Virus record (IMG/VR): IMGVR_UViG_3300023184_009648
Coordinates: 22,321-86,320 of that record
DNA from: a virus
Strand: one strand, 5' to 3'
Length of the DNA: 64,000 nt
Part shown: piece by piece, positions 1 through 64,000 of the stretch
Position numbering within the stretch: the stretch's first letter is position 1
Layout: every line of letters begins with the position of its first letter
The notes under the pieces: model-generated
What the model saw: only the letters and a program-made list of their open reading frames with translations
Databases searched by the model: none
Told to the model about the DNA's origin: nothing
Program-made: the position numbers and the translations under genes

Positions 1-2
1 TG

Positions 3-158
3 GAATTATCTCGATTGTTAAATTCATTTAGTGGAAAAGTTGTCTTAAGTGGTTGCATATCACCTCTTTATAAAAGATTTTATAAAAATTGGAATATTTT
101 TAAAAAGAAGATAAATAAGTCCAACAAGGAAACTGAGATTATTTGGACTAATTTTTAG
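3..158 (+). CDS. C-terminal fragment of Dam/D12-class DNA adenine methyltransferase (truncated by window)
   Basis: Manual translation ELSRLLNSFSGKVVLSGCISPLYKRFYKNW...KETEIIWTNF*; the GKVVLSG...LY...W...TE.IW.NF pattern is typical of D12-class C-termini. Confidence 0.7.
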   Translation, partial: ELSRLLNSFSGKVVLSGCISPLYKRFYKNWNIFKKKINKSNKETEIIWTNF

Positions 159-165
159 AGGTTCA

Positions 166-402
166 ATGCAGTGTAATATGCCTAATTGCAAAAATTTGAG
201 TGCAAAAAAACTATGTAGCACAGAAATAGTCAATGGTGTTCATACAGGATTGCTAACCTTTTATGCCTGTCCAAATCATCCTCCTCTAGAGGTTTATCAA
301 CAAGTCAAAAAAACTTTTGAGGCAAAAGCTGCAAGTTTGCAAATTTCCAATCCTTTAAAAGAAGTAAAGATGCATAAGAATACTGCTTCACCAGCTAAAT
401 AA
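166..402 (+). CDS. small Cys/His protein resembling the McsA N-terminal zinc finger
   Basis: GAGG RBS; CxxxxC...TEIVNG...CPNH. Confidence 0.45.
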   Translation: MQCNMPNCKNLSAKKLCSTEIVNGVHTGLLTFYACPNHPPLEVYQQVKKTFEAKAASLQISNPLKEVKMHKNTASPAK

Positions 403-405
403 GTT

Positions 406-612
406 ATGTTACCGGGATTCAAACAATGGTTAGAAGAACTACTCTCTAAGGATAGTCCTTCTTCTGCAGGCGATTTGGATGACAGTCAATCCAATTCTGA
501 TCGTGCTTTTGGCCGTAGTGGCGCAAAAAGCAAAAATTTTGCTCCCGGCAAGCCAGAAAATATTACGATCCGCAATCCTGAAAAAATGTTTGGCAAGAAG
601 GAAAAGTCATGA
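406..612 (+). CDS. hypothetical protein with capsid-targeting-like N-terminus
   Basis: MLPGFKQWLEE; CTAAATA 4 nt upstream. Confidence 0.6.
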   Translation: MLPGFKQWLEELLSKDSPSSAGDLDDSQSNSDRAFGRSGAKSKNFAPGKPENITIRNPEKMFGKKEKS

Positions 613-920
613 ATTTTCAACGCTTGTGGGAAAGCATAGAATTAGCAAAAGAAAAAAAGCAGCCTGTGGAAAATAAGGCTACATCAGCTATCCGCACGGG
701 AATTGGGATTGATGAAAATTTTTGGGACAATTTTCTTCTTCTTCTAAATAATGCTGAAGGTTTAGGAGAGCTTCTTGATGTTGATGCAGATGTAATTGGA
801 ACATGGGCAAATAAAATCAATAATGCTCGCAAACAAGTTTCTGATTCTGATGATCAAGAAGATGTAAAGAAAAATAAAAAACTTATAAAAACAAGCATTC
901 CTGAGGGTGAACCAAAATGA
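609..920 (+). CDS. hypothetical protein
   Basis: ATGA-coupled to both neighbours; MNFQRLWESIE. Confidence 0.65.
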   Translation: MNFQRLWESIELAKEKKQPVENKATSAIRTGIGIDENFWDNFLLLLNNAEGLGELLDVDADVIGTWANKINNARKQVSDSDDQEDVKKNKKLIKTSIPEGEPK

Positions 921-1273
921 AAAGTTTTTCTCAATGGAAAATGCAAGAAGCACAAAACCCTGTTTGGGAAAATCTTAAATCAACTAATTTAAATGTTAAC
1001 GATAGTGTTCGCCAATTAGCTTTGCCTAAACTGGAAAAAATTCAAGAAGAATTAGTGCGTCGATTAGTTGGTCAAAAAATTCAAAGTTACCGTGATGTGC
1101 CACCAAATTTACGAGATATGTATGCCCAAACACTTGTCTCTTGTATTTTAGAAATTTTTTACCCCAACACAACAGCCCCTACAGATATAGAAATACCAAA
1201 ATTAAAACGATCAACTGAACCTGTTTATTTACCACAAGATCAGTTTGTAACACCAGCAGCATCAAAGGGATAA
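917..1273 (+). CDS. hypothetical protein with capsid-targeting-like N-terminus
   Basis: MKSFSQWKMQE; GAGGGTG RBS. Confidence 0.7.
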   Translation: MKSFSQWKMQEAQNPVWENLKSTNLNVNDSVRQLALPKLEKIQEELVRRLVGQKIQSYRDVPPNLRDMYAQTLVSCILEIFYPNTTAPTDIEIPKLKRSTEPVYLPQDQFVTPAASKG

Positions 1274-1274
1274 A

Positions 1275-1715
1275 ATGAAAAGTTTTTATGAATTTTGTCG
1301 TTTATTAGAGAACAATCAAATTGCATCAGCTGGTGATATGCCAGCAGAAAAAGCTGTTGGTGCTGGTCAAATGCCTCCTGTTTCTGGCGAGCCTCAACCT
1401 CAAATGCAGCAAGATGAGCCAGAACAAATTCAACCTAAAATACCAACTGCTCCGGGTGGACCTGAAGAAGCCAAAACTCTTGAAGATGTTGGAAATGCTA
1501 TTCGTAAAGTTTTAGAAGAGAAGCTTTTTCCTGCACTTGATAAAAAACAAATTAGCAAAGAAGTTGCAATGGAATTGTACAATACAATTGCATCTGAAAT
1601 ATCTAATCGTTATGGCATAACCGCATCTAAGACAAATCAAGGAATGAATAATGCCATGGCTACTAATTCAGAACCTCGTTCTCCTTCTCCAAAGCAACCT
1701 ACGGCACAAGGCTAA
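1275..1715 (+). CDS. hypothetical Pro/Gln-rich protein with capsid-targeting-like N-terminus
   Basis: MKSFYEFCRLLE; TAATG coupling to the next gene. Confidence 0.7.
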   Translation: MKSFYEFCRLLENNQIASAGDMPAEKAVGAGQMPPVSGEPQPQMQQDEPEQIQPKIPTAPGGPEEAKTLEDVGNAIRKVLEEKLFPALDKKQISKEVAMELYNTIASEISNRYGITASKTNQGMNNAMATNSEPRSPSPKQPTAQG

Positions 1716-2599
1716 TGAAACATCGTGGTAGAATTCAAAGCGATGAAGAAAAACAAAGACGGATTGAGCAAGCATTAAAAAATCGCCGCCATCCGCCACA
1801 ACCTATCAAATTGCCTAATCCAGAACCACGCCGTGTTGTTAGTCGCATTCATCGTTCTGGAACAATAATAAAATCTAAACCTTTAATAATTAGACCATTT
1901 TCTCCATTTACTGCAACATTCAAGCACTCAGGTGATCTTGGAGATTTATGGTATAGTTTGCCAGTAATACGGTATCTTGGAGGTGGATCACTTTATTTAA
2001 ATCCTGATGGTCTTAAAACTAGAAAACCTGACGGTACAATAAGCGGTCTTAATCCAGAACTTATAAAGATGAGCATTCCATTATTAGAATTGCAACATTA
2101 CATAAAAAAAGTAGAAAAATGGAATCAGCATCAAAAAGTATCTCTTGATATTGATATATTTAGAAAAATATTTCCTCCAAAGCCAAGCTTGTGTGAAAAA
2201 ATTTTAGCTTCTTTTTCTGTTCCTTTTTCTGAGATACAGAAACCTTGGATTGAATGTGATTCTAAAAATATAGCCAAGGTTGTTTTTAACCGATCTTTTA
2301 GATACAGAAATGAAAATACAAAATACAAAGAAATACTTGCAGACAATAAAGAAAGTTCTGTTTTTATAGGTCTTCCAGAAGAGCATCAAGACTTTGAAAG
2401 CAAATTTGGAAAAATTGATTATTATAAAATTAAAGATTTTCTTGAAATGGCACAAATTATAAACGGAGCAGAATTATTTGTAGGAAACCAAAGTAGTTCA
2501 TTAGCTTTAGCAATAGCTATGCACAAACCATTCATTCAAGAAGCTTACATCCATGGAGCAGATTGCAAAATTGAAATTTCTAATGCAAAATACATGTAA
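1715..2599 (+). CDS. GT9/heptosyltransferase-like glycosyltransferase
   Basis: HSGDLGD and FLEMAQIINGAELFVGNQSS motifs. Confidence 0.7.
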   Translation: MKHRGRIQSDEEKQRRIEQALKNRRHPPQPIKLPNPEPRRVVSRIHRSGTIIKSKPLIIRPFSPFTATFKHSGDLGDLWYSLPVIRYLGGGSLYLNPDGLKTRKPDGTISGLNPELIKMSIPLLELQHYIKKVEKWNQHQKVSLDIDIFRKIFPPKPSLCEKILASFSVPFSEIQKPWIECDSKNIAKVVFNRSFRYRNENTKYKEILADNKESSVFIGLPEEHQDFESKFGKIDYYKIKDFLEMAQIINGAELFVGNQSSSLALAIAMHKPFIQEAYIHGADCKIEISNAKYM

Positions 2600-3563
2600 A
2601 TTTTTACTTACTGGCGCAAATAAAAACAATTCTACTGATGGTGTAATTGTCAGTGGAATCACACATATACTTAAAAACTTTTTTCCAAATTGCAAAACAG
2701 ACTATATTACTCTGCAAGATTTAATCCCCATGGAAAAAAGCAAATTACTAACAGAAAAAAAATATGACATGTTATTTGTTTGCGGAACTCCATGGTTGTG
2801 GCATAATTTTCAAGTTTCTACAAAGTATAAAAATTTAATCAGATTATTTGAAGCACATCCAGAATGTAAAAAAATTTTTTTGGGTGCTGGGTCATGTTTA
2901 AATATTTCAGATATCAACAGTGATATTTTAAAAAGTTCAGAAGAAATTAACGGCATTCAAAAATTGTATCTACAATGTATCAACATTGTAAGAGACAATA
3001 TTGCACATGAACTTCTTCAAAATGCCAAAGTAAATTCTACATTATTGCCATGTCCATCTTATTTTTGCTATGGCACAGAATCTATCAACGAAGGACTTAG
3101 AAAAAATAATGTACTTGTTTATATTGATCCTCGAAAATCTATATCTGAATCGGGGTGGCAATGCTCTAAAAAATTAGATCATTTTAATGAATTGAATTTA
3201 TACTTTTACAATCAATTTAAACCAAAAGTATATGTTGCAAATAGATTAGATATCGAAGGAGCTATGTCTGCTGGTTTGCCAAGACCGTTATTGTTAAAAA
3301 ACTACTATCAAACTTTAAAAGTTATGGAAGAAGCTGATTATGTACTTTCTTCTCGTGTTCATTGTGCAGTTCCGGGTTTTGTACAAGGAAAAGCAATTGG
3401 TTTAATTCCTATTGATAGTCGCAGTAAAACTCTTGAAGATTTTGGTTGCTTAATGATTGATGATGTGAAAGATTTTGCAAAACTAAAACATGAAAAACGC
3501 CATTTTTTAAATGCACTAAAAACTTATAAAGAATTGTTGATTCCAATGACAGAAAACAATTGA
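2583..3563 (+). CDS. polysaccharide pyruvyl-transferase-family protein
   Basis: CGTP, IVRD, LPCP and SSRVHCAV motifs; start moved to the ATG at 2583. Confidence 0.7.
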   Translation: MQNTCKFLLTGANKNNSTDGVIVSGITHILKNFFPNCKTDYITLQDLIPMEKSKLLTEKKYDMLFVCGTPWLWHNFQVSTKYKNLIRLFEAHPECKKIFLGAGSCLNISDINSDILKSSEEINGIQKLYLQCINIVRDNIAHELLQNAKVNSTLLPCPSYFCYGTESINEGLRKNNVLVYIDPRKSISESGWQCSKKLDHFNELNLYFYNQFKPKVYVANRLDIEGAMSAGLPRPLLLKNYYQTLKVMEEADYVLSSRVHCAVPGFVQGKAIGLIPIDSRSKTLEDFGCLMIDDVKDFAKLKHEKRHFLNALKTYKELLIPMTENN

Positions 3564-3608
3564 ATGTAAAAGAGTCATATATAATTTATAAAAACATAAA
3601 GAGGTAAT

Positions 3609-4049
3609 ATGCAAAAAGATTTAACCACTGATGAAGTGCAAGAAGCTTTAAAAAAGCTAAATATTTTTCTAGACGATGCAAAAAAACAATGGGATGCTCA
3701 AAATCCCAATCCCAAAAGTTGGTTTGGGATTAACCGTGGTGTTTTGTTAAAAGCAACAACTTTTCTTACATGCATCACCGATGAACTTATTCAATATGTT
3801 GAAACGATTATTGATAAAGGACCAGATAAAAGAGCAGCTGTTATTTTAACAATGGGACAATTATTTGATTATGTAATGCAATCATTTGCACCCTTGTGGC
3901 TCAAGCCTATGCTGCCTGCAATGAAACAAATTGTTGTTACCATTGTTATTGGAAACTTAATTGAATTTATTGTGGCAAAATACAGAGCAGGATATTGGAA
4001 AATGGAGCAAAAAAATGAGTCTGTCAATCAACCTATCAGCGCTAATTAA
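3609..4049 (+). CDS. hypothetical helical/membrane-associated protein
   Basis: GAGG RBS; hydrophobic C-terminal half; overlaps the protease gene. Confidence 0.6.
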   Translation: MQKDLTTDEVQEALKKLNIFLDDAKKQWDAQNPNPKSWFGINRGVLLKATTFLTCITDELIQYVETIIDKGPDKRAAVILTMGQLFDYVMQSFAPLWLKPMLPAMKQIVVTIVIGNLIEFIVAKYRAGYWKMEQKNESVNQPISAN

Positions 4050-4986
4050 CAAAATTGGGTTACTTCCATTCACAAGAGAAGAAGTTCTTTCTGTTCAAGA
4101 TGTAGAACAGAGATCCGGTTGGGAAATTACTGCTTTTGATCTTCCTGAGTCTTGGAACTACACTCAAGGAGAAGGTGTTGTTGTAGCCGTACTAGACACT
4201 GGGGCTGATCTTAATCATCAAGACCTTGCCCCCAACCTTCTTCAAGGTAAAAACTTCGTTGATCCAAGCAAACCTCCCCAAGATGATAATGGCCATGGCA
4301 GTCATGTATCAGGAATTATTTGTGCCTTAAATAACAATATTGGGATTGTAGGCGTTGCACCCAAAACTAAAGTAATGCCAGTGAAAGTTCTTGATTCATT
4401 GGGAAATGGTAATTTAGATGTAGTAGCAGAAGGAATTAGATGGGCAACAAATCAAGGAGTAGATTTTATTACTATGTCGCTTGGTTCGCCATCACAAATA
4501 CCTGTTGTAGAAGATGCAATAAAATACGCAACTGATCGTGGAGTTATTATTTGGTGTGCCGCAGGAAATGCTGGTAAAACTCGTCAAATATTTTATCCAG
4601 CAGCTTATCCGCAATGCATTGGTATTGGAGCAATTGACGAAAGCTTTAATCGTGCAGACTTTAGCTGTACTGGTCCAGATCTTGATTTTGTAGCACCGGG
4701 TGTAAAGATTTTGAGCACCGTACCAGACAATTGGTATGCAGTACTTTCTGGTACAAGCATGGCAAATCCTTTTGCCGTAGGTATTGGATGCCTTCTATTA
4801 TCATATAAGCGTAAAACAGGAATGAATTTACGACTCAATAATGCCCAAGATTACATTGAAGCATTGAAGCAATATACTATTCCAACCACAAACCCTAATT
4901 TTGGAAATCAACATTTTTTTGAAGGATTTGGAATCATTGACGCTCGTAAAATGAATGAATGGATTGCGTCACACAACAATAGTTAA
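4015..4986 (+). CDS. S8 subtilisin-family serine protease, intracellular (ISP)-type
   Basis: Catalytic motifs VAVLDTG, HGSHVSG and GTSMANP; AAGN oxyanion motif; LLPF N-terminal extension; no signal peptide. Confidence 0.92.
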   Translation: MSLSINLSALINKIGLLPFTREEVLSVQDVEQRSGWEITAFDLPESWNYTQGEGVVVAVLDTGADLNHQDLAPNLLQGKNFVDPSKPPQDDNGHGSHVSGIICALNNNIGIVGVAPKTKVMPVKVLDSLGNGNLDVVAEGIRWATNQGVDFITMSLGSPSQIPVVEDAIKYATDRGVIIWCAAGNAGKTRQIFYPAAYPQCIGIGAIDESFNRADFSCTGPDLDFVAPGVKILSTVPDNWYAVLSGTSMANPFAVGIGCLLLSYKRKTGMNLRLNNAQDYIEALKQYTIPTTNPNFGNQHFFEGFGIIDARKMNEWIASHNNS

Positions 4987-5594
4987 TCTTTTTCTGGTAA
5001 TTTAATTGGTGGAAGTTCATAAAGCATAAACTCTTGTTCTTGACTCAAACTTCCATCTTTTCCTTGGCCTTTTTTTCCATCTTCTTTGCCATATCCCTCA
5101 GGATTTTGCTGTCCTTCACCTTTTGCTTTGCCTTGAGAACCACCAACCTTTTTACCTTTAGCTAAAGATTGCATGGCTTGTTGAACTTTTTCATGTGTTT
5201 CACGAGTATAAGGAAGTCTATAAACTCGTGGTTCATCAGAATTTTTTTTAGATGAAAAAGGAGCTAGCCAAGAATTGGGTTTAGTTTCAACAATTTCATT
5301 TTCATCATCAAGAGCGTTGGCCCAAATAAGAATATAACCCTTTTTATTGAAATCACTGTTAGATGGCTCATGAACAAAAGCCCAAAGCATGCCAAATTTT
5401 TTTGGCAAAGGCGATTCAGCAGCCCACCCAGATATATTTCCTAAACTGTTCCAGATTACAAAATTAAAATAAAGAACAAGAGGAACTGCTATAACTTTAA
5501 TTAACCAATGTCCTTTGCCAAGAATAATAAACCAAAGCAATACTGCACAAATAACTACAAAGGTGAATGGTATGCCAATTAAAGATAAATCCAT
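4983..5594 (-). CDS. membrane protein (two N-terminal TM helices, soluble C-domain), third gene of the motor-like operon
   Basis: Two hydrophobic segments within residues 1-55; 2 nt from the upstream gene. Confidence 0.7.
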   Translation of the reverse strand: MDLSLIGIPFTFVVICAVLLWFIILGKGHWLIKVIAVPLVLYFNFVIWNSLGNISGWAAESPLPKKFGMLWAFVHEPSNSDFNKKGYILIWANALDDENEIVETKPNSWLAPFSSKKNSDEPRVYRLPYTRETHEKVQQAMQSLAKGKKVGGSQGKAKGEGQQNPEGYGKEDGKKGQGKDGSLSQEQEFMLYELPPIKLPEKD

Positions 5595-5596
5595 GT

Positions 5597-6214
5597 TTAG
5601 CTTCCTTTTTGCTTAAGAGCCTGCGTTAATGATTTTGGCAGTGTATTATGACTCACCATATCACCAGATTTGTTTAGTTTAAAACGCAATAAAGTTTTTT
5701 CGTCTCCTGATTTTTCAAGTATCAATTCATTTACAATCAATGTTTTTACTTGTGGATTTAACTTTTCGACCATAACACTAACTTTACAAGGTTTTGGATC
5801 ATTTTTACGATAGGCGTGAGCATTTATGCAATATTCACCTTCTTCAAAGCCACGAAGTGTGACGATCTCTCTGTTATATGGATATCTAATTTGTCCATTT
5901 GGGGTTTCTACAAAATCATTTCTATGACCAAGATCATCTCGATCAAGATGCATGAGTCCATCTTCTCTACGACGGAAACAAACAAGTGCACCTCTTGGAT
6001 CTTCTACATAAAGATCAATATCATCATCCATTTCGTCGTTCCAAGACAAAGTTATCATATATTCTGCTTTGATTTGCACAGAAGATTTTTTATTTTCTTT
6101 GTCTACATTTATCATCGCAAAAGCCAAAACAAACATAGCTGTAAAAGCAAGAAGCATATTAAAAAGAAGATCAAGAAAAGAAGTGTTGCAGCTATAAAGC
6201 CTTTTCATCTGCAT
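5597..6214 (-). CDS. MotB/ExbD-like single-TM protein with YfaP/DUF2135-like periplasmic domain
   Basis: TM SFLDLLFNMLLAFTAMFVLAFAMI with intramembrane Asp; ITLSW...DIDLYVEDP...LDRDD...GEY motif; start at 6214 or 6208. Confidence 0.65.
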   Translation of the reverse strand: MQMKRLYSCNTSFLDLLFNMLLAFTAMFVLAFAMINVDKENKKSSVQIKAEYMITLSWNDEMDDDIDLYVEDPRGALVCFRRREDGLMHLDRDDLGHRNDFVETPNGQIRYPYNREIVTLRGFEEGEYCINAHAYRKNDPKPCKVSVMVEKLNPQVKTLIVNELILEKSGDEKTLLRFKLNKSGDMVSHNTLPKSLTQALKQKGS

Positions 6215-6725
6215 TGGACTCCTCACTTATATGATTTTTAAAAACTTCTAATCTTTGAGCGAAAAGAAAATACTGTAGCTTAAGCAACTGCCCGCAAATC
6301 AAACCAACAAGTGTGGTGTAAAGTGCTGTTGCCATGCTTTTTCCCAATTCAGAAAGAAGTCCTTGTACTGTTTTTATATTTTGAAGATCAAGTGTTTCAA
6401 ACCCTGTAAGCATCATAATGAAACCTATAATAGTGCCTAACATGCCAAGGTTCAGGCAAAACTCACTCATAAACCAACCTAGTTCTTCACGACGAGCAAA
6501 AAGTTCATAGGTTTCTTTATCCATACTTTTACGGCCTCCCATATTGAGAATATGATTGCCACAGTTTGTAGATTGAATGACAAATATCAAAAATGTAAAA
6601 GCACTAAGATAACTTGCATCCTTTGACCAAATAGTTTGTGGAATTTGCAAAAAAAATGCATAAGCAGTACCAACAATCATCAAAATATAAAATAACCACC
6701 ACTTAAGAAATGTTTCATTTCGCAT
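6192..6725 (-). CDS. MotA/TolQ/ExbB proton-channel family protein
   Basis: LGMLGTIIG and MATALYTTLVGL signature helices. Confidence 0.88.
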   Translation of the reverse strand: MRNETFLKWWLFYILMIVGTAYAFFLQIPQTIWSKDASYLSAFTFLIFVIQSTNCGNHILNMGGRKSMDKETYELFARREELGWFMSEFCLNLGMLGTIIGFIMMLTGFETLDLQNIKTVQGLLSELGKSMATALYTTLVGLICGQLLKLQYFLFAQRLEVFKNHISEESNADEKAL

Positions 6726-7215
6726 CTTTAATCTCCTTTTTTAACTCTTCAATTTTATTTTTTAACATTGCAGCAATTTCATAATTTTCAACTTTTACAG
6801 CTTTAACTATTTTTTCTTCCAATATTTGAATTTGTTCTTTGATGTTTTCTAAAAAATAATGATCTTCAAAATTTTTGGGCATTTTGCCTACATGCTTACA
6901 TGATTTCTGACAACGGCTAAATATTTGTAAGGCAATAGTTTTATGAGCATCGTAACAATCAGGACAACCAAAAAAATGTTTACTAGCAATTTCTGTTAAT
7001 GATGTTCCACAAAATTTACAAATATATTTTTGTAATTTTGATGCGTCTTGTAAAATAAACATATTTAAATTATTTTTCAGTTGGCAAATTAGAAAATAAG
7101 ATGGGCCACATACTTGACAAGCGTCACAATTTATTTCAATGTTATTTTCTAATTTTGGAACCTGCATATTTTTGGGATTGGGGCAGGGATTGTTGGTGAA
7201 AGGACAATTATCCAT
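6715..7215 (-). CDS. McsA-like zinc-finger/UVR-domain protein
   Basis: CKFCG...GCPDCY...HVGKMP plus C-terminal UVR motif AVKVENYEIAAMLKNKI. Confidence 0.8.
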   Translation of the reverse strand: MDNCPFTNNPCPNPKNMQVPKLENNIEINCDACQVCGPSYFLICQLKNNLNMFILQDASKLQKYICKFCGTSLTEIASKHFFGCPDCYDAHKTIALQIFSRCQKSCKHVGKMPKNFEDHYFLENIKEQIQILEEKIVKAVKVENYEIAAMLKNKIEELKKEIKDAK

Positions 7216-7218
7216 GCT

Positions 7219-7749
7219 TTATTCCTTTTTAGAAGTTAAATTATTTTTAAATTTCAAAGCTTTATTCTGCAAAGATTTTTTTTCAGGTTCTGTGATATCA
7301 TTTTTTAAAATGATCAAAACATTTTCAACAAATTGACAATAAGAATTTACAAATTCACGACGAACTTCAAGCAAATCATTATAATAACTTTGCACTTGTT
7401 TTTTTGTTAAAGTTGATTTGTATTCTGGATCATTAAACTTATCTATCTCTTTGGCCCAAATGCTTTGAAGTTTTTCAGATTGCTCCAATAATTGATTAGC
7501 TAAAACAATTATAAAAACATGTTGTTGAAGATTTGATAATTCAGTAAAAGATTTTGTTTTATTGTCGTCCTTATCAGTTACCTCTATGGTTTTCCAAAAC
7601 TCAGTATTAAAAATTCGTTTGTTATAGCGTCGATTTAATTCAATAACAGACTCATAATTTTCAGCTTTTGCCTGAAATTGAGGCTGGTCTGCAAAATTGC
7701 ATATTATGAGCAAAAAAGCAATAGCTGTTATCATTTGCACTCTTTTCAT
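7219..7749 (-). CDS. predicted exported helical protein
   Basis: N-terminal signal-peptide-like MKRVQMITAIAFLLIICNFA. Confidence 0.6.
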   Translation of the reverse strand: MKRVQMITAIAFLLIICNFADQPQFQAKAENYESVIELNRRYNKRIFNTEFWKTIEVTDKDDNKTKSFTELSNLQQHVFIIVLANQLLEQSEKLQSIWAKEIDKFNDPEYKSTLTKKQVQSYYNDLLEVRREFVNSYCQFVENVLIILKNDITEPEKKSLQNKALKFKNNLTSKKE

Positions 7750-8582
7750 TAAGGCAAAGCTGTGCCTGATACTCTCATTGTAAATCCATCATCCTGAGTA
7801 GCAGCAGCATTAGGTGGAACAACACGCTTTATCCAAACAGGTATAACATCTAGATTTCTAATTTGTCCAACTTGAAATGCAGAGGTACTAAAAACAACAT
7901 TTGTAGGAGGAGTTATTTCTGTATCAATAGAATCAGCTTCACTGTTAATAGGACTCCCGCTAACAGCTTTATAAATATTTAAAACTGGCTGAGAATAACC
8001 ACTATAAGTTAAATTGTTATTTGTTTCAACTAAAATTTCATGAAATCGATATCCAGCCAAGCCAATAAAATTTATTTCAAATGTTGTAGAATCTGAAATA
8101 GAATCATAACTGCCAGAAACTGTTATATCTTCAAGATTTGGAACGGTTCTAAGAGCACTTTGAATGTTCAGTGCCCAATCTACGACACTGACACTCCAAT
8201 TTGCAACAAGACCACCATGAACACTAGTGTCTGAATAAGAAAAAACATTATTGCCACCGGTAATAGTAGATGCATTGGTTACCGTGATAAACTGACGATC
8301 ATTTTGTAATAAATACCCAAGATTAACATCAGCACCAGATGGAACATCATATTGAACAAAAATAGATGCATTATACAAAGTCTCAGTAAGATTATCATTG
8401 CTAAGATAAATACAACGATATTTAGTAGAACCAGCAGTTGCTTCACTTGTTGATACATCCTGAAACAATGTGGTTCCAGCAATAGGATTTACAGACGGAG
8501 CACCGCCAAGAGAGGCATTAGGATCAGTATTTGTCAATCCGCCTGAAAGTAAAAACTTTAAATCTCCTGCTCCAATTAACAT
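7749..8582 (-). CDS. putative virion structural protein
   Basis: Beta-rich, S/T/G-rich; LSGG..N.DPNASLGG, YRCIY and VWIKRVV motifs recalled from phage structural proteins. Confidence 0.55.
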   Translation of the reverse strand: MLIGAGDLKFLLSGGLTNTDPNASLGGAPSVNPIAGTTLFQDVSTSEATAGSTKYRCIYLSNDNLTETLYNASIFVQYDVPSGADVNLGYLLQNDRQFITVTNASTITGGNNVFSYSDTSVHGGLVANWSVSVVDWALNIQSALRTVPNLEDITVSGSYDSISDSTTFEINFIGLAGYRFHEILVETNNNLTYSGYSQPVLNIYKAVSGSPINSEADSIDTEITPPTNVVFSTSAFQVGQIRNLDVIPVWIKRVVPPNAAATQDDGFTMRVSGTALP

Positions 8583-8980
8583 TAAGCTTCCTCGTTGAGA
8601 TTCCTAGAAATTATATAAGAAACATTACGGCTACTGTAGTCAGCAACATTAAGAATTTCGTCAACGGTCAGTCAATGCCATATATATTTAAAATTTTTTC
8701 ACCATATTTTTTCAACCTATTTGGTGAAATCTGATTATGATGAAAAGTATAATAAATTTTTGCTTGTGATCGCCCTATTAAAAGGGATAATTTCAGCGAT
8801 TTTCACATCGAAATCATGCAAATAAAGCTGAATAAGCTTAGCATTATCTCCGCTAATATCGATGAAACAACGAAATCCATGCATAACATATGTACTGAAT
8901 AGATACTTTTTTTACTAAAATTGGTTGTCCGTTTTATTTAATCATATAAAATGGTTTATCTGTCTTACCGGAAAGGCGGT

Positions 8981-9808
8981 ATGCAAATCCTTAATACAGA
9001 CAATGCAAGTGAAGGTCTTCGCTTACCGCTCAAGACCTATAAACGAAATATTGTTTGGTATAATGAACCAAATAGTTATACTATTTTACAAATTTATAAG
9101 AAGGGACTTGAATACGCATTGGTTTCAGACAAATACCAACAATGCCACCAATTTGTGTGGTGTAAAGATTTTTTACACGATGTTGTTCATGCTACCGTGA
9201 ATAATTTTGGGTTTGAATTGTATGGATTTTTATATAGCCCTTTAAATGATCCAAAACCTTGTTTAAAAGAAATAAGGCTTCTTATAAGTAATTCTAAAGA
9301 TAAAAAACTTGCTTCTCTAATTCCATCTTGTGTTGATTTTTTAAATCAAATTGAAGCTCGGATTAAAATGTCAAAAACAATTGTGCGAAAAGTAGCCAAT
9401 CCACAATGTGATCGTAAAAAAACTGGTGTTTTTCTTTTTCAAGGCAACAGTCGTTGGTTGATGTCTCCTCCGATGTTGTCGCTTTATACTTGGTTAATAA
9501 GAATAGGATTATGTCATAAAATAGGAACATCATTTAAAGAAACAATCAAAGCTCTAAAAGAGAAAACTATTAGCCCATATCAAGTTAAAGATGCTCAATG
9601 GATTAAAGATTGTGAAGTTGCATTGCACAAAATTATTCGACTAGGTGATAAAAAAATATTTTATCGTGATATAAAAATGAATTATCCCGAGTCGCTTAAT
9701 ATAGATGAAGTTCACAATCGATTGGGTATTCTTTCATACTCATTTGATATTATCGTGCATTCGCTTAAGCAAAAAGTGCCAATTCCATATTGGCATCGAT
9801 TGCGTTAG
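8981..9808 (+). CDS. hypothetical protein upstream of the COOH-NH2 ligase
   Basis: GGAAAGGCGG RBS; FVWCKDFLHD motif. Confidence 0.65.
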   Translation: MQILNTDNASEGLRLPLKTYKRNIVWYNEPNSYTILQIYKKGLEYALVSDKYQQCHQFVWCKDFLHDVVHATVNNFGFELYGFLYSPLNDPKPCLKEIRLLISNSKDKKLASLIPSCVDFLNQIEARIKMSKTIVRKVANPQCDRKKTGVFLFQGNSRWLMSPPMLSLYTWLIRIGLCHKIGTSFKETIKALKEKTISPYQVKDAQWIKDCEVALHKIIRLGDKKIFYRDIKMNYPESLNIDEVHNRLGILSYSFDIIVHSLKQKVPIPYWHRLR

Positions 9809-9832
9809 TTTTCTTTTTAACAAGGAGCTTTT

Positions 9833-10750
9833 ATGGAATTCACTTTCGGAACTGATCCTGAATTTATGGTCTCTCGTTGGGATGATCTGCAAAGTGCTAT
9901 TTCTTTACTTCCCAGAAAAGAAGCTGCACTTAGTCGAAATGGTAGTAAATTTTATTATGATAATGTTCTTGCAGAAATTGCTGTTAAACCCAGCAAAAAT
10001 CGAGCAGAAGCAACTGAAAATATATGTAAAGCATTACAAAATCTTTCTAAGATCCTTAAACCTGCTCGCTTTACCATTCAAGCATCAGCTAAATATCCAA
10101 TCAAACAACTTAATGACAAAGACGCAAGGATTGCTGGTTGTAATCCAGAATGGGACGCATATACTTTGCGTTGTATTTTGCCGCCTGATGAAGTTATTTC
10201 TAAAACAGCTTTTAGAACTGCTGGGGGGCATATTCACATTGGAGCTAAGGATTTTTCTGATTCAATAAACGCATTAAATGCCATTCGCATGATGGACTTG
10301 TTTATTGCTATTCCTGCCTTGTTAATGGATACAGATGAAACTTCCAAAGATCGCCGTAAAGTTTACGGACATGCTGGCAGTCATCGTGGCACTGATTATG
10401 GATTTGAGTATCGAACTCTTGGTAATTTTTGGCTCTCTAGCCCTAATCATGTTAATTTGATTTATGATTTAACATCTTTCGTTCTGGATTTTGTAAAAGA
10501 AGAAATGCATAAAAAGTTTTGGTCATTTGATGAATCTTTATTGCAAAAAGGAGATCCTTGCAAAGCATTTAAATGCACAGGCTATGATGTAAAACTATTG
10601 TGCAAATGTATCAATACATGCGATAAAAAGCAGGCAGAAAAATTTATGCTTATTGTTCAAAACTATTTGCCTGACAACCTAGTTCAAGAAATTGAAAAAT
10701 TATCCAGCAATCCCTTGCCTGATCCATATGAGGCATGGGGCATTTCATGA
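9833..10750 (+). CDS. phiEco32-like COOH-NH2 ligase (type 2)
   Basis: GTDPEF, DNVLAE, GCNPE, RTAGGHIHIG, YGHAG and EYRTL motifs. Confidence 0.88.
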   Translation: MEFTFGTDPEFMVSRWDDLQSAISLLPRKEAALSRNGSKFYYDNVLAEIAVKPSKNRAEATENICKALQNLSKILKPARFTIQASAKYPIKQLNDKDARIAGCNPEWDAYTLRCILPPDEVISKTAFRTAGGHIHIGAKDFSDSINALNAIRMMDLFIAIPALLMDTDETSKDRRKVYGHAGSHRGTDYGFEYRTLGNFWLSSPNHVNLIYDLTSFVLDFVKEEMHKKFWSFDESLLQKGDPCKAFKCTGYDVKLLCKCINTCDKKQAEKFMLIVQNYLPDNLVQEIEKLSSNPLPDPYEAWGIS

Positions 10751-11400
10751 TTGTTTTCAAGCACACTGTCAGTGTGCCAAAAAATAAAAAAAGAGGCGTT
10801 CTTGTTTTATTTTCCGGTCGAGGCTCTAAAGCCAAATATTTGCTTAATACTTATGCAAATACCGGAGGACTGCAAGAATTCCTCTTAATTGGTGTTGATC
10901 CAGAAAAAGAGTGGTATCCCTTACCAAATGGTAAAGATGATCAATTACAAGCTATTATCGGATTGCAAGAAACAATAATTAAACTTAAAAGTTTCTTACA
11001 AAACCTGCAAACAGAATATGACTTTAAACCAGAACAAACTGTATTGGCAGGGTTTTCTGCAGGAGCCGTAGTTGCTTTGCAGTTGGCTTTAACTGGAATA
11101 GAAGAATATAACATGGTTATATCACACAATGGTGCAATTTTTCAACCTGATGAAATTCCACCTGCTTCTAAAAAAACAATCTTTGTGTTGCTGCATGCTC
11201 AAGATGATGATTGTTTTAAATGGATGGAAAGATACATTCCAACAAAACAAGGATTAAACAATAAAGGTCATAAAATTGTGGCTATTGAAAGACCTATTGG
11301 GGGACATAAAATTCATGAAAACGACATTGTTACTATGGGGAAGCATTTAAAAACTAGATTCAATTATTATTCGAACTACAATCAGGAATGTTCATTTTAA
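10747..11400 (+). CDS. alpha/beta hydrolase (phospholipase/carboxylesterase type)
   Basis: GFSAG nucleophile elbow; H..DD and GGH triad residues; ATGA-coupled to the ligase. Confidence 0.85.
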   Translation: MIVFKHTVSVPKNKKRGVLVLFSGRGSKAKYLLNTYANTGGLQEFLLIGVDPEKEWYPLPNGKDDQLQAIIGLQETIIKLKSFLQNLQTEYDFKPEQTVLAGFSAGAVVALQLALTGIEEYNMVISHNGAIFQPDEIPPASKKTIFVLLHAQDDDCFKWMERYIPTKQGLNNKGHKIVAIERPIGGHKIHENDIVTMGKHLKTRFNYYSNYNQECSF

Positions 11401-12110
11401 TAATCTAAAATTTTTCGCAACTCCCGCACATTATCTCGTAGATCAATTTTTCGACAACCTCTACATAACCAGCGACTATTCATAGATTGTAAAACTCTTA
11501 CCTCAAGCATTAAGCGTTTTTTGTGCATGAAATACTTGTTCAAACAATTATTACATTGTGTGTTTATATGATTACTTTTTTTGCGACGAAGAGTTCTTTT
11601 TTTTGATTTATTTAAAACCTTGACAATTTCAGGTTGTTTTTTATTTCTAAGATAAAAATTTAGTAGCTCAGGAGGCATGGGAGGTATAGGGAATTTACTT
11701 CCAAAAAGCCAATTGTATTGAGTGCCATCTTCGTGAATAGATGGAGGAACAACAGACTGATGTTTATGTGCTCTAAATTCTATGCCACCAACGACAAGAC
11801 GAGTTAAATTTGGGTCAGGGTTAATGAATAAGTTGTGAATCGACTTAGAGCTACGAAATTTGGGCCTTATTGCTCCATCAATCATGCGTTCCAATAAATC
11901 ATTTGCTTCTTCAGTATCGCCTTCTACATCGACAATATCGCCGAGTAAAATGCCCATGTTATAATTTCCTGTCTGAAAATGTGGTCGCCAGCGTTCCACA
12001 CTCCAATTTTCATTCCAACCTACAGCAATAGGCTTTTTTGTGTCAGGATGTACTGCTATAGGACGCAATCCTGCGGCAGTATATTTGTCAAAAAAAGCTA
12101 AAATATGCAT
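11397..12110 (-). CDS. bifunctional DNA primase/polymerase N-terminal (Prim-Pol) domain protein with C-terminal Zn ribbon
   Basis: KKP...W, NMGILLG..VDVE, H.LF and VVPPSIH..G..Y.W motifs; CNNC...CRGC. Confidence 0.8.
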   Translation of the reverse strand: MHILAFFDKYTAAGLRPIAVHPDTKKPIAVGWNENWSVERWRPHFQTGNYNMGILLGDIVDVEGDTEEANDLLERMIDGAIRPKFRSSKSIHNLFINPDPNLTRLVVGGIEFRAHKHQSVVPPSIHEDGTQYNWLFGSKFPIPPMPPELLNFYLRNKKQPEIVKVLNKSKKRTLRRKKSNHINTQCNNCLNKYFMHKKRLMLEVRVLQSMNSRWLCRGCRKIDLRDNVRELRKILDY

Positions 12111-12176
12111 AAAAAAGCCATAATTTTTACATGGGTGCGATTATTTTTACTTTACTGTATTAGATGGAGGTTTGCA

Positions 12177-13082
12177 ATGAAAATTACAGCGCTCGTGACA
12201 GGAGCAACAGGATTTATTGGTAGCCATTTGTGCAATTGGTTGCATTCAAACAATTATAAGGTTTATGCTATTGGCATCCAAAAAGAAAACCGCCCCAAAT
12301 GTGAAAAATTATTTAAAGTACCTGTTGATGAAATACCTTGGCATAAATTACCAAATATTGATGTTTGCTTTCATCAAGCAGCAAACAACAACACAACTGA
12401 TTCAGATTTTGAAAGCATGTATGAATCAAATGTAAATCAAACAATTAGATTATTTGATTTACTTCACAATTTAAAAAACTGTAAAAAATTTGTCTATGCA
12501 TCTAGTTGTTCTATTTATGGAAAACAACCAGCCCCTTACATAGAAGAAAAAACTAGACCAAATCCTTTAAACGCCTATGCTCAATCTAAGTTACTTCTTG
12601 AAGAATATGCAGAGCAGTTTTCTGAAGAAAATGACGCAGTAATTGTTGGCCTTAGATACACAAATGTTTTTGGACCTAATGAAGGACATAAAAAACTTAG
12701 AGCAAGCATGATACATCAAATCATTGAAACAGTTGTTGAAAATAAACAACCAAATTTATTTAAATGGGGAGAACAAAAAAGAGATTGGGTTTATATAGAT
12801 GATGTTGTGAATGCTAATATTTTAGCAAGTAAGGCAAAAAAATCTGCAGTTTACAATGTAGGATCGGGAAAATCTGAAGCATTTATCCACTTGTTGCAAT
12901 TTATTTCAAAAACAACTGGTAAAAAAATAAAACCTATTTTTAAAGATTGCCCTTTTGAAGCGGCATATCAAAAACATGTTGAAGTTGATTTATCTTTGAT
13001 TAAAAAAGAATTAGGATATAAGCCAAAATGGTCTGTAGATAAAGGCATACAAGACATGTATAAAAAAAGAGACGGAAAATAA
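12177..13082 (+). CDS. NAD-dependent epimerase/dehydratase (ADP-heptose 6-epimerase-like)
   Basis: VTGATGFIGS, YASS, YAQSK, LRYTNVFGP and RDWVYIDD motifs; GGAGG RBS before 12177. Confidence 0.9.
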   Translation: MKITALVTGATGFIGSHLCNWLHSNNYKVYAIGIQKENRPKCEKLFKVPVDEIPWHKLPNIDVCFHQAANNNTTDSDFESMYESNVNQTIRLFDLLHNLKNCKKFVYASSCSIYGKQPAPYIEEKTRPNPLNAYAQSKLLLEEYAEQFSEENDAVIVGLRYTNVFGPNEGHKKLRASMIHQIIETVVENKQPNLFKWGEQKRDWVYIDDVVNANILASKAKKSAVYNVGSGKSEAFIHLLQFISKTTGKKIKPIFKDCPFEAAYQKHVEVDLSLIKKELGYKPKWSVDKGIQDMYKKRDGK

Positions 13083-13098
13083 TTCCGTCTCTTTTTTT
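13062..13098. terminator. bidirectional intrinsic terminator
   Basis: AAAAAAAGAGACGGAA...TTCCGTCTCTTTTTTT between convergent genes. Confidence 0.85.
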
Positions 13099-13112
13099 AT
13101 ATAAATATAAAA

Positions 13113-14165
13113 TTAACCATCAGAACGAACAGCTTGATACAAGTTATTGGTATCAATAGAAGTGAAAAGACCATCACTAAATTTATGGTTAGGGTCAATT
13201 CCCATCATATTTCTAACGCTGTTCCACCAAGCATCCTCAGAAGATTCATCCTTCTTTTCAGCTTTCTTCTCAGCCTTTTTCTTAGCATGCATTAACTTGA
13301 AATCTTTGGCATCAATTTTGCCATCTTTATTTATGTCTAGTTTATGTTGACCACCCTTGAGCATCTTCTTCTTAGACATCATGGGTTTAGAAACTTTGGC
13401 ACTTTCTTCATCGCCGTCTTCTTCTTCATGATCTTCGTGATCGTCATGATCTTCGTGATCGTCATGATCTTCATGATCGTCATGATCTTCATGATCGTCA
13501 TGATCTTCATGATCTTCATGATCTTCATGATCTTCGTGATCGTCATGATCGTCATGATCTTTTTCTTCCTCTTCATGATCTTCGGCATCTTCAGGAGTAT
13601 TAGGACCTTCGTCTGAATACATTTTCTTTTTGGACTTCATGCAAGAAGATTTTTCTTTCTTATCTTCTTTTTTATCCTTATCTTTTTCTTTTTCTTTTTT
13701 GTCTTTAGACTTTTCTGATTCATCATCTTCATCAGACCATCCATCTTCTCCATCCATCTTCTTTTTAGACATCATTCCTTTGCCACACATCATGCATTTT
13801 TTTGCCCAAGCTTTAGCTTTTACACCACACAGCTTGCCACATGATGAGCAAAGACCAGCTTTATCTTTTTTAGATTTTTCTTCGTCATGATCTTCATGAT
13901 CTTCATGATCTTCGTCTTCGTCATTATCGACATCAACATCAACATCAATTTCTTCGTCATCTTTTTTGGGTTCGTCCTTCTTTGAAGAAGGATCAACGAT
14001 TTCGCCATCACCTGTGGGCATCTTTTTCTTTTTCTTCTTATCATGTTTAGCTTCTTCAAAACCAAACTGAGTAACAATGCCTAAATTATTAGGGCTGTAT
14101 AAGCCTAAATTAAAACTGGAAAGTGCAGATTCATTCAATGACTTCCAATGTTTATATGACAACAT
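13113..14165 (-). CDS. low-complexity acidic His-rich protein with Cys cluster and EF-hand-like loop; probable head/internal protein
   Basis: Start MLSYKHWKSLNE after AAGGGA RBS; (DHE/DHD)n; CSSC..C...CMMC; DINKDGKIDAKDF. Confidence 0.75.
   Translation of the reverse strand: MLSYKHWKSLNESALSSFNLGLYSPNNLGIVTQFGFEEAKHDKKKKKKMPTGDGEIVDPSSKKDEPKKDDEEIDVDVDVDNDEDEDHEDHEDHDEEKSKKDKAGLCSSCGKLCGVKAKAWAKKCMMCGKGMMSKKKMDGEDGWSDEDDESEKSKDKKEKEKDKDKKEDKKEKSSCMKSKKKMYSDEGPNTPEDAEDHEEEEKDHDDHDDHEDHEDHEDHEDHDDHEDHDDHEDHDDHEDHDDHEDHEEEDGDEESAKVSKPMMSKKKMLKGGQHKLDINKDGKIDAKDFKLMHAKKKAEKKAEKKDESSEDAWWNSVRNMMGIDPNHKFSDGLFTSIDTNNLYQAVRSDG
13423..13560 (-). repeat. 9-bp tandem coding repeat encoding DHE/DHD
   Basis: About 15 copies of TC(T/G)TC(A/G)TGA on the + strand; shorter copy at about 13881-13915. 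Confidence 0.9.
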
Positions 14166-14260
14166 GTTGTTTTCCCTTTTTTTTGTGCGGGTAAATGTCT
14201 TAAGAGACATAGCTTTAATCTATATATGTCGAGTAAAATTATTTTGCCCAAGGAATCCTT

Positions 14261-15067
14261 ATGAGAAAATTCATGCTTGGTGCAATATTTGTATTGGGAT
14301 TTTTTATAATATTTTCAATATATCAACATAAAAATAAAAAATCACCTTTTGATCTAGACTGTGAAACATTAAATCCAGAAAATAAAAATTATAAAAACCC
14401 TGTAGTTTTTGCACTTATTGATAAAATCAATGATAAAAACAATAGAATTTATAACATTTATGTAAAACAAATGCCCATATGGCTAACCATAAACAATATA
14501 ACATTCAAAGCTCGTGGTGAATTAGCTCATCAAAAAGACAAGCTTTTTCGACTTCATATTAACACAATCATTACTGGCAAAGAAATGGATTTAGGATCAA
14601 ATAATGATATATTTTGGTTCTGGTCTAAACGAATGGAACCATCTTATCTTTATTATTCTCGTCATGAAAATATTTCTAAAACAAATCTTAAAACTCCTCT
14701 CAACCCAATGTGGATGATTGAATCGCTTAATTTTAACTTAATTGATAAGGGAACAATTCAAGCGATGATAGAAAAAAATGAAATGTATTACATTTATCAA
14801 AACAGAACCAGTGCTTCAGGCGAACCCATAATCCTTATTACAATATTAGACCCAAAAAGTGAAAGTGTGATTGGTCGCCTAATGCTCAATCAAATAAAAG
14901 AAAATATTGTAACAATTACCTATAAAAACAAAAGTATGAAAACAATTTGGCACAATGAAGCAATATCCATGGAATGGGATATGAGCAGTATTTGCTACAA
15001 TACAGAATTGCCGGGAAAATTATGGATTTTACCTGATTATAAAAACAAATTTGACATTGGAAAATAA
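14261..15067 (+). CDS. N-terminally anchored periplasmic protein (LolA/DUF4292-like fold suspected)
   Basis: N-terminal TM helix; EMDLGSNNDIFWFWSKR motif. Confidence 0.55.
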   Translation: MRKFMLGAIFVLGFFIIFSIYQHKNKKSPFDLDCETLNPENKNYKNPVVFALIDKINDKNNRIYNIYVKQMPIWLTINNITFKARGELAHQKDKLFRLHINTIITGKEMDLGSNNDIFWFWSKRMEPSYLYYSRHENISKTNLKTPLNPMWMIESLNFNLIDKGTIQAMIEKNEMYYIYQNRTSASGEPIILITILDPKSESVIGRLMLNQIKENIVTITYKNKSMKTIWHNEAISMEWDMSSICYNTELPGKLWILPDYKNKFDIGK

Positions 15068-15095
15068 AAATGCCGCTTTATTAAAGCGGCATTTT
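15067..15095. terminator. bidirectional intrinsic terminator
   Basis: AAAATGCCGCTTTA-T-TAAAGCGGCATTTT between convergent genes. Confidence 0.8.
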
Positions 15096-15117
15096 GCATA
15101 ACAACAAATATAGTTGA

Positions 15118-15354
15118 TTATTTGTTAAATGCTTTGCGAATAGCGTTTCGTCGCAAAGCTTGAACTTTGCGTTTTTCAGCTGCTATACCGCCTTGATTCA
15201 AAGGTTGTTGCGGTGGAATTGCTTGCTGAGCCCTTTGTTGAGTTGGACTCATAGAAGCCGCAATTCCTCCTTGAGTGCTGCGTGCTGAAGTAATAGAACG
15301 AACTATAGGAGTTCTAGATTTATACTTAACTCCTTTATTGCAAGAACAAGCCAT
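15118..15354 (-). CDS. small basic protein with N-terminal CSC motif
   Basis: GGAGG RBS; MACSCNK. Confidence 0.65.
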   Translation of the reverse strand: MACSCNKGVKYKSRTPIVRSITSARSTQGGIAASMSPTQQRAQQAIPPQQPLNQGGIAAEKRKVQALRRNAIRKAFNK

Positions 15355-15368
15355 TTTTCCTCCATCGG

Positions 15369-15548
15369 CTACAGAGATGATCTTAACCGTGTTTTATAAG
15401 TTTTAGACTTTCGAACATATACTGCTTTAATGATATTTTCCAAATCCTTTTGGTAATCATCTAAAGACTCGATGGAAACAGTGGGTATAATAGTTTTGAC
15501 TGATGTTTTAGTCTTACAACTACAATTATTTGTTGATACTGCTTCCAT
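15369..15548 (-). CDS. small protein (59 aa) missing from the ORF track
   Basis: MEAVSTNNCSCKTK...RLRSSL*; ATAAATA 4 nt upstream; fills the gap before 15354. Confidence 0.5.
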   Translation of the reverse strand: MEAVSTNNCSCKTKTSVKTIIPTVSIESLDDYQKDLENIIKAVYVRKSKTYKTRLRSSL

Positions 15549-15576
15549 GATGTATTTATCCCTCAGAGGTTAAAAT

Positions 15577-17094
15577 ATGGTAGTGAGCCATGAAGAAACA
15601 AAAGAACTTGTGGAACAAGCCTTTAATCTTGCTTGTAAAAAATTTGCGGAACAAAAATATGAACAAACAGTTGTTATTCTCGACCAAGCTCTTAAAGTAG
15701 ACCCTAAAAACGCCAATATTCTTCAAATTTTAGGATTGGCCTACCATGCTTTAAAAAACAATGAAAAAGCCAGAGAACACTTATTTGCATCTTTGCTTAT
15801 AGAACCCAATAATTCTGAAACTTTGAATAATATTGGGCTTAGTTATTCTAACACATATGATTATGACAAATCAATTGATTACATCAATAAAGCTATTTGT
15901 TTAAAACCTGAAAATCCATCTCTTTACAGCAATTTAGGATTGCAATATCGTCATTTGCAGCAATATGAAAAAGCAATTGAATGTTTTAATAAATCATTAT
16001 CTTTAAGAGAAGACGCAACTGCGTATGCCATGCTTGGTGGTTGTTATGGAGAAATGAAAAATCTTCAAAAAGCCAAGGAAATGATATACAAAGCATTAAA
16101 AATAAATCCTAATTTTGCAGCTGCTCATGTTGATTTAGCATCGATTTTACAGCTTGAAGGCAACTGGACTGAGGGATTCAATGAATATGAATGGAGATAC
16201 ACGGTTTATGACCAATTGAAACAATGGGAACGCATTTATGATCCAATCAAAAAATGGAAAGGCCAAAATATTCAAAACAAAATAATTATCGTTCACACCG
16301 AACAAGGCCATGGAGATGCAATTCACTTCAGTCGTTATTTGTCTAATTTAAAATATTTAAAACCAAAAAAAATCATATTGCATTGTGGAAAATCACTCGA
16401 ACGCCTTTTTGAAGAAATGGCAAATTTTATATTTACTATTGATCCTGTGCAATTGCCAGAGTATAAAAACGCCAAAGACAATCTGATTCCCGAACACGAT
16501 TATCATTGTTCCATCTTGAGTTTACCTTATTTGCTTGGATTTCCTCCAGTGCCAGCAACGCCTTATTTGTTTAGCAAAAAAAAGTTTGATATGTCAAATT
16601 ATAAAAATGATTATAAAATTGGAATTGTATGGGCTGGAAATCCACAACACTCTCAAGATCGATGGCGATCTTGTAAATTGGAAATGTTTAAGGAAATTAG
16701 TCAAATTTCAGGAGTTAAACTTTTCAGCTTGATGAAAGACACAAGGTCTCGTGCTTATGTTACGCAAAATCAACCTATTGATTTAAGTGAAAACACAGAA
16801 GACATGAAGATTGTAGATATGTCAAGTTATATGGAAGACTTTCAAAGCACAGCTGACATTATTTCATCTCTCGATCTAATAATTGGCGTAGATACAAGCG
16901 TAATTCACTTGGCTGGAGCTCTTGATAAACCAACTATTGCTTTAATTGCATGGAATTGTGATTGGCGTTGGACAATAGATGGCGATAAGAGTATTTGGTA
17001 TAGAAGCTTGAAACTTGTTCGCCAAACTAAAAAAGGCGAATGGGATGATGTTTTTGAAAAAGCAAAACAAGAAGTTTTAAAATTAGTGAAATAA
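15577..17094 (+). CDS. TPR-repeat protein with C-terminal GT9-like glycosyltransferase domain
   Basis: Multiple TPRs; EYEWR, EQGHGDAIHF, IGIVWAGNP and VDTSVIHLAGAL motifs. Confidence 0.88.
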   Translation: MVVSHEETKELVEQAFNLACKKFAEQKYEQTVVILDQALKVDPKNANILQILGLAYHALKNNEKAREHLFASLLIEPNNSETLNNIGLSYSNTYDYDKSIDYINKAICLKPENPSLYSNLGLQYRHLQQYEKAIECFNKSLSLREDATAYAMLGGCYGEMKNLQKAKEMIYKALKINPNFAAAHVDLASILQLEGNWTEGFNEYEWRYTVYDQLKQWERIYDPIKKWKGQNIQNKIIIVHTEQGHGDAIHFSRYLSNLKYLKPKKIILHCGKSLERLFEEMANFIFTIDPVQLPEYKNAKDNLIPEHDYHCSILSLPYLLGFPPVPATPYLFSKKKFDMSNYKNDYKIGIVWAGNPQHSQDRWRSCKLEMFKEISQISGVKLFSLMKDTRSRAYVTQNQPIDLSENTEDMKIVDMSSYMEDFQSTADIISSLDLIIGVDTSVIHLAGALDKPTIALIAWNCDWRWTIDGDKSIWYRSLKLVRQTKKGEWDDVFEKAKQEVLKLVK

Positions 17095-17125
17095 AAAGGC
17101 GTGTCTTTAAAAGACACGCCCTTCT
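17093..17125. terminator. intrinsic terminator between convergent genes
   Basis: GGCGTGTCTT-TAA-AAGACACGCC with an A-tract on the left. Confidence 0.75.
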
Positions 17126-17142
17126 AAAAAGTCAAAATAAAC

Positions 17143-17499
17143 TTACGAACGAGACGAATTGCTACACTGAGTTGCACTTGAACCAGAAGATTTTTGAGTC
17201 TTCTGAGTCTTTTGAGTCTTTTGAGAAGACTTAGTTGCAACAGAAGACTTCTTAGCCGCCTTCTTTGCATTTGCAGCAATAGTATTTGCATCAACAATAG
17301 TTACATCACTGTAACCAAGAGCCTTAGCTACATTTCGAGCACGCCCAGCAACAGCAGAGCGAGTCGGAAAACGGGTGGTATTATCGGCTTGACGAACCAA
17401 CTTAGTAGGCCGAACACCAAGAATATTGGCGGTACCTTCGTAATAGTCTCCAGCAGTAGACTTACAAACTGAAACACGGACGGAAAGAGTATTGCTCAT
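17143..17499 (-). CDS. small basic protein with histone-like K/S/T-rich tail
   Basis: Start MSNTLSVRV after AAGAAAGG; AKKAAKK and (QKT)3 tail. Confidence 0.7.
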   Translation of the reverse strand: MSNTLSVRVSVCKSTAGDYYEGTANILGVRPTKLVRQADNTTRFPTRSAVAGRARNVAKALGYSDVTIVDANTIAANAKKAAKKSSVATKSSQKTQKTQKTQKSSGSSATQCSNSSRS

Positions 17500-17567
17500 A
17501 GTAACTCGTTTGCCTTTCTTAAATAGCGAATAAATTAACCACACTCGTGATTAAAACGCTGCATTCA

Positions 17568-17596
17568 ATATTATGTTTAATAAAATAACAAGTCAA
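17568..17596 (-). promoter_or_regulatory. sigma70-type promoter for the 17499 gene
   Basis: TTGACT-17 nt-TAATAT on the minus strand. Confidence 0.6.
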
Positions 17597-18300
17597 GTAA
17601 ATTTCTTACAATCGAAGCTTTGCGAATCAAAATTACGCAATTTAGTTGATGAAATACGATCAGGAATATGTAAAGTGCCACAATTAGTAAAGGTGGGTAT
17701 AAGCATATAACGATTTTTAGGACGCTGACGCTTTTGAAAAAATTCTTCAATAGACTTGCGATATTTTTGAAAAAATTCTGCTGTATCAATTCCATGTACA
17801 TTATTTTTTAAATTAAAACAAACAAGTATGTTTACTATCGTGCGGTAAACATCATCAATTGTTTGATGCTTTTTTCCTCCACCAATTTGTGCAAAGTTAA
17901 TAAACCATAGATAAGTGTCTGGGTCATATAAGAACGCTGGATTTGTCAATCCAGTCTGTCTATGTGATTCAATACAATCTTCAATCTCGCTTAACCACAT
18001 TTTTTCGCTTGTATTGCTCAAGTATTTGTAATAATACAGCCATGCAATAATAGCTCGAAAACTAAGAATCAATATATCTTTGCAATTTTTGGTGTGAAAA
18101 CCATTTCTTAAACAAAAAGCACAATAATAACCATTACCACCACTCATTTTCTCACATATTTCACGATTTAAATCATTTGAATGACACTTTTTTCTACAAA
18201 AACTACAATAACGAATAAATACATCAAATAACTCACCTGTAATAGTAGGTGGTAAAATTTCTAGATCTATTTGACTTACTGACAATTTTTGCAGCTTCAT
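17593..18300 (-). CDS. hypothetical Zn-finger protein
   Basis: CSFC...CAFC; 235 aa. Confidence 0.65.
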   Translation of the reverse strand: MKLQKLSVSQIDLEILPPTITGELFDVFIRYCSFCRKKCHSNDLNREICEKMSGGNGYYCAFCLRNGFHTKNCKDILILSFRAIIAWLYYYKYLSNTSEKMWLSEIEDCIESHRQTGLTNPAFLYDPDTYLWFINFAQIGGGKKHQTIDDVYRTIVNILVCFNLKNNVHGIDTAEFFQKYRKSIEEFFQKRQRPKNRYMLIPTFTNCGTLHIPDRISSTKLRNFDSQSFDCKKFT

Positions 18301-18377
18301 GAATCACCAGATTTAAAAAAACCTGCATAGATATTATTAAGTGAGTCAGTTCACTCAAGCTTGAGATGAGGAAAAAA

Positions 18378-18602
18378 ATGAAAACATTCGTTCAATGGGC
18401 TGAAACAGTAAAGAAAGAACTTCCAGTTTATGTGCAAGACGAGGCGACTCGTCGTGCCGGTATTGCATATTGGGCTTACCCTGATGCTTATATTCGCAAT
18501 CAATATCCCGATTCTTGGTTCACTCCTTATGCTGCTGATGCTGCTTTCAAGCTAGGCTATGCAAAAGGTGGTCCAAAAGCTGGTAAGGAAATTGCGGGTT
18601 AA
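18378..18602 (+). CDS. aromatic-rich small protein, paralog 1 (capsid-targeting-like N-terminus)
   Basis: MKTFVQWAE...GIAYWAYPDAYIR; GAGG RBS. Confidence 0.75.
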   Translation: MKTFVQWAETVKKELPVYVQDEATRRAGIAYWAYPDAYIRNQYPDSWFTPYAADAAFKLGYAKGGPKAGKEIAG

Positions 18603-18910
18603 TGAAAACTTTTTTACAATGGGCTGAAATTAAACATCGGGAACTTCCTGTCTATCAGACAGATGAAGGCGGTGGCAGCACAGCACGCAACGGCATAGCT
18701 TATTGGGCTTACCCAGACGGCTATATTCGTTCACACTATCCTGATGCTTACTTTATGAGTCGTGCTCCTGACGCTCTTTGGAAAATGTCTCCCGGACCTC
18801 CAATTACGCCTCATAAACATCATGTTCATCACATGACGCCACCTGATTATGCGATTGGACCTGATGGACAGGTAAGAAAAGAAAAAGAAGTCGAATACGA
18901 AACTGATTGA
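18602..18910 (+). CDS. aromatic-rich small protein, paralog 2
   Basis: MKTFLQWAE...GIAYWAYPDGYIR; TAATG coupling. Confidence 0.75.
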   Translation: MKTFLQWAEIKHRELPVYQTDEGGGSTARNGIAYWAYPDGYIRSHYPDAYFMSRAPDALWKMSPGPPITPHKHHVHHMTPPDYAIGPDGQVRKEKEVEYETD

Positions 18911-18942
18911 TTTACTCATTTACCATGTGTAAAAGGAGTACC

Positions 18943-18974
18943 GATGCCGTCCGAAAAGACGGCATCAGCTTTTT
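18943..18974 (+). terminator. intrinsic terminator
   Basis: GATGCCGTC-loop-GACGGCATC followed by a T-tract. Confidence 0.75.
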
Positions 18975-18980
18975 ATAGTT

Positions 18981-19316
18981 TTAACTTTTAGCTTTATCAA
19001 TTCTTTTTTTGTGATCATCATCAGTCATGCTGGTTTTTTCATTTGGGATCATATGTGGAACTCGATCCCAATAACCCCATTGATCTTCGTTTTGTGGATT
19101 TTGAAAAACCATACCTTTTTTCCAATATTTATTTAAAAGTTCTTCGACTCTCTGTTTAGAAAGACCCGATTCTTTAGCAATAGCTGCAATTGATCGCCAT
19201 TGCCACTTGGCATTTCGAGAAAGAGCAATAAAAAATTCTTGTTCTTCATCCCCAGATTTACAGCCTTGTGGATACACATCCCACCAGTTGGGAAGTTTTT
19301 TACTGGTAGCATTCAT
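18981..19316 (-). CDS. winged-HTH protein
   Basis: WRSIAAIAKESGLSKQRVEELL...GMV; GAGGAG RBS. Confidence 0.7.
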   Translation of the reverse strand: MNATSKKLPNWWDVYPQGCKSGDEEQEFFIALSRNAKWQWRSIAAIAKESGLSKQRVEELLNKYWKKGMVFQNPQNEDQWGYWDRVPHMIPNEKTSMTDDDHKKRIDKAKS

Positions 19317-19414
19317 GAAAATCTCCTCAGAAACTAAAAACAGTTCATACTATAATATCGAGGTGTTTGGAGAAAATATTATTTCTTCAGCCCCACACAC
19401 AAAAAGAAGGTAAA

Positions 19415-19900
19415 ATGAAATATACATCGAAAATGAATCGTCACGAAAGGCGTCAAGCACAAATAGCAAAATTGGAAAACAATTTAATTGGCACTGGACT
19501 CTATATTTATGAAAATAATACAGCAGGTGACCTTAAACTCCCAAAGCCCACTGCCAGCGGAGTTCGTGTTGTTGGTCCAAGAAAAAGATTTCAAGGGGAT
19601 AGCTACTTTATGCAGTTAGTTGGACATCCAATGAATCTTTTAAGACTTGTTGAAGAAATCCAACCCAAAATGACAACGCAAGACATTGCGGAAAAAATTA
19701 AAAAGGAGAATGCCGTGGCAGGAGAAAAACTTATTCTGGATCAACCAGATACCATTACAAACAAGGGTAAAGTTGAACATGTTGTTTCAGACGAACAATC
19801 TAAGCCCCTTAATGACAATAATCTTTCTGGACAGCCTCAGCCCGAGGTGCTTTTAAATGAACAGCCTCTTGCTGGTTTAGAAATAATTAAAAAAACTTAA
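19415..19900 (+). CDS. hypothetical protein
   Basis: Long ORF; ATG at 19415 after GAAGG. Confidence 0.6.
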   Translation: MKYTSKMNRHERRQAQIAKLENNLIGTGLYIYENNTAGDLKLPKPTASGVRVVGPRKRFQGDSYFMQLVGHPMNLLRLVEEIQPKMTTQDIAEKIKKENAVAGEKLILDQPDTITNKGKVEHVVSDEQSKPLNDNNLSGQPQPEVLLNEQPLAGLEIIKKT

Positions 19901-19951
19901 TGAATTGAAGGTCTTTGTAGGTTGTAATAGTGCTAATGACTATATACCTGC

Positions 19952-20431
19952 ATGGGCAATCGTTGGATTCGACAACGCAATGGGACTACATGTGGTCCCA
20001 TTGCTATTATGAACCTCCTCAAATGGCTAGGTCGGCCAATTACCTATCATAAAGATTATAAATATTATAAGAAAAAATGCCGTTGCAAAGAGTATGGAAC
20101 AGAACTAAGTGATTTTGTATCAGTACTTTATGGAATAGAAGGCATAAAAATAAGTCCAAGAACTGTTCCAAATATAGGCGTAATTGATGAGGCTATTTCT
20201 CAAGGCCGAGCCGTAGTAATGAAATCCGCCCTTATAGAAGGCGGCGAAATTTTAGGTCATTATTTTATTGTCACAGAAAGAACTGACAAATCATTTTTTT
20301 GCGTAAATGTTAACAACAAACATAGCTGGATTTCTAAACCAGCTTTTAGAAATCAATATCTACAACATCACGCACATTATTGCTATTTGTGTGGTATAGC
20401 ACCATATTGCTGGATTATTAGGGCAGAATAG
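19952..20431 (+). CDS. C39-like papain-fold cysteine peptidase
   Basis: Q.....CGPIA and GHYFIV motifs. Confidence 0.75.
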   Translation: MGNRWIRQRNGTTCGPIAIMNLLKWLGRPITYHKDYKYYKKKCRCKEYGTELSDFVSVLYGIEGIKISPRTVPNIGVIDEAISQGRAVVMKSALIEGGEILGHYFIVTERTDKSFFCVNVNNKHSWISKPAFRNQYLQHHAHYCYLCGIAPYCWIIRAE

Positions 20432-20906
20432 TAGGGTCTCTATATTGAACCCAATCGGAAAAAGATTTTCTGAAATGGTACAAAATTTTACGCTTAAAAA
20501 ATGGCCAAGATTCTTTAAAGCTAGAGTGTAATTTTAAATTTTCTACTTCATCAATGTTAACCCAAACACTATCACTATGTTCGTCAGAAATACTTACTTT
20601 AAAAGGTTTATCAATAGCATAAAAAAAAGTAGTAAAACGAAATCTTCCATCAATATCTTCATAATCACCAAAACGATAACCTTCAAAATTTCCACATTCT
20701 TCAATAGCTTCTCGTTTGGCAGCATCTATAGTACTTTCGCCTTGTTCAACTTTTCCACCGGGTATGCACCAGCTTTCAAAGTGATTTCCTTTAGTGGCTC
20801 GTTTCAATAAAAGAATTTTTTGGCCATCAGTGAAAAGAATGCCAGCACCTGATTTGCCCCAATATTTTCTTCCATCTCTACCAATCCGATGATACTGTTC
20901 GTTCAT
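20418..20906 (-). CDS. Nudix hydrolase
   Basis: Nudix box GGKVEQGESTIDAAKREAIEECG. Confidence 0.92.
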   Translation of the reverse strand: MNEQYHRIGRDGRKYWGKSGAGILFTDGQKILLLKRATKGNHFESWCIPGGKVEQGESTIDAAKREAIEECGNFEGYRFGDYEDIDGRFRFTTFFYAIDKPFKVSISDEHSDSVWVNIDEVENLKLHSSFKESWPFFKRKILYHFRKSFSDWVQYRDPTILP

Positions 20907-21508
20907 CGCTTTGGACCTCTCTTCAACGGAACCGGTTTAAGCTTTTCTATTTGTCGATCTGGCTGATCTTTAAAATAATGCATTGTATTAGTTAATTCAC
21001 GGCTAATTTCAGATGCAGAAGTGCCTGTGCATTTTGTGGAGTTTTGTAATGAAACTGTTTTACGATCACGGTTGTAAAATCCTTTACTCAAAACAAAACA
21101 TCTAAGTTCAGGATGCCAAGTTACAACGCCTACCCATTCACCATCATCCCAATTACGAGATGAAACAATTAGGCGTAAAGGTTTTTCACTATAAACATGT
21201 TTTGTGTGATAACCTTGATTTTTCATTGCAGCACTAATATAGCCAAGACAAATGCGAGCAAAACCTTCAAGGGCTTCGTCGGCTTTTGTACGATAATTGA
21301 CCTCAACACTGTAGCGTGAGGTTTCAACAGCTTCTACTAGGTTTTTTTGACGATATTCTTGAAAAGTCTTCATAGAACCACGAAGAGTGGCTCCAAAATA
21401 TTCTTTGCAAATTTGAACAAAATCTTCTTGTGAGACTTCTTTAGGCATAAAGTCTGCAAGACTCTGTTCCTTGCGCCAATTAAAAAAATCTTTCATCTTT
21501 GTCTCCAT
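20903..21508 (-). CDS. hypothetical protein with two capsid-targeting-like motifs
   Basis: MKDFFNWRKE (residue 5) and MKTFQEYRQKNLVE (residue 46). Confidence 0.7.
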   Translation of the reverse strand: METKMKDFFNWRKEQSLADFMPKEVSQEDFVQICKEYFGATLRGSMKTFQEYRQKNLVEAVETSRYSVEVNYRTKADEALEGFARICLGYISAAMKNQGYHTKHVYSEKPLRLIVSSRNWDDGEWVGVVTWHPELRCFVLSKGFYNRDRKTVSLQNSTKCTGTSASEISRELTNTMHYFKDQPDRQIEKLKPVPLKRGPKR

Positions 21509-21522
21509 CTACTATATATTGC

Positions 21523-22167
21523 ATGAAGATTTCTAATTTTAAACAATGGCTTCAAGAGCAAGAAAGATCTGGTGATTTTTTTGAAACCACCATTGGAACT
21601 GAAGAAGTTGAAGCTGGACAAATTGAAAGTATTTATTCTAAAGCCAAAATTTCAGTAATGATGGTTCGTCTTTATGATCAAATGACTGGTCAAAAACTCT
21701 TGACAAATATATCAACAATTGCCAATTTATCTGGAAGTGCTTATGGCGTTTATGTTAGCAGCGAAAATAAAAAAGCAATTGGTTCAGATGTCATAAATCA
21801 AATTAAACTTATTTATCCTAATGACCCAGCCTTAGGTCAAAAACTACAAAAACTGCCGAAGAAAACAATTGCTCAATACATTCCTCAGATTGATCCCAAA
21901 AAAATCATTCCTTCAGATGTGATTCATGTTGATGTTTTAAAGCACATGAGAGAATTAGGTGATACACCAGCAGCTATTGTTGAAATTGCATCAACAATTG
22001 TTCATGAAGCAACACATGTTAAAGAATTTGAAGAAATTGGTAGTACCCGAGATGGTCCGGGAACTGCTGTTGATGTGGCAGAAAAAAGTTTTAAAAATTG
22101 GGCCAAACAAAATTGGCCAATGTTAAGTCAAAAATTTAATTTTCAAGGACCATTTCCTTTTAAATAA
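21523..22167 (+). CDS. HExxH zincin-like metallopeptidase with capsid-targeting-like N-terminus
   Basis: IASTIVHEATHVKE; MKISNFKQWLQEQE. Confidence 0.65.
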   Translation: MKISNFKQWLQEQERSGDFFETTIGTEEVEAGQIESIYSKAKISVMMVRLYDQMTGQKLLTNISTIANLSGSAYGVYVSSENKKAIGSDVINQIKLIYPNDPALGQKLQKLPKKTIAQYIPQIDPKKIIPSDVIHVDVLKHMRELGDTPAAIVEIASTIVHEATHVKEFEEIGSTRDGPGTAVDVAEKSFKNWAKQNWPMLSQKFNFQGPFPFK

Positions 22168-23046
22168 TTACATCATTCTAGGTCCAAGCAAATCGCCAAA
22201 GCGAACCAAGAGACGATCTTCAAAATCTTTCTTTTCTTGAAGACCTTCAGCAAGAATGATAGCTCCATCTAACTGAACGCCGCCATTAGGACCCGGAGGA
22301 TTTCCAATCCTACTTCTAATGCGACCTAAAATTATTTTAGCAAAAGCAAGTGCACCTTCTTGCATTGCTTGTGTAACCATTTTAAAATCGGGTTTTTTAG
22401 GAAGGTAACGAACTGCAACAGGATAATTACGATATGGAACTGGATAAATCTTGATGTGTTCATAACCACCAAGAAACTCCCATCCGCCTTGCTGACCTGA
22501 TATTCGGTTATACATATCTTCATATTGTTTGTAAAGAACCCAATCACTCATTTTGCCCCAAACTGGTTGTTGAGGGTTGATACCACCGGCAATACTTCCG
22601 TAAGCTCCTGCTCCCATGTATTCAAGGGGAATCACACCACCAAGATCAGAAGCACTAAAGGCGTAATTGGCTGTTTCTTTATATGAAACACTTCGAATAA
22701 ATCCTACATCTACTGGCATTTTATAAACACTTTGACCTGCATTTGTGTAAAAAGTATAGTATTGAAAATATTCCATAGGAGCATAATCTTCAAAAATTTG
22801 AAGAGCAAAATCTATACAATTTTCAAGTTGTTGATCATCTATTTCTAGTGGAAGAACTGGAGCTCCGAGCATAGTAAGAACATAATCTTTAATTTGCTCT
22901 CGAACCTTAGCTCTATTACGACGAGGACCAATTCGATCAAGTGGATCAGTGGGGCCAAGATTGTTACAACCCGTACCACAAGAAAGTGCATTATATTGAT
23001 CTTGGGTCGGTCTAGGAATAAAAAGGGTGTTACTCATGGCTTCCAT
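22168..23046 (-). CDS. neck/head-tail adaptor protein (T4 gp13-like)
   Basis: IKDYVLTMLGAPVLPLEIDDQQLENCID and PGPNGGVQLDG motifs. Confidence 0.85.
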   Translation of the reverse strand: MEAMSNTLFIPRPTQDQYNALSCGTGCNNLGPTDPLDRIGPRRNRAKVREQIKDYVLTMLGAPVLPLEIDDQQLENCIDFALQIFEDYAPMEYFQYYTFYTNAGQSVYKMPVDVGFIRSVSYKETANYAFSASDLGGVIPLEYMGAGAYGSIAGGINPQQPVWGKMSDWVLYKQYEDMYNRISGQQGGWEFLGGYEHIKIYPVPYRNYPVAVRYLPKKPDFKMVTQAMQEGALAFAKIILGRIRSRIGNPPGPNGGVQLDGAIILAEGLQEKKDFEDRLLVRFGDLLGPRMM

Positions 23047-23127
23047 ATGAAAAATTGTGTTTAGTTATGGTTATATATTCTATCGAGTTGAGATATTTGA
23101 ATTTCAAGAACACTCCAAAGGTAAGTT

Positions 23128-25938
23128 ATGCAAACATCATTCAGAGAATTTCTATTTCAAGCCATTGAAAAAGATGGAGCTTATAAGTTTTTAAAGCCAA
23201 CGATTCGTAAAATCGATGAAATGGCTTTATACGGGGATGTTTCTCGTATGCCAATCAATATCGACAAAGATGATATTGATTTTTTAAAACAATTTCCACA
23301 TCAGTATTGGCCCGAGGCGATGCATCAAAGATATCAATATCTTTTTCATGCAATTAAAAAACAACATGAAACTCGTAAAGCAATGGGGTGGGATGAATTA
23401 GAAGATGCTATTATTGATGCTATGAAAACTGGCGATTATTCTAAGTTAGAAACCCTTGAAGAGCCTCTTGCTTTAGACAAAAAAGAAATAGAAAAAATTA
23501 AAGAATTCAAACCAGAGTATACCGCCACTCTTGAAGACGATGAAATAGAAAAAATCGCAGACAAAATTGCATGGGAACATTTAAAAAAATCTACAGATTT
23601 TGTTGATGACCCAGAAACTCTTGAGTTTTCTTTTAAAGAAAAACTACTTCATCCAACAACTGGTAAGCCTATTAAAACTCGTACTCAACGGCGTTTTACA
23701 AAAACAGCTAAGCCATTCTTAAATCGTCTTTATCATAAAATTGAGCGCACCGCTGGATTGCCTCATATATCGGGTTCCGGTCTTGAAGGAGAAATTGCAA
23801 AGTATGGCTATGATCTTCGTAACCCGATTGAAGATCCAGAAGGAGCTCATGCTACCACTGGATTTGCTATTCCTAAACTTGGAGCAATTAAAGATCGTAT
23901 GCGTGCTTTTATGAATTTAAACGCACACAGCATGTTTGGAAAAATTGATGATCCTGATGTTGTTTGGAAGCCTGTTAATGCAGAAGATAGTGAAACTGCT
24001 GAACAATATCTTAATGTTTATCGCAAAGAATTTGAAGCTCAGCTTAAGAAAAACAAAAATTTGACAATGGATCAGGTTCAATCTCAGGCTCGGAAGCTAT
24101 CAAAGGAAAAATTAGCTGAAAAATTTCCTAATGGAACACTTCGTGGCCCTGCATATCCGGGCGTCGAAGGTGCTGAAAATGGTTTTCCAGTAACATTTAA
24201 GCGCAAAGAAAATGGTGAAATTCAAGTAATAAATCCACCACTCTATATGCCTTTCAAAAAAATGCCTAATGGCGAACTTGCTCCTTATCCTGAGGTAAAA
24301 TCCGCCCATTTCTACCGACCTCTTAGAGACAGTGAATATGTGCGAGATGATCAAGGAAACAAAGTTAAAGATGAAAACGGTAATTTTAAAACAACAGTAA
24401 ACCCTGAAAAATTAACTGGTCACAAAAAAGACCATGTTAAAATTGATGATGATGAATTTCAATATGGAATCGATATTCAAAAAGATGCTGCGATTGATCC
24501 TAATCATAACACTCAAAAGAAAGATTTTTTAGTTCGTGGAACATCCGAATACGAAGAAGCTTTTAGTAAAGTTTTTGCAAATCAATCTGAAGTTGATGTT
24601 GTAAATGGAAGAATGGTTGATGCTCCTCACAGTGGTCTCTATCGAGATATTATACAAGGAATTTTAAATTGCGTTCGCAACAAATGTGGAGACATGACTG
24701 ATTTTGAAGCTGCAATTATGATGCAGAATATATCACAAATTCATGGTTTGATCTATATGTCTATGCTTGAAAGTCTAAATCTAAAAAAACAAGCTAGAAG
24801 CTTAAGTGATAAAAATAATCGTGTAGAATGGGCTTTCAAAAAGGCTTCATCTTATGCTCAAAAAGATCATGGTGGAGGCACACGCCGTCTTCGTGCTCTT
24901 AGCGATGCTGCTCGTGCTACACAAACTCGTCGTCACACAACAAGGCGTCGTTTCGACACTTCGGGAATGAAATTCCCTTATCGAATTGAAAACTACAATA
25001 AGTTTCTTCAAGATCTTGCTGACTTGCGTGAGCGTGCTGCAAAGGCTGATGCTGAAGCAAAACAAGCTGTAGCAGCTGTGTCTCGTCGTCGTTCTGCATC
25101 AGAAGGAATTGGAAATTTACTCACAACATCTTTGCAAGACCGTGCTAAAGTAGCTGATGACCTTGTATTGTTATTAGCTGTTATTCACCAAGAGTTTGGC
25201 GAAGGCACAACTGATTCTCAAAAATACGCAGAAGACACAATTAAGTCTTTCATTGAACAAGGTATGGACTCTATTCAACTTGTAACAGCTTTTCAAAATT
25301 TAGATGTTGTTAAAAAGGCAAAAGAAGAACTCAAGGTTGAACCAGATGTTGGCTCTACCGAAGAACCTAAAGTCAGTACTGATTCTGATATGCAAAGAGA
25401 AATTAGAGATGCTAACAACATCTTTGGCAACGATTTCAATATTGATTTGCAAAGGGTTTCTGGAAACAAACAACATCCTGAAATTTTATCAAAATACAAA
25501 GCAACCATCTCCGGAGCTCTTAGTCGATATGTAAGCACAGAATTAAAACAAAAAATTAAAGGTGAACATCAATGGCTTAGCATGCCCGAAGGTGCTGAAG
25601 ATCTAGACAAAGTTCTTAAAGCCGTTCAAAAGGCAATTGATGAACGCATGGCTATGCCAGAATTACCTAGAGGTGCAGAAACAGGAGGACAAGCTCGTGT
25701 TCGCATAGGAACAGATTCCGGCAAAAACTGGTTTCAAAATCTTCAATCACAAACACCAGAAGGCTATTTTCATGTAGCACATGATCCAATTTTTCATAAA
25801 AGGGCTCCAGTAGAAAAATTAAAAGATTTGAAAAATTATTTTAATCAAAACGCAGATAAATTTCACCCTGAAGACCATGCATCAGCATTGAATGCATTAG
25901 ATGCAGCAATCAGAGAAAAAAAGGTGACTAATGGCTAA
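23128..25938 (+). CDS. large unknown protein (936 aa) with capsid-targeting-like N-terminus
   Basis: MQTSFREFLFQAIE; no family recognised. Confidence 0.75.
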   Translation: MQTSFREFLFQAIEKDGAYKFLKPTIRKIDEMALYGDVSRMPINIDKDDIDFLKQFPHQYWPEAMHQRYQYLFHAIKKQHETRKAMGWDELEDAIIDAMKTGDYSKLETLEEPLALDKKEIEKIKEFKPEYTATLEDDEIEKIADKIAWEHLKKSTDFVDDPETLEFSFKEKLLHPTTGKPIKTRTQRRFTKTAKPFLNRLYHKIERTAGLPHISGSGLEGEIAKYGYDLRNPIEDPEGAHATTGFAIPKLGAIKDRMRAFMNLNAHSMFGKIDDPDVVWKPVNAEDSETAEQYLNVYRKEFEAQLKKNKNLTMDQVQSQARKLSKEKLAEKFPNGTLRGPAYPGVEGAENGFPVTFKRKENGEIQVINPPLYMPFKKMPNGELAPYPEVKSAHFYRPLRDSEYVRDDQGNKVKDENGNFKTTVNPEKLTGHKKDHVKIDDDEFQYGIDIQKDAAIDPNHNTQKKDFLVRGTSEYEEAFSKVFANQSEVDVVNGRMVDAPHSGLYRDIIQGILNCVRNKCGDMTDFEAAIMMQNISQIHGLIYMSMLESLNLKKQARSLSDKNNRVEWAFKKASSYAQKDHGGGTRRLRALSDAARATQTRRHTTRRRFDTSGMKFPYRIENYNKFLQDLADLRERAAKADAEAKQAVAAVSRRRSASEGIGNLLTTSLQDRAKVADDLVLLLAVIHQEFGEGTTDSQKYAEDTIKSFIEQGMDSIQLVTAFQNLDVVKKAKEELKVEPDVGSTEEPKVSTDSDMQREIRDANNIFGNDFNIDLQRVSGNKQHPEILSKYKATISGALSRYVSTELKQKIKGEHQWLSMPEGAEDLDKVLKAVQKAIDERMAMPELPRGAETGGQARVRIGTDSGKNWFQNLQSQTPEGYFHVAHDPIFHKRAPVEKLKDLKNYFNQNADKFHPEDHASALNALDAAIREKKVTNG

Positions 25939-26197
25939 TTGGATGGATTATTTAATGAACCCTCGTGGCCACATGATTAAAAAGGCCATGTTTGAAGTTC
26001 TTAAAGAAAGATATAGTCAAAATGAAAGCATAATAGAAAGAGTTAGCGCACATCTAGTAACAGAAGATGATGTTAAGTCTTTTTACAAATTGATAACAGA
26101 TGTATATGAAAAAGCTTATTTCAAAGCTGTTCAGGACCATAGAGAGCAATTGGAAAAAGCTGGATTAGCCGCTAAAATAGTGCCTAATAAATCTTAA
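25931..26197 (+). CDS. hypothetical helical protein
   Basis: AAGGTG RBS; overlaps the upstream stop. Confidence 0.65.
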   Translation: MANWMDYLMNPRGHMIKKAMFEVLKERYSQNESIIERVSAHLVTEDDVKSFYKLITDVYEKAYFKAVQDHREQLEKAGLAAKIVPNKS

Positions 26198-26886
26198 TTT
26201 TCTTCGAAAGATGGCTGATAATCTGAAATTAAACAATTCAGAAGCCAGCCATTTGCTTTTTGTTCTTTTTTTCTTACACGCCACCAGCGTTTAAAATTTG
26301 TTTTAGGATATAAAACACTACCTTCACCAATATCGGTGGCATCTGTCCAAATAATCATACCCATATCTTCTTGTTGAAGAATTATACCTTCAAAAGAAGT
26401 AGGATTACCGTATTGGATAGTTTGAAAAACATCACCATAAAGATCGTCTTTTTTTGTGCGGATTTTTGCTGGCAAACAATGAATAAAAACTTTTTCAAGT
26501 TGTTCTTTTTGAATTTCTTTTTCTCGCTGTTTATCAGGAATTACTACAGTTTTGCGATCTACAAATTCCTGTTGTGCATTGGCAGATAAATCCTGCTTAG
26601 GTTGATCAGATGCTGGTTCTATAATTTTAATATCATGCTTTAAAGTCGTATCCTTTTTAGGTGGGATAATTTTTATAGGAGGTTTAGTTTCTTTTAATTC
26701 GTCCAAAAATGTTTTTTTAATATTGAGATCAGTACTTATGGGATTTATTTCCATAGTATTTTTGTATTTTTCTGAATCCCATTTCATATTGTGAAGTTGA
26801 AAATTAGACCATGTATCCTGTTCTTTCATGGCTGGATTAGGGCCAAAAAGCTTATATACAGATCCGTCTTTATTATACAGTGCCAT
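26194..26886 (-). CDS. possible divergent head-closure (gp14-like) paralog
   Basis: N-terminus MALYNKDGSVY matches that of 28442 (MALKNLDGTPY); DDLYGD motif. Confidence 0.5.
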   Translation of the reverse strand: MALYNKDGSVYKLFGPNPAMKEQDTWSNFQLHNMKWDSEKYKNTMEINPISTDLNIKKTFLDELKETKPPIKIIPPKKDTTLKHDIKIIEPASDQPKQDLSANAQQEFVDRKTVVIPDKQREKEIQKEQLEKVFIHCLPAKIRTKKDDLYGDVFQTIQYGNPTSFEGIILQQEDMGMIIWTDATDIGEGSVLYPKTNFKRWWRVRKKEQKANGWLLNCLISDYQPSFEEN

Positions 26887-27010
26887 AAATGAGCCTGTTT
26901 CTGTGAAAGGTTGTTAGAATATTGTAGATAAAATACTATCTATTTTGATAAGACAACAAAAACAGTTTGAATAAAAATGTCTTATATTCAATTGAACACA
27001 AGGATTTAAA

Positions 27011-27436
27011 ATGGCTTTAGTTGTACCAAATACTGCCGATGTGTTGATGCTTAAGTTTATTGTGAATCAACTTAAACAAGATGGTTCATCTGGAGATCCA
27101 TCTGGTGAACGCTTATTGAAACTATTCACCAATAATATCGTACCATCAAAAACAACAGTGCTCGGTGATGTTACGGAAGCAACTCAATCTGGATATACAG
27201 CTACAACTTTGTCTGGTGCAAACTGGACAGTTTCCACATCTACAGCAGGAACAAACTCGGCTGTTTATACTGAAAAAGTTTTTACTTTCACCACAGCGGC
27301 AACAGTTTATGGATACTATGTTACCAATCTTGGAGGAGGCGAATTACTTTGGGTCGAAAGATTTTCAACAGCGCCTTTTAGTTTACCTAGTGGCGGTGGA
27401 GAAATTGGCGTTACTGCCAGATTGACTTTAGACTAA
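27011..27436 (+). CDS. putative virion structural (tail-associated) protein
   Basis: LKLFTNN..P...EAT..GY...VYGYYV...LLW.ERF beta-rich pattern. Confidence 0.6.
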   Translation: MALVVPNTADVLMLKFIVNQLKQDGSSGDPSGERLLKLFTNNIVPSKTTVLGDVTEATQSGYTATTLSGANWTVSTSTAGTNSAVYTEKVFTFTTAATVYGYYVTNLGGGELLWVERFSTAPFSLPSGGGEIGVTARLTLD

Positions 27437-27508
27437 AAATTTTTTGGATATAGTCTTTTTATTTAAAAAAACAAAATACAAAGGTAAATAAAGTTAAAGA
27501 GGTAAATC

Positions 27509-28423
27509 ATGCGTATCCCAGAATTTAAGAGTTGGTTTGTTGAGCAAGAAACATTTACTTTTATTGAGGTCATCCGTGAGGTTCTTGAATTAAGAAATCT
27601 TACTGAGAGCATTCAAGCTCTTGAAGATGAAATTTCTAAGGCAACTGGCGTTCAAGCAAACTGGGTAAATATTTTAGGAGCTAAAGCCATGCGTAGTGGC
27701 AGATTTTCGCCAAGAGATTTGCGTGGCGAACATGCTGCATTCGAAGCTCTTACTAGAATTCTTATGGATCTTCAACCGGGTAAAAATTTAAAAAATACAG
27801 TTGATGAAATTGGTGATCGTTTAGCTGATAATCCAGAGCGAAAAAACAAAGAAATCATTGCTCTTTTAACTTCAGTTGCAGGAAAAAGAGGCATTGATGT
27901 TCGCAAGCGCATTACAAGCAAAGATGATGAAGGTGCTCCTATAGGGGTTGGATCTATTGATAGCGAAGAGGGAATGGGAGCTATGCACACGGCTCTTAGT
28001 GGCCGAAGAGGCGGAAGCGTAACTGGTGCTGATTTGAGCGAATTTGAGGAAATGATGATCAATGCTCTTCGCCAAATGCAACAGGGAGCAACTCGTCCTA
28101 CCCAAGAACGCCTTGAGCAAGCTATTAAAATTGTTCCAGATCGTCTCAAAGGCATGACGGATACTGAGCTTGCTGCTCATCACAATTTAAGCGATTCAAG
28201 AGTTGAACAAATTATGCAAGACATTTTTGCTGCTATGGAAAAGGCAGCCCAACAACTTGGCGAGCCATGGATTAGTCAAGTCCGTCGTCAGTTGGCAATG
28301 CGTCGAAGGCCTCGTGCTGTTGTAGAGCCTACTTCAGCTAGTTCTTCTATTGGTTCGTCAACAGCTACCGCTCATCCTGCACCTTCACCGTTGATTCACG
28401 GGTCTGCTGAAACAGGACTGTAA
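27509..28423 (+). CDS. ECF-sigma-like HTH protein with capsid-targeting-like N-terminus
   Basis: Sigma2-like EHAAFEAL...LLTSVAGKRGIDVRKR; sigma4-like RLKGMTDTELAAHHNLSDSRVEQIM. Confidence 0.55.
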   Translation: MRIPEFKSWFVEQETFTFIEVIREVLELRNLTESIQALEDEISKATGVQANWVNILGAKAMRSGRFSPRDLRGEHAAFEALTRILMDLQPGKNLKNTVDEIGDRLADNPERKNKEIIALLTSVAGKRGIDVRKRITSKDDEGAPIGVGSIDSEEGMGAMHTALSGRRGGSVTGADLSEFEEMMINALRQMQQGATRPTQERLEQAIKIVPDRLKGMTDTELAAHHNLSDSRVEQIMQDIFAAMEKAAQQLGEPWISQVRRQLAMRRRPRAVVEPTSASSSIGSSTATAHPAPSPLIHGSAETGL

Positions 28424-28441
28424 TCTATCGAGGAGGACAAG

Positions 28442-28984
28442 ATGGCCTTAAAAAATCTCGATGGAACACCATATCAAGTAAGAGGCAGCTATCAGATGTA
28501 TGATCCAAATGATCGTACACATGATTTGTTTAATCTTTGGGATCAAGAAGCAATTAAAAGAGGCGGCTCTCCAATTTACTATTACGAGGTCATCATTTCT
28601 CCAAATATGATTGACCCCATTTATCTTGAAGCTCGCAACAAATTGTTTTCAAACAATCCAGTACAATTGTGGTGTAATTATGAGCCTATTCCATCTCAGA
28701 ATCTTATCAATCAATTTGGAATAGATGCTCCAGATGAAATGAAATTTGAATTAAATTACAGAGCCCTTTTACAAGCTGTGGGACATCCTCCCAAGATTGG
28801 ATCTCGTTTATTCACTCCTCATTTGCGAGAAAATTGGGTAATTGTACAAAGAAATCTTGGTGAGTTTAAAATGTGGGGAGCTTTGCGTATTGAATTGATA
28901 TGTCAAAGATTTCAAGAAGATGTTGTTACTGGCGATGGTAAGGTTTCTCAAAAAGAACCTGATCTTAAAATTAAAATTGTATAA
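28442..28984 (+). CDS. neck/head-closure protein (T4 gp14-like)
   Basis: EAIKRGG..IYY, DPIYLE, QFGIDAPDE and PKIG motifs. Confidence 0.8.
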   Translation: MALKNLDGTPYQVRGSYQMYDPNDRTHDLFNLWDQEAIKRGGSPIYYYEVIISPNMIDPIYLEARNKLFSNNPVQLWCNYEPIPSQNLINQFGIDAPDEMKFELNYRALLQAVGHPPKIGSRLFTPHLRENWVIVQRNLGEFKMWGALRIELICQRFQEDVVTGDGKVSQKEPDLKIKIV

Positions 28985-28993
28985 AGGAAAATA

Positions 28994-29308
28994 ATGCTAT
29001 CATTCTATGAATTAAACCAAAAAATGATTAAAGAAGCTGGTCCGGGTATGGTAGCTGGTCCGGGCATGGCGGCTGGTATGGCTGGTGCTCCACAACAATC
29101 TTTGGCAGCCCAACCACCTGATCCTGCTATAATAAGTCTTCAAAAGGCTCTAACACAAATTAAAGATCCTCAAACAAAAAGTTCTTTATCAAATTTGGTT
29201 AATACAGCACTAAGTCAAAAAACATTAACAGGAAAAGTTCCACCTACAGCACAACAACTTAAAGCTGCTCAAACGATGCAAGCATACCAACCAACAAAAA
29301 CGACTTAA
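28994..29308 (+). CDS. low-complexity protein with capsid-targeting-like N-terminus
   Basis: MLSFYELNQKMIKEA. Confidence 0.65.
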   Translation: MLSFYELNQKMIKEAGPGMVAGPGMAAGMAGAPQQSLAAQPPDPAIISLQKALTQIKDPQTKSSLSNLVNTALSQKTLTGKVPPTAQQLKAAQTMQAYQPTKTT

Positions 29309-29310
29309 TG

Positions 29311-29475
29311 TTATTTGTTAAATGACAGATTAAATTTAGGTTTATAAAGTGCTGGTTTATTTACTTTAGAAATAAAAACAAAAGGCAATTTTGGCTTTTT
29401 GAAATAAGTAATCGGTTCGCCCGGAATATAAAGGTGGCGTCGTTCAGTCTTTTTTTTGATCCGAAAACCCTTCAT
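29311..29475 (-). CDS. small basic protein (54 aa) missing from the ORF track
   Basis: MKGFRIKKKTERRHLYIPGEP...FNK*; AAGGAAG upstream; fills the gap. Confidence 0.4.
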   Translation of the reverse strand: MKGFRIKKKTERRHLYIPGEPITYFKKPKLPFVFISKVNKPALYKPKFNLSFNK

Positions 29476-30295
29476 TTTTCTTCCTTATAATTGGCTTAGT
29501 TTTAAACTTCATTACTTGTGGAGTGAGCAATTTATTATCTATTTCATCTAAAAATCGATTGACCCCATCTAACCCTTTTTTAACAAATATGTTATTTAGA
29601 ATTTTATATTTATCATTAAAATTGTGCCCAATATAATCATGCCAATTGTTTTTGGATATTTTATGAGCATATTTGTTAATATTTTCATCTAAAAAATTTC
29701 TTTTAAAGGCTTCTTCTGAAGACATTTCTTTTATATCATATGAAATTCTTTGAGGTAGAATTAAAATTTGTCCAAAAGGTTCACCTTTACGGAATATAAG
29801 AGTCTGATCAGGCAATGGGTTTTTAAAAACTACAAAAAATATTTTTGGCCACCATGTTGTTGAAAGATGACCGGGAATACAACATGGAACTGTATTGGTG
29901 TGATCAGTATAAAAGCGTGGATGGGGTTCTGTTCTCAAAACATAACCATTTGGTACTTTTATATCTAGGCACGATGACATGCCAAAATGACCCGGAGCAA
30001 AAGTCATAAAAGGTGGCATTGTCATGTGAGGAAGTCGTATGGCATCCTTACTAAAATCACCAGAAAAAACAACCTTACCATCAACTATAGTAACATGACA
30101 CTCGCCTTCAAATGTGTAAATAAGTTCAAGACCATATGTGGAAGCTTCTACATATGGAGTGCAATGCCAAGGCTGTGGAACATCTCCATCAGTGTGGGCA
30201 TTTTTATCACCTGCCCATCCGGGTATTTGTAATTTAATTTGTTGAGGTGGTATTCCTTGATCCCAACATCGATATGTCAAAGGGATTTTTTCCAT
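29444..30295 (-). CDS. DUF6065-like protein
   Basis: HCTPYVEASTYGLEL and FRKGEPFGQI motifs. Confidence 0.55.
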   Translation of the reverse strand: MEKIPLTYRCWDQGIPPQQIKLQIPGWAGDKNAHTDGDVPQPWHCTPYVEASTYGLELIYTFEGECHVTIVDGKVVFSGDFSKDAIRLPHMTMPPFMTFAPGHFGMSSCLDIKVPNGYVLRTEPHPRFYTDHTNTVPCCIPGHLSTTWWPKIFFVVFKNPLPDQTLIFRKGEPFGQILILPQRISYDIKEMSSEEAFKRNFLDENINKYAHKISKNNWHDYIGHNFNDKYKILNNIFVKKGLDGVNRFLDEIDNKLLTPQVMKFKTKPIIRKKNEGFSDQKKD

Positions 30296-30335
30296 ATTTA
30301 CTTCCCGAATGAATAACTAAACCAGAGGATTATAA

Positions 30336-31340
30336 ATGGGCACTGATTCACCGAATCATAATCAACAGAGAGATTACTCGCAATGCAATGATAAGTCAAG
30401 TCCACCAGACTTGAACTTAGATTCTTCTCCTCCATATTGCGAAAATCCAATTGACGCAAATATAGATGCTGAAAATAAACGACGCATCAATGACGATAGT
30501 TTTAATTGGCTAAAAGACCAAACCATGAAAAAAACTGGATTTGGTGCTCGTGTTGATGGCGATGCTATGCAGCGTGGCCAAATCATCAATGATCCTGATC
30601 GACCTGAACGAGAGGTCATTTATCGTTATTCCAAATCAATTCGTGGTACAGATGAAGCAATGTTGGACATGTTTCGTAATGTAGTTGTTTTAGATGAAGA
30701 CGGCAAAGCATGGCCTATTCCTATAATGCTTGGCCCTCCAGAAAAAGCTGTAGCAGCAATTGTTCAAGAAAATGTACGCAAAGATGAAACTCTTGTTGTT
30801 AATCGTTTGCGTCTGCCTCTTATGGCATTAACGCAAACTAATATTGAATATGATACAACAAGATACATTTATCACAAAGCTATAAATTTTTGGCGTGATG
30901 CAACTGGCAAGCCGGGTAAACATATTAGTGAAAAATATAATCGAGATACAGTTTTTGGAACAGCTGCAGGCATTCCAGTAAACATTAGTTATCAACTAAC
31001 AGCATGGACAATGTATCGAGAAGATATGAATCAAATAGTTGAACAAATTATGACAAAATTTAGTCAACTGGCATACATACGAGTGACTGGTGTACCTTGG
31101 GAAATTGCCGTCAAGCTAGATTCAACTGCAAACAACCTGAATGCTGAACCGGGTAACCAAGCAATCAGGATAATTAAATTTGAATTTAATATGACAGCCC
31201 AAACATATATACCTCAACCAATTGTACGAAAGAAAGCAGTGCTGAAAACAAAAATTGATTTTGTTGACGGCTTGAATGAAGAGACCATAACGGCAGTGTT
31301 AGCGAGAATTGAAGCCTCAGTAAAGGAACTAGAATGTTAG
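30336..31340 (+). CDS. tail terminator/sheath stabilizer (T4 gp15-like)
   Basis: IPIMLGPPEK, LRLPLMA and PVNISYQL...DMNQIVEQI motifs. Confidence 0.85.
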   Translation: MGTDSPNHNQQRDYSQCNDKSSPPDLNLDSSPPYCENPIDANIDAENKRRINDDSFNWLKDQTMKKTGFGARVDGDAMQRGQIINDPDRPEREVIYRYSKSIRGTDEAMLDMFRNVVVLDEDGKAWPIPIMLGPPEKAVAAIVQENVRKDETLVVNRLRLPLMALTQTNIEYDTTRYIYHKAINFWRDATGKPGKHISEKYNRDTVFGTAAGIPVNISYQLTAWTMYREDMNQIVEQIMTKFSQLAYIRVTGVPWEIAVKLDSTANNLNAEPGNQAIRIIKFEFNMTAQTYIPQPIVRKKAVLKTKIDFVDGLNEETITAVLARIEASVKELEC

Positions 31341-31555
31341 AGATTACAAATCGAAAACGACATCCAGTACAGTTATTGATTAGGTCTAGGAGGGCCAGTC
31401 GTTCTTTCACAACTCTCAATCTTCCGGGAGTGGGAGCAGGAAAAAATATTTTATTTTTAGAAGATGAAAGATCAACTACATACATAGATAAAGCAGCAAA
31501 CGATGGATTGATTTCCATTAAGCACATAAACAACACGATTCGAAAGGGAGAATAA
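31334..31555 (+). CDS. small protein preceding the tail sheath
   Basis: AAGGA RBS; tightly packed between gp15 and sheath genes. Confidence 0.65.
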   Translation: MLEITNRKRHPVQLLIRSRRASRSFTTLNLPGVGAGKNILFLEDERSTTYIDKAANDGLISIKHINNTIRKGE

Positions 31556-31559
31556 GACA

Positions 31560-33929
31560 ATGGCGATTCTAAAAGGGTTTCCCCCCTCTAACACAATAAG
31601 CCCCAGTGTTAGAATCACTGAAAAAGACCTAAGCTTCATCGCTCCAGACCAATCCTTCCATAGGGCTGGTTTGATCGGCTTTGCTTCTAAGGGTCCTGTA
31701 AACTTACCGACTTCTATTAGCACAAGTCGTCAACTTCATACCATCTTTGGCAATCCTCATCCTGATTCAGGCGACCCTTTCCTTCTTTATGCCGCTGATC
31801 AGTATCTTTTGGTTGCTAGCGAATTGTATGTTGTTCGTGTTGCTGACATCGATCCTGTTAGCGATGAACAAGCCACAACAGCTACTGTTGATGTACCTAC
31901 AGCAGGTACTTTAATTGAGATTGAATCTGCAACTGCTGGACCTTATACATTTGATGATGATTCATTCTTCCGTTGGAAGTTAAATGGATCTCTTTCCACA
32001 AAGACTCTTGTGATTCTTGCTGGAACTTATGATGTTTCTGAAGTTGTTGATGGACTTAACTCCCAAATAGACTTTGAAAACGATGGCATTCAGTTTTATC
32101 TTACCGATGAAAACGACGATAATAGTCCTATTGGCGTTCGCACTCTTTGGGCTTATGGACCAGACTCTTCACTAGAAATGATTTCTGTTCAGAACTCAAT
32201 TTATGGTGGATTAGTTTCTGGAGATCCTATTCGTGACAACCCTACAGGTCTTGGAACGGATATGACTGGTGCTGAAGTTACAGGCTCTTTGACAAAATAT
32301 CCCAACAATGGATATCAAGTAGCTGGCCAATATGATTTATCCGCTTTAAGTGACCTGAACCTAGAAATCGTTATTGACGGCACTGATAATGTACTCATCG
32401 ATCAAGTTGTTCAAACAATTACTATCGATGCAGCTGATCAAAATATCGCTACAATCGTTGCTGCAATCAATGCTCAACGCACAGAAGAGGCTGGAACTCT
32501 TCCGGGTGGTTGGGAAGCCATGGTTGATGGCGACAGCTTAAAATTCATGACAAAGAGTTATGGTGCTGACGCTCGTTTACGCATTAAGCCAACAAGCACT
32601 GCCACAGACATTTTTGGTCTTTCTACCACAACTAAAGTTGGGGTGACTACTGAAGGCGTGTCTGGAGATGTAGGCATTGAAACATTTGGTTTAGTTAATG
32701 GAGGTCCTAATAACTCTGGCCTTCTTACATTTACAATTAACGCTGACTCACCCGGTATTGATGGCAACTTGACCCAAGTTGTCATTAAAAACAACATTTA
32801 TGATAGGTACTTTAATGTTGAAGTATATAACAATTCAATTCAAGTTGAAGCTTGGGGTGGTCTTACAAAGGATTCTGCCAGTCGCTTCTATGTTGAAACC
32901 TATCTTGCTCTAGTGTCGGATTATGTTCGTGTAATCGACAACACTACCGAACTTGCAGGTCCTCTTGATGGCACCTATTCCTTGTCTGGTGGATCTGATG
33001 GTATTCCCGCCGATCCTGATCAACAAGATGTGCTCCTCATGGGCAGCCCTGTTGGTTTTACTGGCATCTATACCTTAAGCGAACCAGAACAAGTTGACAT
33101 CGACTTGATCGCAGTTCCCGGACATTCCAGCACTGCTGTTGTACAAGAGCTTCTTGCATTCTGCCGTGATTATCGTCAAGATTGCTTGGCAATTATTGAT
33201 GCTCCTTTCGGCCTAACCGTAAAAGAAGTTGTAGATTGGCAAAATGGAACACATCCATTGAACAATGTACGCTTCGATTCCGATTTCGGTGCTCTTTACT
33301 GGCCTTGGGTCAAAATTTATGACTCATTTAACAAGGTTGATGTTTGGTGTCCTCCTAGCGGTTCCATCATGGCAACCATTGCTCGTAGCGACTTCCTTGG
33401 TGCACCTTGGTTCGCTCCTGCAGGTTTGACTCGTGGACTCGTTCCAAATGTGACCGATGTTTATAATCGTCCTACTTTGGAAGAGCGTGACTTAATGTAT
33501 GGCAATCGCAACTGTGTAAATCCTATTGTGCAGTTCACAGACAGTCAAGGGTTTGTGGTGTTTGGTCAAAAGACTCTCCAACGCCGTCCAACCGCTTTGG
33601 ACAGAGTGAATGTTCGACGCTTGATGTTCTACATCGAGAAAAAGATTCGCACCTCTAGCCGTGTTCTCTTGTTCGATCCAAATGATGATGCCTTCCGCAG
33701 AACATTTACCCGTATTGCAGAAGAAATCCTTCGTGAAGTTCGTGTGGGTCGTGGTCTAAATGACTACATTATTCAAGCTGATACCACTTTGAATACTCCC
33801 GATGTGATCGACCGCAACGAGTTCCGTGCAAGAATTGGCGTACAACCCACTCGTGCAGCTGAGTTCATGTTCATCGAGTTCTCGATCCACAGAACTGGCT
33901 CTTTTACTGAAAACGCTGAAACCTTCTAA
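31560..33929 (+). CDS. contractile tail sheath protein (gp18-like)
   Basis: SPSVRITEKDLS, YWPW, PWFAPAG, FGQKTL and DRVNVRRL motifs. Confidence 0.97.
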   Translation: MAILKGFPPSNTISPSVRITEKDLSFIAPDQSFHRAGLIGFASKGPVNLPTSISTSRQLHTIFGNPHPDSGDPFLLYAADQYLLVASELYVVRVADIDPVSDEQATTATVDVPTAGTLIEIESATAGPYTFDDDSFFRWKLNGSLSTKTLVILAGTYDVSEVVDGLNSQIDFENDGIQFYLTDENDDNSPIGVRTLWAYGPDSSLEMISVQNSIYGGLVSGDPIRDNPTGLGTDMTGAEVTGSLTKYPNNGYQVAGQYDLSALSDLNLEIVIDGTDNVLIDQVVQTITIDAADQNIATIVAAINAQRTEEAGTLPGGWEAMVDGDSLKFMTKSYGADARLRIKPTSTATDIFGLSTTTKVGVTTEGVSGDVGIETFGLVNGGPNNSGLLTFTINADSPGIDGNLTQVVIKNNIYDRYFNVEVYNNSIQVEAWGGLTKDSASRFYVETYLALVSDYVRVIDNTTELAGPLDGTYSLSGGSDGIPADPDQQDVLLMGSPVGFTGIYTLSEPEQVDIDLIAVPGHSSTAVVQELLAFCRDYRQDCLAIIDAPFGLTVKEVVDWQNGTHPLNNVRFDSDFGALYWPWVKIYDSFNKVDVWCPPSGSIMATIARSDFLGAPWFAPAGLTRGLVPNVTDVYNRPTLEERDLMYGNRNCVNPIVQFTDSQGFVVFGQKTLQRRPTALDRVNVRRLMFYIEKKIRTSSRVLLFDPNDDAFRRTFTRIAEEILREVRVGRGLNDYIIQADTTLNTPDVIDRNEFRARIGVQPTRAAEFMFIEFSIHRTGSFTENAETF

Positions 33930-33952
33930 GAGATATATAAGGAGAACTTATT

Positions 33953-34597
33953 ATGGACATGGGACTAGGACAACTGGGCAATGACGCCTTAGTTTTTAAA
34001 AGAAAATATCGCTGGACACTGCAGTTGAGCCCCAACTGCGGTGGTACCATTCCCGAAGCTTTCGTAAAGGTTGCGGCTCGCCCCAGCCTAACGATTGATG
34101 AGCAGGAAATCAACTACTTGCATGGCAAGATGTGGATTCCCGGCAAAGGCACTTGGGAAACAATGTCGGTAACTTATTATGATATAGGCAATGCTGGCCC
34201 CGGCATGACTGCCTTGTTCAGTTGGTTGGCTTCTGTGTATCAATTCACAAATCCAACCACATTGTATCAAGCTTCCACCTCTGCTGGCTATGCTTGCACA
34301 GGCGTTCTCACCATGTATGATGGTGTTGGAGCCGCTATGGAAACTTGGACAATGCGTAAAATGTGGCCAACTGCTGTTAATTTTGGCGAACTAGATTATA
34401 GCAACACTGAACCTGCCACAATTGATCTTACTCTGCGTTATAGCGAAGTACAGTACACTAGTCTTTGCGGTGGCGTTCAGATCAATCCTTGCCATACTGG
34501 CTGCTCTGCTCCTAGCACAAATGGTCAGCAACAACGCAGCAATAGTGGTTCAACTGGCACTCAAGTTGTTACTGGCGGTGGATATCCAGTTATATAA
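33953..34597 (+). CDS. tail tube protein (gp19-like)
   Basis: ARPSL...IPGKGTWE, WPTAVNFGELDYS and LTLRY motifs. Confidence 0.9.
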   Translation: MDMGLGQLGNDALVFKRKYRWTLQLSPNCGGTIPEAFVKVAARPSLTIDEQEINYLHGKMWIPGKGTWETMSVTYYDIGNAGPGMTALFSWLASVYQFTNPTTLYQASTSAGYACTGVLTMYDGVGAAMETWTMRKMWPTAVNFGELDYSNTEPATIDLTLRYSEVQYTSLCGGVQINPCHTGCSAPSTNGQQQRSNSGSTGTQVVTGGGYPVI

Positions 34598-34630
34598 AAT
34601 CTATTTTTTGGATTTATATTACTAATATAT

Positions 34631-34672
34631 AAGAAACAGACCTTGTACATAATACAAGGTCTGTTTCTTTTT
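34631..34672 (+). terminator. 17-bp stem terminator between the two tube genes
   Basis: AAGAAACAGACCTTGTA-CATAA-TACAAGGTCTGTTTCTT plus T-tract. Confidence 0.8.
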
Positions 34673-34685
34673 AAGGAGGTTATAT

Positions 34686-35318
34686 ATGGGAATTGATATG
34701 GGATTTGGCTTTAATATAGCCGACACAACCACTGTTTTTATGAGAAAACATCGTTGGTTGTTTAAAATTCCAGAAATCAGTGCAGAAGGCGTTGATGCAC
34801 TTCCACCTTTTAAAGGAGCAAGACCTTCTTTAAGCTTTAAAGAATTAGAAGCCAATCATCTTACAGAAACAATATATTTTCCCGGACGAGCCGATTGGAA
34901 GCCAATTCCTTTAACTCTTTACGAACTCAAAAGAGCACAAGGTAGCGGTCATAATCCAATTTGGAAATGGATAAAAGAATATTATGATCCTAAAAATGAA
35001 TCAAAAATAAAACCATCAGCAGAAGGTTTTAAAAAACCACAAGCAATTCTTGAGCTTTATGATGGTATAGGAAATGCTTGTGAAACTTGGATTTTTGAAA
35101 CTATATGGTTACAAAGTATAGAATTTGGAGATCTTGACATGGGCAATGCAGATATTATTACCTGCGATTTAACACTTAGGTTTGATCGTGCTTATTTGCA
35201 AGAAGAAGAATTAAAACCTGCTGTCAATAATCCATTAGGAGGAGGAGGAGGAGGAGAAGCAGGAGCAGTTGCCGCAGGAATTGCTGGAGGGATTTTTAGA
35301 AGTGGAGGAATTTTTTAA
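34686..35318 (+). CDS. second tail tube-family protein
   Basis: ARPSL...FPGRADW and FGDLD...LTLRFD motifs; paralog of 33953. Confidence 0.85.
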   Translation: MGIDMGFGFNIADTTTVFMRKHRWLFKIPEISAEGVDALPPFKGARPSLSFKELEANHLTETIYFPGRADWKPIPLTLYELKRAQGSGHNPIWKWIKEYYDPKNESKIKPSAEGFKKPQAILELYDGIGNACETWIFETIWLQSIEFGDLDMGNADIITCDLTLRFDRAYLQEEELKPAVNNPLGGGGGGEAGAVAAGIAGGIFRSGGIF

Positions 35319-35441
35319 ATCAGATAATTCAATTGTTGTAATTGATAGCGATTTATAAAAATATACAACTATTTTCTAATTAAATTTAGAAAATTTACAG
35401 CTAACGCAAAAAATTTCACTTATTTGCAAGAACAAGAATAA

Positions 35442-35714
35442 TTACTCGTCATCTTCATTTTCTTCTGATTTATCAAGTTGCATTTCTTTTTTAAGCAATT
35501 CTTGACATGCTTTTATAGCTTCTTCTAATTCTTTAGGCTTACATTTTAAAACACGACAAGCTCCACTTTTATTTAGACGACCTTTTTTAGTATAAACTTT
35601 TGAGTCGTTCAATAAAAAAGCATCGACTAATTTGCCGAATCCAGAAGCAATCAATTTCTCAATTAACTCTTGGTTTTCAATATTATCAAATAAACTTTTT
35701 CCTGATTTTGTCAT
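35442..35714 (-). CDS. small HTH-like protein downstream of the late sigma gene
   Basis: LNKSGACRVLKCKPKELEEAI. Confidence 0.6.
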   Translation of the reverse strand: MTKSGKSLFDNIENQELIEKLIASGFGKLVDAFLLNDSKVYTKKGRLNKSGACRVLKCKPKELEEAIKACQELLKKEMQLDKSEENEDDE

Positions 35715-35780
35715 ATAGATAGTTACCAAATAACCCCTGTTCGGGGAAGTTAAAAAATTATATACTAAATGATTTCAATA

Positions 35781-36326
35781 TCAAGTTTCGCTGACTATGT
35801 TATGTTTTTTATACAAGTTTTTTGTTTTAGTAACTTGAAATTGATGAGACATTTGAATTTGAACATGATCCAAATATTTGCGTTTTAGTTCATTATAGTT
35901 GCGTGCAGTTCTGTATAACTGTCGAAAATGATTTAGTACACAAGTAGTCATATAATTAAAAGCTTTGCCCTTTTTAGGATCAAAACGATCAATCTTTTCA
36001 AAACAAATCATTACACCTTCTTGAATGGCATCATCTTGATCAATTAAATTAAATTTTGCATATCTAACGATATTTTCAGACAATGTATAAAATGCAATTG
36101 CAAGATTTTCTTGAGCTTCAGAATATTCAACAGAAATAGAAGTAAAAGTTTTTTCTATAATAGCCCAACCTGAAGGTTGTTGATATTTGCCTCGATTTAA
36201 AGTCCTTTGTTGAGCTCCACGAATATCATCCATGAGTAGTAAATATTTTACCCGTTCTTTTTTGGCTTGCTGAAATCTAACTATAAGCTTTTCAAAAGTT
36301 TTATTGTTCAAATATTCTGTGGCCAT
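35781..36326 (-). CDS. late-transcription sigma factor (T4 gp55-like)
   Basis: YLNNK N-terminus; DAIQEG...IDRFDPKK..AFNYMT..VLNHF; lacks region 4. Confidence 0.85.
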   Translation of the reverse strand: MATEYLNNKTFEKLIVRFQQAKKERVKYLLLMDDIRGAQQRTLNRGKYQQPSGWAIIEKTFTSISVEYSEAQENLAIAFYTLSENIVRYAKFNLIDQDDAIQEGVMICFEKIDRFDPKKGKAFNYMTTCVLNHFRQLYRTARNYNELKRKYLDHVQIQMSHQFQVTKTKNLYKKHNIVSET

Positions 36327-36382
36327 TAAACTCCTTAAATCTGAACTTTATTTTAGTTGCAATTTAATTACTTTTTTGACAC

Positions 36383-36574
36383 ATGCTTATGAACATAGCC
36401 AAAATTTTTATTGAACTGCTTGATAAACCCGATGTTCCTCGATATTATCGTGAGCTTCAAAAGCACTACATTTCTGTTGATATGCTAGAAGAAGCAGCAG
36501 CCATAGCATCTCTACTAGAGCGTAAGTTTGAGAAAAAAAATGAAATCTCCACTGACAATTCATCTGTTGACTAA
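36383..36574 (+). CDS. hypothetical protein
   Basis: Short helical ORF overlapping the next gene. Confidence 0.5.
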   Translation: MLMNIAKIFIELLDKPDVPRYYRELQKHYISVDMLEEAAAIASLLERKFEKKNEISTDNSSVD

Positions 36575-37502
36575 AGACAATGCTGATACCATCATGTCTT
36601 GCTTAGATTCATTAAATGAATTGAATTGCGAATTATTGGTAGGAGATTTGGGCAGCAAAGACAATACTTTACATATTTGCAACAGTTATAAAGCAAAAAC
36701 AATCCGATTATCTCTTAAAGACGATATCTCTGATGCTCGCAACCATATGATTGCGACATCCACAACGCCTTGGCAAATGCTTATTGAACCATGGGAAATT
36801 TTAATTTCAGGATTAGATGAAATTAAGCAAGCAGTTGCAGGAAAAAAAGCATGTTATCGTTTTAACATTTTAGAAAATGACATTGCAAGTAAATCTTCTC
36901 GATTGTGGCATCGAAGCGAAAATAGAAAATTTGAAAATCCTATATTCTCAAGCCTTTCAGGATCATCAACAGATTTATCTGTTTTTTTAAGTTCAATCCC
37001 AAATAAAAGCTCTATTGATATCAAACAGCTTACTCAAAAATGGTATGAAAGACAACCTCTTCAAGCTGAGCCAACATATTATTTGTCTTGCATGGAACTA
37101 AAAGACAAAAATTGGGATTCATTTTTAAATTATGCTGATCTTTATTTACATCGAGAAAAGCAAAAAACTATGTCTTATTACATGACTCACTATTACATGG
37201 CAATGGTTTATCTATATGTTAAAAAAAATTATCAGTTATCTTTGAATCACATTATAATTTGCACAATTGAATATCCAACTATGGCAGAATATTGGTGTTT
37301 ATTGGCCGATATTTATTATGCATTGTCCGATTATAAAAGAGCTTATGAATTATATGAAAATGCTATTTTACTAGGACAAAGAAGAAAGAAAAATTCTGAG
37401 TGGCCTATGGAAATATCAAAATATAAAGAATATCCTGAAAAAATGATGAATGCTTGTCTTAATTTAAACAAAAATTCAAAAATTTATATCAGCAACATTT
37501 AG
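36540..37502 (+). CDS. GT2-like glycosyltransferase domain plus TPR (divergent)
   Basis: GDLGSKDNT and DISDARN motifs; EPWE where DADE is usual; C-terminal TPR. Confidence 0.7.
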   Translation: MKSPLTIHLLTKDNADTIMSCLDSLNELNCELLVGDLGSKDNTLHICNSYKAKTIRLSLKDDISDARNHMIATSTTPWQMLIEPWEILISGLDEIKQAVAGKKACYRFNILENDIASKSSRLWHRSENRKFENPIFSSLSGSSTDLSVFLSSIPNKSSIDIKQLTQKWYERQPLQAEPTYYLSCMELKDKNWDSFLNYADLYLHREKQKTMSYYMTHYYMAMVYLYVKKNYQLSLNHIIICTIEYPTMAEYWCLLADIYYALSDYKRAYELYENAILLGQRRKKNSEWPMEISKYKEYPEKMMNACLNLNKNSKIYISNI

Positions 37503-37879
37503 TACAAAATATCTAATTCATTTACAATTACTGTAATCATATCTTCATAACGAGCCACTGCAAGTTGTTTTCTTCCGGGAGGTAGAGATTTCAATTTTTC
37601 TTCAAGTTCATCTTTGTGACAATTGATAACACGCCAATTGTTTTCTGCTAATTTTTTTGCTTCTTCATCAAGATTGGCTATATTTCTATTTGGATAATAT
37701 GCTTGTAATTGTTGACGAGCCTCTGTCATTAGACGCTTATAAAGCGGTACATTACAAGCACAGCCCGGATTGTTAAGGTATTTTTGAATATCTTGTTGAA
37801 AAGTAATAGGAAGACTTTCTCGAAATCGAGCATCTCTTAGAGCTTGTTTAACATCCATCAAACCAACAGATCTACTCAT
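37499..37879 (-). CDS. hypothetical protein
   Basis: NPGCACN motif; coupled in operon. Confidence 0.65.
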   Translation of the reverse strand: MSRSVGLMDVKQALRDARFRESLPITFQQDIQKYLNNPGCACNVPLYKRLMTEARQQLQAYYPNRNIANLDEEAKKLAENNWRVINCHKDELEEKLKSLPPGRKQLAVARYEDMITVIVNELDILY

Positions 37880-38136
37880 TTTTTGTCCTCTATATGCTTG
37901 TTTGGATCATAAGCTTTCATTGCAAATCCACATTTAGGGCAGCGAAATAATTTAGTCCGTTTTAAAAGCGGAGGATTATATTGTGTTCTGGTCTTAGGAT
38001 CATATTTAACGCCACCTAATTGAAAATTACTATTTTTTATTTGAACAAGATCATTCAAATCATCACCATTAGTGTAACGCTTATACTTACACTGTTGACA
38101 AAAAATCATGTACTTAAAATTATTATTGCTGGCCAT
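37876..38136 (-). CDS. Zn-ribbon protein
   Basis: CQQC...CPKCG. Confidence 0.65.
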   Translation of the reverse strand: MASNNNFKYMIFCQQCKYKRYTNGDDLNDLVQIKNSNFQLGGVKYDPKTRTQYNPPLLKRTKLFRCPKCGFAMKAYDPNKHIEDKK

Positions 38137-38464
38137 TTTCCGCCTGATCAGGAAGACTAACAATTGTTGCTGCTTCCAAATAATTTAAAATAACCGCTGC
38201 TAAATTAGATAAAAATCCCCCAGCACATCCACAGGCAAAAATTTGCAATGGATTTTCTGTGAGCCAAACATAACCCATTAAAAACCCAGTCCAAGTACCA
38301 GCACAAAGATAGCAATCAACTATGCTGCCAATTTTTGGATAGCCTACTTTTTGAGAAAAGCTTTTAACAAGATCACGAAACCATTGGAGAATGGTTCCGT
38401 CTACAATAATGTGACACATGCCAACTGTACTAAAAACAAACAAAAACAAAGAAATAGCGCTCAT
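38123..38464 (-). CDS. DUF1360-like membrane protein
   Basis: TM segments; CYLCAGTW motif. Confidence 0.6.
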   Translation of the reverse strand: MSAISLFLFVFSTVGMCHIIVDGTILQWFRDLVKSFSQKVGYPKIGSIVDCYLCAGTWTGFLMGYVWLTENPLQIFACGCAGGFLSNLAAVILNYLEAATIVSLPDQAENGQQ

Positions 38465-38478
38465 ATTTTTTCCTTGGG

Positions 38479-38838
38479 TTAACGCCAAAATGTAATTGAT
38501 AACTGATCTTTACTGCGATGTAGACAGAAATCTTTATATTCAGTGAACTCACAAAGCCGATCAGCTTCATCCATGTTGCAATTATAATGATCGACAATCT
38601 TATGATTCAAACGCTGCAAAAGCACAGATTCACCAAAATATGTTTCTAAAGTTTTTAAATGACGCTCTTCTAATGTATTAAGAACTTCAAAAACACTTCT
38701 TTGTCCATGAGCTTTAAGTCCGGGAATTCTATATGCTAATTGCCATTGATCGAATTGTTGCCTAAACTCTGGAAGAAGTGCTTGAACTTCTTTTTTAAAA
38801 AAAATTATTTCTTCAATGTTTCGAAGATTTATTTCCAT
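38479..38838 (-). CDS. hypothetical protein
   Basis: 119-aa ORF leading the minus-strand operon. Confidence 0.6.
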   Translation of the reverse strand: MEINLRNIEEIIFFKKEVQALLPEFRQQFDQWQLAYRIPGLKAHGQRSVFEVLNTLEERHLKTLETYFGESVLLQRLNHKIVDHYNCNMDEADRLCEFTEYKDFCLHRSKDQLSITFWR

Positions 38839-38903
38839 AATACTCTGACTATTTTAACCAATGAAGGATATACTCTAAACTAGTATCCAAGGAGACTTTT
38901 CAA

Positions 38904-40064
38904 ATGGCTGATGATAATTTCCGTGTAAGAAAACCCGGTCAAGATGTTGGAAACACCAACCCCGATACTTTGGCTCAAGGTGAAACAGTTCGTGCTCAAG
39001 TTAACGAAGGTTCTACTCCACAATTTTCCGAAGGTGGATCACCCAGTGGAACTTTTCCCATGACTGGTCAGGTTCCTCCTGCATTTCAACAAGCTTTAAA
39101 TGCAGCCCGTGCAGCAAGTGATCCCAATTTTCAACCACAACAACCTAAACAAGGTTTTGGGCAAATGAATCCTAGCTCCCAAGTAAATCCCAATGCTCAA
39201 ATGAGCGCAAGTGGAATTGGACAATCTCCTGCCTTTACTAACACTCCTCAAAATCTAAGTTCCTCTGGACATTTACGAGAACTGTTGGAAACTTTAAAGG
39301 GCAACAATGCCACTTATGAAGAGATCCAATTGCCTTCTAAGGGTCGATTTTACAATGGTGAAGACGGACCTGCAGATGGAGTTGTGGCCATTAGGCCTAT
39401 GACCGGCGAAGAAGAACAAATTTTGGCTACGCCTCGTTTTGTCCGCAAAGGACAAGCAATCAATATGATTTTTCAAAAATGTCTTAGGGAAAATTATCGC
39501 CCAGATTCTCTTCTCACTGTAGATAGAACTTATTTGCTTATTTACCTTCGTGGTATTAGTTACAGCACTAATTATGATGTAGAAATCAAATGCCCAGAGT
39601 GTGAAAAGAAATTTAGCACTAGCATCGATTTAAGTTCGCTTTATGTCGAATCTTGTCCTGATGACTATGGTCCTGTGCTTCAAGATGTTTTACCAACTAC
39701 CAAGCTGCCTTTCCGCTATAAACTTTCTACCGGCAAGGACGAACAAGATATTCAAGATCATCGTGATCGTCGAATCAAGGCTTTTGGAGATGCATCGGCT
39801 GATGATACACTTCTTTACCGCACCGCAGTAATGTTAGTTGATATTGATGGCATCAATAACAAAAATGAAATTCAAATTCTGCTCAAGAGTTTGCCAATTA
39901 ACGATGTGGCCTATATTCGCAACTGCATTACTGAACCTCCTTTTGGAGTTGATACGAATATAGAAATTGTCTGCCCAAGTTGTTTACAGGAGTTCGAAAT
40001 GGATTTGCCACTTGAAGCAAATTTTTTCTTCCCTCGGCGGAAGAAGGGCAAGACCCAAGCTTAG
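38904..40064 (+). CDS. T4 gp26-like baseplate hub / tail assembly chaperone
   Basis: LPSKG, IRPMTGEEE, LRGISY, CPEC, CPSC and ...NFFFP C-terminus. Confidence 0.85.
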   Translation: MADDNFRVRKPGQDVGNTNPDTLAQGETVRAQVNEGSTPQFSEGGSPSGTFPMTGQVPPAFQQALNAARAASDPNFQPQQPKQGFGQMNPSSQVNPNAQMSASGIGQSPAFTNTPQNLSSSGHLRELLETLKGNNATYEEIQLPSKGRFYNGEDGPADGVVAIRPMTGEEEQILATPRFVRKGQAINMIFQKCLRENYRPDSLLTVDRTYLLIYLRGISYSTNYDVEIKCPECEKKFSTSIDLSSLYVESCPDDYGPVLQDVLPTTKLPFRYKLSTGKDEQDIQDHRDRRIKAFGDASADDTLLYRTAVMLVDIDGINNKNEIQILLKSLPINDVAYIRNCITEPPFGVDTNIEIVCPSCLQEFEMDLPLEANFFFPRRKKGKTQA

Positions 40065-40252
40065 CGCTTTGGACATCTCTCGCCGAAGAAATTTTCTTCT
40101 TCCAATATCACATGGGGCTAGAAATGTCTGGCTCCATGAGACTGCCAATTAGGATGAGACGCTGGTTAATCGATAGATTTATTCAGCAAAAAGAAAACGA
40201 AAACAAAGCAATGGAAGCTGAGCAACGAAAAGCCAAATCAAGGTCTAGATAA
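40016..40252 (+). CDS. gp51-like ORF in the -1 frame, probably expressed as a frameshift extension of the gp26-like protein
   Basis: ...EEIFFFQYHMG...LPIRMRRWLIDRFIQQKENEN; open from 40016; no start codon before the conserved segment. Confidence 0.7.
   Translation, partial: SKFFLPSAEEGQDPSLALWTSLAEEIFFFQYHMGLEMSGSMRLPIRMRRWLIDRFIQQKENENKAMEAEQRKAKSRSR
40019..40086 (+). promoter_or_regulatory. putative -1 programmed frameshift site
   Basis: Overlapping heptamers A_AAT_TTT and T_TTT_TTC; 7-bp stem 40034-40040/40080-40086 starting 5 nt downstream. Confidence 0.65.
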
Positions 40253-40255
40253 TCT

Positions 40256-40996
40256 ATGGTAAAAGAAAGAACGCAAAATCCGACTTGTGGCGACACCATC
40301 AATTTAAGGCTGTTTACTTATAACAGCAATAATAAAAGAGATGTACAGTCGATTAGTGATGTAAAAATTTACTTCATTGATGAATCTCTCAGAACTACTC
40401 ACAATCCTGAGGGATTGCATTTGATGCAAACTATAGATGGAACTGAAATAATTAAAGATGGCACAGGCCAATATAGAGTTCCACTTTATCTTGATTCAAA
40501 TCTTTACAAGATTGGCACATACAGAGATGTATGGAGTGTAGTTTTTGAGGATGGAGAATGCCCTAGTGCATCCATTCACAACAACTTTCAAATATATAGT
40601 GACTTGTGGTTTACTACTCCAACACCACCAATTTATGACTTCAAATTTGACTTTCGCCCCAACCGTATCAGGAAGGGCACTAAGCGATATATACTAATCA
40701 GTGTTACTCCCAATGTTCCACGAGGGGCTGATATCTACCCTTATTATGAATCCCTAACCGTTGTTTCTGAGCTTAGAGTGTCTATGGAATTAGCGTGCGG
40801 GGATTGTGTGCCTGCTGAAGCCGATTTGCGTGTTGTAGTAGATAGGCAACTCGTGGAATATAGGGAAAAAAGTTATGGTTATTTCTATTTAGACACAACT
40901 CTTTATGACGAAGGCATTTATAACATCTGGTTCGAAGTAGCCTTTGGAGAAAGCGTTTTTGTTTCAGAAAAGAACGCTTTGCAAATTTTCAGCTAA
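40256..40996 (+). CDS. putative baseplate/virion protein with Ig-like domains
   Basis: GTGQY...GTYRDVW and GIYNIWF beta-sandwich motifs; genomic context. Confidence 0.55.
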   Translation: MVKERTQNPTCGDTINLRLFTYNSNNKRDVQSISDVKIYFIDESLRTTHNPEGLHLMQTIDGTEIIKDGTGQYRVPLYLDSNLYKIGTYRDVWSVVFEDGECPSASIHNNFQIYSDLWFTTPTPPIYDFKFDFRPNRIRKGTKRYILISVTPNVPRGADIYPYYESLTVVSELRVSMELACGDCVPAEADLRVVVDRQLVEYREKSYGYFYLDTTLYDEGIYNIWFEVAFGESVFVSEKNALQIFS

Positions 40997-41001
40997 TCAA
41001 G

Positions 41002-41030
41002 TTTACGAATTGTATAAGAAGTGGTAAGAT
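41002..41030 (+). promoter_or_regulatory. sigma70-type (T4 early-like) promoter
   Basis: (G)TTTACG-17 nt-TAAGAT with extended -10 TG. Confidence 0.6.
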
Positions 41031-41199
41031 TCTTCGTTGGCATCAAAGGGAAAATCATTAGAAAATCCCTAGTTGCCGTTGCCAATCAACGAAGTCGTCA
41101 AAAATTTTTTTATTTTTTCAGACTGATCTTGAATGTCCTGCGATGGTCTATTGTCAGTAAGGGTTTGCTGACAATTATCAAACAAAAGGAGCTTATACA

Positions 41200-42858
41200 A
41201 TGTCTAGTGTTTTCAATGCTAAGTTAGATTTTTGGGTCAAAAATAATCAAAATGTACTTTTTATTGGCCGACATGGAGTTGGAAAAACTGCCATTGTTAA
41301 AGAAACATTTGAACGCCATGGTTTGAAGTGGAAATATTTTTCTGCGTCCACCATGGATCCTTGGGTCGATTTTGTTGGTGTACCTCGTGAAAAAACTGAG
41401 GATCAAATCCCCGAACAGTTTAATATTATCAAAGAACTAGGTCGTATCAATCAAAATTTGGCTATTGATTGGGTTGTCAATAATTGGCACATGCCTCAAG
41501 ATCAAGCAACTGTAGTAGTGCATCATGCACTTAATCGTCAAGAAGGCGTAACACACCTTGATATTGTACGCCCGTTTAGTTTTGCAACAGGCGAAGTAGA
41601 AGCTTTGTTTTTTGATGAATTTAATCGTAGTCCTAAAAAGATTAGAAATGCTGTAATGGAACTGATCCAGTTCAAATCTATCAATGGGCACAAATTCCCC
41701 AAACTTAAAATGGTTTGGGCTGCCATCAATCCTGATGAAGAAATGGATGGCGGTTCATTGAATTATGATGTAGAAAAATTCGACCCTGCTCAATTTGACC
41801 GCTTTCATGTGCCTGTAGCCATGCAATACAAATGTGATGCCGAATGGTTTCGTGCAACCTATGGACAGCGTCTTGCTGATAGTGCTATTGGCTGGTGGGA
41901 TGAGCTTAACGATGAAGAAAAAGCTAAAGTCTCTCCTCGTCGTCTTTCCTACGCTCTTGATGTTTTCAAGGCCCATGGAGACCTTCGTGATATCCTTCCC
42001 ATTAGCTGCAATGTTAGCAAATTAAACACAGCACTTAATCAAGGACCAATTACTGAACGCATGGAAGAACTTTTGACAAAGAAAGATCGTGAAGGAGCAA
42101 AAAAGTTCCTTGAAAATGAGAATAATTTTGCAAGTGCCATGAAGCACATTCCTCAATCAGCTACTTTAATGGAATTCTTCATGCCTCTCATGAGTAAAGA
42201 AAAATTGGCATCCATGATGGATATCAACGAAAAATTAGGGTCTTACATAATCTCTAACATAGATAGCGTAGAGGCATTCCACTCTGTCTGTAAAGAAGTT
42301 ATGATGGCGAACTTAAATCCTCGCCTAGTTAAGAAGATTCGTCGTGCACTAACTGAGGATAGCAACTTAGCAACTGCTTTTCAACAAGGCCCGAATAAAA
42401 AGGCAACAGTTACACGAAGTCCTGCTCCTGCGACTTACAGTAAAAGCAAAGGAGACTATAATGTTGAACTTGTTTCATTGCAAAAAAGTCCTGTTGACAC
42501 AGAACCTCAACGAGCAACAGTATTCAAAAATATATTGAATACAATTCCTAAGAAAATTGATAGCAATCAAGCATGGTCTACGCTTGAATTATTGGATAAG
42601 TTAGTTGTGCAAACATCAAACATGATCAATCCAGCAGAAAGATCAAGTTGGGAATTTGGATCTATTTTGCATAGTCCAGTATTTAATGGAAAGTTCATGG
42701 GACTTGTTAATCACTGCTTGCAAGCTATTCATGCAGAAAACGACTCTACAGTTGAACAGATATTCAAAACAGAGCGTAACGGAATCTTAAAAGGGTTATT
42801 GACTAAAATTACTGTAGCTGGACTCGAAGATCAATTGCCCAACGAAAACTTTAAGTAA
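41200..42858 (+). CDS. MoxR/dynein-related AAA+ ATPase
   Basis: Walker A GRHGVGKT, Walker B LFFDEFNR, AAINP and DPAQFDRF. Confidence 0.88.
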   Translation: MSSVFNAKLDFWVKNNQNVLFIGRHGVGKTAIVKETFERHGLKWKYFSASTMDPWVDFVGVPREKTEDQIPEQFNIIKELGRINQNLAIDWVVNNWHMPQDQATVVVHHALNRQEGVTHLDIVRPFSFATGEVEALFFDEFNRSPKKIRNAVMELIQFKSINGHKFPKLKMVWAAINPDEEMDGGSLNYDVEKFDPAQFDRFHVPVAMQYKCDAEWFRATYGQRLADSAIGWWDELNDEEKAKVSPRRLSYALDVFKAHGDLRDILPISCNVSKLNTALNQGPITERMEELLTKKDREGAKKFLENENNFASAMKHIPQSATLMEFFMPLMSKEKLASMMDINEKLGSYIISNIDSVEAFHSVCKEVMMANLNPRLVKKIRRALTEDSNLATAFQQGPNKKATVTRSPAPATYSKSKGDYNVELVSLQKSPVDTEPQRATVFKNILNTIPKKIDSNQAWSTLELLDKLVVQTSNMINPAERSSWEFGSILHSPVFNGKFMGLVNHCLQAIHAENDSTVEQIFKTERNGILKGLLTKITVAGLEDQLPNENFK

Positions 42859-42889
42859 TTTAATATACAATCTAACCTATCATCGGTAA

Positions 42890-42921
42890 GATCAGGGGTC
42901 AAACGATCCCTGATCGTTTTT
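42890..42921 (+). terminator. stem-loop/terminator between the AAA and vWA genes
   Basis: GATCAGGGGTC-AAAC-GATCCCTGATC followed by GTTTTT. Confidence 0.6.
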
Positions 42922-42934
42922 ATAAGGATGAATC

Positions 42935-44278
42935 ATGAGCTTAAATACAAATTTTTCTGTTGCTGAATCACCCAAGCACAAAGTGCGCATCACTAATGAA
43001 GAGTGGTTTGAAATTTCTCGTGCCTTGGAAGAACATCATGCTGTTTTCTACAAAGTTTGGCAAATGGGGAAGCCCATATTTGATGAATCTATTCCTACTG
43101 CTTGTGTTCAATTTGATGAACATGGCAATTTTATTATGTTTCGATTTAATCCTGAATTTTGGCAACGCCTTGATTTAAAAAACAAGCTTTGGGTAATTTG
43201 CCATGAAGCCTTGCATATTGTTTTAAATCACGGTATCCGAGCCAAAGATGCAGGCATGAATTCCAAAGCAGCTAATGTTGCCATGGACATTGTTGTCAAT
43301 CATTCTCTGAGTCGCAATTTTGGTTTTGATCGTGATGATGTTGATAACTGGGAAGAATATTGTTGGGTTGACACCATTTTTAAAGATAAAGATCCTTTAC
43401 CTCCAAACAATGAAATGTTTGAATATTATTACAATTTGTTTGAAAAAACCTATGGAGATGGTGGTCCCGGTGATGGCAGCAACAATGGCCCTCGTACCGT
43501 AGATGATCATACTGGCATGGGTGAACAATCTGGCGATTGGGGCAAAGTCATTGACCAAATCAATGAATCACTTACTGCTGAAGAAAAAGAATCTTTAAAA
43601 AGCACAATTCAAAAGCACTTCCAAAAGGAAGGTAAGCCAAATGAAGTTGAAAAAAATTCACCAGCAGGTTGTGGCACAGGAGGTCAATGGACTTTTGTTA
43701 CAGTTCCTCCCCGCAAAATAAAGCAGAAGTGGGAGACGGTAATTAAAAAGTGGGCTCGTAAATATCTGAATTTTAAAGACAAGGATGTAGAACAATGGGC
43801 TCGTATCAACCGTCGTTTTGTAATGTTGCCTAGAGACATGATTCTTCCAAGTGAAATGGAATTTGAAGATTATGATTTTGATAAAACAAAAATTGATGTT
43901 TGGTTTTATCTTGATACTTCAGGATCATGTTGGGATTTGAAAGATCGTTTTTTTACCGCAGCTGGAACTTTACCTCCAGAAAGGTTTAATGTTCGCCTTT
44001 TTTGCTTTGATACACAGGTTCAGGAAACAACCTTGGAAAGTAAAAAGGTTTATGGCGGAGGCGGAACTTGCTTTTACATTATAGAAGAGCAAATTCAAGC
44101 GACTACTTCAAAAGAAAATTGCAAATATCCTGAGGCAGTTTTCATTATTACGGATGGGTGTGGAAGCAATGTTAATCCTCAACATCCTGATCGTTGGCAT
44201 TGGTTTATTAGCGAGGGTGGAACTGAGAACTATTTGCCCAAAGACTCTCATCGCTATAAGCTAAAGGATTATGAATAA
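42935..44278 (+). CDS. metallopeptidase-vWA protein (DUF2201-like)
   Basis: HEALH, NVAMDIVVN, MIDAS DTSGS, GGGGT and IITDG motifs. Confidence 0.88.
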   Translation: MSLNTNFSVAESPKHKVRITNEEWFEISRALEEHHAVFYKVWQMGKPIFDESIPTACVQFDEHGNFIMFRFNPEFWQRLDLKNKLWVICHEALHIVLNHGIRAKDAGMNSKAANVAMDIVVNHSLSRNFGFDRDDVDNWEEYCWVDTIFKDKDPLPPNNEMFEYYYNLFEKTYGDGGPGDGSNNGPRTVDDHTGMGEQSGDWGKVIDQINESLTAEEKESLKSTIQKHFQKEGKPNEVEKNSPAGCGTGGQWTFVTVPPRKIKQKWETVIKKWARKYLNFKDKDVEQWARINRRFVMLPRDMILPSEMEFEDYDFDKTKIDVWFYLDTSGSCWDLKDRFFTAAGTLPPERFNVRLFCFDTQVQETTLESKKVYGGGGTCFYIIEEQIQATTSKENCKYPEAVFIITDGCGSNVNPQHPDRWHWFISEGGTENYLPKDSHRYKLKDYE

Positions 44279-44283
44279 AAATT

Positions 44284-44307
44284 GATCCCTCGAAAGAGGG
44301 ATCTTTT
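44284..44307. terminator. intrinsic terminator with GAAA tetraloop
   Basis: GATCCCTC-GAAA-GAGGGATC-TTTT between convergent genes. Confidence 0.8.
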
Positions 44308-44318
44308 CATTAAGCTTT

Positions 44319-44861
44319 TTATTTTTGCAACATAAAAAAAGAATCTTCAAGCTTTAAGAGATGCTCCAGTGCTATACCTGTCCATTTGCCATATTTGATT
44401 GAATATTTGAATTCACAACCTTGAAGGTCGGTTGTTAAAAGAAAGGCTAGCCAAGGCTTTCTTGTGCGTTTCCAACAAAGCATAGGCTTTCTGCCAGAAC
44501 GACGAGAATCAGCAAGTGCTTGATCCATAAAACTGTCTAATTCGCTATTTCCTCGAACAAAAACAGAATTGATATCAATTCCATCATATCCGCCCTTGCT
44601 TTCTATGGTAAATTTAAAGCCTTCAGGCACAACTAAATCACCACTATAAACTTGTTTGGCTTGTTCGGAAAGTTGAACTTTTTGACCCCATCGATTACCA
44701 GAACCAACACTTCTACTAAAACCTTTGCCAAAACGAGATGTTAATAGTTTAGACAATTCAAGCTCTACTCGATTGCCCTTTTTCTTTCCATTAACTTTGG
44801 ATTTTTTAGGTTTTAAATCATCCATGATAAAATCATCTGCATTTTCAAAATTATTGCTCAT
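44319..44861 (-). CDS. PD-(D/E)xK Holliday junction resolvase
   Basis: KKKGNRVELE, RSVGSG and GDL...IESK motifs. Confidence 0.8.
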   Translation of the reverse strand: MSNNFENADDFIMDDLKPKKSKVNGKKKGNRVELELSKLLTSRFGKGFSRSVGSGNRWGQKVQLSEQAKQVYSGDLVVPEGFKFTIESKGGYDGIDINSVFVRGNSELDSFMDQALADSRRSGRKPMLCWKRTRKPWLAFLLTTDLQGCEFKYSIKYGKWTGIALEHLLKLEDSFFMLQK

Positions 44862-44879
44862 GCCATAATAGAGTTACTA

Positions 44880-45992
44880 TTAGCGATTTATGATAGCACT
44901 AACACTTACCATATCTTGACGCATACGCTCTAAATCAACAAGTAAATTTTCATATTCATTTTTGCTTATAGATTGTTCATTAGCTAACTGCTCGCAATAT
45001 TGACGAATATTATTTACAACATCTATTATTTCATCACATTTTGAATTGACTAAATCAAGTCGCAATTCTTCAGTAGGTAATATCATTTCATTTTTAGGAT
45101 TTTTGGTTATTTGATCATTTTCGTTAAGATCTGATACGACTGTAAAATAAGGTTCATCTTTATTTAGTTTGTGATAAAGACCATCATATTCCCATATTTT
45201 TGTTTCTTTTTTATGAACTTCATAACGCTCAATATCACAGTTTTGAACTTGACTGCCTTGTAATTTAAAAGACCAAATCTGATGATGTGGAATTTCAATT
45301 ATTTTTTGACCACTAGTAAAATTACGAAGAACAGAGCATTCTGTAACAGCTTCTTCCCAAATTGATGGCTCAGAAAAGAAAAATATTTGGCCAAGTTTTT
45401 CTCTAACATCAGCCAACCAAATAGGTCGATGTTGATTGCGAAAAAGCCATAGGTTTCTTTGCCCATTTGGCAATCTTTCGCCAACACCTACAGCCATATG
45501 GCCTTCATTGATAAGACTCCAAACTTGCTTTATTCCATGAAGGCGATTTTCTCCTTCTCCTTCAATAATTCTCAATAAAATTTCTGAATCACAATCTGAT
45601 TTAGTTTCATATTTTTGTTTAAGAGGTCGATATTCACAATCATCAACTCGACCATTATGAATAAGTGCCAATGTTTTATCAGAACTGGTGAAAGGATGAT
45701 TGTTTTTATTGATTGCAGGTTCACCAACTCCTTTAGAAGCTCCACGAGCATGAACTAAAAGTAAATTTAATTTAAAAAATTCTACTGTTTTCCAAACTTC
45801 ATTTTTTATAAATTGCGATGAACGAATTGGCTCTTTGTGATAAATTACAGAACCTTCCGTTCCTGTTTCAGTACCCCAAAAACCTGTAGCATCAATGCCA
45901 CGATTTTCGCTTTTTTCAAACAATTTAGTGATTAGTTGATATGTTATTGCAGGATTTTTAGATTCCCCGACAAAACCAGCTATGCCACAAAT
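44880..45992 (-). CDS. class II (Ntn) glutamine amidotransferase; probable ATT start
   Basis: (ATT)-CGIAG N-terminus; RGIDATG, HARGAS, NNHPF, HNG and DSE motifs. Confidence 0.85.
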   Translation of the reverse strand: MCGIAGFVGESKNPAITYQLITKLFEKSENRGIDATGFWGTETGTEGSVIYHKEPIRSSQFIKNEVWKTVEFFKLNLLLVHARGASKGVGEPAINKNNHPFTSSDKTLALIHNGRVDDCEYRPLKQKYETKSDCDSEILLRIIEGEGENRLHGIKQVWSLINEGHMAVGVGERLPNGQRNLWLFRNQHRPIWLADVREKLGQIFFFSEPSIWEEAVTECSVLRNFTSGQKIIEIPHHQIWSFKLQGSQVQNCDIERYEVHKKETKIWEYDGLYHKLNKDEPYFTVVSDLNENDQITKNPKNEMILPTEELRLDLVNSKCDEIIDVVNNIRQYCEQLANEQSISKNEYENLLVDLERMRQDMVSVSAIINR

Positions 45993-46007
45993 AAAACACC
46001 CCCTACT

Positions 46008-46604
46008 CTAAAATGCATCCAAACCACCTGTATTACCGCCAAGAGGTGGTGCTGCCAAATCTTGACCTGTACTACCTGTAGGAGGCGTTGCTGTAGGCGT
46101 TGCATCAATATTTTGAGGTTGTTCTGGTGCTTTGCTTGATGCAACATTATTGCTTGAAGCTTCAGGTGAAGATTTCTGAATAGAATTTTGTGCCTTGTTA
46201 TTTTTTTCTGGGCCACCTACACCTTTATTATCATCAGAATTACTTTGAGACTTATCAGTTGGAGTCAATTTACTAATTGGAACTCCTAAATCTTCTACAA
46301 GTTTTTCTATCGTAGTAGAAACAGCCTGTATTGTTCCGGGTAAATCACTTTTCTTATCAATTGCCATCATTAAAGCTACAGCCGTTTTTTGAAGGGTAAC
46401 TAAATGAACTTTATCTTCTTTGGGCCAACTACTGTGTAGCACCCTGCGAATTTGATTTACAATTTGTTGAGAATATTGAGTTAAATCACGAGCTCCCATA
46501 TTTTGGGCGTCATCTCGCAATTCATGAAGAGCAGTAAGTATATCTCCTACTTTTTGAGCTAAGTAGGCCGATTCCTCTTGTAGCAAAAAATGTTTAAATC
46601 TCAT
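46008..46604 (-). CDS. hypothetical protein with capsid-targeting-like N-terminus
   Basis: MRFKHFLLQEE; ATAAATA 4 nt upstream. Confidence 0.7.
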   Translation of the reverse strand: MRFKHFLLQEESAYLAQKVGDILTALHELRDDAQNMGARDLTQYSQQIVNQIRRVLHSSWPKEDKVHLVTLQKTAVALMMAIDKKSDLPGTIQAVSTTIEKLVEDLGVPISKLTPTDKSQSNSDDNKGVGGPEKNNKAQNSIQKSSPEASSNNVASSKAPEQPQNIDATPTATPPTGSTGQDLAAPPLGGNTGGLDAF

Positions 46605-46611
46605 GTTTTAT

Positions 46612-48255
46612 TTATGTTTGCTGTGTATCAGTTATAGTGTTTTTTTGCATTTGAACTGCAGCTTTTATGAGTCCACTAAAAATAGGTGCAGCAGCCATCA
46701 ACCGGCTTTTAAATTCTGGATGAGCCTGTGTTCCAATAAAAAATGGATGGATTGAACGATCTAATTCCATAATTTCAATCAAACCTGTAAGTGTGTGAAT
46801 ACCACTTACTTTTAATCCCTTTTTAGAATATTGATCAACATATGAAGGATTTACTTCATATCGGTGTCTATGTCTTTCAGAAATAGTTTTGGAACAATAG
46901 ATTTCAAGTGCCAAACTATCCTTAGTTAATTCACAGTCATAGCCACCTAGTCGCATATTGGCAGACTTCTTTTTAAGATTTTCTTGCCCTGCCACAAAAT
47001 GAATAACAGGATGAATAGTTTCTTTATCAAACTCTAAACTATTTGCACCTGTCAAACCGCATACATGTCGAGCAAATTCCACAACCGCCATTTGTAAACC
47101 AAGACAAATTCCTAAGAATGGAATTTTCTTTTCCCTTACATATTGAATAGCTTTGATTTTTCCTTCAGTACCCCTATTATCAAAACCTCCGGGAACAATA
47201 ATGCCATGAAGATCATCAAAAAATTTATAAATACCTCGGTTATCTTTGTATTTTTCTAATTCTTCAGCTTTAATCCACCTAATATTAACTTTGGCATCAT
47301 TTGCAACACCAGCATGTGTCAAAGCCTCTTTTAGACTCATATATGCTTCATCACAATTATCGTATTTGCCAAAAATTCCAATATTGACTTCATTAGCTTG
47401 ATTACCAACATACTTCTCAACTACTTCTCGATATTTGTGAATACGACATGAACTTCGACCAAGGCGAAATAAATCTACAAAAAGGTCATCCACATGACGA
47501 TCATAAAACTCTAAAGGAACTTTATAAATTGTAGAAACATCAGGAGCTTCAAAAACACATTCTCGTTTTACATTTGTTAACTGAGCAACTTTATTCAAGA
47601 CTGGCTCAGGGATTTTACGGTCTCCACGACAAAATATGATATCGGGTTGCAAACCATGGCGTTGCAATTCTTTAACGGCATTTTGTAATGGCTTAGACTT
47701 AAATTCTTTTATGGTTTGAACCCAAAGAACTGGGGCAACCATTACGACCAATAAATCATCTTTTAATTTTTGCTTAAATTGACGAATTGCTTCAAAGAAA
47801 ACATAACTTTCATTATCGCCAACAGTTCCACCTATTTCAGCAATTACAATATCCTTATCTTTACCCAGATCAATTAGTCGATCAATAACTTTATCGGTTA
47901 AATGAGGGCTCATTTGGATTGTTTGGCCCAAATATTTACCCGATTCTTGCTCTTCGTTTAACTCTTTGTAAAGAGTTCCTGAGGTACAAATATTATTCTT
48001 AGACATACAAATACCGGCAATTCTTTCGTAATGTCCTAGATCAAGATCTGTTTCTGTGCCATCATCGCACAAGAAACATTCTCCATGCTCCCTAGGAGCA
48101 AGAATTCCAGCGTTTGTATTCAAGTATGGATCAAACTTAATGAGATCAATCCTGTGGCCTCGTTGCTTCAAAAGAAGGCCAATACTGGATGCTGAGACCC
48201 CTTTACCTGTACCTGAAATAACTCCACCAACCACTACAATGTATTTGCAAGACAT
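46612..48255 (-). CDS. pyrG: CTP synthase
   Basis: GGVISGTGKG, DLDLGHYER, GICLGLQ, ERHRHRYE and QAHPEF motifs. Confidence 0.97.
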   Translation of the reverse strand: MSCKYIVVVGGVISGTGKGVSASSIGLLLKQRGHRIDLIKFDPYLNTNAGILAPREHGECFLCDDGTETDLDLGHYERIAGICMSKNNICTSGTLYKELNEEQESGKYLGQTIQMSPHLTDKVIDRLIDLGKDKDIVIAEIGGTVGDNESYVFFEAIRQFKQKLKDDLLVVMVAPVLWVQTIKEFKSKPLQNAVKELQRHGLQPDIIFCRGDRKIPEPVLNKVAQLTNVKRECVFEAPDVSTIYKVPLEFYDRHVDDLFVDLFRLGRSSCRIHKYREVVEKYVGNQANEVNIGIFGKYDNCDEAYMSLKEALTHAGVANDAKVNIRWIKAEELEKYKDNRGIYKFFDDLHGIIVPGGFDNRGTEGKIKAIQYVREKKIPFLGICLGLQMAVVEFARHVCGLTGANSLEFDKETIHPVIHFVAGQENLKKKSANMRLGGYDCELTKDSLALEIYCSKTISERHRHRYEVNPSYVDQYSKKGLKVSGIHTLTGLIEIMELDRSIHPFFIGTQAHPEFKSRLMAAAPIFSGLIKAAVQMQKNTITDTQQT

Positions 48256-48350
48256 TAGCTATTCCGCCTTCAAAAATTGTTCCTTGGTAGTAGAGTATCC
48301 TTTATGCTTAACATAAAAAGAACAAAAAAACAAGGTAATTCAACAAGAAA

Positions 48351-48959
48351 TCAAGATGTACAATAAAGCATGTAAAGACAAGTGTTTTTGTGTATCATTT
48401 GAACATTTATCTTAAAGCCACAAAGACTAAATTTTTCCATAATTTCGAAACATTTTTTGTATTCATCGGCTTTATTTGCAAATAAACTCCAAACATGAAG
48501 CTCAATAGACCAATTTTTAACTTTTTTGATACATTCATCTGGTGTATTAAGAATAAACTCATACTCTCGACCTTCAATATCAACTTTCATAAAATCAATA
48601 TGTTCAAGATTAAAATCATTTAAAATACGCTCTAAATTGTAAGACTGAGAACCCAAATCTGTCATAACACAACCATAGATGGGATAAATTTTTTTGTTTT
48701 TAGTTGTATTGATTTTTAAATATTCATAAGTATCAGAGTCTGCTTCAATCGCTATGATTTTAGTCGCACCTTGACTTGCGGCATATTGACTAAAAACACC
48801 TATACTTGCTCCGCAATCAACTACTATATCGCCTTTCTTTATTTTCAACCCAAAGCGATCATACTCTTTGTCTTTCCATATTTCTTGGTAGTAGCGACCA
48901 TATTGGTCTGCAACCAATTGTCCCCATTCAGGATTAAGTTTAAAATCTGAAAATTTCAT
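48351..48959 (-). CDS. FkbM-family SAM methyltransferase
   Basis: VVDCGASIG and MKVDIEG motifs. Confidence 0.85.
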   Translation of the reverse strand: MKFSDFKLNPEWGQLVADQYGRYYQEIWKDKEYDRFGLKIKKGDIVVDCGASIGVFSQYAASQGATKIIAIEADSDTYEYLKINTTKNKKIYPIYGCVMTDLGSQSYNLERILNDFNLEHIDFMKVDIEGREYEFILNTPDECIKKVKNWSIELHVWSLFANKADEYKKCFEIMEKFSLCGFKINVQMIHKNTCLYMLYCTS

Positions 48960-48975
48960 TTTCACACCAATATTT

Positions 48976-50619
48976 TTACTGACAACTTTTACATTCAAGA
49001 ATATTTCGTGCAAATGCTTGGGCGGCATTTACTGAAATCTGATAATACAAGGATTTAATTCCTAATCTCCAAGCCTCAACCAACAAAGCATTCACATCCT
49101 TAGTGGAAACGCTTGGGTGTATCATAAGATTTAAAGATTGTCCTTGATCAATATATTGCTGTCTTTGTGCAGCTTGAATAATAATTTCTTTCGGACTAAT
49201 TTCCGCAAATGTCTTGAAAACATCTTTTTCTTTTTCTGAAAGAAAATCAAGATGCTGAACACTTCCTCCGTTCATGAGAATGCTCTTCCAAACATCTTCT
49301 GTATCTTTTCCTTTTTCACTCAATAGTTTTTCAAGTTCTGAATTCTTAATCGTAAATTTGCCCTTCTGCAAATCCTTGATGTAATAGTTCGTCCTATGAG
49401 GCTCTATACCTTCAGAAACTTGTCCAAGAATAAAAGCAGAAGATTTAGTAGGAGCAATTGCCATCAAGGTTGTATTACGACGATTGTAACCTTTACAAAC
49501 TTCAGGCTCACCGTATTCTTGAGCCATTTTTGCACTTGCTGCATAAGCCTTTTCTTTTATATTTTTTGCGATTTGCAAATTAGCAAATTTTGCCTCCATG
49601 CTTTCCCAAGGAATCATTTTGCTTTGCAAATAACTATGCCAACCAAGCCATCCAATTCCTAAAGCACGATGTCTTTCAGCAAAACGAACAGTTCTCTCCA
49701 TAAACTTGATGTTTTTAGCCTTTTCAATAAACTCGGTCATGACCGCATCAAGTAAATAAACTAGTAATTCAACAGCATCTGTGTCTTTCCACTCATCGTA
49801 ATGCAAAATATTCATACTACTAAGATCACAAACAAATGATTCCTCTTCGCCATCTGGAAGCATGATTTCAGAACACAAATTTGAATGTGTTATTTTAATT
49901 CCTTGGTCTTTATAGCAGTCAACGGAATTTTTGTTAACTGTGTCAATGAAAACAATATAAGGAAAACCAAGATTAGCACGAGTTTCAAGAACTTTAGCCC
50001 AAATTTTACGCTTTTCTGCGTTGCCATCGACCATTTCTTGCATCCAGTAATCTGGAACACAGATGCCGTAAGAAAGATCTTGAATTGAAAAGCCTTCAGT
50101 TCTTATTTGCAAAAATTCCATAATATCAGGATGATCAATTTGAAGATAAGCCGCAAAGTTGCCTCTTCTTGTTTTTCCTTGACTGACAACATTGATAAGG
50201 TTATCAAAAGCCTGCATGAAATGAACTGAGCCAGAGCTCTCTCCATTTTGCTTGATCTTAGCACCACGAGGTCTTAAGTTGCCGAAATATGCACTTGTAC
50301 CGCCTCCATGTTTTGTCATCATTGCAACTTCAGCCCAAGTATATGCAATTGAATCCATGGAATCGCTTATATTTGATCCAAAACAACTAATTGGCAAGCC
50401 TCTATCGTTGCCAAAATTTGTCCAAATTGGGGTACTAAAACTATACCAGCCCTTTTTAAAGTTTTCTTGGAAACGCTTGGCAAATCCCGGTTTATTCAGG
50501 ATTTTCTCAGCTGCATTACAAATTTCCACGACTCTTTCATCAACGGTTTGACCTTCAATAAGATAATCTCTTTCAAGAAAAATACGAGAAAGATCGGTAA
50601 GCCATCTATATTCTGACAT
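48976..50619 (-). CDS. nrdA: class I ribonucleotide reductase alpha subunit (no ATP cone)
   Basis: ISCF, SNLCSE, AIAPT, SLYY and C-terminal CKSC. Confidence 0.95.
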   Translation of the reverse strand: MSEYRWLTDLSRIFLERDYLIEGQTVDERVVEICNAAEKILNKPGFAKRFQENFKKGWYSFSTPIWTNFGNDRGLPISCFGSNISDSMDSIAYTWAEVAMMTKHGGGTSAYFGNLRPRGAKIKQNGESSGSVHFMQAFDNLINVVSQGKTRRGNFAAYLQIDHPDIMEFLQIRTEGFSIQDLSYGICVPDYWMQEMVDGNAEKRKIWAKVLETRANLGFPYIVFIDTVNKNSVDCYKDQGIKITHSNLCSEIMLPDGEEESFVCDLSSMNILHYDEWKDTDAVELLVYLLDAVMTEFIEKAKNIKFMERTVRFAERHRALGIGWLGWHSYLQSKMIPWESMEAKFANLQIAKNIKEKAYAASAKMAQEYGEPEVCKGYNRRNTTLMAIAPTKSSAFILGQVSEGIEPHRTNYYIKDLQKGKFTIKNSELEKLLSEKGKDTEDVWKSILMNGGSVQHLDFLSEKEKDVFKTFAEISPKEIIIQAAQRQQYIDQGQSLNLMIHPSVSTKDVNALLVEAWRLGIKSLYYQISVNAAQAFARNILECKSCQ

Positions 50620-51593
50620 TAAAATAAATCCTCTGCTGTGAATGACTTGGTAAACTTTGAATAAGTAACTGGTTTCTTATGGAAGAAATCAGTATTAACT
50701 TCGGCATGAATTTCGTCTTCAAACCACTTGAGTTTGGTCAACTTGCTGACATCAACATCAAAATGTTTCTCAGCACCAATCATTGCTAAGCTTTCATTAA
50801 AACGATGCTTAACAAATTCTTTGACGACATCTCTCGTAAGAAATGGCAAGTCACCAGCCTCAAAAATCCAATCAACAATCTTAGATTCAGCTTCATATGC
50901 TTTTGCACAAGCTCTTTGTAGTTTTGCATAAAAATCAACATTGAACCAATCTGGAAATTCTTTCTTGATTTGCTTGATGATATAAACACCAAGAAGTGCA
51001 TGGATCGCTTCTTCTTTTTGTGTTGCTTGCACAACATTATCAATATCTTTAAGACAATTCATATGTTTGTTAAAAGATTTGATAATCAAAAATTGAGAGA
51101 ATAAGCTTACATTTTCAATAAAAATACTGAATAATGCCAAAGTAAGAGTGTAATTTTCATTGCCATTATCAGATGCACCTTTTAAATATTTAGTTAGATA
51201 ATCAACTCTACCTTGAATAACTGGATTTTGCAAAAGTTGATCAAATTCATTGTTCATTCCCAATACTTGCAATAAATGGGAATAAGCATCTGCATGACGC
51301 ACCTCTGACTCTCCAAAAGTAACTCCCACTTGTTCAAATTCTGCTTTTGGGAAACGATCTCCAAGTTTAGTCCAAAACTTTTTAACTGATACTTCAATCT
51401 GTGAAATGGCAAGCATTGCATTTTTTAATATACTTTTCTGGACATCATTAAGTTTTACATTAAAGTCGTGTATGTCGGAGATAAAATTCCATTCACTTAC
51501 AAGCCAATAACTGTGATTGATTGCATTCTTATATTCAATTATTTCTGGGTATTCAAATGGCTTAAAAGCTATTCTTTTTTCAAATATACTCAT
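50619..51593 (-). CDS. nrdB: ribonucleotide reductase beta subunit
   Basis: EVRHADAY, ENVSLFSQF, EEAIH and DFF motifs. Confidence 0.95.
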   Translation of the reverse strand: MSIFEKRIAFKPFEYPEIIEYKNAINHSYWLVSEWNFISDIHDFNVKLNDVQKSILKNAMLAISQIEVSVKKFWTKLGDRFPKAEFEQVGVTFGESEVRHADAYSHLLQVLGMNNEFDQLLQNPVIQGRVDYLTKYLKGASDNGNENYTLTLALFSIFIENVSLFSQFLIIKSFNKHMNCLKDIDNVVQATQKEEAIHALLGVYIIKQIKKEFPDWFNVDFYAKLQRACAKAYEAESKIVDWIFEAGDLPFLTRDVVKEFVKHRFNESLAMIGAEKHFDVDVSKLTKLKWFEDEIHAEVNTDFFHKKPVTYSKFTKSFTAEDLF

Positions 51594-51680
51594 TACAATC
51601 CTTTCCGCTACCACATTAAGTGTCAAATAATACAGGGAAGTTATCTAAACAGCAAGGGAAGAAAAATTGAAAATATTTTT

Positions 51681-53723
51681 CTAAACAACCATTTTTGCAA
51701 AACCATTTTCCATAACAAGATTAAGTTGATCTGCTGTTTGTAACATTGCTAGAAGATCAGGATCATGCGTAGTAATAAAAACTTGTTTATCTTCAGCTAG
51801 TTCTGCAATCATGTTATAGATGCCTTGTACGCCAAGAGGATCTACATTAGTGCTAACCTCATCAAGAAAAACAAGAGAGGGAGTAGCACCAGAACTCATC
51901 ATCATAATATGAGCAAAACTTTGACTCACGGCGAGATTAAGACGACGACGCTGACCAGTAGACATGGCGTGATATACATATGGATCGCCGTCTATTGGAT
52001 TCCTTTCAATCTTTTCATTAAGCTCATTGTCAAATGTAAGAGTAATGCGATTATCAATTAAAAATTGCAACCAATAATTGATACGATTGTTTAGTTCTGG
52101 CACTATACCATCAACAATCCATTTGCGAATACCTTGATCGCCAAAACCCATAATCCAGTAATCATAATAAGGCAATTCAGCTTCAAGATCTTTTATATCT
52201 GTTTCTTTATCTTGTGCTGCTTTAATTGCTTTTTCAAGTTCAAGCTCATCATTTTGAAGAATTTCTTTGAAAGGTGAATCTCCACTTAATTCCTTATTTT
52301 TATCTTCTATTTGCTGTCTAAAGTTTTGAATTTTTTGTTGAAGCAAAGCTTCTTCATCATTTGTTTTCGGTTCACGCACTTCACTGGCCGAGATTAAGTC
52401 TGATCTTAATTTGCCAAGTTCTTGATCTATATTTGAAATTTTATTCACAAATTGTGTGACAAAAACTTTAATCTTTTCTTGTTTTTCTTTTGTTGCTGTT
52501 GCTTTGATTTGAACATCATTTGCTAATTGCACAGCTTTTTCAATTTTAGAATTGATAATCTCAATATCTTTGTTCAATTGGTCAATATAAGAACTAATAT
52601 TTTCTTCAACAATTTCACCCTTACATTTGTTGCATTTAGTTCCGGGAATGTTATCTTTTAGATTTTCAATTTCTTGTTCTTTTATTTTGCGCTCTGATAA
52701 AAAAGATCTTGATTCTTTGGCAATGTCTGCATAATCATTGGCAACCGATTGTGCTTCAGTTCTAAGTTCTGTTTCTTTTTGACGAGCAAGATCAAGCTTA
52801 TTGCTAAAATCTAATTTAGATTTCTCAAGATCTGGAATTTTTTCTTTGATATCTCTTATTGTTTGTTGAGCTTGCTCGTAGGCCAACAAAGCAATACCAT
52901 TATCAGTTTTGCCAAGTCTAGCAATCAAAGAATTTAAACTTTGAACAAGTTTTTCATATTCAATTTTCTTTTCATTCTTCCAACTATTTTCTTTTTCTTT
53001 TGTAAGTTTCAGCCTATTTTCAGCACTATCCTTGCTGCCTAAAAGCAATGTGTATTCTTTGCTTTTTATGTCAATTTTATTTTTAATATCTTTGCGAAAT
53101 GCCTTGGCGTTATCGAACCATTCTCGATATTGCCCCAAGGCAAGCATGTTTTCAACCATTTCTTTTTTTTGTTTATTATCGCACTCTAAAAAACAAGCTC
53201 GTTGATCGTCTGTAAAGACACAAATGTTTATAAAAGCTTCATACGACAAGCCTATGATGTCTTCTATCTTTTTTTGAGTAGCCGCCATTGTGCCTTGCGT
53301 AATTTCTGTATCATTATCCCATGTGCCATTAGAACTTTCCCAAAGACGCAAAGAATTCTTGCGTTCGTTGCCACCTTCTTTTCTTGTGCGAATAATGCGA
53401 TAATTATCAAATATTAGTTCAACTTTTGCATCTTTTCCAATTTTATTATGCACAATATCATTAGCTCCTAATTTCTCAGGACGCTTGACTGTTTTGCCGA
53501 AAAGACTGTAGCTAATTATTTCTTGAATACTGCTTTTACCTGAACCATTGCTACTAACCTTAAGTTCATCTGAAGGAGATGAACTTTCTAATTGTTTGGC
53601 ATCTCGATTTTCACCACGAACTAGAATGATGTTTTTGTAATTATCAAAATTGATTTCAATACCTTCTGGCCCGAAAGGTAAAAAGTTATACGCCGCAGCA
53701 TATTTTATTTTTAAATTGTGCAT
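51681..53723 (-). CDS. SbcC/Rad50-like ATPase (T4 gp46-like)
   Basis: NGSGKSS, coiled coil with CNKC hook, MSTGQ, LDEV and ITTH. Confidence 0.92.
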   Translation of the reverse strand: MHNLKIKYAAAYNFLPFGPEGIEINFDNYKNIILVRGENRDAKQLESSSPSDELKVSSNGSGKSSIQEIISYSLFGKTVKRPEKLGANDIVHNKIGKDAKVELIFDNYRIIRTRKEGGNERKNSLRLWESSNGTWDNDTEITQGTMAATQKKIEDIIGLSYEAFINICVFTDDQRACFLECDNKQKKEMVENMLALGQYREWFDNAKAFRKDIKNKIDIKSKEYTLLLGSKDSAENRLKLTKEKENSWKNEKKIEYEKLVQSLNSLIARLGKTDNGIALLAYEQAQQTIRDIKEKIPDLEKSKLDFSNKLDLARQKETELRTEAQSVANDYADIAKESRSFLSERKIKEQEIENLKDNIPGTKCNKCKGEIVEENISSYIDQLNKDIEIINSKIEKAVQLANDVQIKATATKEKQEKIKVFVTQFVNKISNIDQELGKLRSDLISASEVREPKTNDEEALLQQKIQNFRQQIEDKNKELSGDSPFKEILQNDELELEKAIKAAQDKETDIKDLEAELPYYDYWIMGFGDQGIRKWIVDGIVPELNNRINYWLQFLIDNRITLTFDNELNEKIERNPIDGDPYVYHAMSTGQRRRLNLAVSQSFAHIMMMSSGATPSLVFLDEVSTNVDPLGVQGIYNMIAELAEDKQVFITTHDPDLLAMLQTADQLNLVMENGFAKMVV

Positions 53724-53804
53724 TTTCAAAAACCTACCAGTTTACGAAAAGAAATAGTAGGCCAATACTACCTGTGAAGACAAATAGTTGCAATCCATTT
53801 TCTT

Positions 53805-54518
53805 TTACTTTTTTGATTCAGGAAAATTTAATTTGAAACGCTTAGGAGAATAAACCTGAAATGCTTGAAGATAATTGTTATAAAGTTCTGGATATCTTTC
53901 AATAAATTGCAACTTATGCCTCATTGCAAGACTTTTAAAAACATTAACAATATGAATTCCCGAAACTGGTGAACCCTTATAGGTCAATAAACCTTCTTTT
54001 TCCACAAGATTTGCGAGATCGAAACAATTGTAAATGTTAGACAATGTTCCAAAATAATCAGGAAAATAATTTCCAGCAACATAAATTGCACGATTTTCTT
54101 TAGTTGCATGACATATTGTGCGAATTGTTTTATAGTTATCCCATGCTCTACTATGTCCTGCAATAACACCAAAATTGTTACTTTTTGAAAATAATACTTT
54201 GTCTTCCAAGAGATCAAATATTTCATCAAAATTCTTCTGAAACCAGATATCAGCATCAAAATATAAGTAATTACCTTCAACTTTTTCAGAAATGGACAAC
54301 ATAGCATCGACAATGGATTGTCGATAATCTCCTTTGTCGGGACAATCCAAAACAGTTATGCCAATACCTTTTAAATATTCAGAAATATGAGTGGTAAGAC
54401 CTAAGTTGAAAACAATGGGCGTAGCTTTAGTTTGTGCAATTTCACGCAAACTGGCAATCCAAGAAATGCCCCATAGCTGCCAATACTTTTCATTTAGTCC
54501 AGTAATGACGAAATTCAC
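53805..54518 (-). CDS. GT-A-fold glycosyltransferase-like protein
   Basis: YFDADIWF DxD motif; YN and H downstream. Confidence 0.55.
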   Translation of the reverse strand: MNFVITGLNEKYWQLWGISWIASLREIAQTKATPIVFNLGLTTHISEYLKGIGITVLDCPDKGDYRQSIVDAMLSISEKVEGNYLYFDADIWFQKNFDEIFDLLEDKVLFSKSNNFGVIAGHSRAWDNYKTIRTICHATKENRAIYVAGNYFPDYFGTLSNIYNCFDLANLVEKEGLLTYKGSPVSGIHIVNVFKSLAMRHKLQFIERYPELYNNYLQAFQVYSPKRFKLNFPESKK

Positions 54519-55579
54519 TGCTGCTCCAATTTTTCACAGATTTTTTTGCCTAGTTGTAGGAGTTTATCTCGATCCAAACCTGTATGGCCGACTTGGTCAG
54601 CATATTTGGCGAGCATTTCATCACCCTTGTATAAAATAGCTTTGGCATCATGAATTACATGTTCGTCGATAATTTTTTTTTGCTTTTTTATTTCTAAACT
54701 AGCAAATGAAGCGTTTTCATTCATTTCTTTTTTTAATTTAATTAGATCAGTTGATCCAATATCATCGACTCTAATCTGCACATAATTCCCTTCTAAATCA
54801 TATTTGTCTCTTTCATCAGCGTTGATTACTAAATGCTTTGGACTAAAATTATTTTGAATATATTCTTTTTTTTGAGTTGTTCCGTTAAAAATGATAATAT
54901 GTTTTTCTTGATATGCCTCTCCAAAACTTAACTCTAAAGGCGAGCCAATATATTCTACCTTATTATTGACTCTTTGCTCAGCATGATAATGTCCAAGAAA
55001 AACATGTTTATAATCACTAAAAATAGAAGAACTAACACGAACCATGTCGCCATCATGTTCAATTGCAACATCTGCCTGCTGACTACCATGTAAAATAGCA
55101 CCATCTAAAGCGATATGTCCAAGAGCATATTCAGTCATGCTGTGTAAATTTTTAAATTCTTGTAAAGATTCTATTGGATTGTGAGTGAATGGAATAAAAT
55201 CCCAATTATGACCAGCTATTTCATGACGCTCTGGCTTCGATACTATATGCATTCCCGGCAATGCTGATAGCGGTGTTACGCTACTAACTGTGGTTTTTTC
55301 ATTAAACCAAAGATCATGATTGCCCAAAAGAAGATATTGACGAAACTTGCCTTTGATCATCCACTTGGCAAAAACTTCAAAAACTTTTTGATAAGTGTAT
55401 ACTTCAATTTTTTGACGATCATGAAATAAATCACCACCAAACAAAATATTAGTTATTCCTCGATCTTCAGCCGTTTTAAAAACCCATTCAAGTGCAGCAA
55501 GACAATCTTCCAGCCTTTTTTGACTGCGTTTATGGGGATGTACATGAATATCGCTATAAAGTAAAATATCATCAGACAT
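54515..55579 (-). CDS. SbcD/Mre11-like nuclease (T4 gp47-like)
   Basis: SDIH, GDLF, GNHD, GHYH and GSP motifs. Confidence 0.92.
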   Translation of the reverse strand: MSDDILLYSDIHVHPHKRSQKRLEDCLAALEWVFKTAEDRGITNILFGGDLFHDRQKIEVYTYQKVFEVFAKWMIKGKFRQYLLLGNHDLWFNEKTTVSSVTPLSALPGMHIVSKPERHEIAGHNWDFIPFTHNPIESLQEFKNLHSMTEYALGHIALDGAILHGSQQADVAIEHDGDMVRVSSSIFSDYKHVFLGHYHAEQRVNNKVEYIGSPLELSFGEAYQEKHIIIFNGTTQKKEYIQNNFSPKHLVINADERDKYDLEGNYVQIRVDDIGSTDLIKLKKEMNENASFASLEIKKQKKIIDEHVIHDAKAILYKGDEMLAKYADQVGHTGLDRDKLLQLGKKICEKLEQQ

Positions 55580-55668
55580 AAATTGACTCCTATCTTTAAA
55601 ATATTGTCCACGAATTTCTTTAACATTGCAAGATGAACTTGGAAAATGAATTATCAGACATAAATATC

Positions 55669-55989
55669 ATGATGACTACATTTAAACAATTTTTTATGGA
55701 AGCCGATGCACCACCTCCACCACCAGCAGGCGGTGGTGCTCCACCTACATCCCCAGCACCTCCACCCCTTCCAGCAGGCGGTGGTGCTCCACCTATGCCA
55801 ATGCCTAGTGGCGGTGGTTTAGGCGGTGGTTTAGGCGGTGGTCTTGGAGGCCCTCCTCCTAGTGGTGGAGCAGGTGGTCCCCAATCTGCTGCAAAAAAAT
55901 TGAAGGCCTATAATGTTTGGGATGTTTGGAATAATCTTTTAAATAAAGGTGATAAAGAAACTGCCCAAAATACCGAGGAACAAAAATAG
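55669..55989 (+). CDS. Pro/Gly-rich protein with capsid-targeting-like N-terminus
   Basis: MMTTFKQFFMEAD; duplicated PAGGGAPP; ATAAATA immediately upstream. Confidence 0.65.
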   Translation: MMTTFKQFFMEADAPPPPPAGGGAPPTSPAPPPLPAGGGAPPMPMPSGGGLGGGLGGGLGGPPPSGGAGGPQSAAKKLKAYNVWDVWNNLLNKGDKETAQNTEEQK

Positions 55990-56000
55990 ACGAGATACAT

Positions 56001-56450
56001 ATGAGCGATAAGTCGCCTCCCCTGTCCGCCGAACAAATAGAATTTGCCTGCCGCATGATGCGACAATGGCTAGAAGTGTGTGAAGAAAATGGTCGCAGTC
56101 TCAATGCTTCCAGCATCGATCATTCATCTTTACTTCGTAGATTGTTATCAGGTAAAAAAGCACTTCCCTATCCTCCACCCATGAGATTTGGCTATCCTGC
56201 TTGGGAACTTGTCGAAGCAGAAGAAATTGAAATTCAAGAGTTGATAGAAAATGAACACGGCATTCAAATAGATCAACATCAAGGATATTCATGGATAAAT
56301 TTTGATAAAAAAATAATTCAATATGATCGTCTTAATTTGCAATACCAATATTTAGAACGAGAAGTTATTCCTGATCCCTCAGTAATAAAAGAAGGTCTTG
56401 ACCCTAAAGAATTTAAATACATATCTAAAGTTTTGAAAAAATTATCTTAA
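56001..56450 (+). CDS. hypothetical protein
   Basis: 149-aa ORF. Confidence 0.6.
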   Translation: MSDKSPPLSAEQIEFACRMMRQWLEVCEENGRSLNASSIDHSSLLRRLLSGKKALPYPPPMRFGYPAWELVEAEEIEIQELIENEHGIQIDQHQGYSWINFDKKIIQYDRLNLQYQYLEREVIPDPSVIKEGLDPKEFKYISKVLKKLS

Positions 56451-56464
56451 TCATAAATATTTGC

Positions 56465-56650
56465 ATGATAAGTTTTAAAGAATGGCTCAAATCTATTGAA
56501 GAGGGTTTTGGCCCTTACATTGGACCTTGTATAGACACTGATAGATATCAAGTTCAAGGTGCTTGCAGTAATTACAACACGGAAGTTCAGAATAAACGCA
56601 TAAAACAAGGTTATGTTGCCCATAAAAAGGTAAAACAAAACAAAAAATGA
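56465..56650 (+). CDS. small protein with capsid-targeting-like N-terminus
   Basis: MISFKEWLKSIEE; ATAAATA 5 nt upstream. Confidence 0.65.
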   Translation: MISFKEWLKSIEEGFGPYIGPCIDTDRYQVQGACSNYNTEVQNKRIKQGYVAHKKVKQNKK

Positions 56651-57099
56651 AAAGTTTCAGAGATTTTATCGCCGAACAAGAGTATGCGAATCAACCTCAA
56701 TCTTCGCAACAATCAAGCTTTGCACCATCTGCTCCTATTGCTCCAATAATGCAATCTAATTTGCAAGGTCAAAAGAAAAAATGGAGTGCTTCAAAAACCG
56801 ATATAATTAAATTTTGGAGAAATTTACAAACAACAAGTCCGATTCAAGCAAAGCCAATTTTATATAATCACAAAGGTTCCACCTACGGCGAAGATGGAAT
56901 TCGAATCACTGGAAGCCCTCAGTTTATTACATCTGTGATTTCTAAGCTGAAGGATTTTTTAGGTTACGAAGGTCCCAACACTAAATTGGCCATTTCTTAT
57001 AGGGAAACTGAATCGCCCAGTAAATCTGCTGTTGGTCAAAACAAAACATCTTTTGTATTTTACATTGCAGTTAAGGAACGAGGCAAACAGTCTCAGTAA
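56647..57099 (+). CDS. protein with capsid-targeting-like N-terminus
   Basis: MKSFRDFIAEQE; ATGA coupling. Confidence 0.7.
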   Translation: MKSFRDFIAEQEYANQPQSSQQSSFAPSAPIAPIMQSNLQGQKKKWSASKTDIIKFWRNLQTTSPIQAKPILYNHKGSTYGEDGIRITGSPQFITSVISKLKDFLGYEGPNTKLAISYRETESPSKSAVGQNKTSFVFYIAVKERGKQSQ

Positions 57100-57103
57100 T
57101 TTC

Positions 57104-57132
57104 TTTACATATCCACATGCATTTGGTAAAGT
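57104..57132 (+). promoter_or_regulatory. sigma70-type promoter
   Basis: TTTACA-17 nt-TAAAGT with extended TG; same architecture as 41002. Confidence 0.55.
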
Positions 57133-57138
57133 TAGCTA

Positions 57139-57519
57139 GTGATTAACCATTCGAACCAAGAGAACACGATGTTCGCCATCCTTTGCACAGCTGGAGAAAT
57201 GTCAATTAGCGATGTAGCAAAAGAATGTACAAATGAACAATGGGTTCCTCTTTTAGTGTATCGTAGAAAAGGTGAAACTACTCCCATTATTCCTTTGTTT
57301 ATTACACAAGATACTGCTAGAAGCTTTGCCAAGCGTAATTTACCTCCACCTCATGGAGCGGTTTTGCTAAGTGAAGAAGATATAAAAAAAATTCAATCTA
57401 AAGGTTGGATTCTAGAAATTATGGATTTTCCTAAAAAGATAAAAGAAAGAATCGATATTGATATTGGATTAGAAATTCACGAATTTATTGAAAAACCAGA
57501 TTTTCGCACAAGTCGCTAA
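57139..57519 (+). CDS. hypothetical protein
   Basis: Start at 57139 (GTG) or 57169 (ATG). Confidence 0.6.
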   Translation: MINHSNQENTMFAILCTAGEMSISDVAKECTNEQWVPLLVYRRKGETTPIIPLFITQDTARSFAKRNLPPPHGAVLLSEEDIKKIQSKGWILEIMDFPKKIKERIDIDIGLEIHEFIEKPDFRTSR

Positions 57520-57532
57520 TTAGGATTTTGAA

Positions 57533-58621
57533 ATGTTAACAAATGAACAGAAGAATGCACTTCGTCAAATAATGACGAATTTAGAACACCATTCTTATAT
57601 CACGCTTGGCGGATATGCAGGAACTGGCAAAAGTACAATTATCAAAGTTCTTTTAGAAGCTTTGAAAAGTAAGGGCTTAGGTTTTGCAAGTGCAGCTTAT
57701 ACAGGAAAAGCTTGTAATGTGTTGCGAAAAAAAGGCATACCAGCCAACACAATACATTCAACTATTTATACGCCAGTAACAAATGAAAACAACGAAACAG
57801 AATGGCAGCGTAAAAGTATAACACAATTAAAAAATGAAGGCATATATGGCTTTGTAATTGATGAAGCAAGCATGGTCTCTAAAGAAATTCATGAGGACTT
57901 AGTTGGCTTCGGTGTTCCTATAATTTATGTAGGAGATCATGGACAATTAGAGCCGATTGGTACTAAATTCAATCTGATGGAATTTCCAATGTTCAAATTG
58001 GAAACTGTACATCGCAATGCTGGAGAAATTGCTCATTTTGCAGAGCATCTTAGAAAAGGCAATTCTGCTCATACATTTCAAGGAGAAAAAAAAGTTCAAA
58101 TCATAGGCGAGTCTTCAATTGAAGATCGCCACCTTGCCGCTGTTGATCAGATCATTGTTGCATTCAATAAAACAAGAACAAAAATAAATGAACGAGTTAG
58201 AAAAGAAAAAAATATTGACATGACCTTTATTGCTAAAGGCGAAAAAATTATTTGCTTACGCAACAATAAACAATCTGGCTTGTTTAACGGCATGCAGGGA
58301 ATAGTAGATAAAGTAAGAAAAAATGATCAGTTTGATTTTGTTTCAGATGGCATCTTGTTCCAAAAAATAAAATATGATCCAGATCAATTTGGACAAGAAA
58401 CAAACAAATTTGAATTTAATCAACAAGCAAATCCTTTTGATTACGCTTATGCAATTACCTGTCACAAGGCTCAAGGCGATCAATTTGGTAACATAATTGT
58501 GTTTGAACAAGATTGCGATAAATGGAGTCATGTGCGATGGTGCTATACTGCCGCATCAAGAGCAGTTAATGGACTTATTTGGTTGAAAAAACATAGATTC
58601 ATTCCTTCGTATTTAGGTTAA
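57533..58621 (+). CDS. SF1B helicase (Dda/RecD-like)
   Basis: GYAGTGKS, TIHS, DEASM, GDHGQL, YAITCHKAQG and YTAASRA motifs. Confidence 0.93.
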   Translation: MLTNEQKNALRQIMTNLEHHSYITLGGYAGTGKSTIIKVLLEALKSKGLGFASAAYTGKACNVLRKKGIPANTIHSTIYTPVTNENNETEWQRKSITQLKNEGIYGFVIDEASMVSKEIHEDLVGFGVPIIYVGDHGQLEPIGTKFNLMEFPMFKLETVHRNAGEIAHFAEHLRKGNSAHTFQGEKKVQIIGESSIEDRHLAAVDQIIVAFNKTRTKINERVRKEKNIDMTFIAKGEKIICLRNNKQSGLFNGMQGIVDKVRKNDQFDFVSDGILFQKIKYDPDQFGQETNKFEFNQQANPFDYAYAITCHKAQGDQFGNIIVFEQDCDKWSHVRWCYTAASRAVNGLIWLKKHRFIPSYLG

Positions 58622-58724
58622 GTTTATCGCAACAATTTTGCCACATACATAGCATTTTAAAATTTAAATAATAGTAAAAACCATAAATATGATGGTTCAT
58701 TTTATTTTTTAAAGGAGTAAAAAA

Positions 58725-59252
58725 ATGGCTACATCTGCAGCTGATCTCAAACACTTAATTCTTAATGGTACAGTTACTACTAACAACCTTTCTTCTAATG
58801 TCATTCATTCATTGGTTGCGTCAGAAGACAAAACTTTAAAATTTACAAGCAGCACCATCGCTATGAGCGAAGCTGTTTGTGCTGAAAAAATTATGGTTCT
58901 TGATCGTGCCGCTGGCATGACAATTACCCTGCCTGCTTCTAGTGGCAAAGGTGCTAAGTATATTTTTGTTGTGAAGACTACCGTTACCAGCAATAATATT
59001 ATTATTAAGGCAGATAATACTAGCGATTCTTTTGTTGGCCGTGCAAATGCATCTTCTGATAATGCCACTACTACCAACAACTGTTGGAATATTACTTCTG
59101 GTGATGATACCATTACTTTAAATGGTAGCACCAAGGGTGGTTATGCCGGTGATCACATTGAAATTGTTGACCTTGGTGGCAACCTTTTCTTCGTTCAAGC
59201 TCACTTGAAACAAACCGCTACTGAAGCGACTCCTTTTAGCGCTACTGTTTAA
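58725..59252 (+). CDS. putative capsid decoration/virion protein
   Basis: ITLPA..G.G..Y.F and DTITLNG.TKGG motifs; AAGGAG RBS; ATAAATA upstream; own terminator. Confidence 0.55.
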   Translation: MATSAADLKHLILNGTVTTNNLSSNVIHSLVASEDKTLKFTSSTIAMSEAVCAEKIMVLDRAAGMTITLPASSGKGAKYIFVVKTTVTSNNIIIKADNTSDSFVGRANASSDNATTTNNCWNITSGDDTITLNGSTKGGYAGDHIEIVDLGGNLFFVQAHLKQTATEATPFSATV

Positions 59253-59287
59253 GTTTAAAAATTTCTTTTTAAAAAAAGAAATCCAAT

Positions 59288-59332
59288 TTTGGCGTCAGCG
59301 TTGTTCATTCAACGCTGACGCCAAAGCGTTTT
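59288..59332 (+). terminator. 16-bp stem intrinsic terminator
   Basis: TTTGGCGTCAGCGTTG-TTCATT-CAACGCTGACGCCAAA. Confidence 0.8.
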
Positions 59333-59411
59333 AATGCAAAATGGCATGGATTCTCTTTTAGTGACTTAAATCTTGTGATACAATCTCGGATTGTAATGAG
59401 CAGGAAGCCCG

Positions 59412-59810
59412 ATGAGAGCACAAATTATACATGTAACTGATCATGCCGTTCTCCGTTGGAAACAAAGAGTTTCTAATGGAGAGCAATTTACTGTTTATGA
59501 CATCATTGATTGCATTCGTGCCGCTCAAGTGATAAAAAAATCAGAAAATCTCCCTTTTAATACCGTTCGTCAACCTAACACTGTATACGCTCAGTTTCAA
59601 GAAGCACTTTTTATTTGTGAACCTATGGGCATTGATGAATATAAACTAATCACTGTTATTACTTATTCTGAAACATATACTGTTAAAATCAAAAAATTAC
59701 CAAAGTTTAAAAAGGTATTTGATGTAGATGAACTTGAAGAACAGCCCAAAAAGAAAATTAAAAGAAAGGCTCGAATTAAACGAGTTTATATTGAAGACGA
59801 GATTGATTAA
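59412..59810 (+). CDS. RelE/BECR-fold-like protein
   Basis: VTDHAVLRWKQR and LITVI motifs; TG-TACAAT upstream. Confidence 0.5.
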   Translation: MRAQIIHVTDHAVLRWKQRVSNGEQFTVYDIIDCIRAAQVIKKSENLPFNTVRQPNTVYAQFQEALFICEPMGIDEYKLITVITYSETYTVKIKKLPKFKKVFDVDELEEQPKKKIKRKARIKRVYIEDEID

Positions 59811-60409
59811 ATGCGTTTATTGATTTCTTCTTTAATCTGATCCTTGCGTTTCTTCCAATAAATAAGTGCAAGAGATTTGGCAGTAGATTCGTCAACAAGA
59901 TCGTCGTTTGTCCAAAGACCTTTTAAATTATCTTCGTAAACTTCAAGATTGTTTGGCAAAGCACGATAAACAACAATTTTTTCCAACTCTCCCATTTGAG
60001 CAGATTTTTTAGAAAAAAGTATTTGTCCCTTTTGATATTTTGATTCAGTTGGAAAACTATCTTCATGATAATTTTTACGCTCTGGAACAACTGTTTTAGG
60101 CTTAAATTCCATCATCACCAAAGCTTCATTTATTAAGTCGTTAGCTTCAGGTAATGTGCAAAGTTCCTTTTCATTAAAAAGTGAATTCAATATATCAACA
60201 TACATCACATTTGGTTGCCGATATGTATAACTGTTATTGCCAATCCAAACACGATCAATTTGAACTGGTTCGAGTTTACCCAATTCAGCTTGATGGCGAA
60301 TGTATGCAACAGAATGTCGTGCAAATTTATAGATAATCGGGATAAGCTCATGATATAAGCCCCAACTACCAGTTCTAATTTGACCGCCACCATAATAAGA
60401 ATACTTCAT
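59807..60409 (-). CDS. hypothetical protein with two SH3-like repeats
   Basis: YKFARHSVAY...GKLE and SKYQKGQILF...GELE. Confidence 0.55.
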   Translation of the reverse strand: MKYSYYGGGQIRTGSWGLYHELIPIIYKFARHSVAYIRHQAELGKLEPVQIDRVWIGNNSYTYRQPNVMYVDILNSLFNEKELCTLPEANDLINEALVMMEFKPKTVVPERKNYHEDSFPTESKYQKGQILFSKKSAQMGELEKIVVYRALPNNLEVYEDNLKGLWTNDDLVDESTAKSLALIYWKKRKDQIKEEINKRI

Positions 60410-60416
60410 ATTACGC

Positions 60417-60914
60417 TCACGCACTTAAAAGCTTAATCATTTCGTCAGCTTGACTATATTGTTGCAAAAGTAAATCATTACAACCAGTTGTCAAATCATA
60501 ATCGTACACCCACAAAGTTGTCAGACCATTGCTAATTTCAAATTTAATACGATCATCCAAATCATAGAAATAAGATTGAACGGTATAAGAAGAACAATCG
60601 GCTGTTGTGTAAACTTGATCTCCGGGAGCGTATGGTATTCTAACCTTAAGAAGTTGTAATATTTCGATATAAGCTGCACCTGAAACTTCAACGCTACCCG
60701 AAGAAACAACATTATATTCAGATGCAACTTCAGCAAAGCCATCAACAACAACGCCTTTGCTTGATTTAATGAGAATATTTTGAGCAGTGCCTTCAATAGT
60801 GACACCGCCAGAGCCAATTTGTTGGATCAGTTTACTGACAATTGCAGCACCATCAAGAACAGGCCCATTGACCTGCTGTGACAGATTTTGCATAATCCAT
60901 TGAATTAAAGGCAT
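60417..60914 (-). CDS. hypothetical, possibly structural protein
   Basis: SGGVTIEG-type repeats; GAGG RBS. Confidence 0.55.
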   Translation of the reverse strand: MPLIQWIMQNLSQQVNGPVLDGAAIVSKLIQQIGSGGVTIEGTAQNILIKSSKGVVVDGFAEVASEYNVVSSGSVEVSGAAYIEILQLLKVRIPYAPGDQVYTTADCSSYTVQSYFYDLDDRIKFEISNGLTTLWVYDYDLTTGCNDLLLQQYSQADEMIKLLSA

Positions 60915-60980
60915 AAATGTTCCTCTAATTTATATAGAAGACTGCACTCTTTTAAGGTAAGAGGTTTCAGAGGAACAAAT

Positions 60981-61787
60981 ATGAATTTGCTTAAAAAATG
61001 TCGATATGGCTTGATGATTTATAACAATAGTGATATTTGGGTTGGTCGAAGCTTGGAAAAATATGGTGAATTTAGCGAATCAGAAGTTCAAGTATTTCGT
61101 GATTTAATAAAACCCGGATATTCTGTGCTCGATATAGGAGCAAATATAGGATGTCACACCGTAGCTCTTTCTCGACTTGTAGGGCCAAATGGAACAGTTT
61201 TCGCATATGAACCTGAACGCAATAATTTCAATACACTCTGTGGCAATGTTTCAATCAATAATTTAAAAAATGTTTATTGTTTTCAAAAAGCAGTAGGATC
61301 AACTTCTGGCACAATTGCAGTTCCAGAATTAGATTTACAAAGAACTGTTAATTTTGGAGGTCTGTCTTTAGATCAAGATTATAGTTCTGGAGTTCACTAT
61401 CCTGTGCCTCTTATAACTCTTGATGAATGTAATTTTATTCGTTTAAATTTTATAAAAATTGACATTGAAGGGATGGAAAAACTTGCACTAGAAGGAGGCA
61501 AAGAAATAATTAAAAATCTTAAGCCTTTTCTATATGTTGAAAATGATCGTGAAGAAAAAGCCAAAGCACTAATTGATTATATTCATTCAATTGATTATGT
61601 CTGTTACAAACATCTTGCTCCGCTTTTCAATCCAAATAATTTTTTTGAAGAGCCTAATGATGTTTTTTACAACATGGTAGATGGAAAACCACTACAAATT
61701 GTATCAGGAAATTTATTTTGTCATCACAAAGACATCGAATGTCCAATTGACACAAATAAATTTGCAATGGAAAAGATCAACCCTTAA
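60981..61787 (+). CDS. FkbM-family SAM methyltransferase
   Basis: LDIGANIG, AYEP and IKIDIEGME motifs. Confidence 0.9.
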   Translation: MNLLKKCRYGLMIYNNSDIWVGRSLEKYGEFSESEVQVFRDLIKPGYSVLDIGANIGCHTVALSRLVGPNGTVFAYEPERNNFNTLCGNVSINNLKNVYCFQKAVGSTSGTIAVPELDLQRTVNFGGLSLDQDYSSGVHYPVPLITLDECNFIRLNFIKIDIEGMEKLALEGGKEIIKNLKPFLYVENDREEKAKALIDYIHSIDYVCYKHLAPLFNPNNFFEEPNDVFYNMVDGKPLQIVSGNLFCHHKDIECPIDTNKFAMEKINP

Positions 61788-63147
61788 AAGGAAGAACTTT
61801 TACCAATTCATCAATAGTCGTTTCCCATGATTTATTGTAACGAAAAAGAGTAATTGAATCATACCATGGCGATGTGTTGGAATTGTCCATCCATCGCCAA
61901 TCTGTTTCTGATCCCAATAAAACCCAAGTAGCTTTGCCCATAGCACCACATAGATGTGCCAAACCAGTATCAACCGTAATTACTAAGTCCATATTTTCAA
62001 TTTCTCTAGCCAAATCTGAAAAATCTTTTATTTTATCTGAAAGATCTACAAGTTTGAGTGATTTTCGTCCTTCATCCAAATCAACAGTGCCAGTTGACCA
62101 ATTTCGAATAGCATTTGAACTTTTATTAAGGCTATAACATTCGACCTTAGAATGATTTATCAATTTGCTAAAAAGTTTAACTGGAATAGAACGATTATAA
62201 TCAAATCTATGATCAGGATTACCACTCCAACATAAACCAACTTTTATTTTCTTTGACCGAACAGCTTTAGCTTTAGTTTTAATTGTGGCTTTGATATAAG
62301 GATCAGATTTTACATCATCGGCATTATAAATTTTAAGTACACGGGGTAGACTGCAAATAGAAATGGCATAATCAGATTTAGGAGCTTTTGGCCAATTGTT
62401 GCTATTTTCTCTTGAAATAACTTCAACATCTTTGAAATTTTCTTTTATCAAATTTACAAGAGGTTCTTGAACTTCAACAATTACTTTTCCACCTAAAGAT
62501 TGAACTTTTGGCAAAAAACGAGAAAACATAATAAAATCACCTAATCCTTGTTCACTATAAACAACAAGTGATTTTTTTTTGAATTTTCTTCCATCCCATT
62601 CTTCTTGAATAAATCTTTTCTTGAAATTACCAGTTAATTCTGCTGTTCTAAATCGCCATTCATAAAAATCCCACCCTTCTTCAAACTTAGCTTGACGAAG
62701 AAGCAAAAGACCAAGATTGAAAGCACTAAAATCATGATTTGAATTGAGTTGTCGAGCAGCACGATACATATTCTCAGCATCAAGTAATCTTCCAGCACCT
62801 GCCAAAACAACGCCAGCATTGTAATAAGGATCAAGTACTTCGCCACGAGAACATTCAATTGATTTATAAGCACATTTTATCGCCTTCTCTTTATCATCGA
62901 TAACACTATAAATATGTGTTAAATTACTCCAAATAAGCCAATTTCCACGATCAATATCAAGTGCATTATATAAACATTTTAATGCTTTTTCATAATTTTT
63001 AGCATATGTTGAATATGCAAGCCCAAGACTGTTAAGAGCTTGAACCGCTACGCTTTCGCAAGACCAAATATATTCATGATCTCGCCCATTTTTGTGCAGA
63101 TTTTCACCTTCTGAATGAAGGTTATACAGTAATTTATCTAAATTCAT
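61777..63147 (-). CDS. TPR-repeat protein with GT9-like domain (paralog of 15577)
   Basis: YEWR, EQGLGD, VGLCWSGNP, VDTGLAHLCGA and SPWY motifs. Confidence 0.88.
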   Translation of the reverse strand: MNLDKLLYNLHSEGENLHKNGRDHEYIWSCESVAVQALNSLGLAYSTYAKNYEKALKCLYNALDIDRGNWLIWSNLTHIYSVIDDKEKAIKCAYKSIECSRGEVLDPYYNAGVVLAGAGRLLDAENMYRAARQLNSNHDFSAFNLGLLLLRQAKFEEGWDFYEWRFRTAELTGNFKKRFIQEEWDGRKFKKKSLVVYSEQGLGDFIMFSRFLPKVQSLGGKVIVEVQEPLVNLIKENFKDVEVISRENSNNWPKAPKSDYAISICSLPRVLKIYNADDVKSDPYIKATIKTKAKAVRSKKIKVGLCWSGNPDHRFDYNRSIPVKLFSKLINHSKVECYSLNKSSNAIRNWSTGTVDLDEGRKSLKLVDLSDKIKDFSDLAREIENMDLVITVDTGLAHLCGAMGKATWVLLGSETDWRWMDNSNTSPWYDSITLFRYNKSWETTIDELVKVLPFKG

Positions 63148-63225
63148 TTTGCTACCTAGTAAAAAAGTCAAAGCTCGTCATAAATAAGTTATGTTTTTAA
63201 CAAATCTAATTTTAAGGGCTTAAAC

Positions 63226-63462
63226 ATGGGCGATTTATTTAGTACAAACCTAGACTTAACAATTTTAAGACATGAACATATGAAGTTAGTTGCTCAAGCT
63301 AATATACAAGCCAGAATGATCAGAATGATTGAATTGCAAGAAGAAATAGATAGATGCAAAGTAGATGTTGAAGCCCAAAACAAAGTAATTGCCGAAGCAG
63401 AAAAAAACATAACTATTCACAAAGAAGCTTTAGCTCAAAAAGCTGTTGCCCAAAAGGCATAA
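63226..63462 (+). CDS. small coiled-coil protein
   Basis: Heptad pattern; ATAAATA at 63180. Confidence 0.6.
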   Translation: MGDLFSTNLDLTILRHEHMKLVAQANIQARMIRMIELQEEIDRCKVDVEAQNKVIAEAEKNITIHKEALAQKAVAQKA

Positions 63463-63481
63463 AAAGGGGAGATATACTTAA

Positions 63482-64000
63482 ATGGCAGATATTCAAACGC
63501 AACTACCAGTAAAAATAACAGACAATACCTACACAGCAGCAATTACTGCTGCGTCAGCACTTAAAGTTGATAATTCAGGTGTTACGCAGCCGGTATCAGG
63601 CACCGTAACCGCTTCTCCAAATGGAACTTATACCGTCGCCGGTTCTGTAACGGCTACCCCAACCGGAACCTATACTGTTACCGGTGATATAACTACAACT
63701 CCCGGTGGAACTCAAACTGTTGATGGTACTGTTTCCATCGCAAATTTTCCAACCACTCAAACTATTGATGGCACCGTTACCGCTTCACCTACTGGCACTT
63801 ATACTGTTGCTGGTGGTGTTTCTGTAAGCAACTTCCCTGCCACTCAAACTATTGATGGTACTATTACAGCATCTCCTACTGGCACTTATACTGTTGCTGG
63901 TTCGGTTACTGCTACACCAACAGGCACACAAACTGTTGATGGTACTGTTACTGCTTCACCAACAGGCACTTATACTGTTGCTGGTTCAGTTACTGCTTCG
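63482..64000 (+). CDS. Thr-rich repetitive fibre/surface protein (5' part, truncated by window)
   Basis: MADIQTQLPVKI... followed by ~14-aa repeats GTVTASPTGTYTVA; open to the window end; GGGGAG RBS. Confidence 0.8.
   Translation, partial: MADIQTQLPVKITDNTYTAAITAASALKVDNSGVTQPVSGTVTASPNGTYTVAGSVTATPTGTYTVTGDITTTPGGTQTVDGTVSIANFPTTQTIDGTVTASPTGTYTVAGGVSVSNFPATQTIDGTITASPTGTYTVAGSVTATPTGTQTVDGTVTASPTGTYTVAGSVTAS

Follow-up and report, generated by a model that had tools for sequence, protein, structure and literature searches.

We found that about one gene in six on an 86-kb contig from a huge freshwater myophage of the T4 superfamily (CheckV ~20% complete) begins with the same short peptide, and that this peptide is probably, with odds of roughly three in four, a T4-type capsid targeting sequence (CTS). 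The observations behind this reading are the motif itself, T4-type partners encoded beside it, conservation at the peptide level, modularity and a shared promoter box. Since the same peptide stands on this many genes, dozens of otherwise unrelated proteins are probably packed into the capsid, and we regard the arrangement as a known system in strongly expanded form. The window, the whole stretch of DNA analysed here, comprises 64,000 nt of this contig.

Starts of the 113 genes called on the contig were assigned blind to the motif, and internal protein positions served as background. The pattern M-x(1-4)-F-x-x-[FWY]-x(0-6)-E matched 16 N-termini of these genes as compared with 0.58 expected. 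At p <= 1e-3, a scoring matrix trained on LR756511.1 alone, an independent complete relative of 595 kb, picked out 14 N-termini across the whole contig where 0.11 were expected; at p <= 0.01 it picked out 19 where 1.1 were expected, so that the enrichment over background on which the original prediction depended is present by both measures. Every N-terminus listed in that prediction was found in place. Its count of about 16 tagged proteins held in part: 11 sites in the window were strong (406, 917, 1275, 18378, 18602, 21523, 23128, 27509, 55669, 56465 and 56647), and about five or six of those listed were weak, with 609, 14165(-), 21496(-), 28994 and 46604(-) individually non-significant. For 609, 14165 and 46604, LR756511.1 has positional or orthologous partners with a similar start. 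Further tagged genes occur on the contig upstream of the window, for a contig total of 14-20 in 86 kb.

In LR756511.1, about 40-50 tagged genes are scattered from 30 kb to 590 kb, and the system is therefore genome-wide, as had been proposed. Across 80 related loci, 100 of 1196 genes (~8%) were tagged versus 7 expected. The tag is thus enriched clade-wide, and far less so under the same pipeline in T4 (8 observed versus 4.3 expected), KVP40 (16 versus 5.8) and P-RSM1 (6 versus 2.2); phiKZ showed no enrichment (5 versus 4.2). Among the contig genes checked, the adaptor, two tail tube genes, sheath and hub carried no tag, nor did SbcCD, the Dda helicase, RNR or the PyrG-like protein, in agreement with the claim that replication, RNR/PyrG and tail genes lack it. 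The tagged genes of the window, together with one doubtful case and an untagged sigma gene, are as follows.

406..612 (+): tagged ORFan, 68 aa, MLPGFKQWLEE; score 13.6, p < 5e-5; TAAATA 4 nt before ATG
609..920 (+): weakly tagged ORFan, 103 aa, MNFQRLWESIE; p = 0.02; LR756511.1 orthologue starts MTFLEAWESVRKLKE
917..1273 (+): tagged ORFan, 118 aa, MKSFSQWKMQE; p = 3e-4
1275..1715 (+): tagged ORFan, 146 aa, MKSFYEFCRLLE; detected by the matrix
13113..14165 (-): tagged low-complexity protein, 350 aa, MLSYKHWKSLNE; p = 0.011
18378..18602 (+): tagged small protein, 74 aa, MKTFVQWAE; paralogue of the 18602 gene
18602..18910 (+): tagged small protein, 102 aa, MKTFLQWAE; best matrix score, 18.6
20903..21496 (-): protein of 197 aa with two tandem tags, MKDFFNWRKE at residue 1 and MKTFQEYRQKNLVE at residue 42
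21523..22167 (+): tagged protein, 214 aa, MKISNFKQWLQE; score 16.9; TATATA 4 nt before ATG
23128..25938 (+): tagged protein, 936 aa, MQTSFREFLFQAIE; p = 1e-3
27509..28423 (+): tagged protein, 304 aa, MRIPEFKSWFVE, possible C-terminal HTH; detected by the matrix
28994..29308 (+): weakly tagged protein, 104 aa, MLSFYELNQKMIKE, then a Gly/Pro/Met-rich linker; p = 0.07
35781..36326 (-): untagged Sigma70_r2 protein in the gp55-like late sigma position; PF04542, 1e-6
46008..46604 (-): weakly tagged protein, 198 aa, MRFKHFLLQE; p = 0.024; TAAATA 4 nt before ATG; LR756511.1 orthologue starts MEFKKFLITE
48351..48959 (-): SAM-methyltransferase, 202 aa, with a doubtful tag, MKFSDFKLNPE; p = 0.022; outside the original list
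55669..55989 (+): tagged protein, 106 aa, MMTTFKQFFME, then a Pro/Gly linker; score 14.0; TAAATA 2 nt before ATG
56465..56650 (+): tagged protein, 61 aa, MISFKEWLKSIEE; score 17.4; TAAATA 5 nt before ATG
56647..57099 (+): tagged basic protein, 150 aa, MKSFRDFIAE; score 16.1

Comparison of the protein bodies bore out that they are unrelated, except for the 18378/18602 pair, and beyond the tag the tagged proteins showed no similarity to T4 IPI. Site 21373 is an internal Met (residue 42) of the 21496 ORF, and these two sites therefore represent one ORF with two tandem tags; its orthologue in LR756511.1 begins MLNFKDYVEE, and the alignment starts at residue 49. The tagged cargo includes a WrbA/FMN-reductase-type flavoprotein; the 936-aa protein matched no known domain in the profile search. 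As to the functions originally proposed for the cargo, the sigma-like reading of the 304-aa protein survives as a weak lead (sub-threshold Sigma70_r4 match, E = 0.059; atlas leads 0.79), and the supposed peptidase did not hold up, as family searches of the tagged proteins matched none of them to any peptidase family.

The tag follows the consensus M-[KL]-[TS]-F-x-[EQD]-[WYF]-[LIV]-x(1-4)-E. Among 137 distinct tags, the F occupies residue 3-6 (residue 4 in 87 cases), the first Glu lies 5-8 residues past it, at +5, +6 or +8, and the P3 position before this Glu is hydrophobic in ~85%. The contig also carries MKTFVEYLAE and MKSFNEYLAE, and the tag at 56647 is identical in 7 of 10 residues to the T4 IPII/IPIII tag. 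The T4 record matches the starts from which the prediction had argued (ipI, MKTFKEFTSTTTPVSTITE, with MKTFKEF; ipII and ipIII with MKTYQEF). In the IPIII tag, MKTYQEFIAE (10.1101/2021.01.19.427310), targeting needs residues 4 and 7 (Y4, F7) and processing needs residues 8 and 10 (PMC9026906), and these coincide with the conserved positions of the contig tag.

We followed this conservation in 77 homologues of the WrbA-like protein (50-86% identity), chosen independently of the motif. Position 4 was F in 67, I in 6 and Y in 3; position 7 was Y in 71 and F in 6; position 8 was L in 70 and I in 7; E10 was invariant (77/77), and the linker after the tag was variable. Flavodoxin-type relatives below 45% identity had no tag and began directly at strand beta-1. 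The AlphaFold model of the WrbA-like protein places the tag in a helix (residues 4-11), followed by a loop and then the flavodoxin fold. Two cargo families keep the tag down to 26-50% identity, the 304-aa family to 26%, and homologues of the 936-aa protein keep a recognisable [ST]FR[ED]F core, within an [ST]FR[ED]F[LF] start, down to 29%. These sequences mark the tag as a module that can be attached to the N-terminus of different proteins and is selected at the protein level.

By family searches, the contig encodes the head partners expected of a T4-type phage: a gp21-like Peptidase_S77 prohead protease (L001:5051-5728; PF03420, 3.6e-24; phrog_207, 5.5e-48), which also matched the T4 gp21 structure (PDB 5jbl, 1.7e-16), a Gp23 capsid protein (3.2e-87) and a Portal_T4 (gp20) protein (2.2e-72). 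The N-terminal region of the capsid protein contains FLNE, ELE, LLE, LLE and MNE sites upstream of the position aligned with mature gp23*. Between the protease and capsid genes, in the gp22 (scaffold) position, lies a gene for a 300-aa acidic protein, for which no family match was found.

A late-type promoter box links the tagged genes to structural genes. TA[ATG]ATA occurred just before the ATG in 24/52 tagged versus 47/1005 other genes of LR756511.1 (p = 1e-16), in 5/19 versus 3/94 on this contig, and in 61/100 versus 167/1096 in the 80 related loci, confirming the boxes that had been noted ahead of many tagged genes. This box also stands ahead of the genes for the protease, the scaffold-position protein and the tail tube, and ~40% of tagged genes are without a recognisable box nearby. 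The untagged Sigma70_r2 protein (35781..36326) is a candidate reader of these boxes.

From these observations we infer the following route into the head. The tag would form a short N-terminal amphipathic helix with aromatics three apart (F4 and W/Y/F7), closed by a hydrophobic-x-Glu site. Tagged proteins, presumably made late, would bind through this helix to the scaffolding core of the assembling prohead, where the gp21-like S77 protease would cut the tag after Glu and so free the mature cargo inside the head; the cargo would then reside in the virion and later exit with the DNA by injection. Under this model a label that T4 places on 3-4 cargo proteins would have spread, in a freshwater clade with ~0.5-Mb genomes, to dozens of proteins, mostly orphans, the proposed cargo including the flavoprotein, the 936-aa protein, the low-complexity charged protein, which looks abundant, and many proteins of 60-150 aa.

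The best-surviving alternative, which we nevertheless consider unlikely, accepts entry into the prohead but takes most of the cargo to belong to the internal architecture of the head and not to be effectors for injection. Such proteins could assist the scaffold, condense DNA or act as counter-ions, or form an inner-body-like mass, and would be degraded or left behind. The 350-aa tagged protein (13113..14165) would suit such a role, with its polyacidic Asp/His-rich and its Lys-rich runs, its Cys motifs and an LR756511.1 positional analogue (MISYKQWKILSEN) of the same composition; it is also a candidate abundant internal head protein because its gene ranks first in the contig for codon score per length. 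Likewise, a protein of 584 aa encoded in the gp67/68 position starts MKRKLISFDAFKKIEE, and T4 core proteins are themselves gp21 substrates (PMC9026906). However, most tagged proteins are small, diverse orphans, 12 of 15 having no orthologue in the 595-kb relative, a pattern known from the anti-defence internal proteins of T-even phages, which evolve fast (PMC3012670; 10.1101/2022.04.14.488369), and not from conserved architecture. In addition, one cargo is a complete redox enzyme.

A less probable explanation is that the shared start is a protein-level signal with a role outside the capsid, such as docking to a phage chaperone or assembly, import into a compartment or timed degradation. T4 gp61.1 starts MKTFKEFIKE, the same tag, and we know of no report of its presence in the T4 head; the motif by itself thus does not prove packaging, and the contig holds 20% of the genome. 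Against such a role, the tag coincides at the mapped positions with the sole functionally mapped N-terminal signal of this head lineage, the contig encodes the cognate S77 protease, hydrophobic-x-Glu closes nearly every tag, and the promoter box is common to tagged and head/tail genes.

It is more improbable still that the shared start reflects the nucleotide sequence at the 5' end of the coding region, either as a translation signal of leaderless late mRNAs, which the position of the box 4-5 nt before the ATG in many tagged genes would imply, or as a recombination cassette copied from gene to gene. In favour of such an origin, the first codons are AT-rich, and 21 identical bases are common to T4 ipI and 61.1. 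Codons at the conserved F, E and L follow genome-wide synonymous usage, with L using all six, and this free variation of synonymous codons points instead to selection on the peptide. Furthermore, 77 tagged genes have an SD-like leader and 60 do not, 47 box-proximal LR756511.1 genes fall outside the strict tag pattern (3 of these carry variant tags), and E10 stays invariant among the WrbA-like homologues despite their divergence. We rejected a chance pattern or gene-calling artefact as next to impossible, because although the looser pattern of the original prediction expects 2.7 matches by chance, the enrichment was 28- to 120-fold with motif-blind starts and a matrix from another genome, and was repeated in LR756511.1 and the 80 further loci.

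Nearly all huge phages have yet to be cultivated, and orphans make up most of their gene content. A head-cargo label readable from sequence would give a location and a timing to dozens of these orphans per genome, marking them as made late, packed and probably delivered first, and would show where to seek new anti-defence and host-takeover factors. It would also suggest that the capsid volume of megaphages carries a large pre-made protein arsenal and that the few T-even examples greatly understate the age and portability of the T4 targeting code, and it bears on the use of this tag to load foreign proteins into phage heads. Beyond the CTS reading, we tentatively entertain, at somewhat less than even odds, the idea that the tag is the address label defining the whole injected proteome of this uncultivated clade. 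If so, dozens of effectors, made in advance and quickly exchanged, would be injected with the DNA, among them a redox flavoenzyme and a putative HTH regulator; a 10-residue code would have stayed interchangeable from T4 to megaphages despite ~30% capsid-protein identity; and virion cargo would be predictable from sequence alone across the T4 superfamily.

Among known systems, the phiKZ-like phages (SPN3US, phiKZ, 201phi2-1) likewise combine giant heads and many proteins with a prohead protease that cuts after Glu (x-x-E). The propeptides on their ejection and inner-body proteins, however, are mostly >100 residues, with ~8/50 head proteins processed, and have no short N-terminal consensus (PMC5694885), as compared with tags of 8-14 aa here. 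In P1 DarB, an N-terminal peptide is sufficient to load a large anti-restriction protein into the capsid (PMC9024508); this signal is 30 residues on one protein, and its description there showed no sequence resemblance to the tag.

The closest likeness is to the T4 CTS. Both are peptides of about 10-19 residues from Met1 on unrelated, poorly conserved bodies. Positions 4 and 7 are aromatic and position 8 is hydrophobic in both, and the Glu at which T4 is cut is a putative cut site here. A gp21-type S77 protease is encoded in each case, as are a gp23 shell and a gp20 portal. The late-type boxes ahead of tagged genes here would correspond to the late promoters of T4. T4 internal proteins proper are small and basic (8-20 kDa, hundreds of copies per head), whereas the tagged proteins of the clade, which differ from them in size and charge, span 61-936 aa (median 118) with body pI 4.8-10.3, may be acidic and include a host-type flavoenzyme. 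The clade also prefers W as the second aromatic, and its Met-to-F spacing and Glu position are looser. The residues that matter in the T4 IPIII tag were identified by experiment, whereas the present system is known from its genes. In T-even and other T4-type phages, polymorphic internal-protein loci encode diverse, fast-turnover proteins that share only the tag and are regarded as probable injected anti-defence factors: IPI counters GmrSD, and growth on strain ECOR17 requires IPIII (PMC3012670; PMC9026906). That set is small, with 3 tagged proteins in T4 (4 with gp61.1) as compared with 14-20 in 86 kb here, and with tens scattered over the whole genome in this clade.

All of the tag-like N-termini (about 10 residues, resembling the capsid targeting sequence, CTS, of T4) named in the original prediction were present as stated. 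Gene calling that was blind to the motif yielded 113 genes on the contig (the whole record; 92% coding), and the pattern M-x(1-4)-F-x-x-[FWY]-x(0-6)-E matched 16 of their N-termini, where its frequency at internal positions of these proteins predicts 0.58, bearing out the proposed enrichment. To avoid circularity, a scoring matrix was built solely from N-termini of LR756511.1, an independent relative, and then run on the contig, where 14 N-termini passed p <= 1e-3, with 0.11 expected, and 19 passed p <= 0.01, with 1.1 expected. The 113 genes of the contig include 14-20 that are tagged. The ~16 sites first listed comprise 11 strong ones (406, 917, 1275, 18378, 18602, 21523, 23128, 27509, 55669, 56465 and 56647) and five that are individually weak (609, 14165, 21496, 28994 and 46604); the LR756511.1 partners of 609, 14165 and 46604 begin with a similar start. 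Since the Met at site 21373 lies inside the 21496 ORF (20903-21496, minus strand), that ORF bears two tandem tags, at residues 1 and 42, and its LR756511.1 orthologue is single-tagged and aligns only from residue 49. Upstream of the window, the contig has additional tagged genes, whose starts include MKTFVEYLAE, MKSFNEYLAE, MKTFGDYVSFRE, MQSFHEWL and MEFTKWLSLQE. A tag gain or loss at genome positions 16811-17299 (minus strand) relative to the LR756511.1 homologue was ruled out, as the ORF reaches MEFTKWLSLQE. The tagged genes are short (median 118 aa); as originally claimed, their tag-less bodies are mutually unrelated, except for the 18378/18602 pair, and none of the identified tail, replication and nucleotide-metabolism proteins carries the tag.

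The source is a single virus record of 86,320 bp (CheckV completeness ~20%), of which the window comprises bases 22321-86320. A T4-type head module sits directly upstream of the window on the contig, and the identifiable genes were as follows (L001 denotes whole-record coordinates):

L001:1-2523, upstream of the window: gp20 portal, intein-interrupted (Portal_T4 2.2e-72; Intein_splicing 6e-12)
L001:5051-5728, upstream of the window: gp21-type prohead protease, Peptidase_S77 (PF03420 3.6e-24; T4 gp21 structure 5jbl 1.7e-16)
Upstream of the window: gp23 major capsid protein (PF07068 3.2e-87)
Inside the window: head-tail adaptor, sheath, two tube proteins, baseplate hub, SbcCD, Dda-like helicase, RNR and PyrG-like protein
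Inside the window: Sigma70_r2 protein, at the position of a gp55-like late sigma

The closest public genome is that of the uncultured phage LR756511.1 (595,163 bp; capsid protein identity 79%), whose 439-533 kb region is syntenic with the contig. A related capsid protein occurs on 397 IMG/VR contigs, the best 80 of the 397 being 82-90% identical and encoded on contigs of up to 532,729 bp, and the window DNA recurs across lake and freshwater metagenomes of several studies; no RNA data carrying the gene of the 936-aa tagged protein (23128..25938, plus strand) were listed. Taken together, the head module, the synteny, the IMG/VR relatives and the freshwater recurrence assign the window to a freshwater clade of huge phages that is common and belongs to the T4 head lineage. 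The IMG/VR label "provirus" looks doubtful for this record: every gene that could be identified is a phage gene, of a lineage of huge T4-like phages of lytic type, and the end of the contig falls within the portal gene. In that truncated ORF, Intein_splicing (PF14890) covers residues 114-331, before the Portal_T4 domain at 347-719. The RNR large subunit (48976-50619, minus strand) has 547 aa as compared with 1296 aa in LR756511.1 (444162-448055); the N-terminus is common to both, identity over the C-terminal 300 aa is 71%, and the LR756511.1 protein probably contains large insertions, possibly inteins. A membrane-protein gene cluster (4983-7749, minus strand) is partially conserved at 491-493 kb of LR756511.1.

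Counts of N-termini matching the tag pattern, obtained with one and the same pipeline and compared with chance, in other phages and related loci
T4: 8, 4.3 by chance; the real ones are ipII, ipIII and 61.1, and ipI escapes the pattern
P-RSM1: 6, 2.2 by chance
KVP40: 16, 5.8 expected by chance, vs 0 by a strict DNA pattern, which under-counts tags
phiKZ: 5, 4.2 by chance
LR756511.1: 45-52 of 1057 genes, 7.5 by chance (for the 45)
80 related loci (clade loci with a related capsid protein): 100 of 1196 genes, 7 by chance

These counts, together with those of the contig, identify the tag as a feature of the T4 superfamily that is greatly expanded in the freshwater huge-phage clade. The 16 starts of KVP40 (NC_005083.2) include MKQFCNFLAE, MKLFTEFYQE, MLGNFDSFLSE and MKLKTFDEYHKLVE, and several belong to proteins of 200-480 aa, suggesting a moderately expanded tagged set there as well.

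The conservation pattern, examined in individual cargo families, shows the tag to be a portable peptide under selection. For the WrbA/FMN-reductase-like cargo (L001:12547-13410, minus strand), metagenomes hold more than 100 homologues, some on contigs of 202-434 kb. Of these, 77 at 50-86% identity begin with the tag; all 77 have E10, and F4, Y7 and L8 are almost as constant, the variable positions being 5, 9 and the linker (13-18). In relatives below 45% identity, the protein begins with the opening beta-strand of the flavodoxin fold. An AlphaFold model (mean pLDDT 89) places residues 4-11 in a short helix, followed by a loop and a flavodoxin-type FMN oxidoreductase fold. A more distant group of homologues (P0109, P0112 and P0116; contigs of 113-290 kb) shares a conserved N-terminal extension of another kind, M-N-x-x-(K)-[IV]-RLPFY[LI]EK[KR]AAE, which could be the targeting or cleavage peptide of another lineage. 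In the 936-aa family, the start [ST]FR[ED]F[LF] is still recognisable at 29% identity, with a Met-to-F offset lengthened to 6-8 residues in the most distant members, and three homologues of the 304-aa protein (27509..28423, plus strand) at 26-36% identity still start with F-K-x-W-L-L-[ED], the N-terminal segment being absent from one homologue. Codons at the conserved F, E and L follow genome-wide synonymous usage, and an SD-like leader is present on 77 tagged genes and absent from 60, which indicates that selective constraint acts on the tag peptide rather than on the mRNA or DNA.

The words enriched upstream of genes, (A)TATATA(A) and (C)ATAAATA, are variants of a TA[ATG]ATA box resembling the T4 late box; the exact T4 late promoter TATAAATA was rejected as the enriched form. 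The predicted linkage of late-type boxes to tagged genes held in all three sets: a box ended 1-12 nt before the ATG (mode 4-5) in 24/52 tagged vs 47/1005 other genes of LR756511.1 (p = 1e-16) and in 5/19 vs 3/94 on the contig (p = 0.003), and lay within 35 nt in 61/100 vs 167/1096 genes of the 80 related loci (p = 1.5e-22). This box also stands before the genes for the protease, the protein in the scaffold position (L001:6925-7827), the tail tube and the adaptor, which would fit co-expression of tagged genes with head assembly. At 406, 21523, 46604 (minus strand), 55669, 56465, 15548 (minus strand) and 19952, and across LR756511.1, the box ends 2-5 nt before the ATG, a spacing that would imply late mRNAs with little or no leader. 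In other genes, the box is 13-34 nt upstream and an SD-like leader is present.

Potential protease sites were also found in the capsid protein, whose first 48 residues contain FLNE, ELE, LLE, LLE and MNE, all before the residue aligned with the mature gp23* start, resembling the T4 propeptide, which is cut several times; in T4, an E-to-D change at P1 blocks cutting. A 584-aa protein is a candidate core component. Low complexity, with runs rich in Asp/His and in Lys, marks the 350-aa tagged protein (13113-14165, minus strand), whose codon score per length is the highest; the LR756511.1 protein in the corresponding position (488200-489231) is alike in N-terminus and composition, not in sequence. 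The 350-aa protein is plausibly an abundant internal head protein. Its runs include DHEDHEDH-type acidic/His and poly-Lys stretches, alongside CxxC-like motifs and a weak EF-hand/dockerin-like match at 272-293.

Pfam and PHROGs, run on nearly all tagged proteins, returned three matches: FMN_red/Flavodoxin_2 on a protein outside the window, a methyltransferase whose tag is doubtful, and DUF6321 below threshold; the peptidase proposed among the cargo was not found in these searches. Nor was the proposed sigma-like cargo (27509-28423) established: it matched Sigma70_r4 at E = 0.059, scored 0.79 in the atlas and had five homologues, all distant; the 936-aa protein gave no usable atlas result. An LR756511.1 orthologue is absent for 12/15 tagged genes. 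Such short genes, mostly without orthologues, recall the internal proteins of T-even phages, which turn over quickly and are known, or suspected, to be injected against host defences (PMC3012670; 10.1101/2022.04.14.488369).

The T4 genome was scanned with a degenerate DNA pattern for MK[ST][FY]xx[FWY]. Two adjacent genes at 65.4-66.4 kb start with MKTYQEFIAE and are taken to be ipII and ipIII by the published IPIII tag (10.1101/2021.01.19.427310). The pattern also matched ipI and gp61.1, both ATGAAAACATTTAAAGAATTT (MKTFKEF). The T4 starts given in the original prediction were read from the sequence of ipI and of the two presumed ipII/ipIII genes; the ipI sequence is MKTFKEFTSTTTPVSTITE, then ATLTSE. 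The gp61.1 gene (NC_000866.4 18966-19130, minus strand) encodes a hypothetical 54-aa protein in the primase cluster, starts MKTFKEFIKE and is identical to ipI over its first 21 bases. We know of no report of gp61.1 in the T4 head, and its tag-like start therefore warns that the motif by itself does not prove packaging.

In the T4 tag, residues 4 and 7 serve targeting, 8 and 10 serve processing, and internal proteins have propeptides of 10-19 residues (PMC9026906). For the clade, 137 distinct tags give the consensus M-[KML]-[TSNK]-F-[KRSQ]-[EQD]-[WYF]-[LVIF]-x(1-4)-E, residue P3 ahead of the first Glu being hydrophobic in ~85% of them, and MKSFRDFIAE at 56647 has 7/10 residues in common with the T4 tag. 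Capsid targeting is the best-supported reading, to which we give a probability of roughly three in four; we infer that the tag is cleaved and that its bearers reside in the virion and are injected. A paper on phage G sets that phage's HK97-lineage capsid protein against the gp23 lineage of T4, and holds no propeptide data. Our literature search found no paper connecting a capsid targeting sequence with huge phages or describing its large-scale use there. The underlying concept is old: short tags for targeting, a diversity of internal proteins, and giant phages that package many proteins have long been known.

Follow-up and report, generated by a model that had tools for sequence, protein, structure and literature searches.

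Known ion-driven motors and the phage module

Ion-driven 5:2 motors form a small, intensely studied group, and reviews and surveys indicate that more of them remain to be found (PMC9389320, PMC12204202, PMC12505986). We analyzed a 64,000-nucleotide stretch of DNA, referred to as the window, corresponding to positions 22,321 to 86,320 of the IMG/VR record IMGVR_UViG_3300023184_009648. The window belongs to a freshwater T4-like phage that carries a three-gene membrane module, here called A-B-C. Three features of the MotA/ExbB/TolQ superfamily are present: PF01618 in A, a single-pass, Asp-bearing B, and adjacent, co-inherited genes. These findings support the proposal of an earlier note on this DNA that the locus encodes an uncharacterized, motor-like module of the MotA/ExbB type whose outer domain is atypical, and literature searches for the trio or for phage-borne MotA/ExbB modules found no description. 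The three proteins probably constitute an undescribed, self-contained, ion-driven inner-membrane machine, found in both phages and bacteria, that acts on or senses the envelope.

The closest described systems are the Ton and Tol complexes, the flagellar stators, and the anti-phage pair ZorAB. Like ExbB-ExbD-TonB and TolQ-TolR-TolA, the module combines a PF01618 protein with a single-pass partner that bears an Asp in the membrane and with a third, periplasmic protein that is anchored in the membrane, and its output is probably periplasmic as well. However, A has four hydrophobic segments and lacks a cytoplasmic domain of the ExbB/TolQ type, and the B ectodomain is modeled as a TerD-like sandwich and probably does not have the ExbD/TolR fold. 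As in MotAB/PomAB, A is a four-transmembrane (4-TM) protein with channel motifs in its last two helices, the genes overlap, and B is oriented N-in with its Asp near the cytoplasmic end of the helix. In contrast to MotAB/PomAB, A has a loop of about 27 aa where the stators have their large torque-generating domain, an OmpA-like peptidoglycan-binding domain is missing from B, and the trio has no flagellar context and an obligatory third subunit. ZorAB is likewise a non-flagellar MotAB-like pair, and the best PADLOC and NCBIfam matches to A are to ZorA models, although these are weak (23 bits or less in PADLOC, covering the channel core only). The 177-aa A lacks the long ZorA tail, no ZorC, ZorD, or ZorE lies nearby, B, C, and the neighboring genes have no PADLOC match, and, unlike Zorya, the trio is carried by phages and also sits among chromosomal housekeeping genes.

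Organization of the locus

Six closely packed genes occupy positions 4983-8582 of the window in the open reading frame list (Table 1), and the five open reading frames that the earlier note described are present at the positions it gave. Spacing from the 277-aa gene through to C is -1, 3, -11, about -20, and 2 nt, so the minus-strand genes are indeed tightly coupled. The first of these junctions is an overlap between the stop of the 277-aa gene and the start of the exported-protein gene. A divergent intergenic region of 370 nt lies upstream of the 277-aa gene, which probably heads the local transcription unit; its product matches phrog_13135, a PHROG family of unknown function (E 1e-10). At the other end, the stop of C overlaps by 4 nt the stop of a convergent S8 subtilase gene (Peptidase_S8, E 2e-51; also a match to phrog_3677). 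This subtilase adjoins the triad in close relatives only (3/119 non-redundant loci) and is not part of the conserved module. Searching the cassette DNA against GenBank phages gave no match.

Table 1. Features of the A-B-C locus, with positions in the window
Feature	Position	Strand	Basis or remark
A subunit, MotA/ExbB family, 177 aa	6192..6725	-	PF01618
B subunit, single TM helix and TerD-like beta-sandwich	5597..6226 (209 aa from GTG)	-	AF2, TerD fold
C subunit, 2-TM hairpin and periplasmic domain, 203 aa	4983..5594	-	AF2, synteny with B
McsA-like Cys-rich cytoplasmic protein, 166 aa	6715..7215	-	Partial McsA match; lineage-specific passenger
176-aa protein with signal-like N-terminal segment	7219..7749	-	Hydropathy; lineage-specific passenger
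277-aa protein	7749..8582	-	phrog_13135; lineage-specific
TATATAA motif, candidate phage promoter element	8611..8617	-	35 nt upstream of the 277-aa gene
S8 subtilase, convergent neighbor	3961..4986	+	Peptidase_S8, phrog_3677

The A subunit

The assignment of A to the MotA/ExbB family is borne out by a match to Pfam model PF01618 (E 8e-8) that scores 32.5 bits, above the curated cut-off of 22.9. Chromosomal copies of A score 35-43 bits on the same model, which was found in 120/120 A homologs among the matches listed. Hydropathy places the four hydrophobic segments at about residues 9-29, 37-53, 85-109, and 129-153, leaving as cytoplasmic parts only the short loop and a tail of about 26 aa. The loop has 27 aa in this A; the median length is 28 aa in viral copies versus 57 aa in chromosomal copies. 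Near-invariant residues in the homolog alignment are G94, G97, T98, G101, T138, and G141. Models of ZorA, MotP, and PomA match A weakly and in the channel core only. Searching a profile of A against PDB sequences returned nothing at E 0.01 or better and recovered no solved 5:2 motor, so it is the Pfam model alone that ties A to the superfamily.

The B subunit

The likely start of B is the ATG at 6214 or 6208, behind the Shine-Dalgarno site GAGGAG. The AF2 model has a single N-in TM helix at residues 14-46, which contains Asp19 (codon 6170-6172, context FLDLLFN). The membrane Asp was pointed out by the earlier note, which named its conservation in homologs as a test of the proposal, and an Asp is present at this site in 399 of the 401 homologs that cover it. 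A short linker after the helix leads into a confidently modeled beta-sandwich (residues 56-194; pLDDT 92.8), whose acidic cluster of D69, D71, D97, D98, and E120 is invariant. Residues 53-204 superpose on TerD with a Z score of 9.1 and an rmsd of 3.8 over 129 residues; the matching TerD structures are 2qz7 (Z 9.1) and 2kxt (Z 8.5), and the next matches reach Z 5.7 or less. Foldseek likewise places B with TerD (E 4e-5). TerD itself is soluble and cytoplasmic, whereas the sandwich of B is predicted to be periplasmic and is fused to a motor-type TM helix.

The ectodomain had been labeled YfaP/DUF2135-like, a label that stands only as a faint family resemblance. Weak Pfam matches occur within the B family to DUF2135 (5/78 members, best E 2e-3) and PPC (11/78, best E 6e-4), one ESM Atlas cluster is auto-named YfaP, and conserved acidic clusters, like the fold, recall the calcium-type beta-sandwiches of the TerD, PPC, and DUF2135 (YfaP) group. 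However, the B of the window has no Pfam match and its best fold match is TerD. The score of no B sequence reaches the TerD, DUF2135, or PPC cut-offs, and it is the fold alone that B has in common with TerD. Homologs of B fall into 1154 clusters at 90% identity and 2144 at 50% identity, none of which carries a Pfam domain, and the B of the window matches phrog_1735 (E 1e-5). The same protein gave no match to ExbD (PF02472), which was matched weakly in 2/78 family members (E 5e-3), and the fold searches, headed by TerD, contained no ExbD/TolR chain among the matches listed. The view that the ectodomain is not OmpA-like was correct: there is no OmpA match, and a TerD-like sandwich takes its place. 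Across the cassette, Pfam, PADLOC, and NCBIfam searches found no OmpA, ExbD, TonB, or Zorya effector match.

The C subunit

C follows B directly in about 167/170 loci. In its AF2 model (pLDDT 81), a TM hairpin (residues 3-25 and 30-54, with a K/H-rich loop between) precedes a small alpha/beta periplasmic domain at residues 66-154, with the conserved sequence GWP...EP...EPRxYxLPY. Residues 155-188 form a disordered Gly/Lys/Glu-rich loop, after which a conserved C-terminal strand, FYxLPPxKLPxK, is predicted to dock back onto its own domain (pLDDT 92 for this block). No match to C was found in Pfam, PHROG, NCBIfam, or PADLOC; Foldseek returned nothing at E 0.001 or better, with only faint OB-fold-like rows, and VIA-align matched the helical hairpin alone.

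In one phage clade (L089-L091), C is fused to a T4-type lysozyme (Phage_lysozyme, PF00959; E 5e-47) in which the catalytic EFEG...YQD...GYGHT motifs are intact. The lysozyme-fused form comprises 11 protein clusters, and the clade is small. No T4-type lysozyme was found in the 86-kb record, which covers only about 20% of a genome.

Conservation and distribution of the trio

Related loci were found with a 16-row alignment. The triad is co-conserved, a condition that the earlier note had set for its proposal, with A-B-C in the same order in about 166/170 of them. This order, with overlapping stops and starts, is seen in 88-90 of 90 viral loci and at least 78 of 80 genome loci. A directly precedes B in 88/90 viral and 78/80 genome loci; among the exceptions are loci truncated at contig ends. 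The most frequent other neighbor family occurs in no more than 14 of the 119 non-redundant loci. An association of the trio with proteases or lysis genes was also considered and set aside as too rare in this sample: trypsin-like proteases and S8 subtilases each adjoin the triad in 3/119 loci, and T4-type lysozymes in 4/119.

The module is not an invention specific to phages, since the same triad lies among housekeeping genes on multi-megabase bacterial chromosomes. B was found in 43 of 301 sampled alphaproteobacterial genomes (14%, about one in seven). On the viral side, the trio is present in hundreds of other phages, with 211 viral contigs counted, and cultured Rhizobium phages have it as well, as gp110-112 in RL2RES and as p038, p040, and p042 in 16-3. 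In a quick, unfinished tree, the B of the window groups with viral sequences only, in a subclade that is itself surrounded by chromosomal and viral rows. Contigs binned to CPR, Actinomycetota, and Chloroflexota carry the trio too, which means that its target need not lie in an outer membrane; the small contigs in these bins may be phage DNA.

Possible mechanism and function

By analogy only with the 5:2 motors, the TM helices of two B subunits would be enclosed by several copies of the 4-TM A. Ions would pass via Asp19 of B and the conserved Thr/Gly faces of the last two helices of A, and their flow would drive a relative movement of A and B. Because A has almost no cytoplasmic mass, work is likely delivered on the periplasmic side, where the TerD-like, probably Ca2+-binding beta-sandwich of B could serve as anchor or output. 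The hairpin of C probably sits outside the A ring, as TonB and TolA do, and would display the small periplasmic domain. Since C carries a T4-type lysozyme in one phage clade, the cell wall or envelope is the likely workplace of the module, and a role in remodeling it gains some support from these fusions. In the phage, the module would most likely be an auxiliary, host-derived device that draws on the host membrane potential while acting on the envelope, or sensing it, in the course of infection. Several observations weigh against this explanation: a lysozyme gene stands beside the trio in few non-redundant loci and the fusion clade is small, the Gly/Lys-rich segment of C is modeled by AF2 as a loop closed by the C-terminal strand rather than a periplasm-spanning spacer, and the superfamily link of A comes from one Pfam model.

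A more specific version, which we put forward as a tentative possibility, is a new motor class in which a minimal A-B engine with a TerD-like axle and a two-TM rider processes or patrols the cell wall in bacteria and their phages, serving the phages as a device for wall remodeling or lysis control that is coupled to membrane potential. The lysozyme-fused C would then be a version with the tool attached. If true, this class would stand beside flagellar rotation, Ton/Tol force transduction, gliding/T9SS, and Zorya. The trio is abundant and compact (about 590 residues in total), two of its three parts have no Pfam family, and with almost no cytoplasmic mass it offers an attractive minimal model for studying how the work of such motors reaches the periplasm. 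The phage copies also prompt one to ask how a virus benefits from a motor of its own, and the trio could be deleted in the cultured Rhizobium phages.

The three-gene layout mirrors exbB-exbD-tonB and tolQ-tolR-tolA, and C is anchored in the membrane and has a low-complexity linker, variable in length, as well as a conserved short terminal motif, all of which would fit a Ton/Tol-like force transducer. The A-B motor would pull C as an analogue of TonB/TolA, and the FYxLPPxKLP motif, once released, would bind by strand addition to an envelope protein of the host, allowing the phage to energize or block an outer-layer process, e.g., superinfection exclusion or uptake. Further undiscovered motor-driven transducers are indeed expected (PMC12204202). 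We nevertheless consider this reading unlikely. C has two TM helices, no TonB/TolA-type TM His among its invariant columns, no Pro-rich or long helical spacer, and no match to a TonB_C or TolA domain, the AF2 model docks its terminal strand on its own domain with high confidence, and no conserved gene for an outer-membrane partner adjoins the trio.

It is rather improbable that the module performs no mechanical work and is instead a regulated ion leak or proton motive force (PMF) sensor, whose controlled depolarization or report of PMF loss would set lysis timing or exclude other phages in the manner of a holin/pinholin partner. A leak would not require periplasmic domains as large and as strongly conserved as those of B and C, many bacteria have the trio as a stand-alone operon on the chromosome, and lysis genes adjoin it in only the 4/119 loci noted above, even though A is devoid of any cytoplasmic output domain and the C that is fused to lysozyme looks like an endolysin tethered to the membrane, with an activity that could be PMF-dependent. 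Lastly, phages target Ton and Tol for entry and A is weakly similar to the ZorA channel core (PADLOC E 6e-6), but a counter-defense decoy whose subunits mix with or jam host Ton, Tol, or Zorya motors is highly improbable because the same triad, complete with its own B and C and conserved as a unit, sits among the housekeeping genes of many bacteria (B in 43/301 genomes), and a decoy would need neither the invariant Asp nor the invariant ectodomain site.

Accompanying genes and promoter signals

The five-gene unit originally proposed does not hold: the conserved unit is A-B-C only. Outside the window, the triad is joined by the McsA-like gene, the exported-protein gene, and the 277-aa gene in no more than four loci, all from close relatives (L002-L005). 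These three genes would be local operon additions rather than core parts. The likeness to McsA, the activator of the arginine kinase McsB, is confined to residues 58-164 of 166, which match the C-terminal 100 residues of McsA and align with its second zinc finger, HxGKxPK segment, and UVR-like helix. The full McsA call falls short, with 43.7 bits versus an NCBIfam cut-off of 210, and the N-terminal half departs from McsA. The protein also matches residues 79-179 of PDB chain 8wtb_B (E 2e-6) and has a UVR motif (E 0.0017) with a UVR-type C-terminal helix; the stop of its gene overlaps the start of A by 11 nt. An McsB-type kinase (PF00217) was not found in the 86-kb record, a genome fragment. 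The 176-aa protein has a hydrophobic segment at residues 4-22 after K2/R3 and an otherwise Lys/Glu-rich sequence; it matched no family in Pfam, PHROG, PADLOC, or NCBIfam and shows 27-34% identity in the four relatives that have one.

No T4 late promoter (TATAAATA) lies upstream of the operon, nor is this motif enriched, and sigma-70-like sites and terminators are at chance level. TATATAA is not enriched over the whole window (21 found versus 15 expected). Within upstream regions, it occurs in 6 of 72, versus 0.76 expected, and the gene after the tail sheath is among those that carry it.

Genomic Context of the Trio in a T4-Like Phage

The tail sheath, baseplate hub, ribonucleotide reductase (RNR), and SbcC-like genes in the window identify its source, an 86-kb IMG/VR virus record, as a T4-like myovirus, and several studies of freshwater and lakes have yielded metagenomes with near-identical DNA. 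The IMG/VR label for this record is provirus, with a CheckV completeness of 20%; the window itself contains T4-like phage genes only. Six packed minus-strand open reading frames, overlapping or separated by gaps of at most 3 nt, run from 8582 to 4983 and end with the three genes considered here, referred to as A, B, and C. The start codon of B is probably the ATG at 6214 or 6208, with a GAGGAG site upstream.

Coordinates of the trio, its neighbors, and related features
Feature	Position	Strand	Remarks
277-aa protein	7749-8582	minus	Probable first gene of the operon; phrog_13135 (function unknown); Gly/Ser/Asn-rich N-terminus
176-aa protein		minus	Signal-like N-terminus
McsA-like protein, 166 aa		minus	
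A, 177 aa	6192-6725	minus	MotA/ExbB family
B, 209 aa	5597-6226	minus	Single-pass membrane protein
C, 203 aa	4983-5594	minus	Two transmembrane segments
S8 subtilase	3961-4986	plus	Converges on C; stop codons overlap by 4 nt
TATATAA sites in the window	8611-8617, 3578-3584, 23071-23077, 33934-33940, 34626-34632, 60930-60936		
C-lysozyme fusions in related loci	L089:2454-3356, L090:735-1622, L091:4212-5117		
Trehalose genes beside the trio	L111:7204-8655, L137:3118-5580		Also at 9 further genome loci

Conserved Unit and Distribution

We ran hidden Markov models of A, B, and C on 170 loci, of which 90 are viral and 80 come from species genomes. The same A-B-C order is kept in all but a few of them, mostly with overlapping stops and starts, and some of the exceptions are loci cut by contig ends. 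The earlier note had grouped five genes into one unit by adding the McsA-like and exported proteins to the trio. The conserved unit is instead the trio alone, because the McsA-like, exported, 277-aa, and S8 genes lie beside it only in four close relatives, and every other neighbor family occurs in at most 14 of 119 nonredundant loci. The window contributes a phage lineage that carries the trio in a lineage-specific operon context. The alignment of the McsA-like protein with McsA covers the final 100 residues of the latter, at a score far under the family cutoff. The protein lacks the defining features of McsA proper, and no McsB-type kinase is encoded in the 86-kb record, which is approximately 20% of a genome.

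The trio is not a phage invention, as it is also found on bacterial chromosomes. Cultured carriers include the Rhizobium phages RL2RES, P10VF, the RHph series, and the temperate phage 16-3, in which every copy is annotated as hypothetical. Multi-megabase bacterial chromosomes carry the trio between ordinary genes, such as those for an M24 peptidase, an epimerase, SfsA, CobS/CobT, an EamA transporter, and an ABC transporter. Among 301 evenly sampled alphaproteobacterial genomes, 43 encode B, and two genomes hold two divergent copies, one from each main clade of the family (G002, at two places on contig C5, and G003, at two places on contig C1). In a quick, unfinished, and unrooted tree, the B of the window falls in an all-viral subclade nested within a mixed viral and chromosomal clade, and the viral label requires at least 3 to 5 changes. 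This pattern could have arisen through repeated transfer between hosts and phages, in a direction that the tree does not show. Phage DNA may account for the trio-bearing MAG contigs that are assigned to CPR, Actinomycetota, or Chloroflexota.

Features of the Three Proteins

A scores 32.5 bits against PF01618, above the curated cutoff of 22.9, whereas the ZorA, MotP, and PomA models match it weakly and only over the channel core. It has four hydrophobic segments, the last two of which carry near-invariant GxxGTxxG and YTTxxG motifs across 168 homologs. The cytoplasmic loop of A is 27 aa long; its median length is 28 aa in viral copies versus 57 aa in chromosomal copies.

B has no match in Pfam. 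Its AlphaFold2 model, built with 78 homologs (pLDDT 92.8), consists of one long transmembrane helix followed by a beta-sandwich, for which TerD ranks first in both Foldseek (E value of 4e-5) and VIA-align (Z scores of 9.1 and 8.5). The next-ranked structures, mostly Ca2+-binding jelly-roll domains of subtilases, reach Z scores of at most 5.7. The earlier description of this region as YfaP-like is fair but weak, since weak PPC matches occur in 11 of 78 family members and weak DUF2135 matches in 5 of 78, and one Atlas cluster is automatically named YfaP. The family of B is large and unnamed: it has 1154 clusters when grouped at 90% identity, and 2144 when grouped at 50% identity (E value of 1e-3 or better). 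The membrane aspartate is present in 399 of the 401 B sequences covering the site, and virtually no variation occurs at D69, D71, D97, D98, and E120 of the sandwich. The sandwich also resembles the C-terminal jelly-roll domain of the subtilase Tk-SP (25% identity over 76 residues; Z score of 5.6), which may be a coincidence beside the converging S8 subtilase.

C has no match in any library searched. Its model (pLDDT 81) contains a transmembrane hairpin, a small alpha/beta domain that matched none of the solved folds, and a disordered loop of Gly, Lys, and Glu; the FYxLPP strand, conserved at the C-terminus, docks back on this domain (pLDDT 92). In one phage clade, C does not end after its conserved C-terminal motif but goes on to an intact lysozyme domain of the T4 type (PF00959; E value of 5e-47) with its catalytic motifs present, an architecture common to 11 protein clusters. 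The fusion offers a functional clue, as it would place the outer end of C at the peptidoglycan. Apart from this fusion, the surroundings of the trio are uninformative, and lysozymes or proteases adjoin it in just a handful of loci.

Proposed Mechanism and Alternatives

By homology, A and B are predicted to form an ion pathway through Asp19 of B, and by analogy they would act as a ring and an axle in relative motion. Because A is nearly devoid of cytoplasmic mass, any output would have to be periplasmic, delivered by the sandwich of B, as an anchor or a rotor, and by C, probably riding on the ring. Our preferred reading is a machine coupled to the proton motive force (PMF) and aimed at the envelope or cell wall, which would serve the phage as an auxiliary module. 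We lean toward a motor-type assembly with periplasmic output, and hold any specific role with less confidence.

The trio shows all testable features of the wider MotA/ExbB superfamily. Unlike flagellar stators, it has neither an OmpA-like domain nor a torque loop, and unlike Zorya, it has neither the tail nor the effectors. A TonB-like transducer is a rival reading, although the trio is without the TonB/TolA-type third protein of Ton and Tol systems; another is that it leaks ions in a regulated way or senses the PMF. A decoy of host motors is the least likely, because the trio is complete, self-contained, and present on bacterial chromosomes. Surveys of the superfamily mention unexplored relatives and "DUF appendages" (PMC12505986, PMC12204202, PMC9389320); the trio is absent from them, and our literature searches otherwise found no description of it.

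Additional Observations

A Volactin-family actin-like protein (PF25216; E value of 1e-70) is encoded within a few kilobases of the trio in 9 nonredundant loci, of which 5 are viral and 4 come from genomes (for example, L021:8243-9292, minus strand, plus 8 others). On Geminicoccaceae-type chromosomes, trehalose genes adjoin the trio, encoding an OtsA-type GT20 protein and a GH15/trehalose-phosphatase fusion. In the window, the region lies between genes for a phiEco32-like COOH-NH2 ligase (PF14395; phrog_3815) at 9833-10750 and a polysaccharide pyruvyl transferase at 2553-3563 (both plus strand), and the ligase is syntenic in close relatives. The motif TATATAA lies 19 to 60 nt upstream of six genes, one of them the gene after the tail sheath, against 0.76 expected, and is a weak candidate for a promoter element that this phage would use instead of the TATAAATA of T4.
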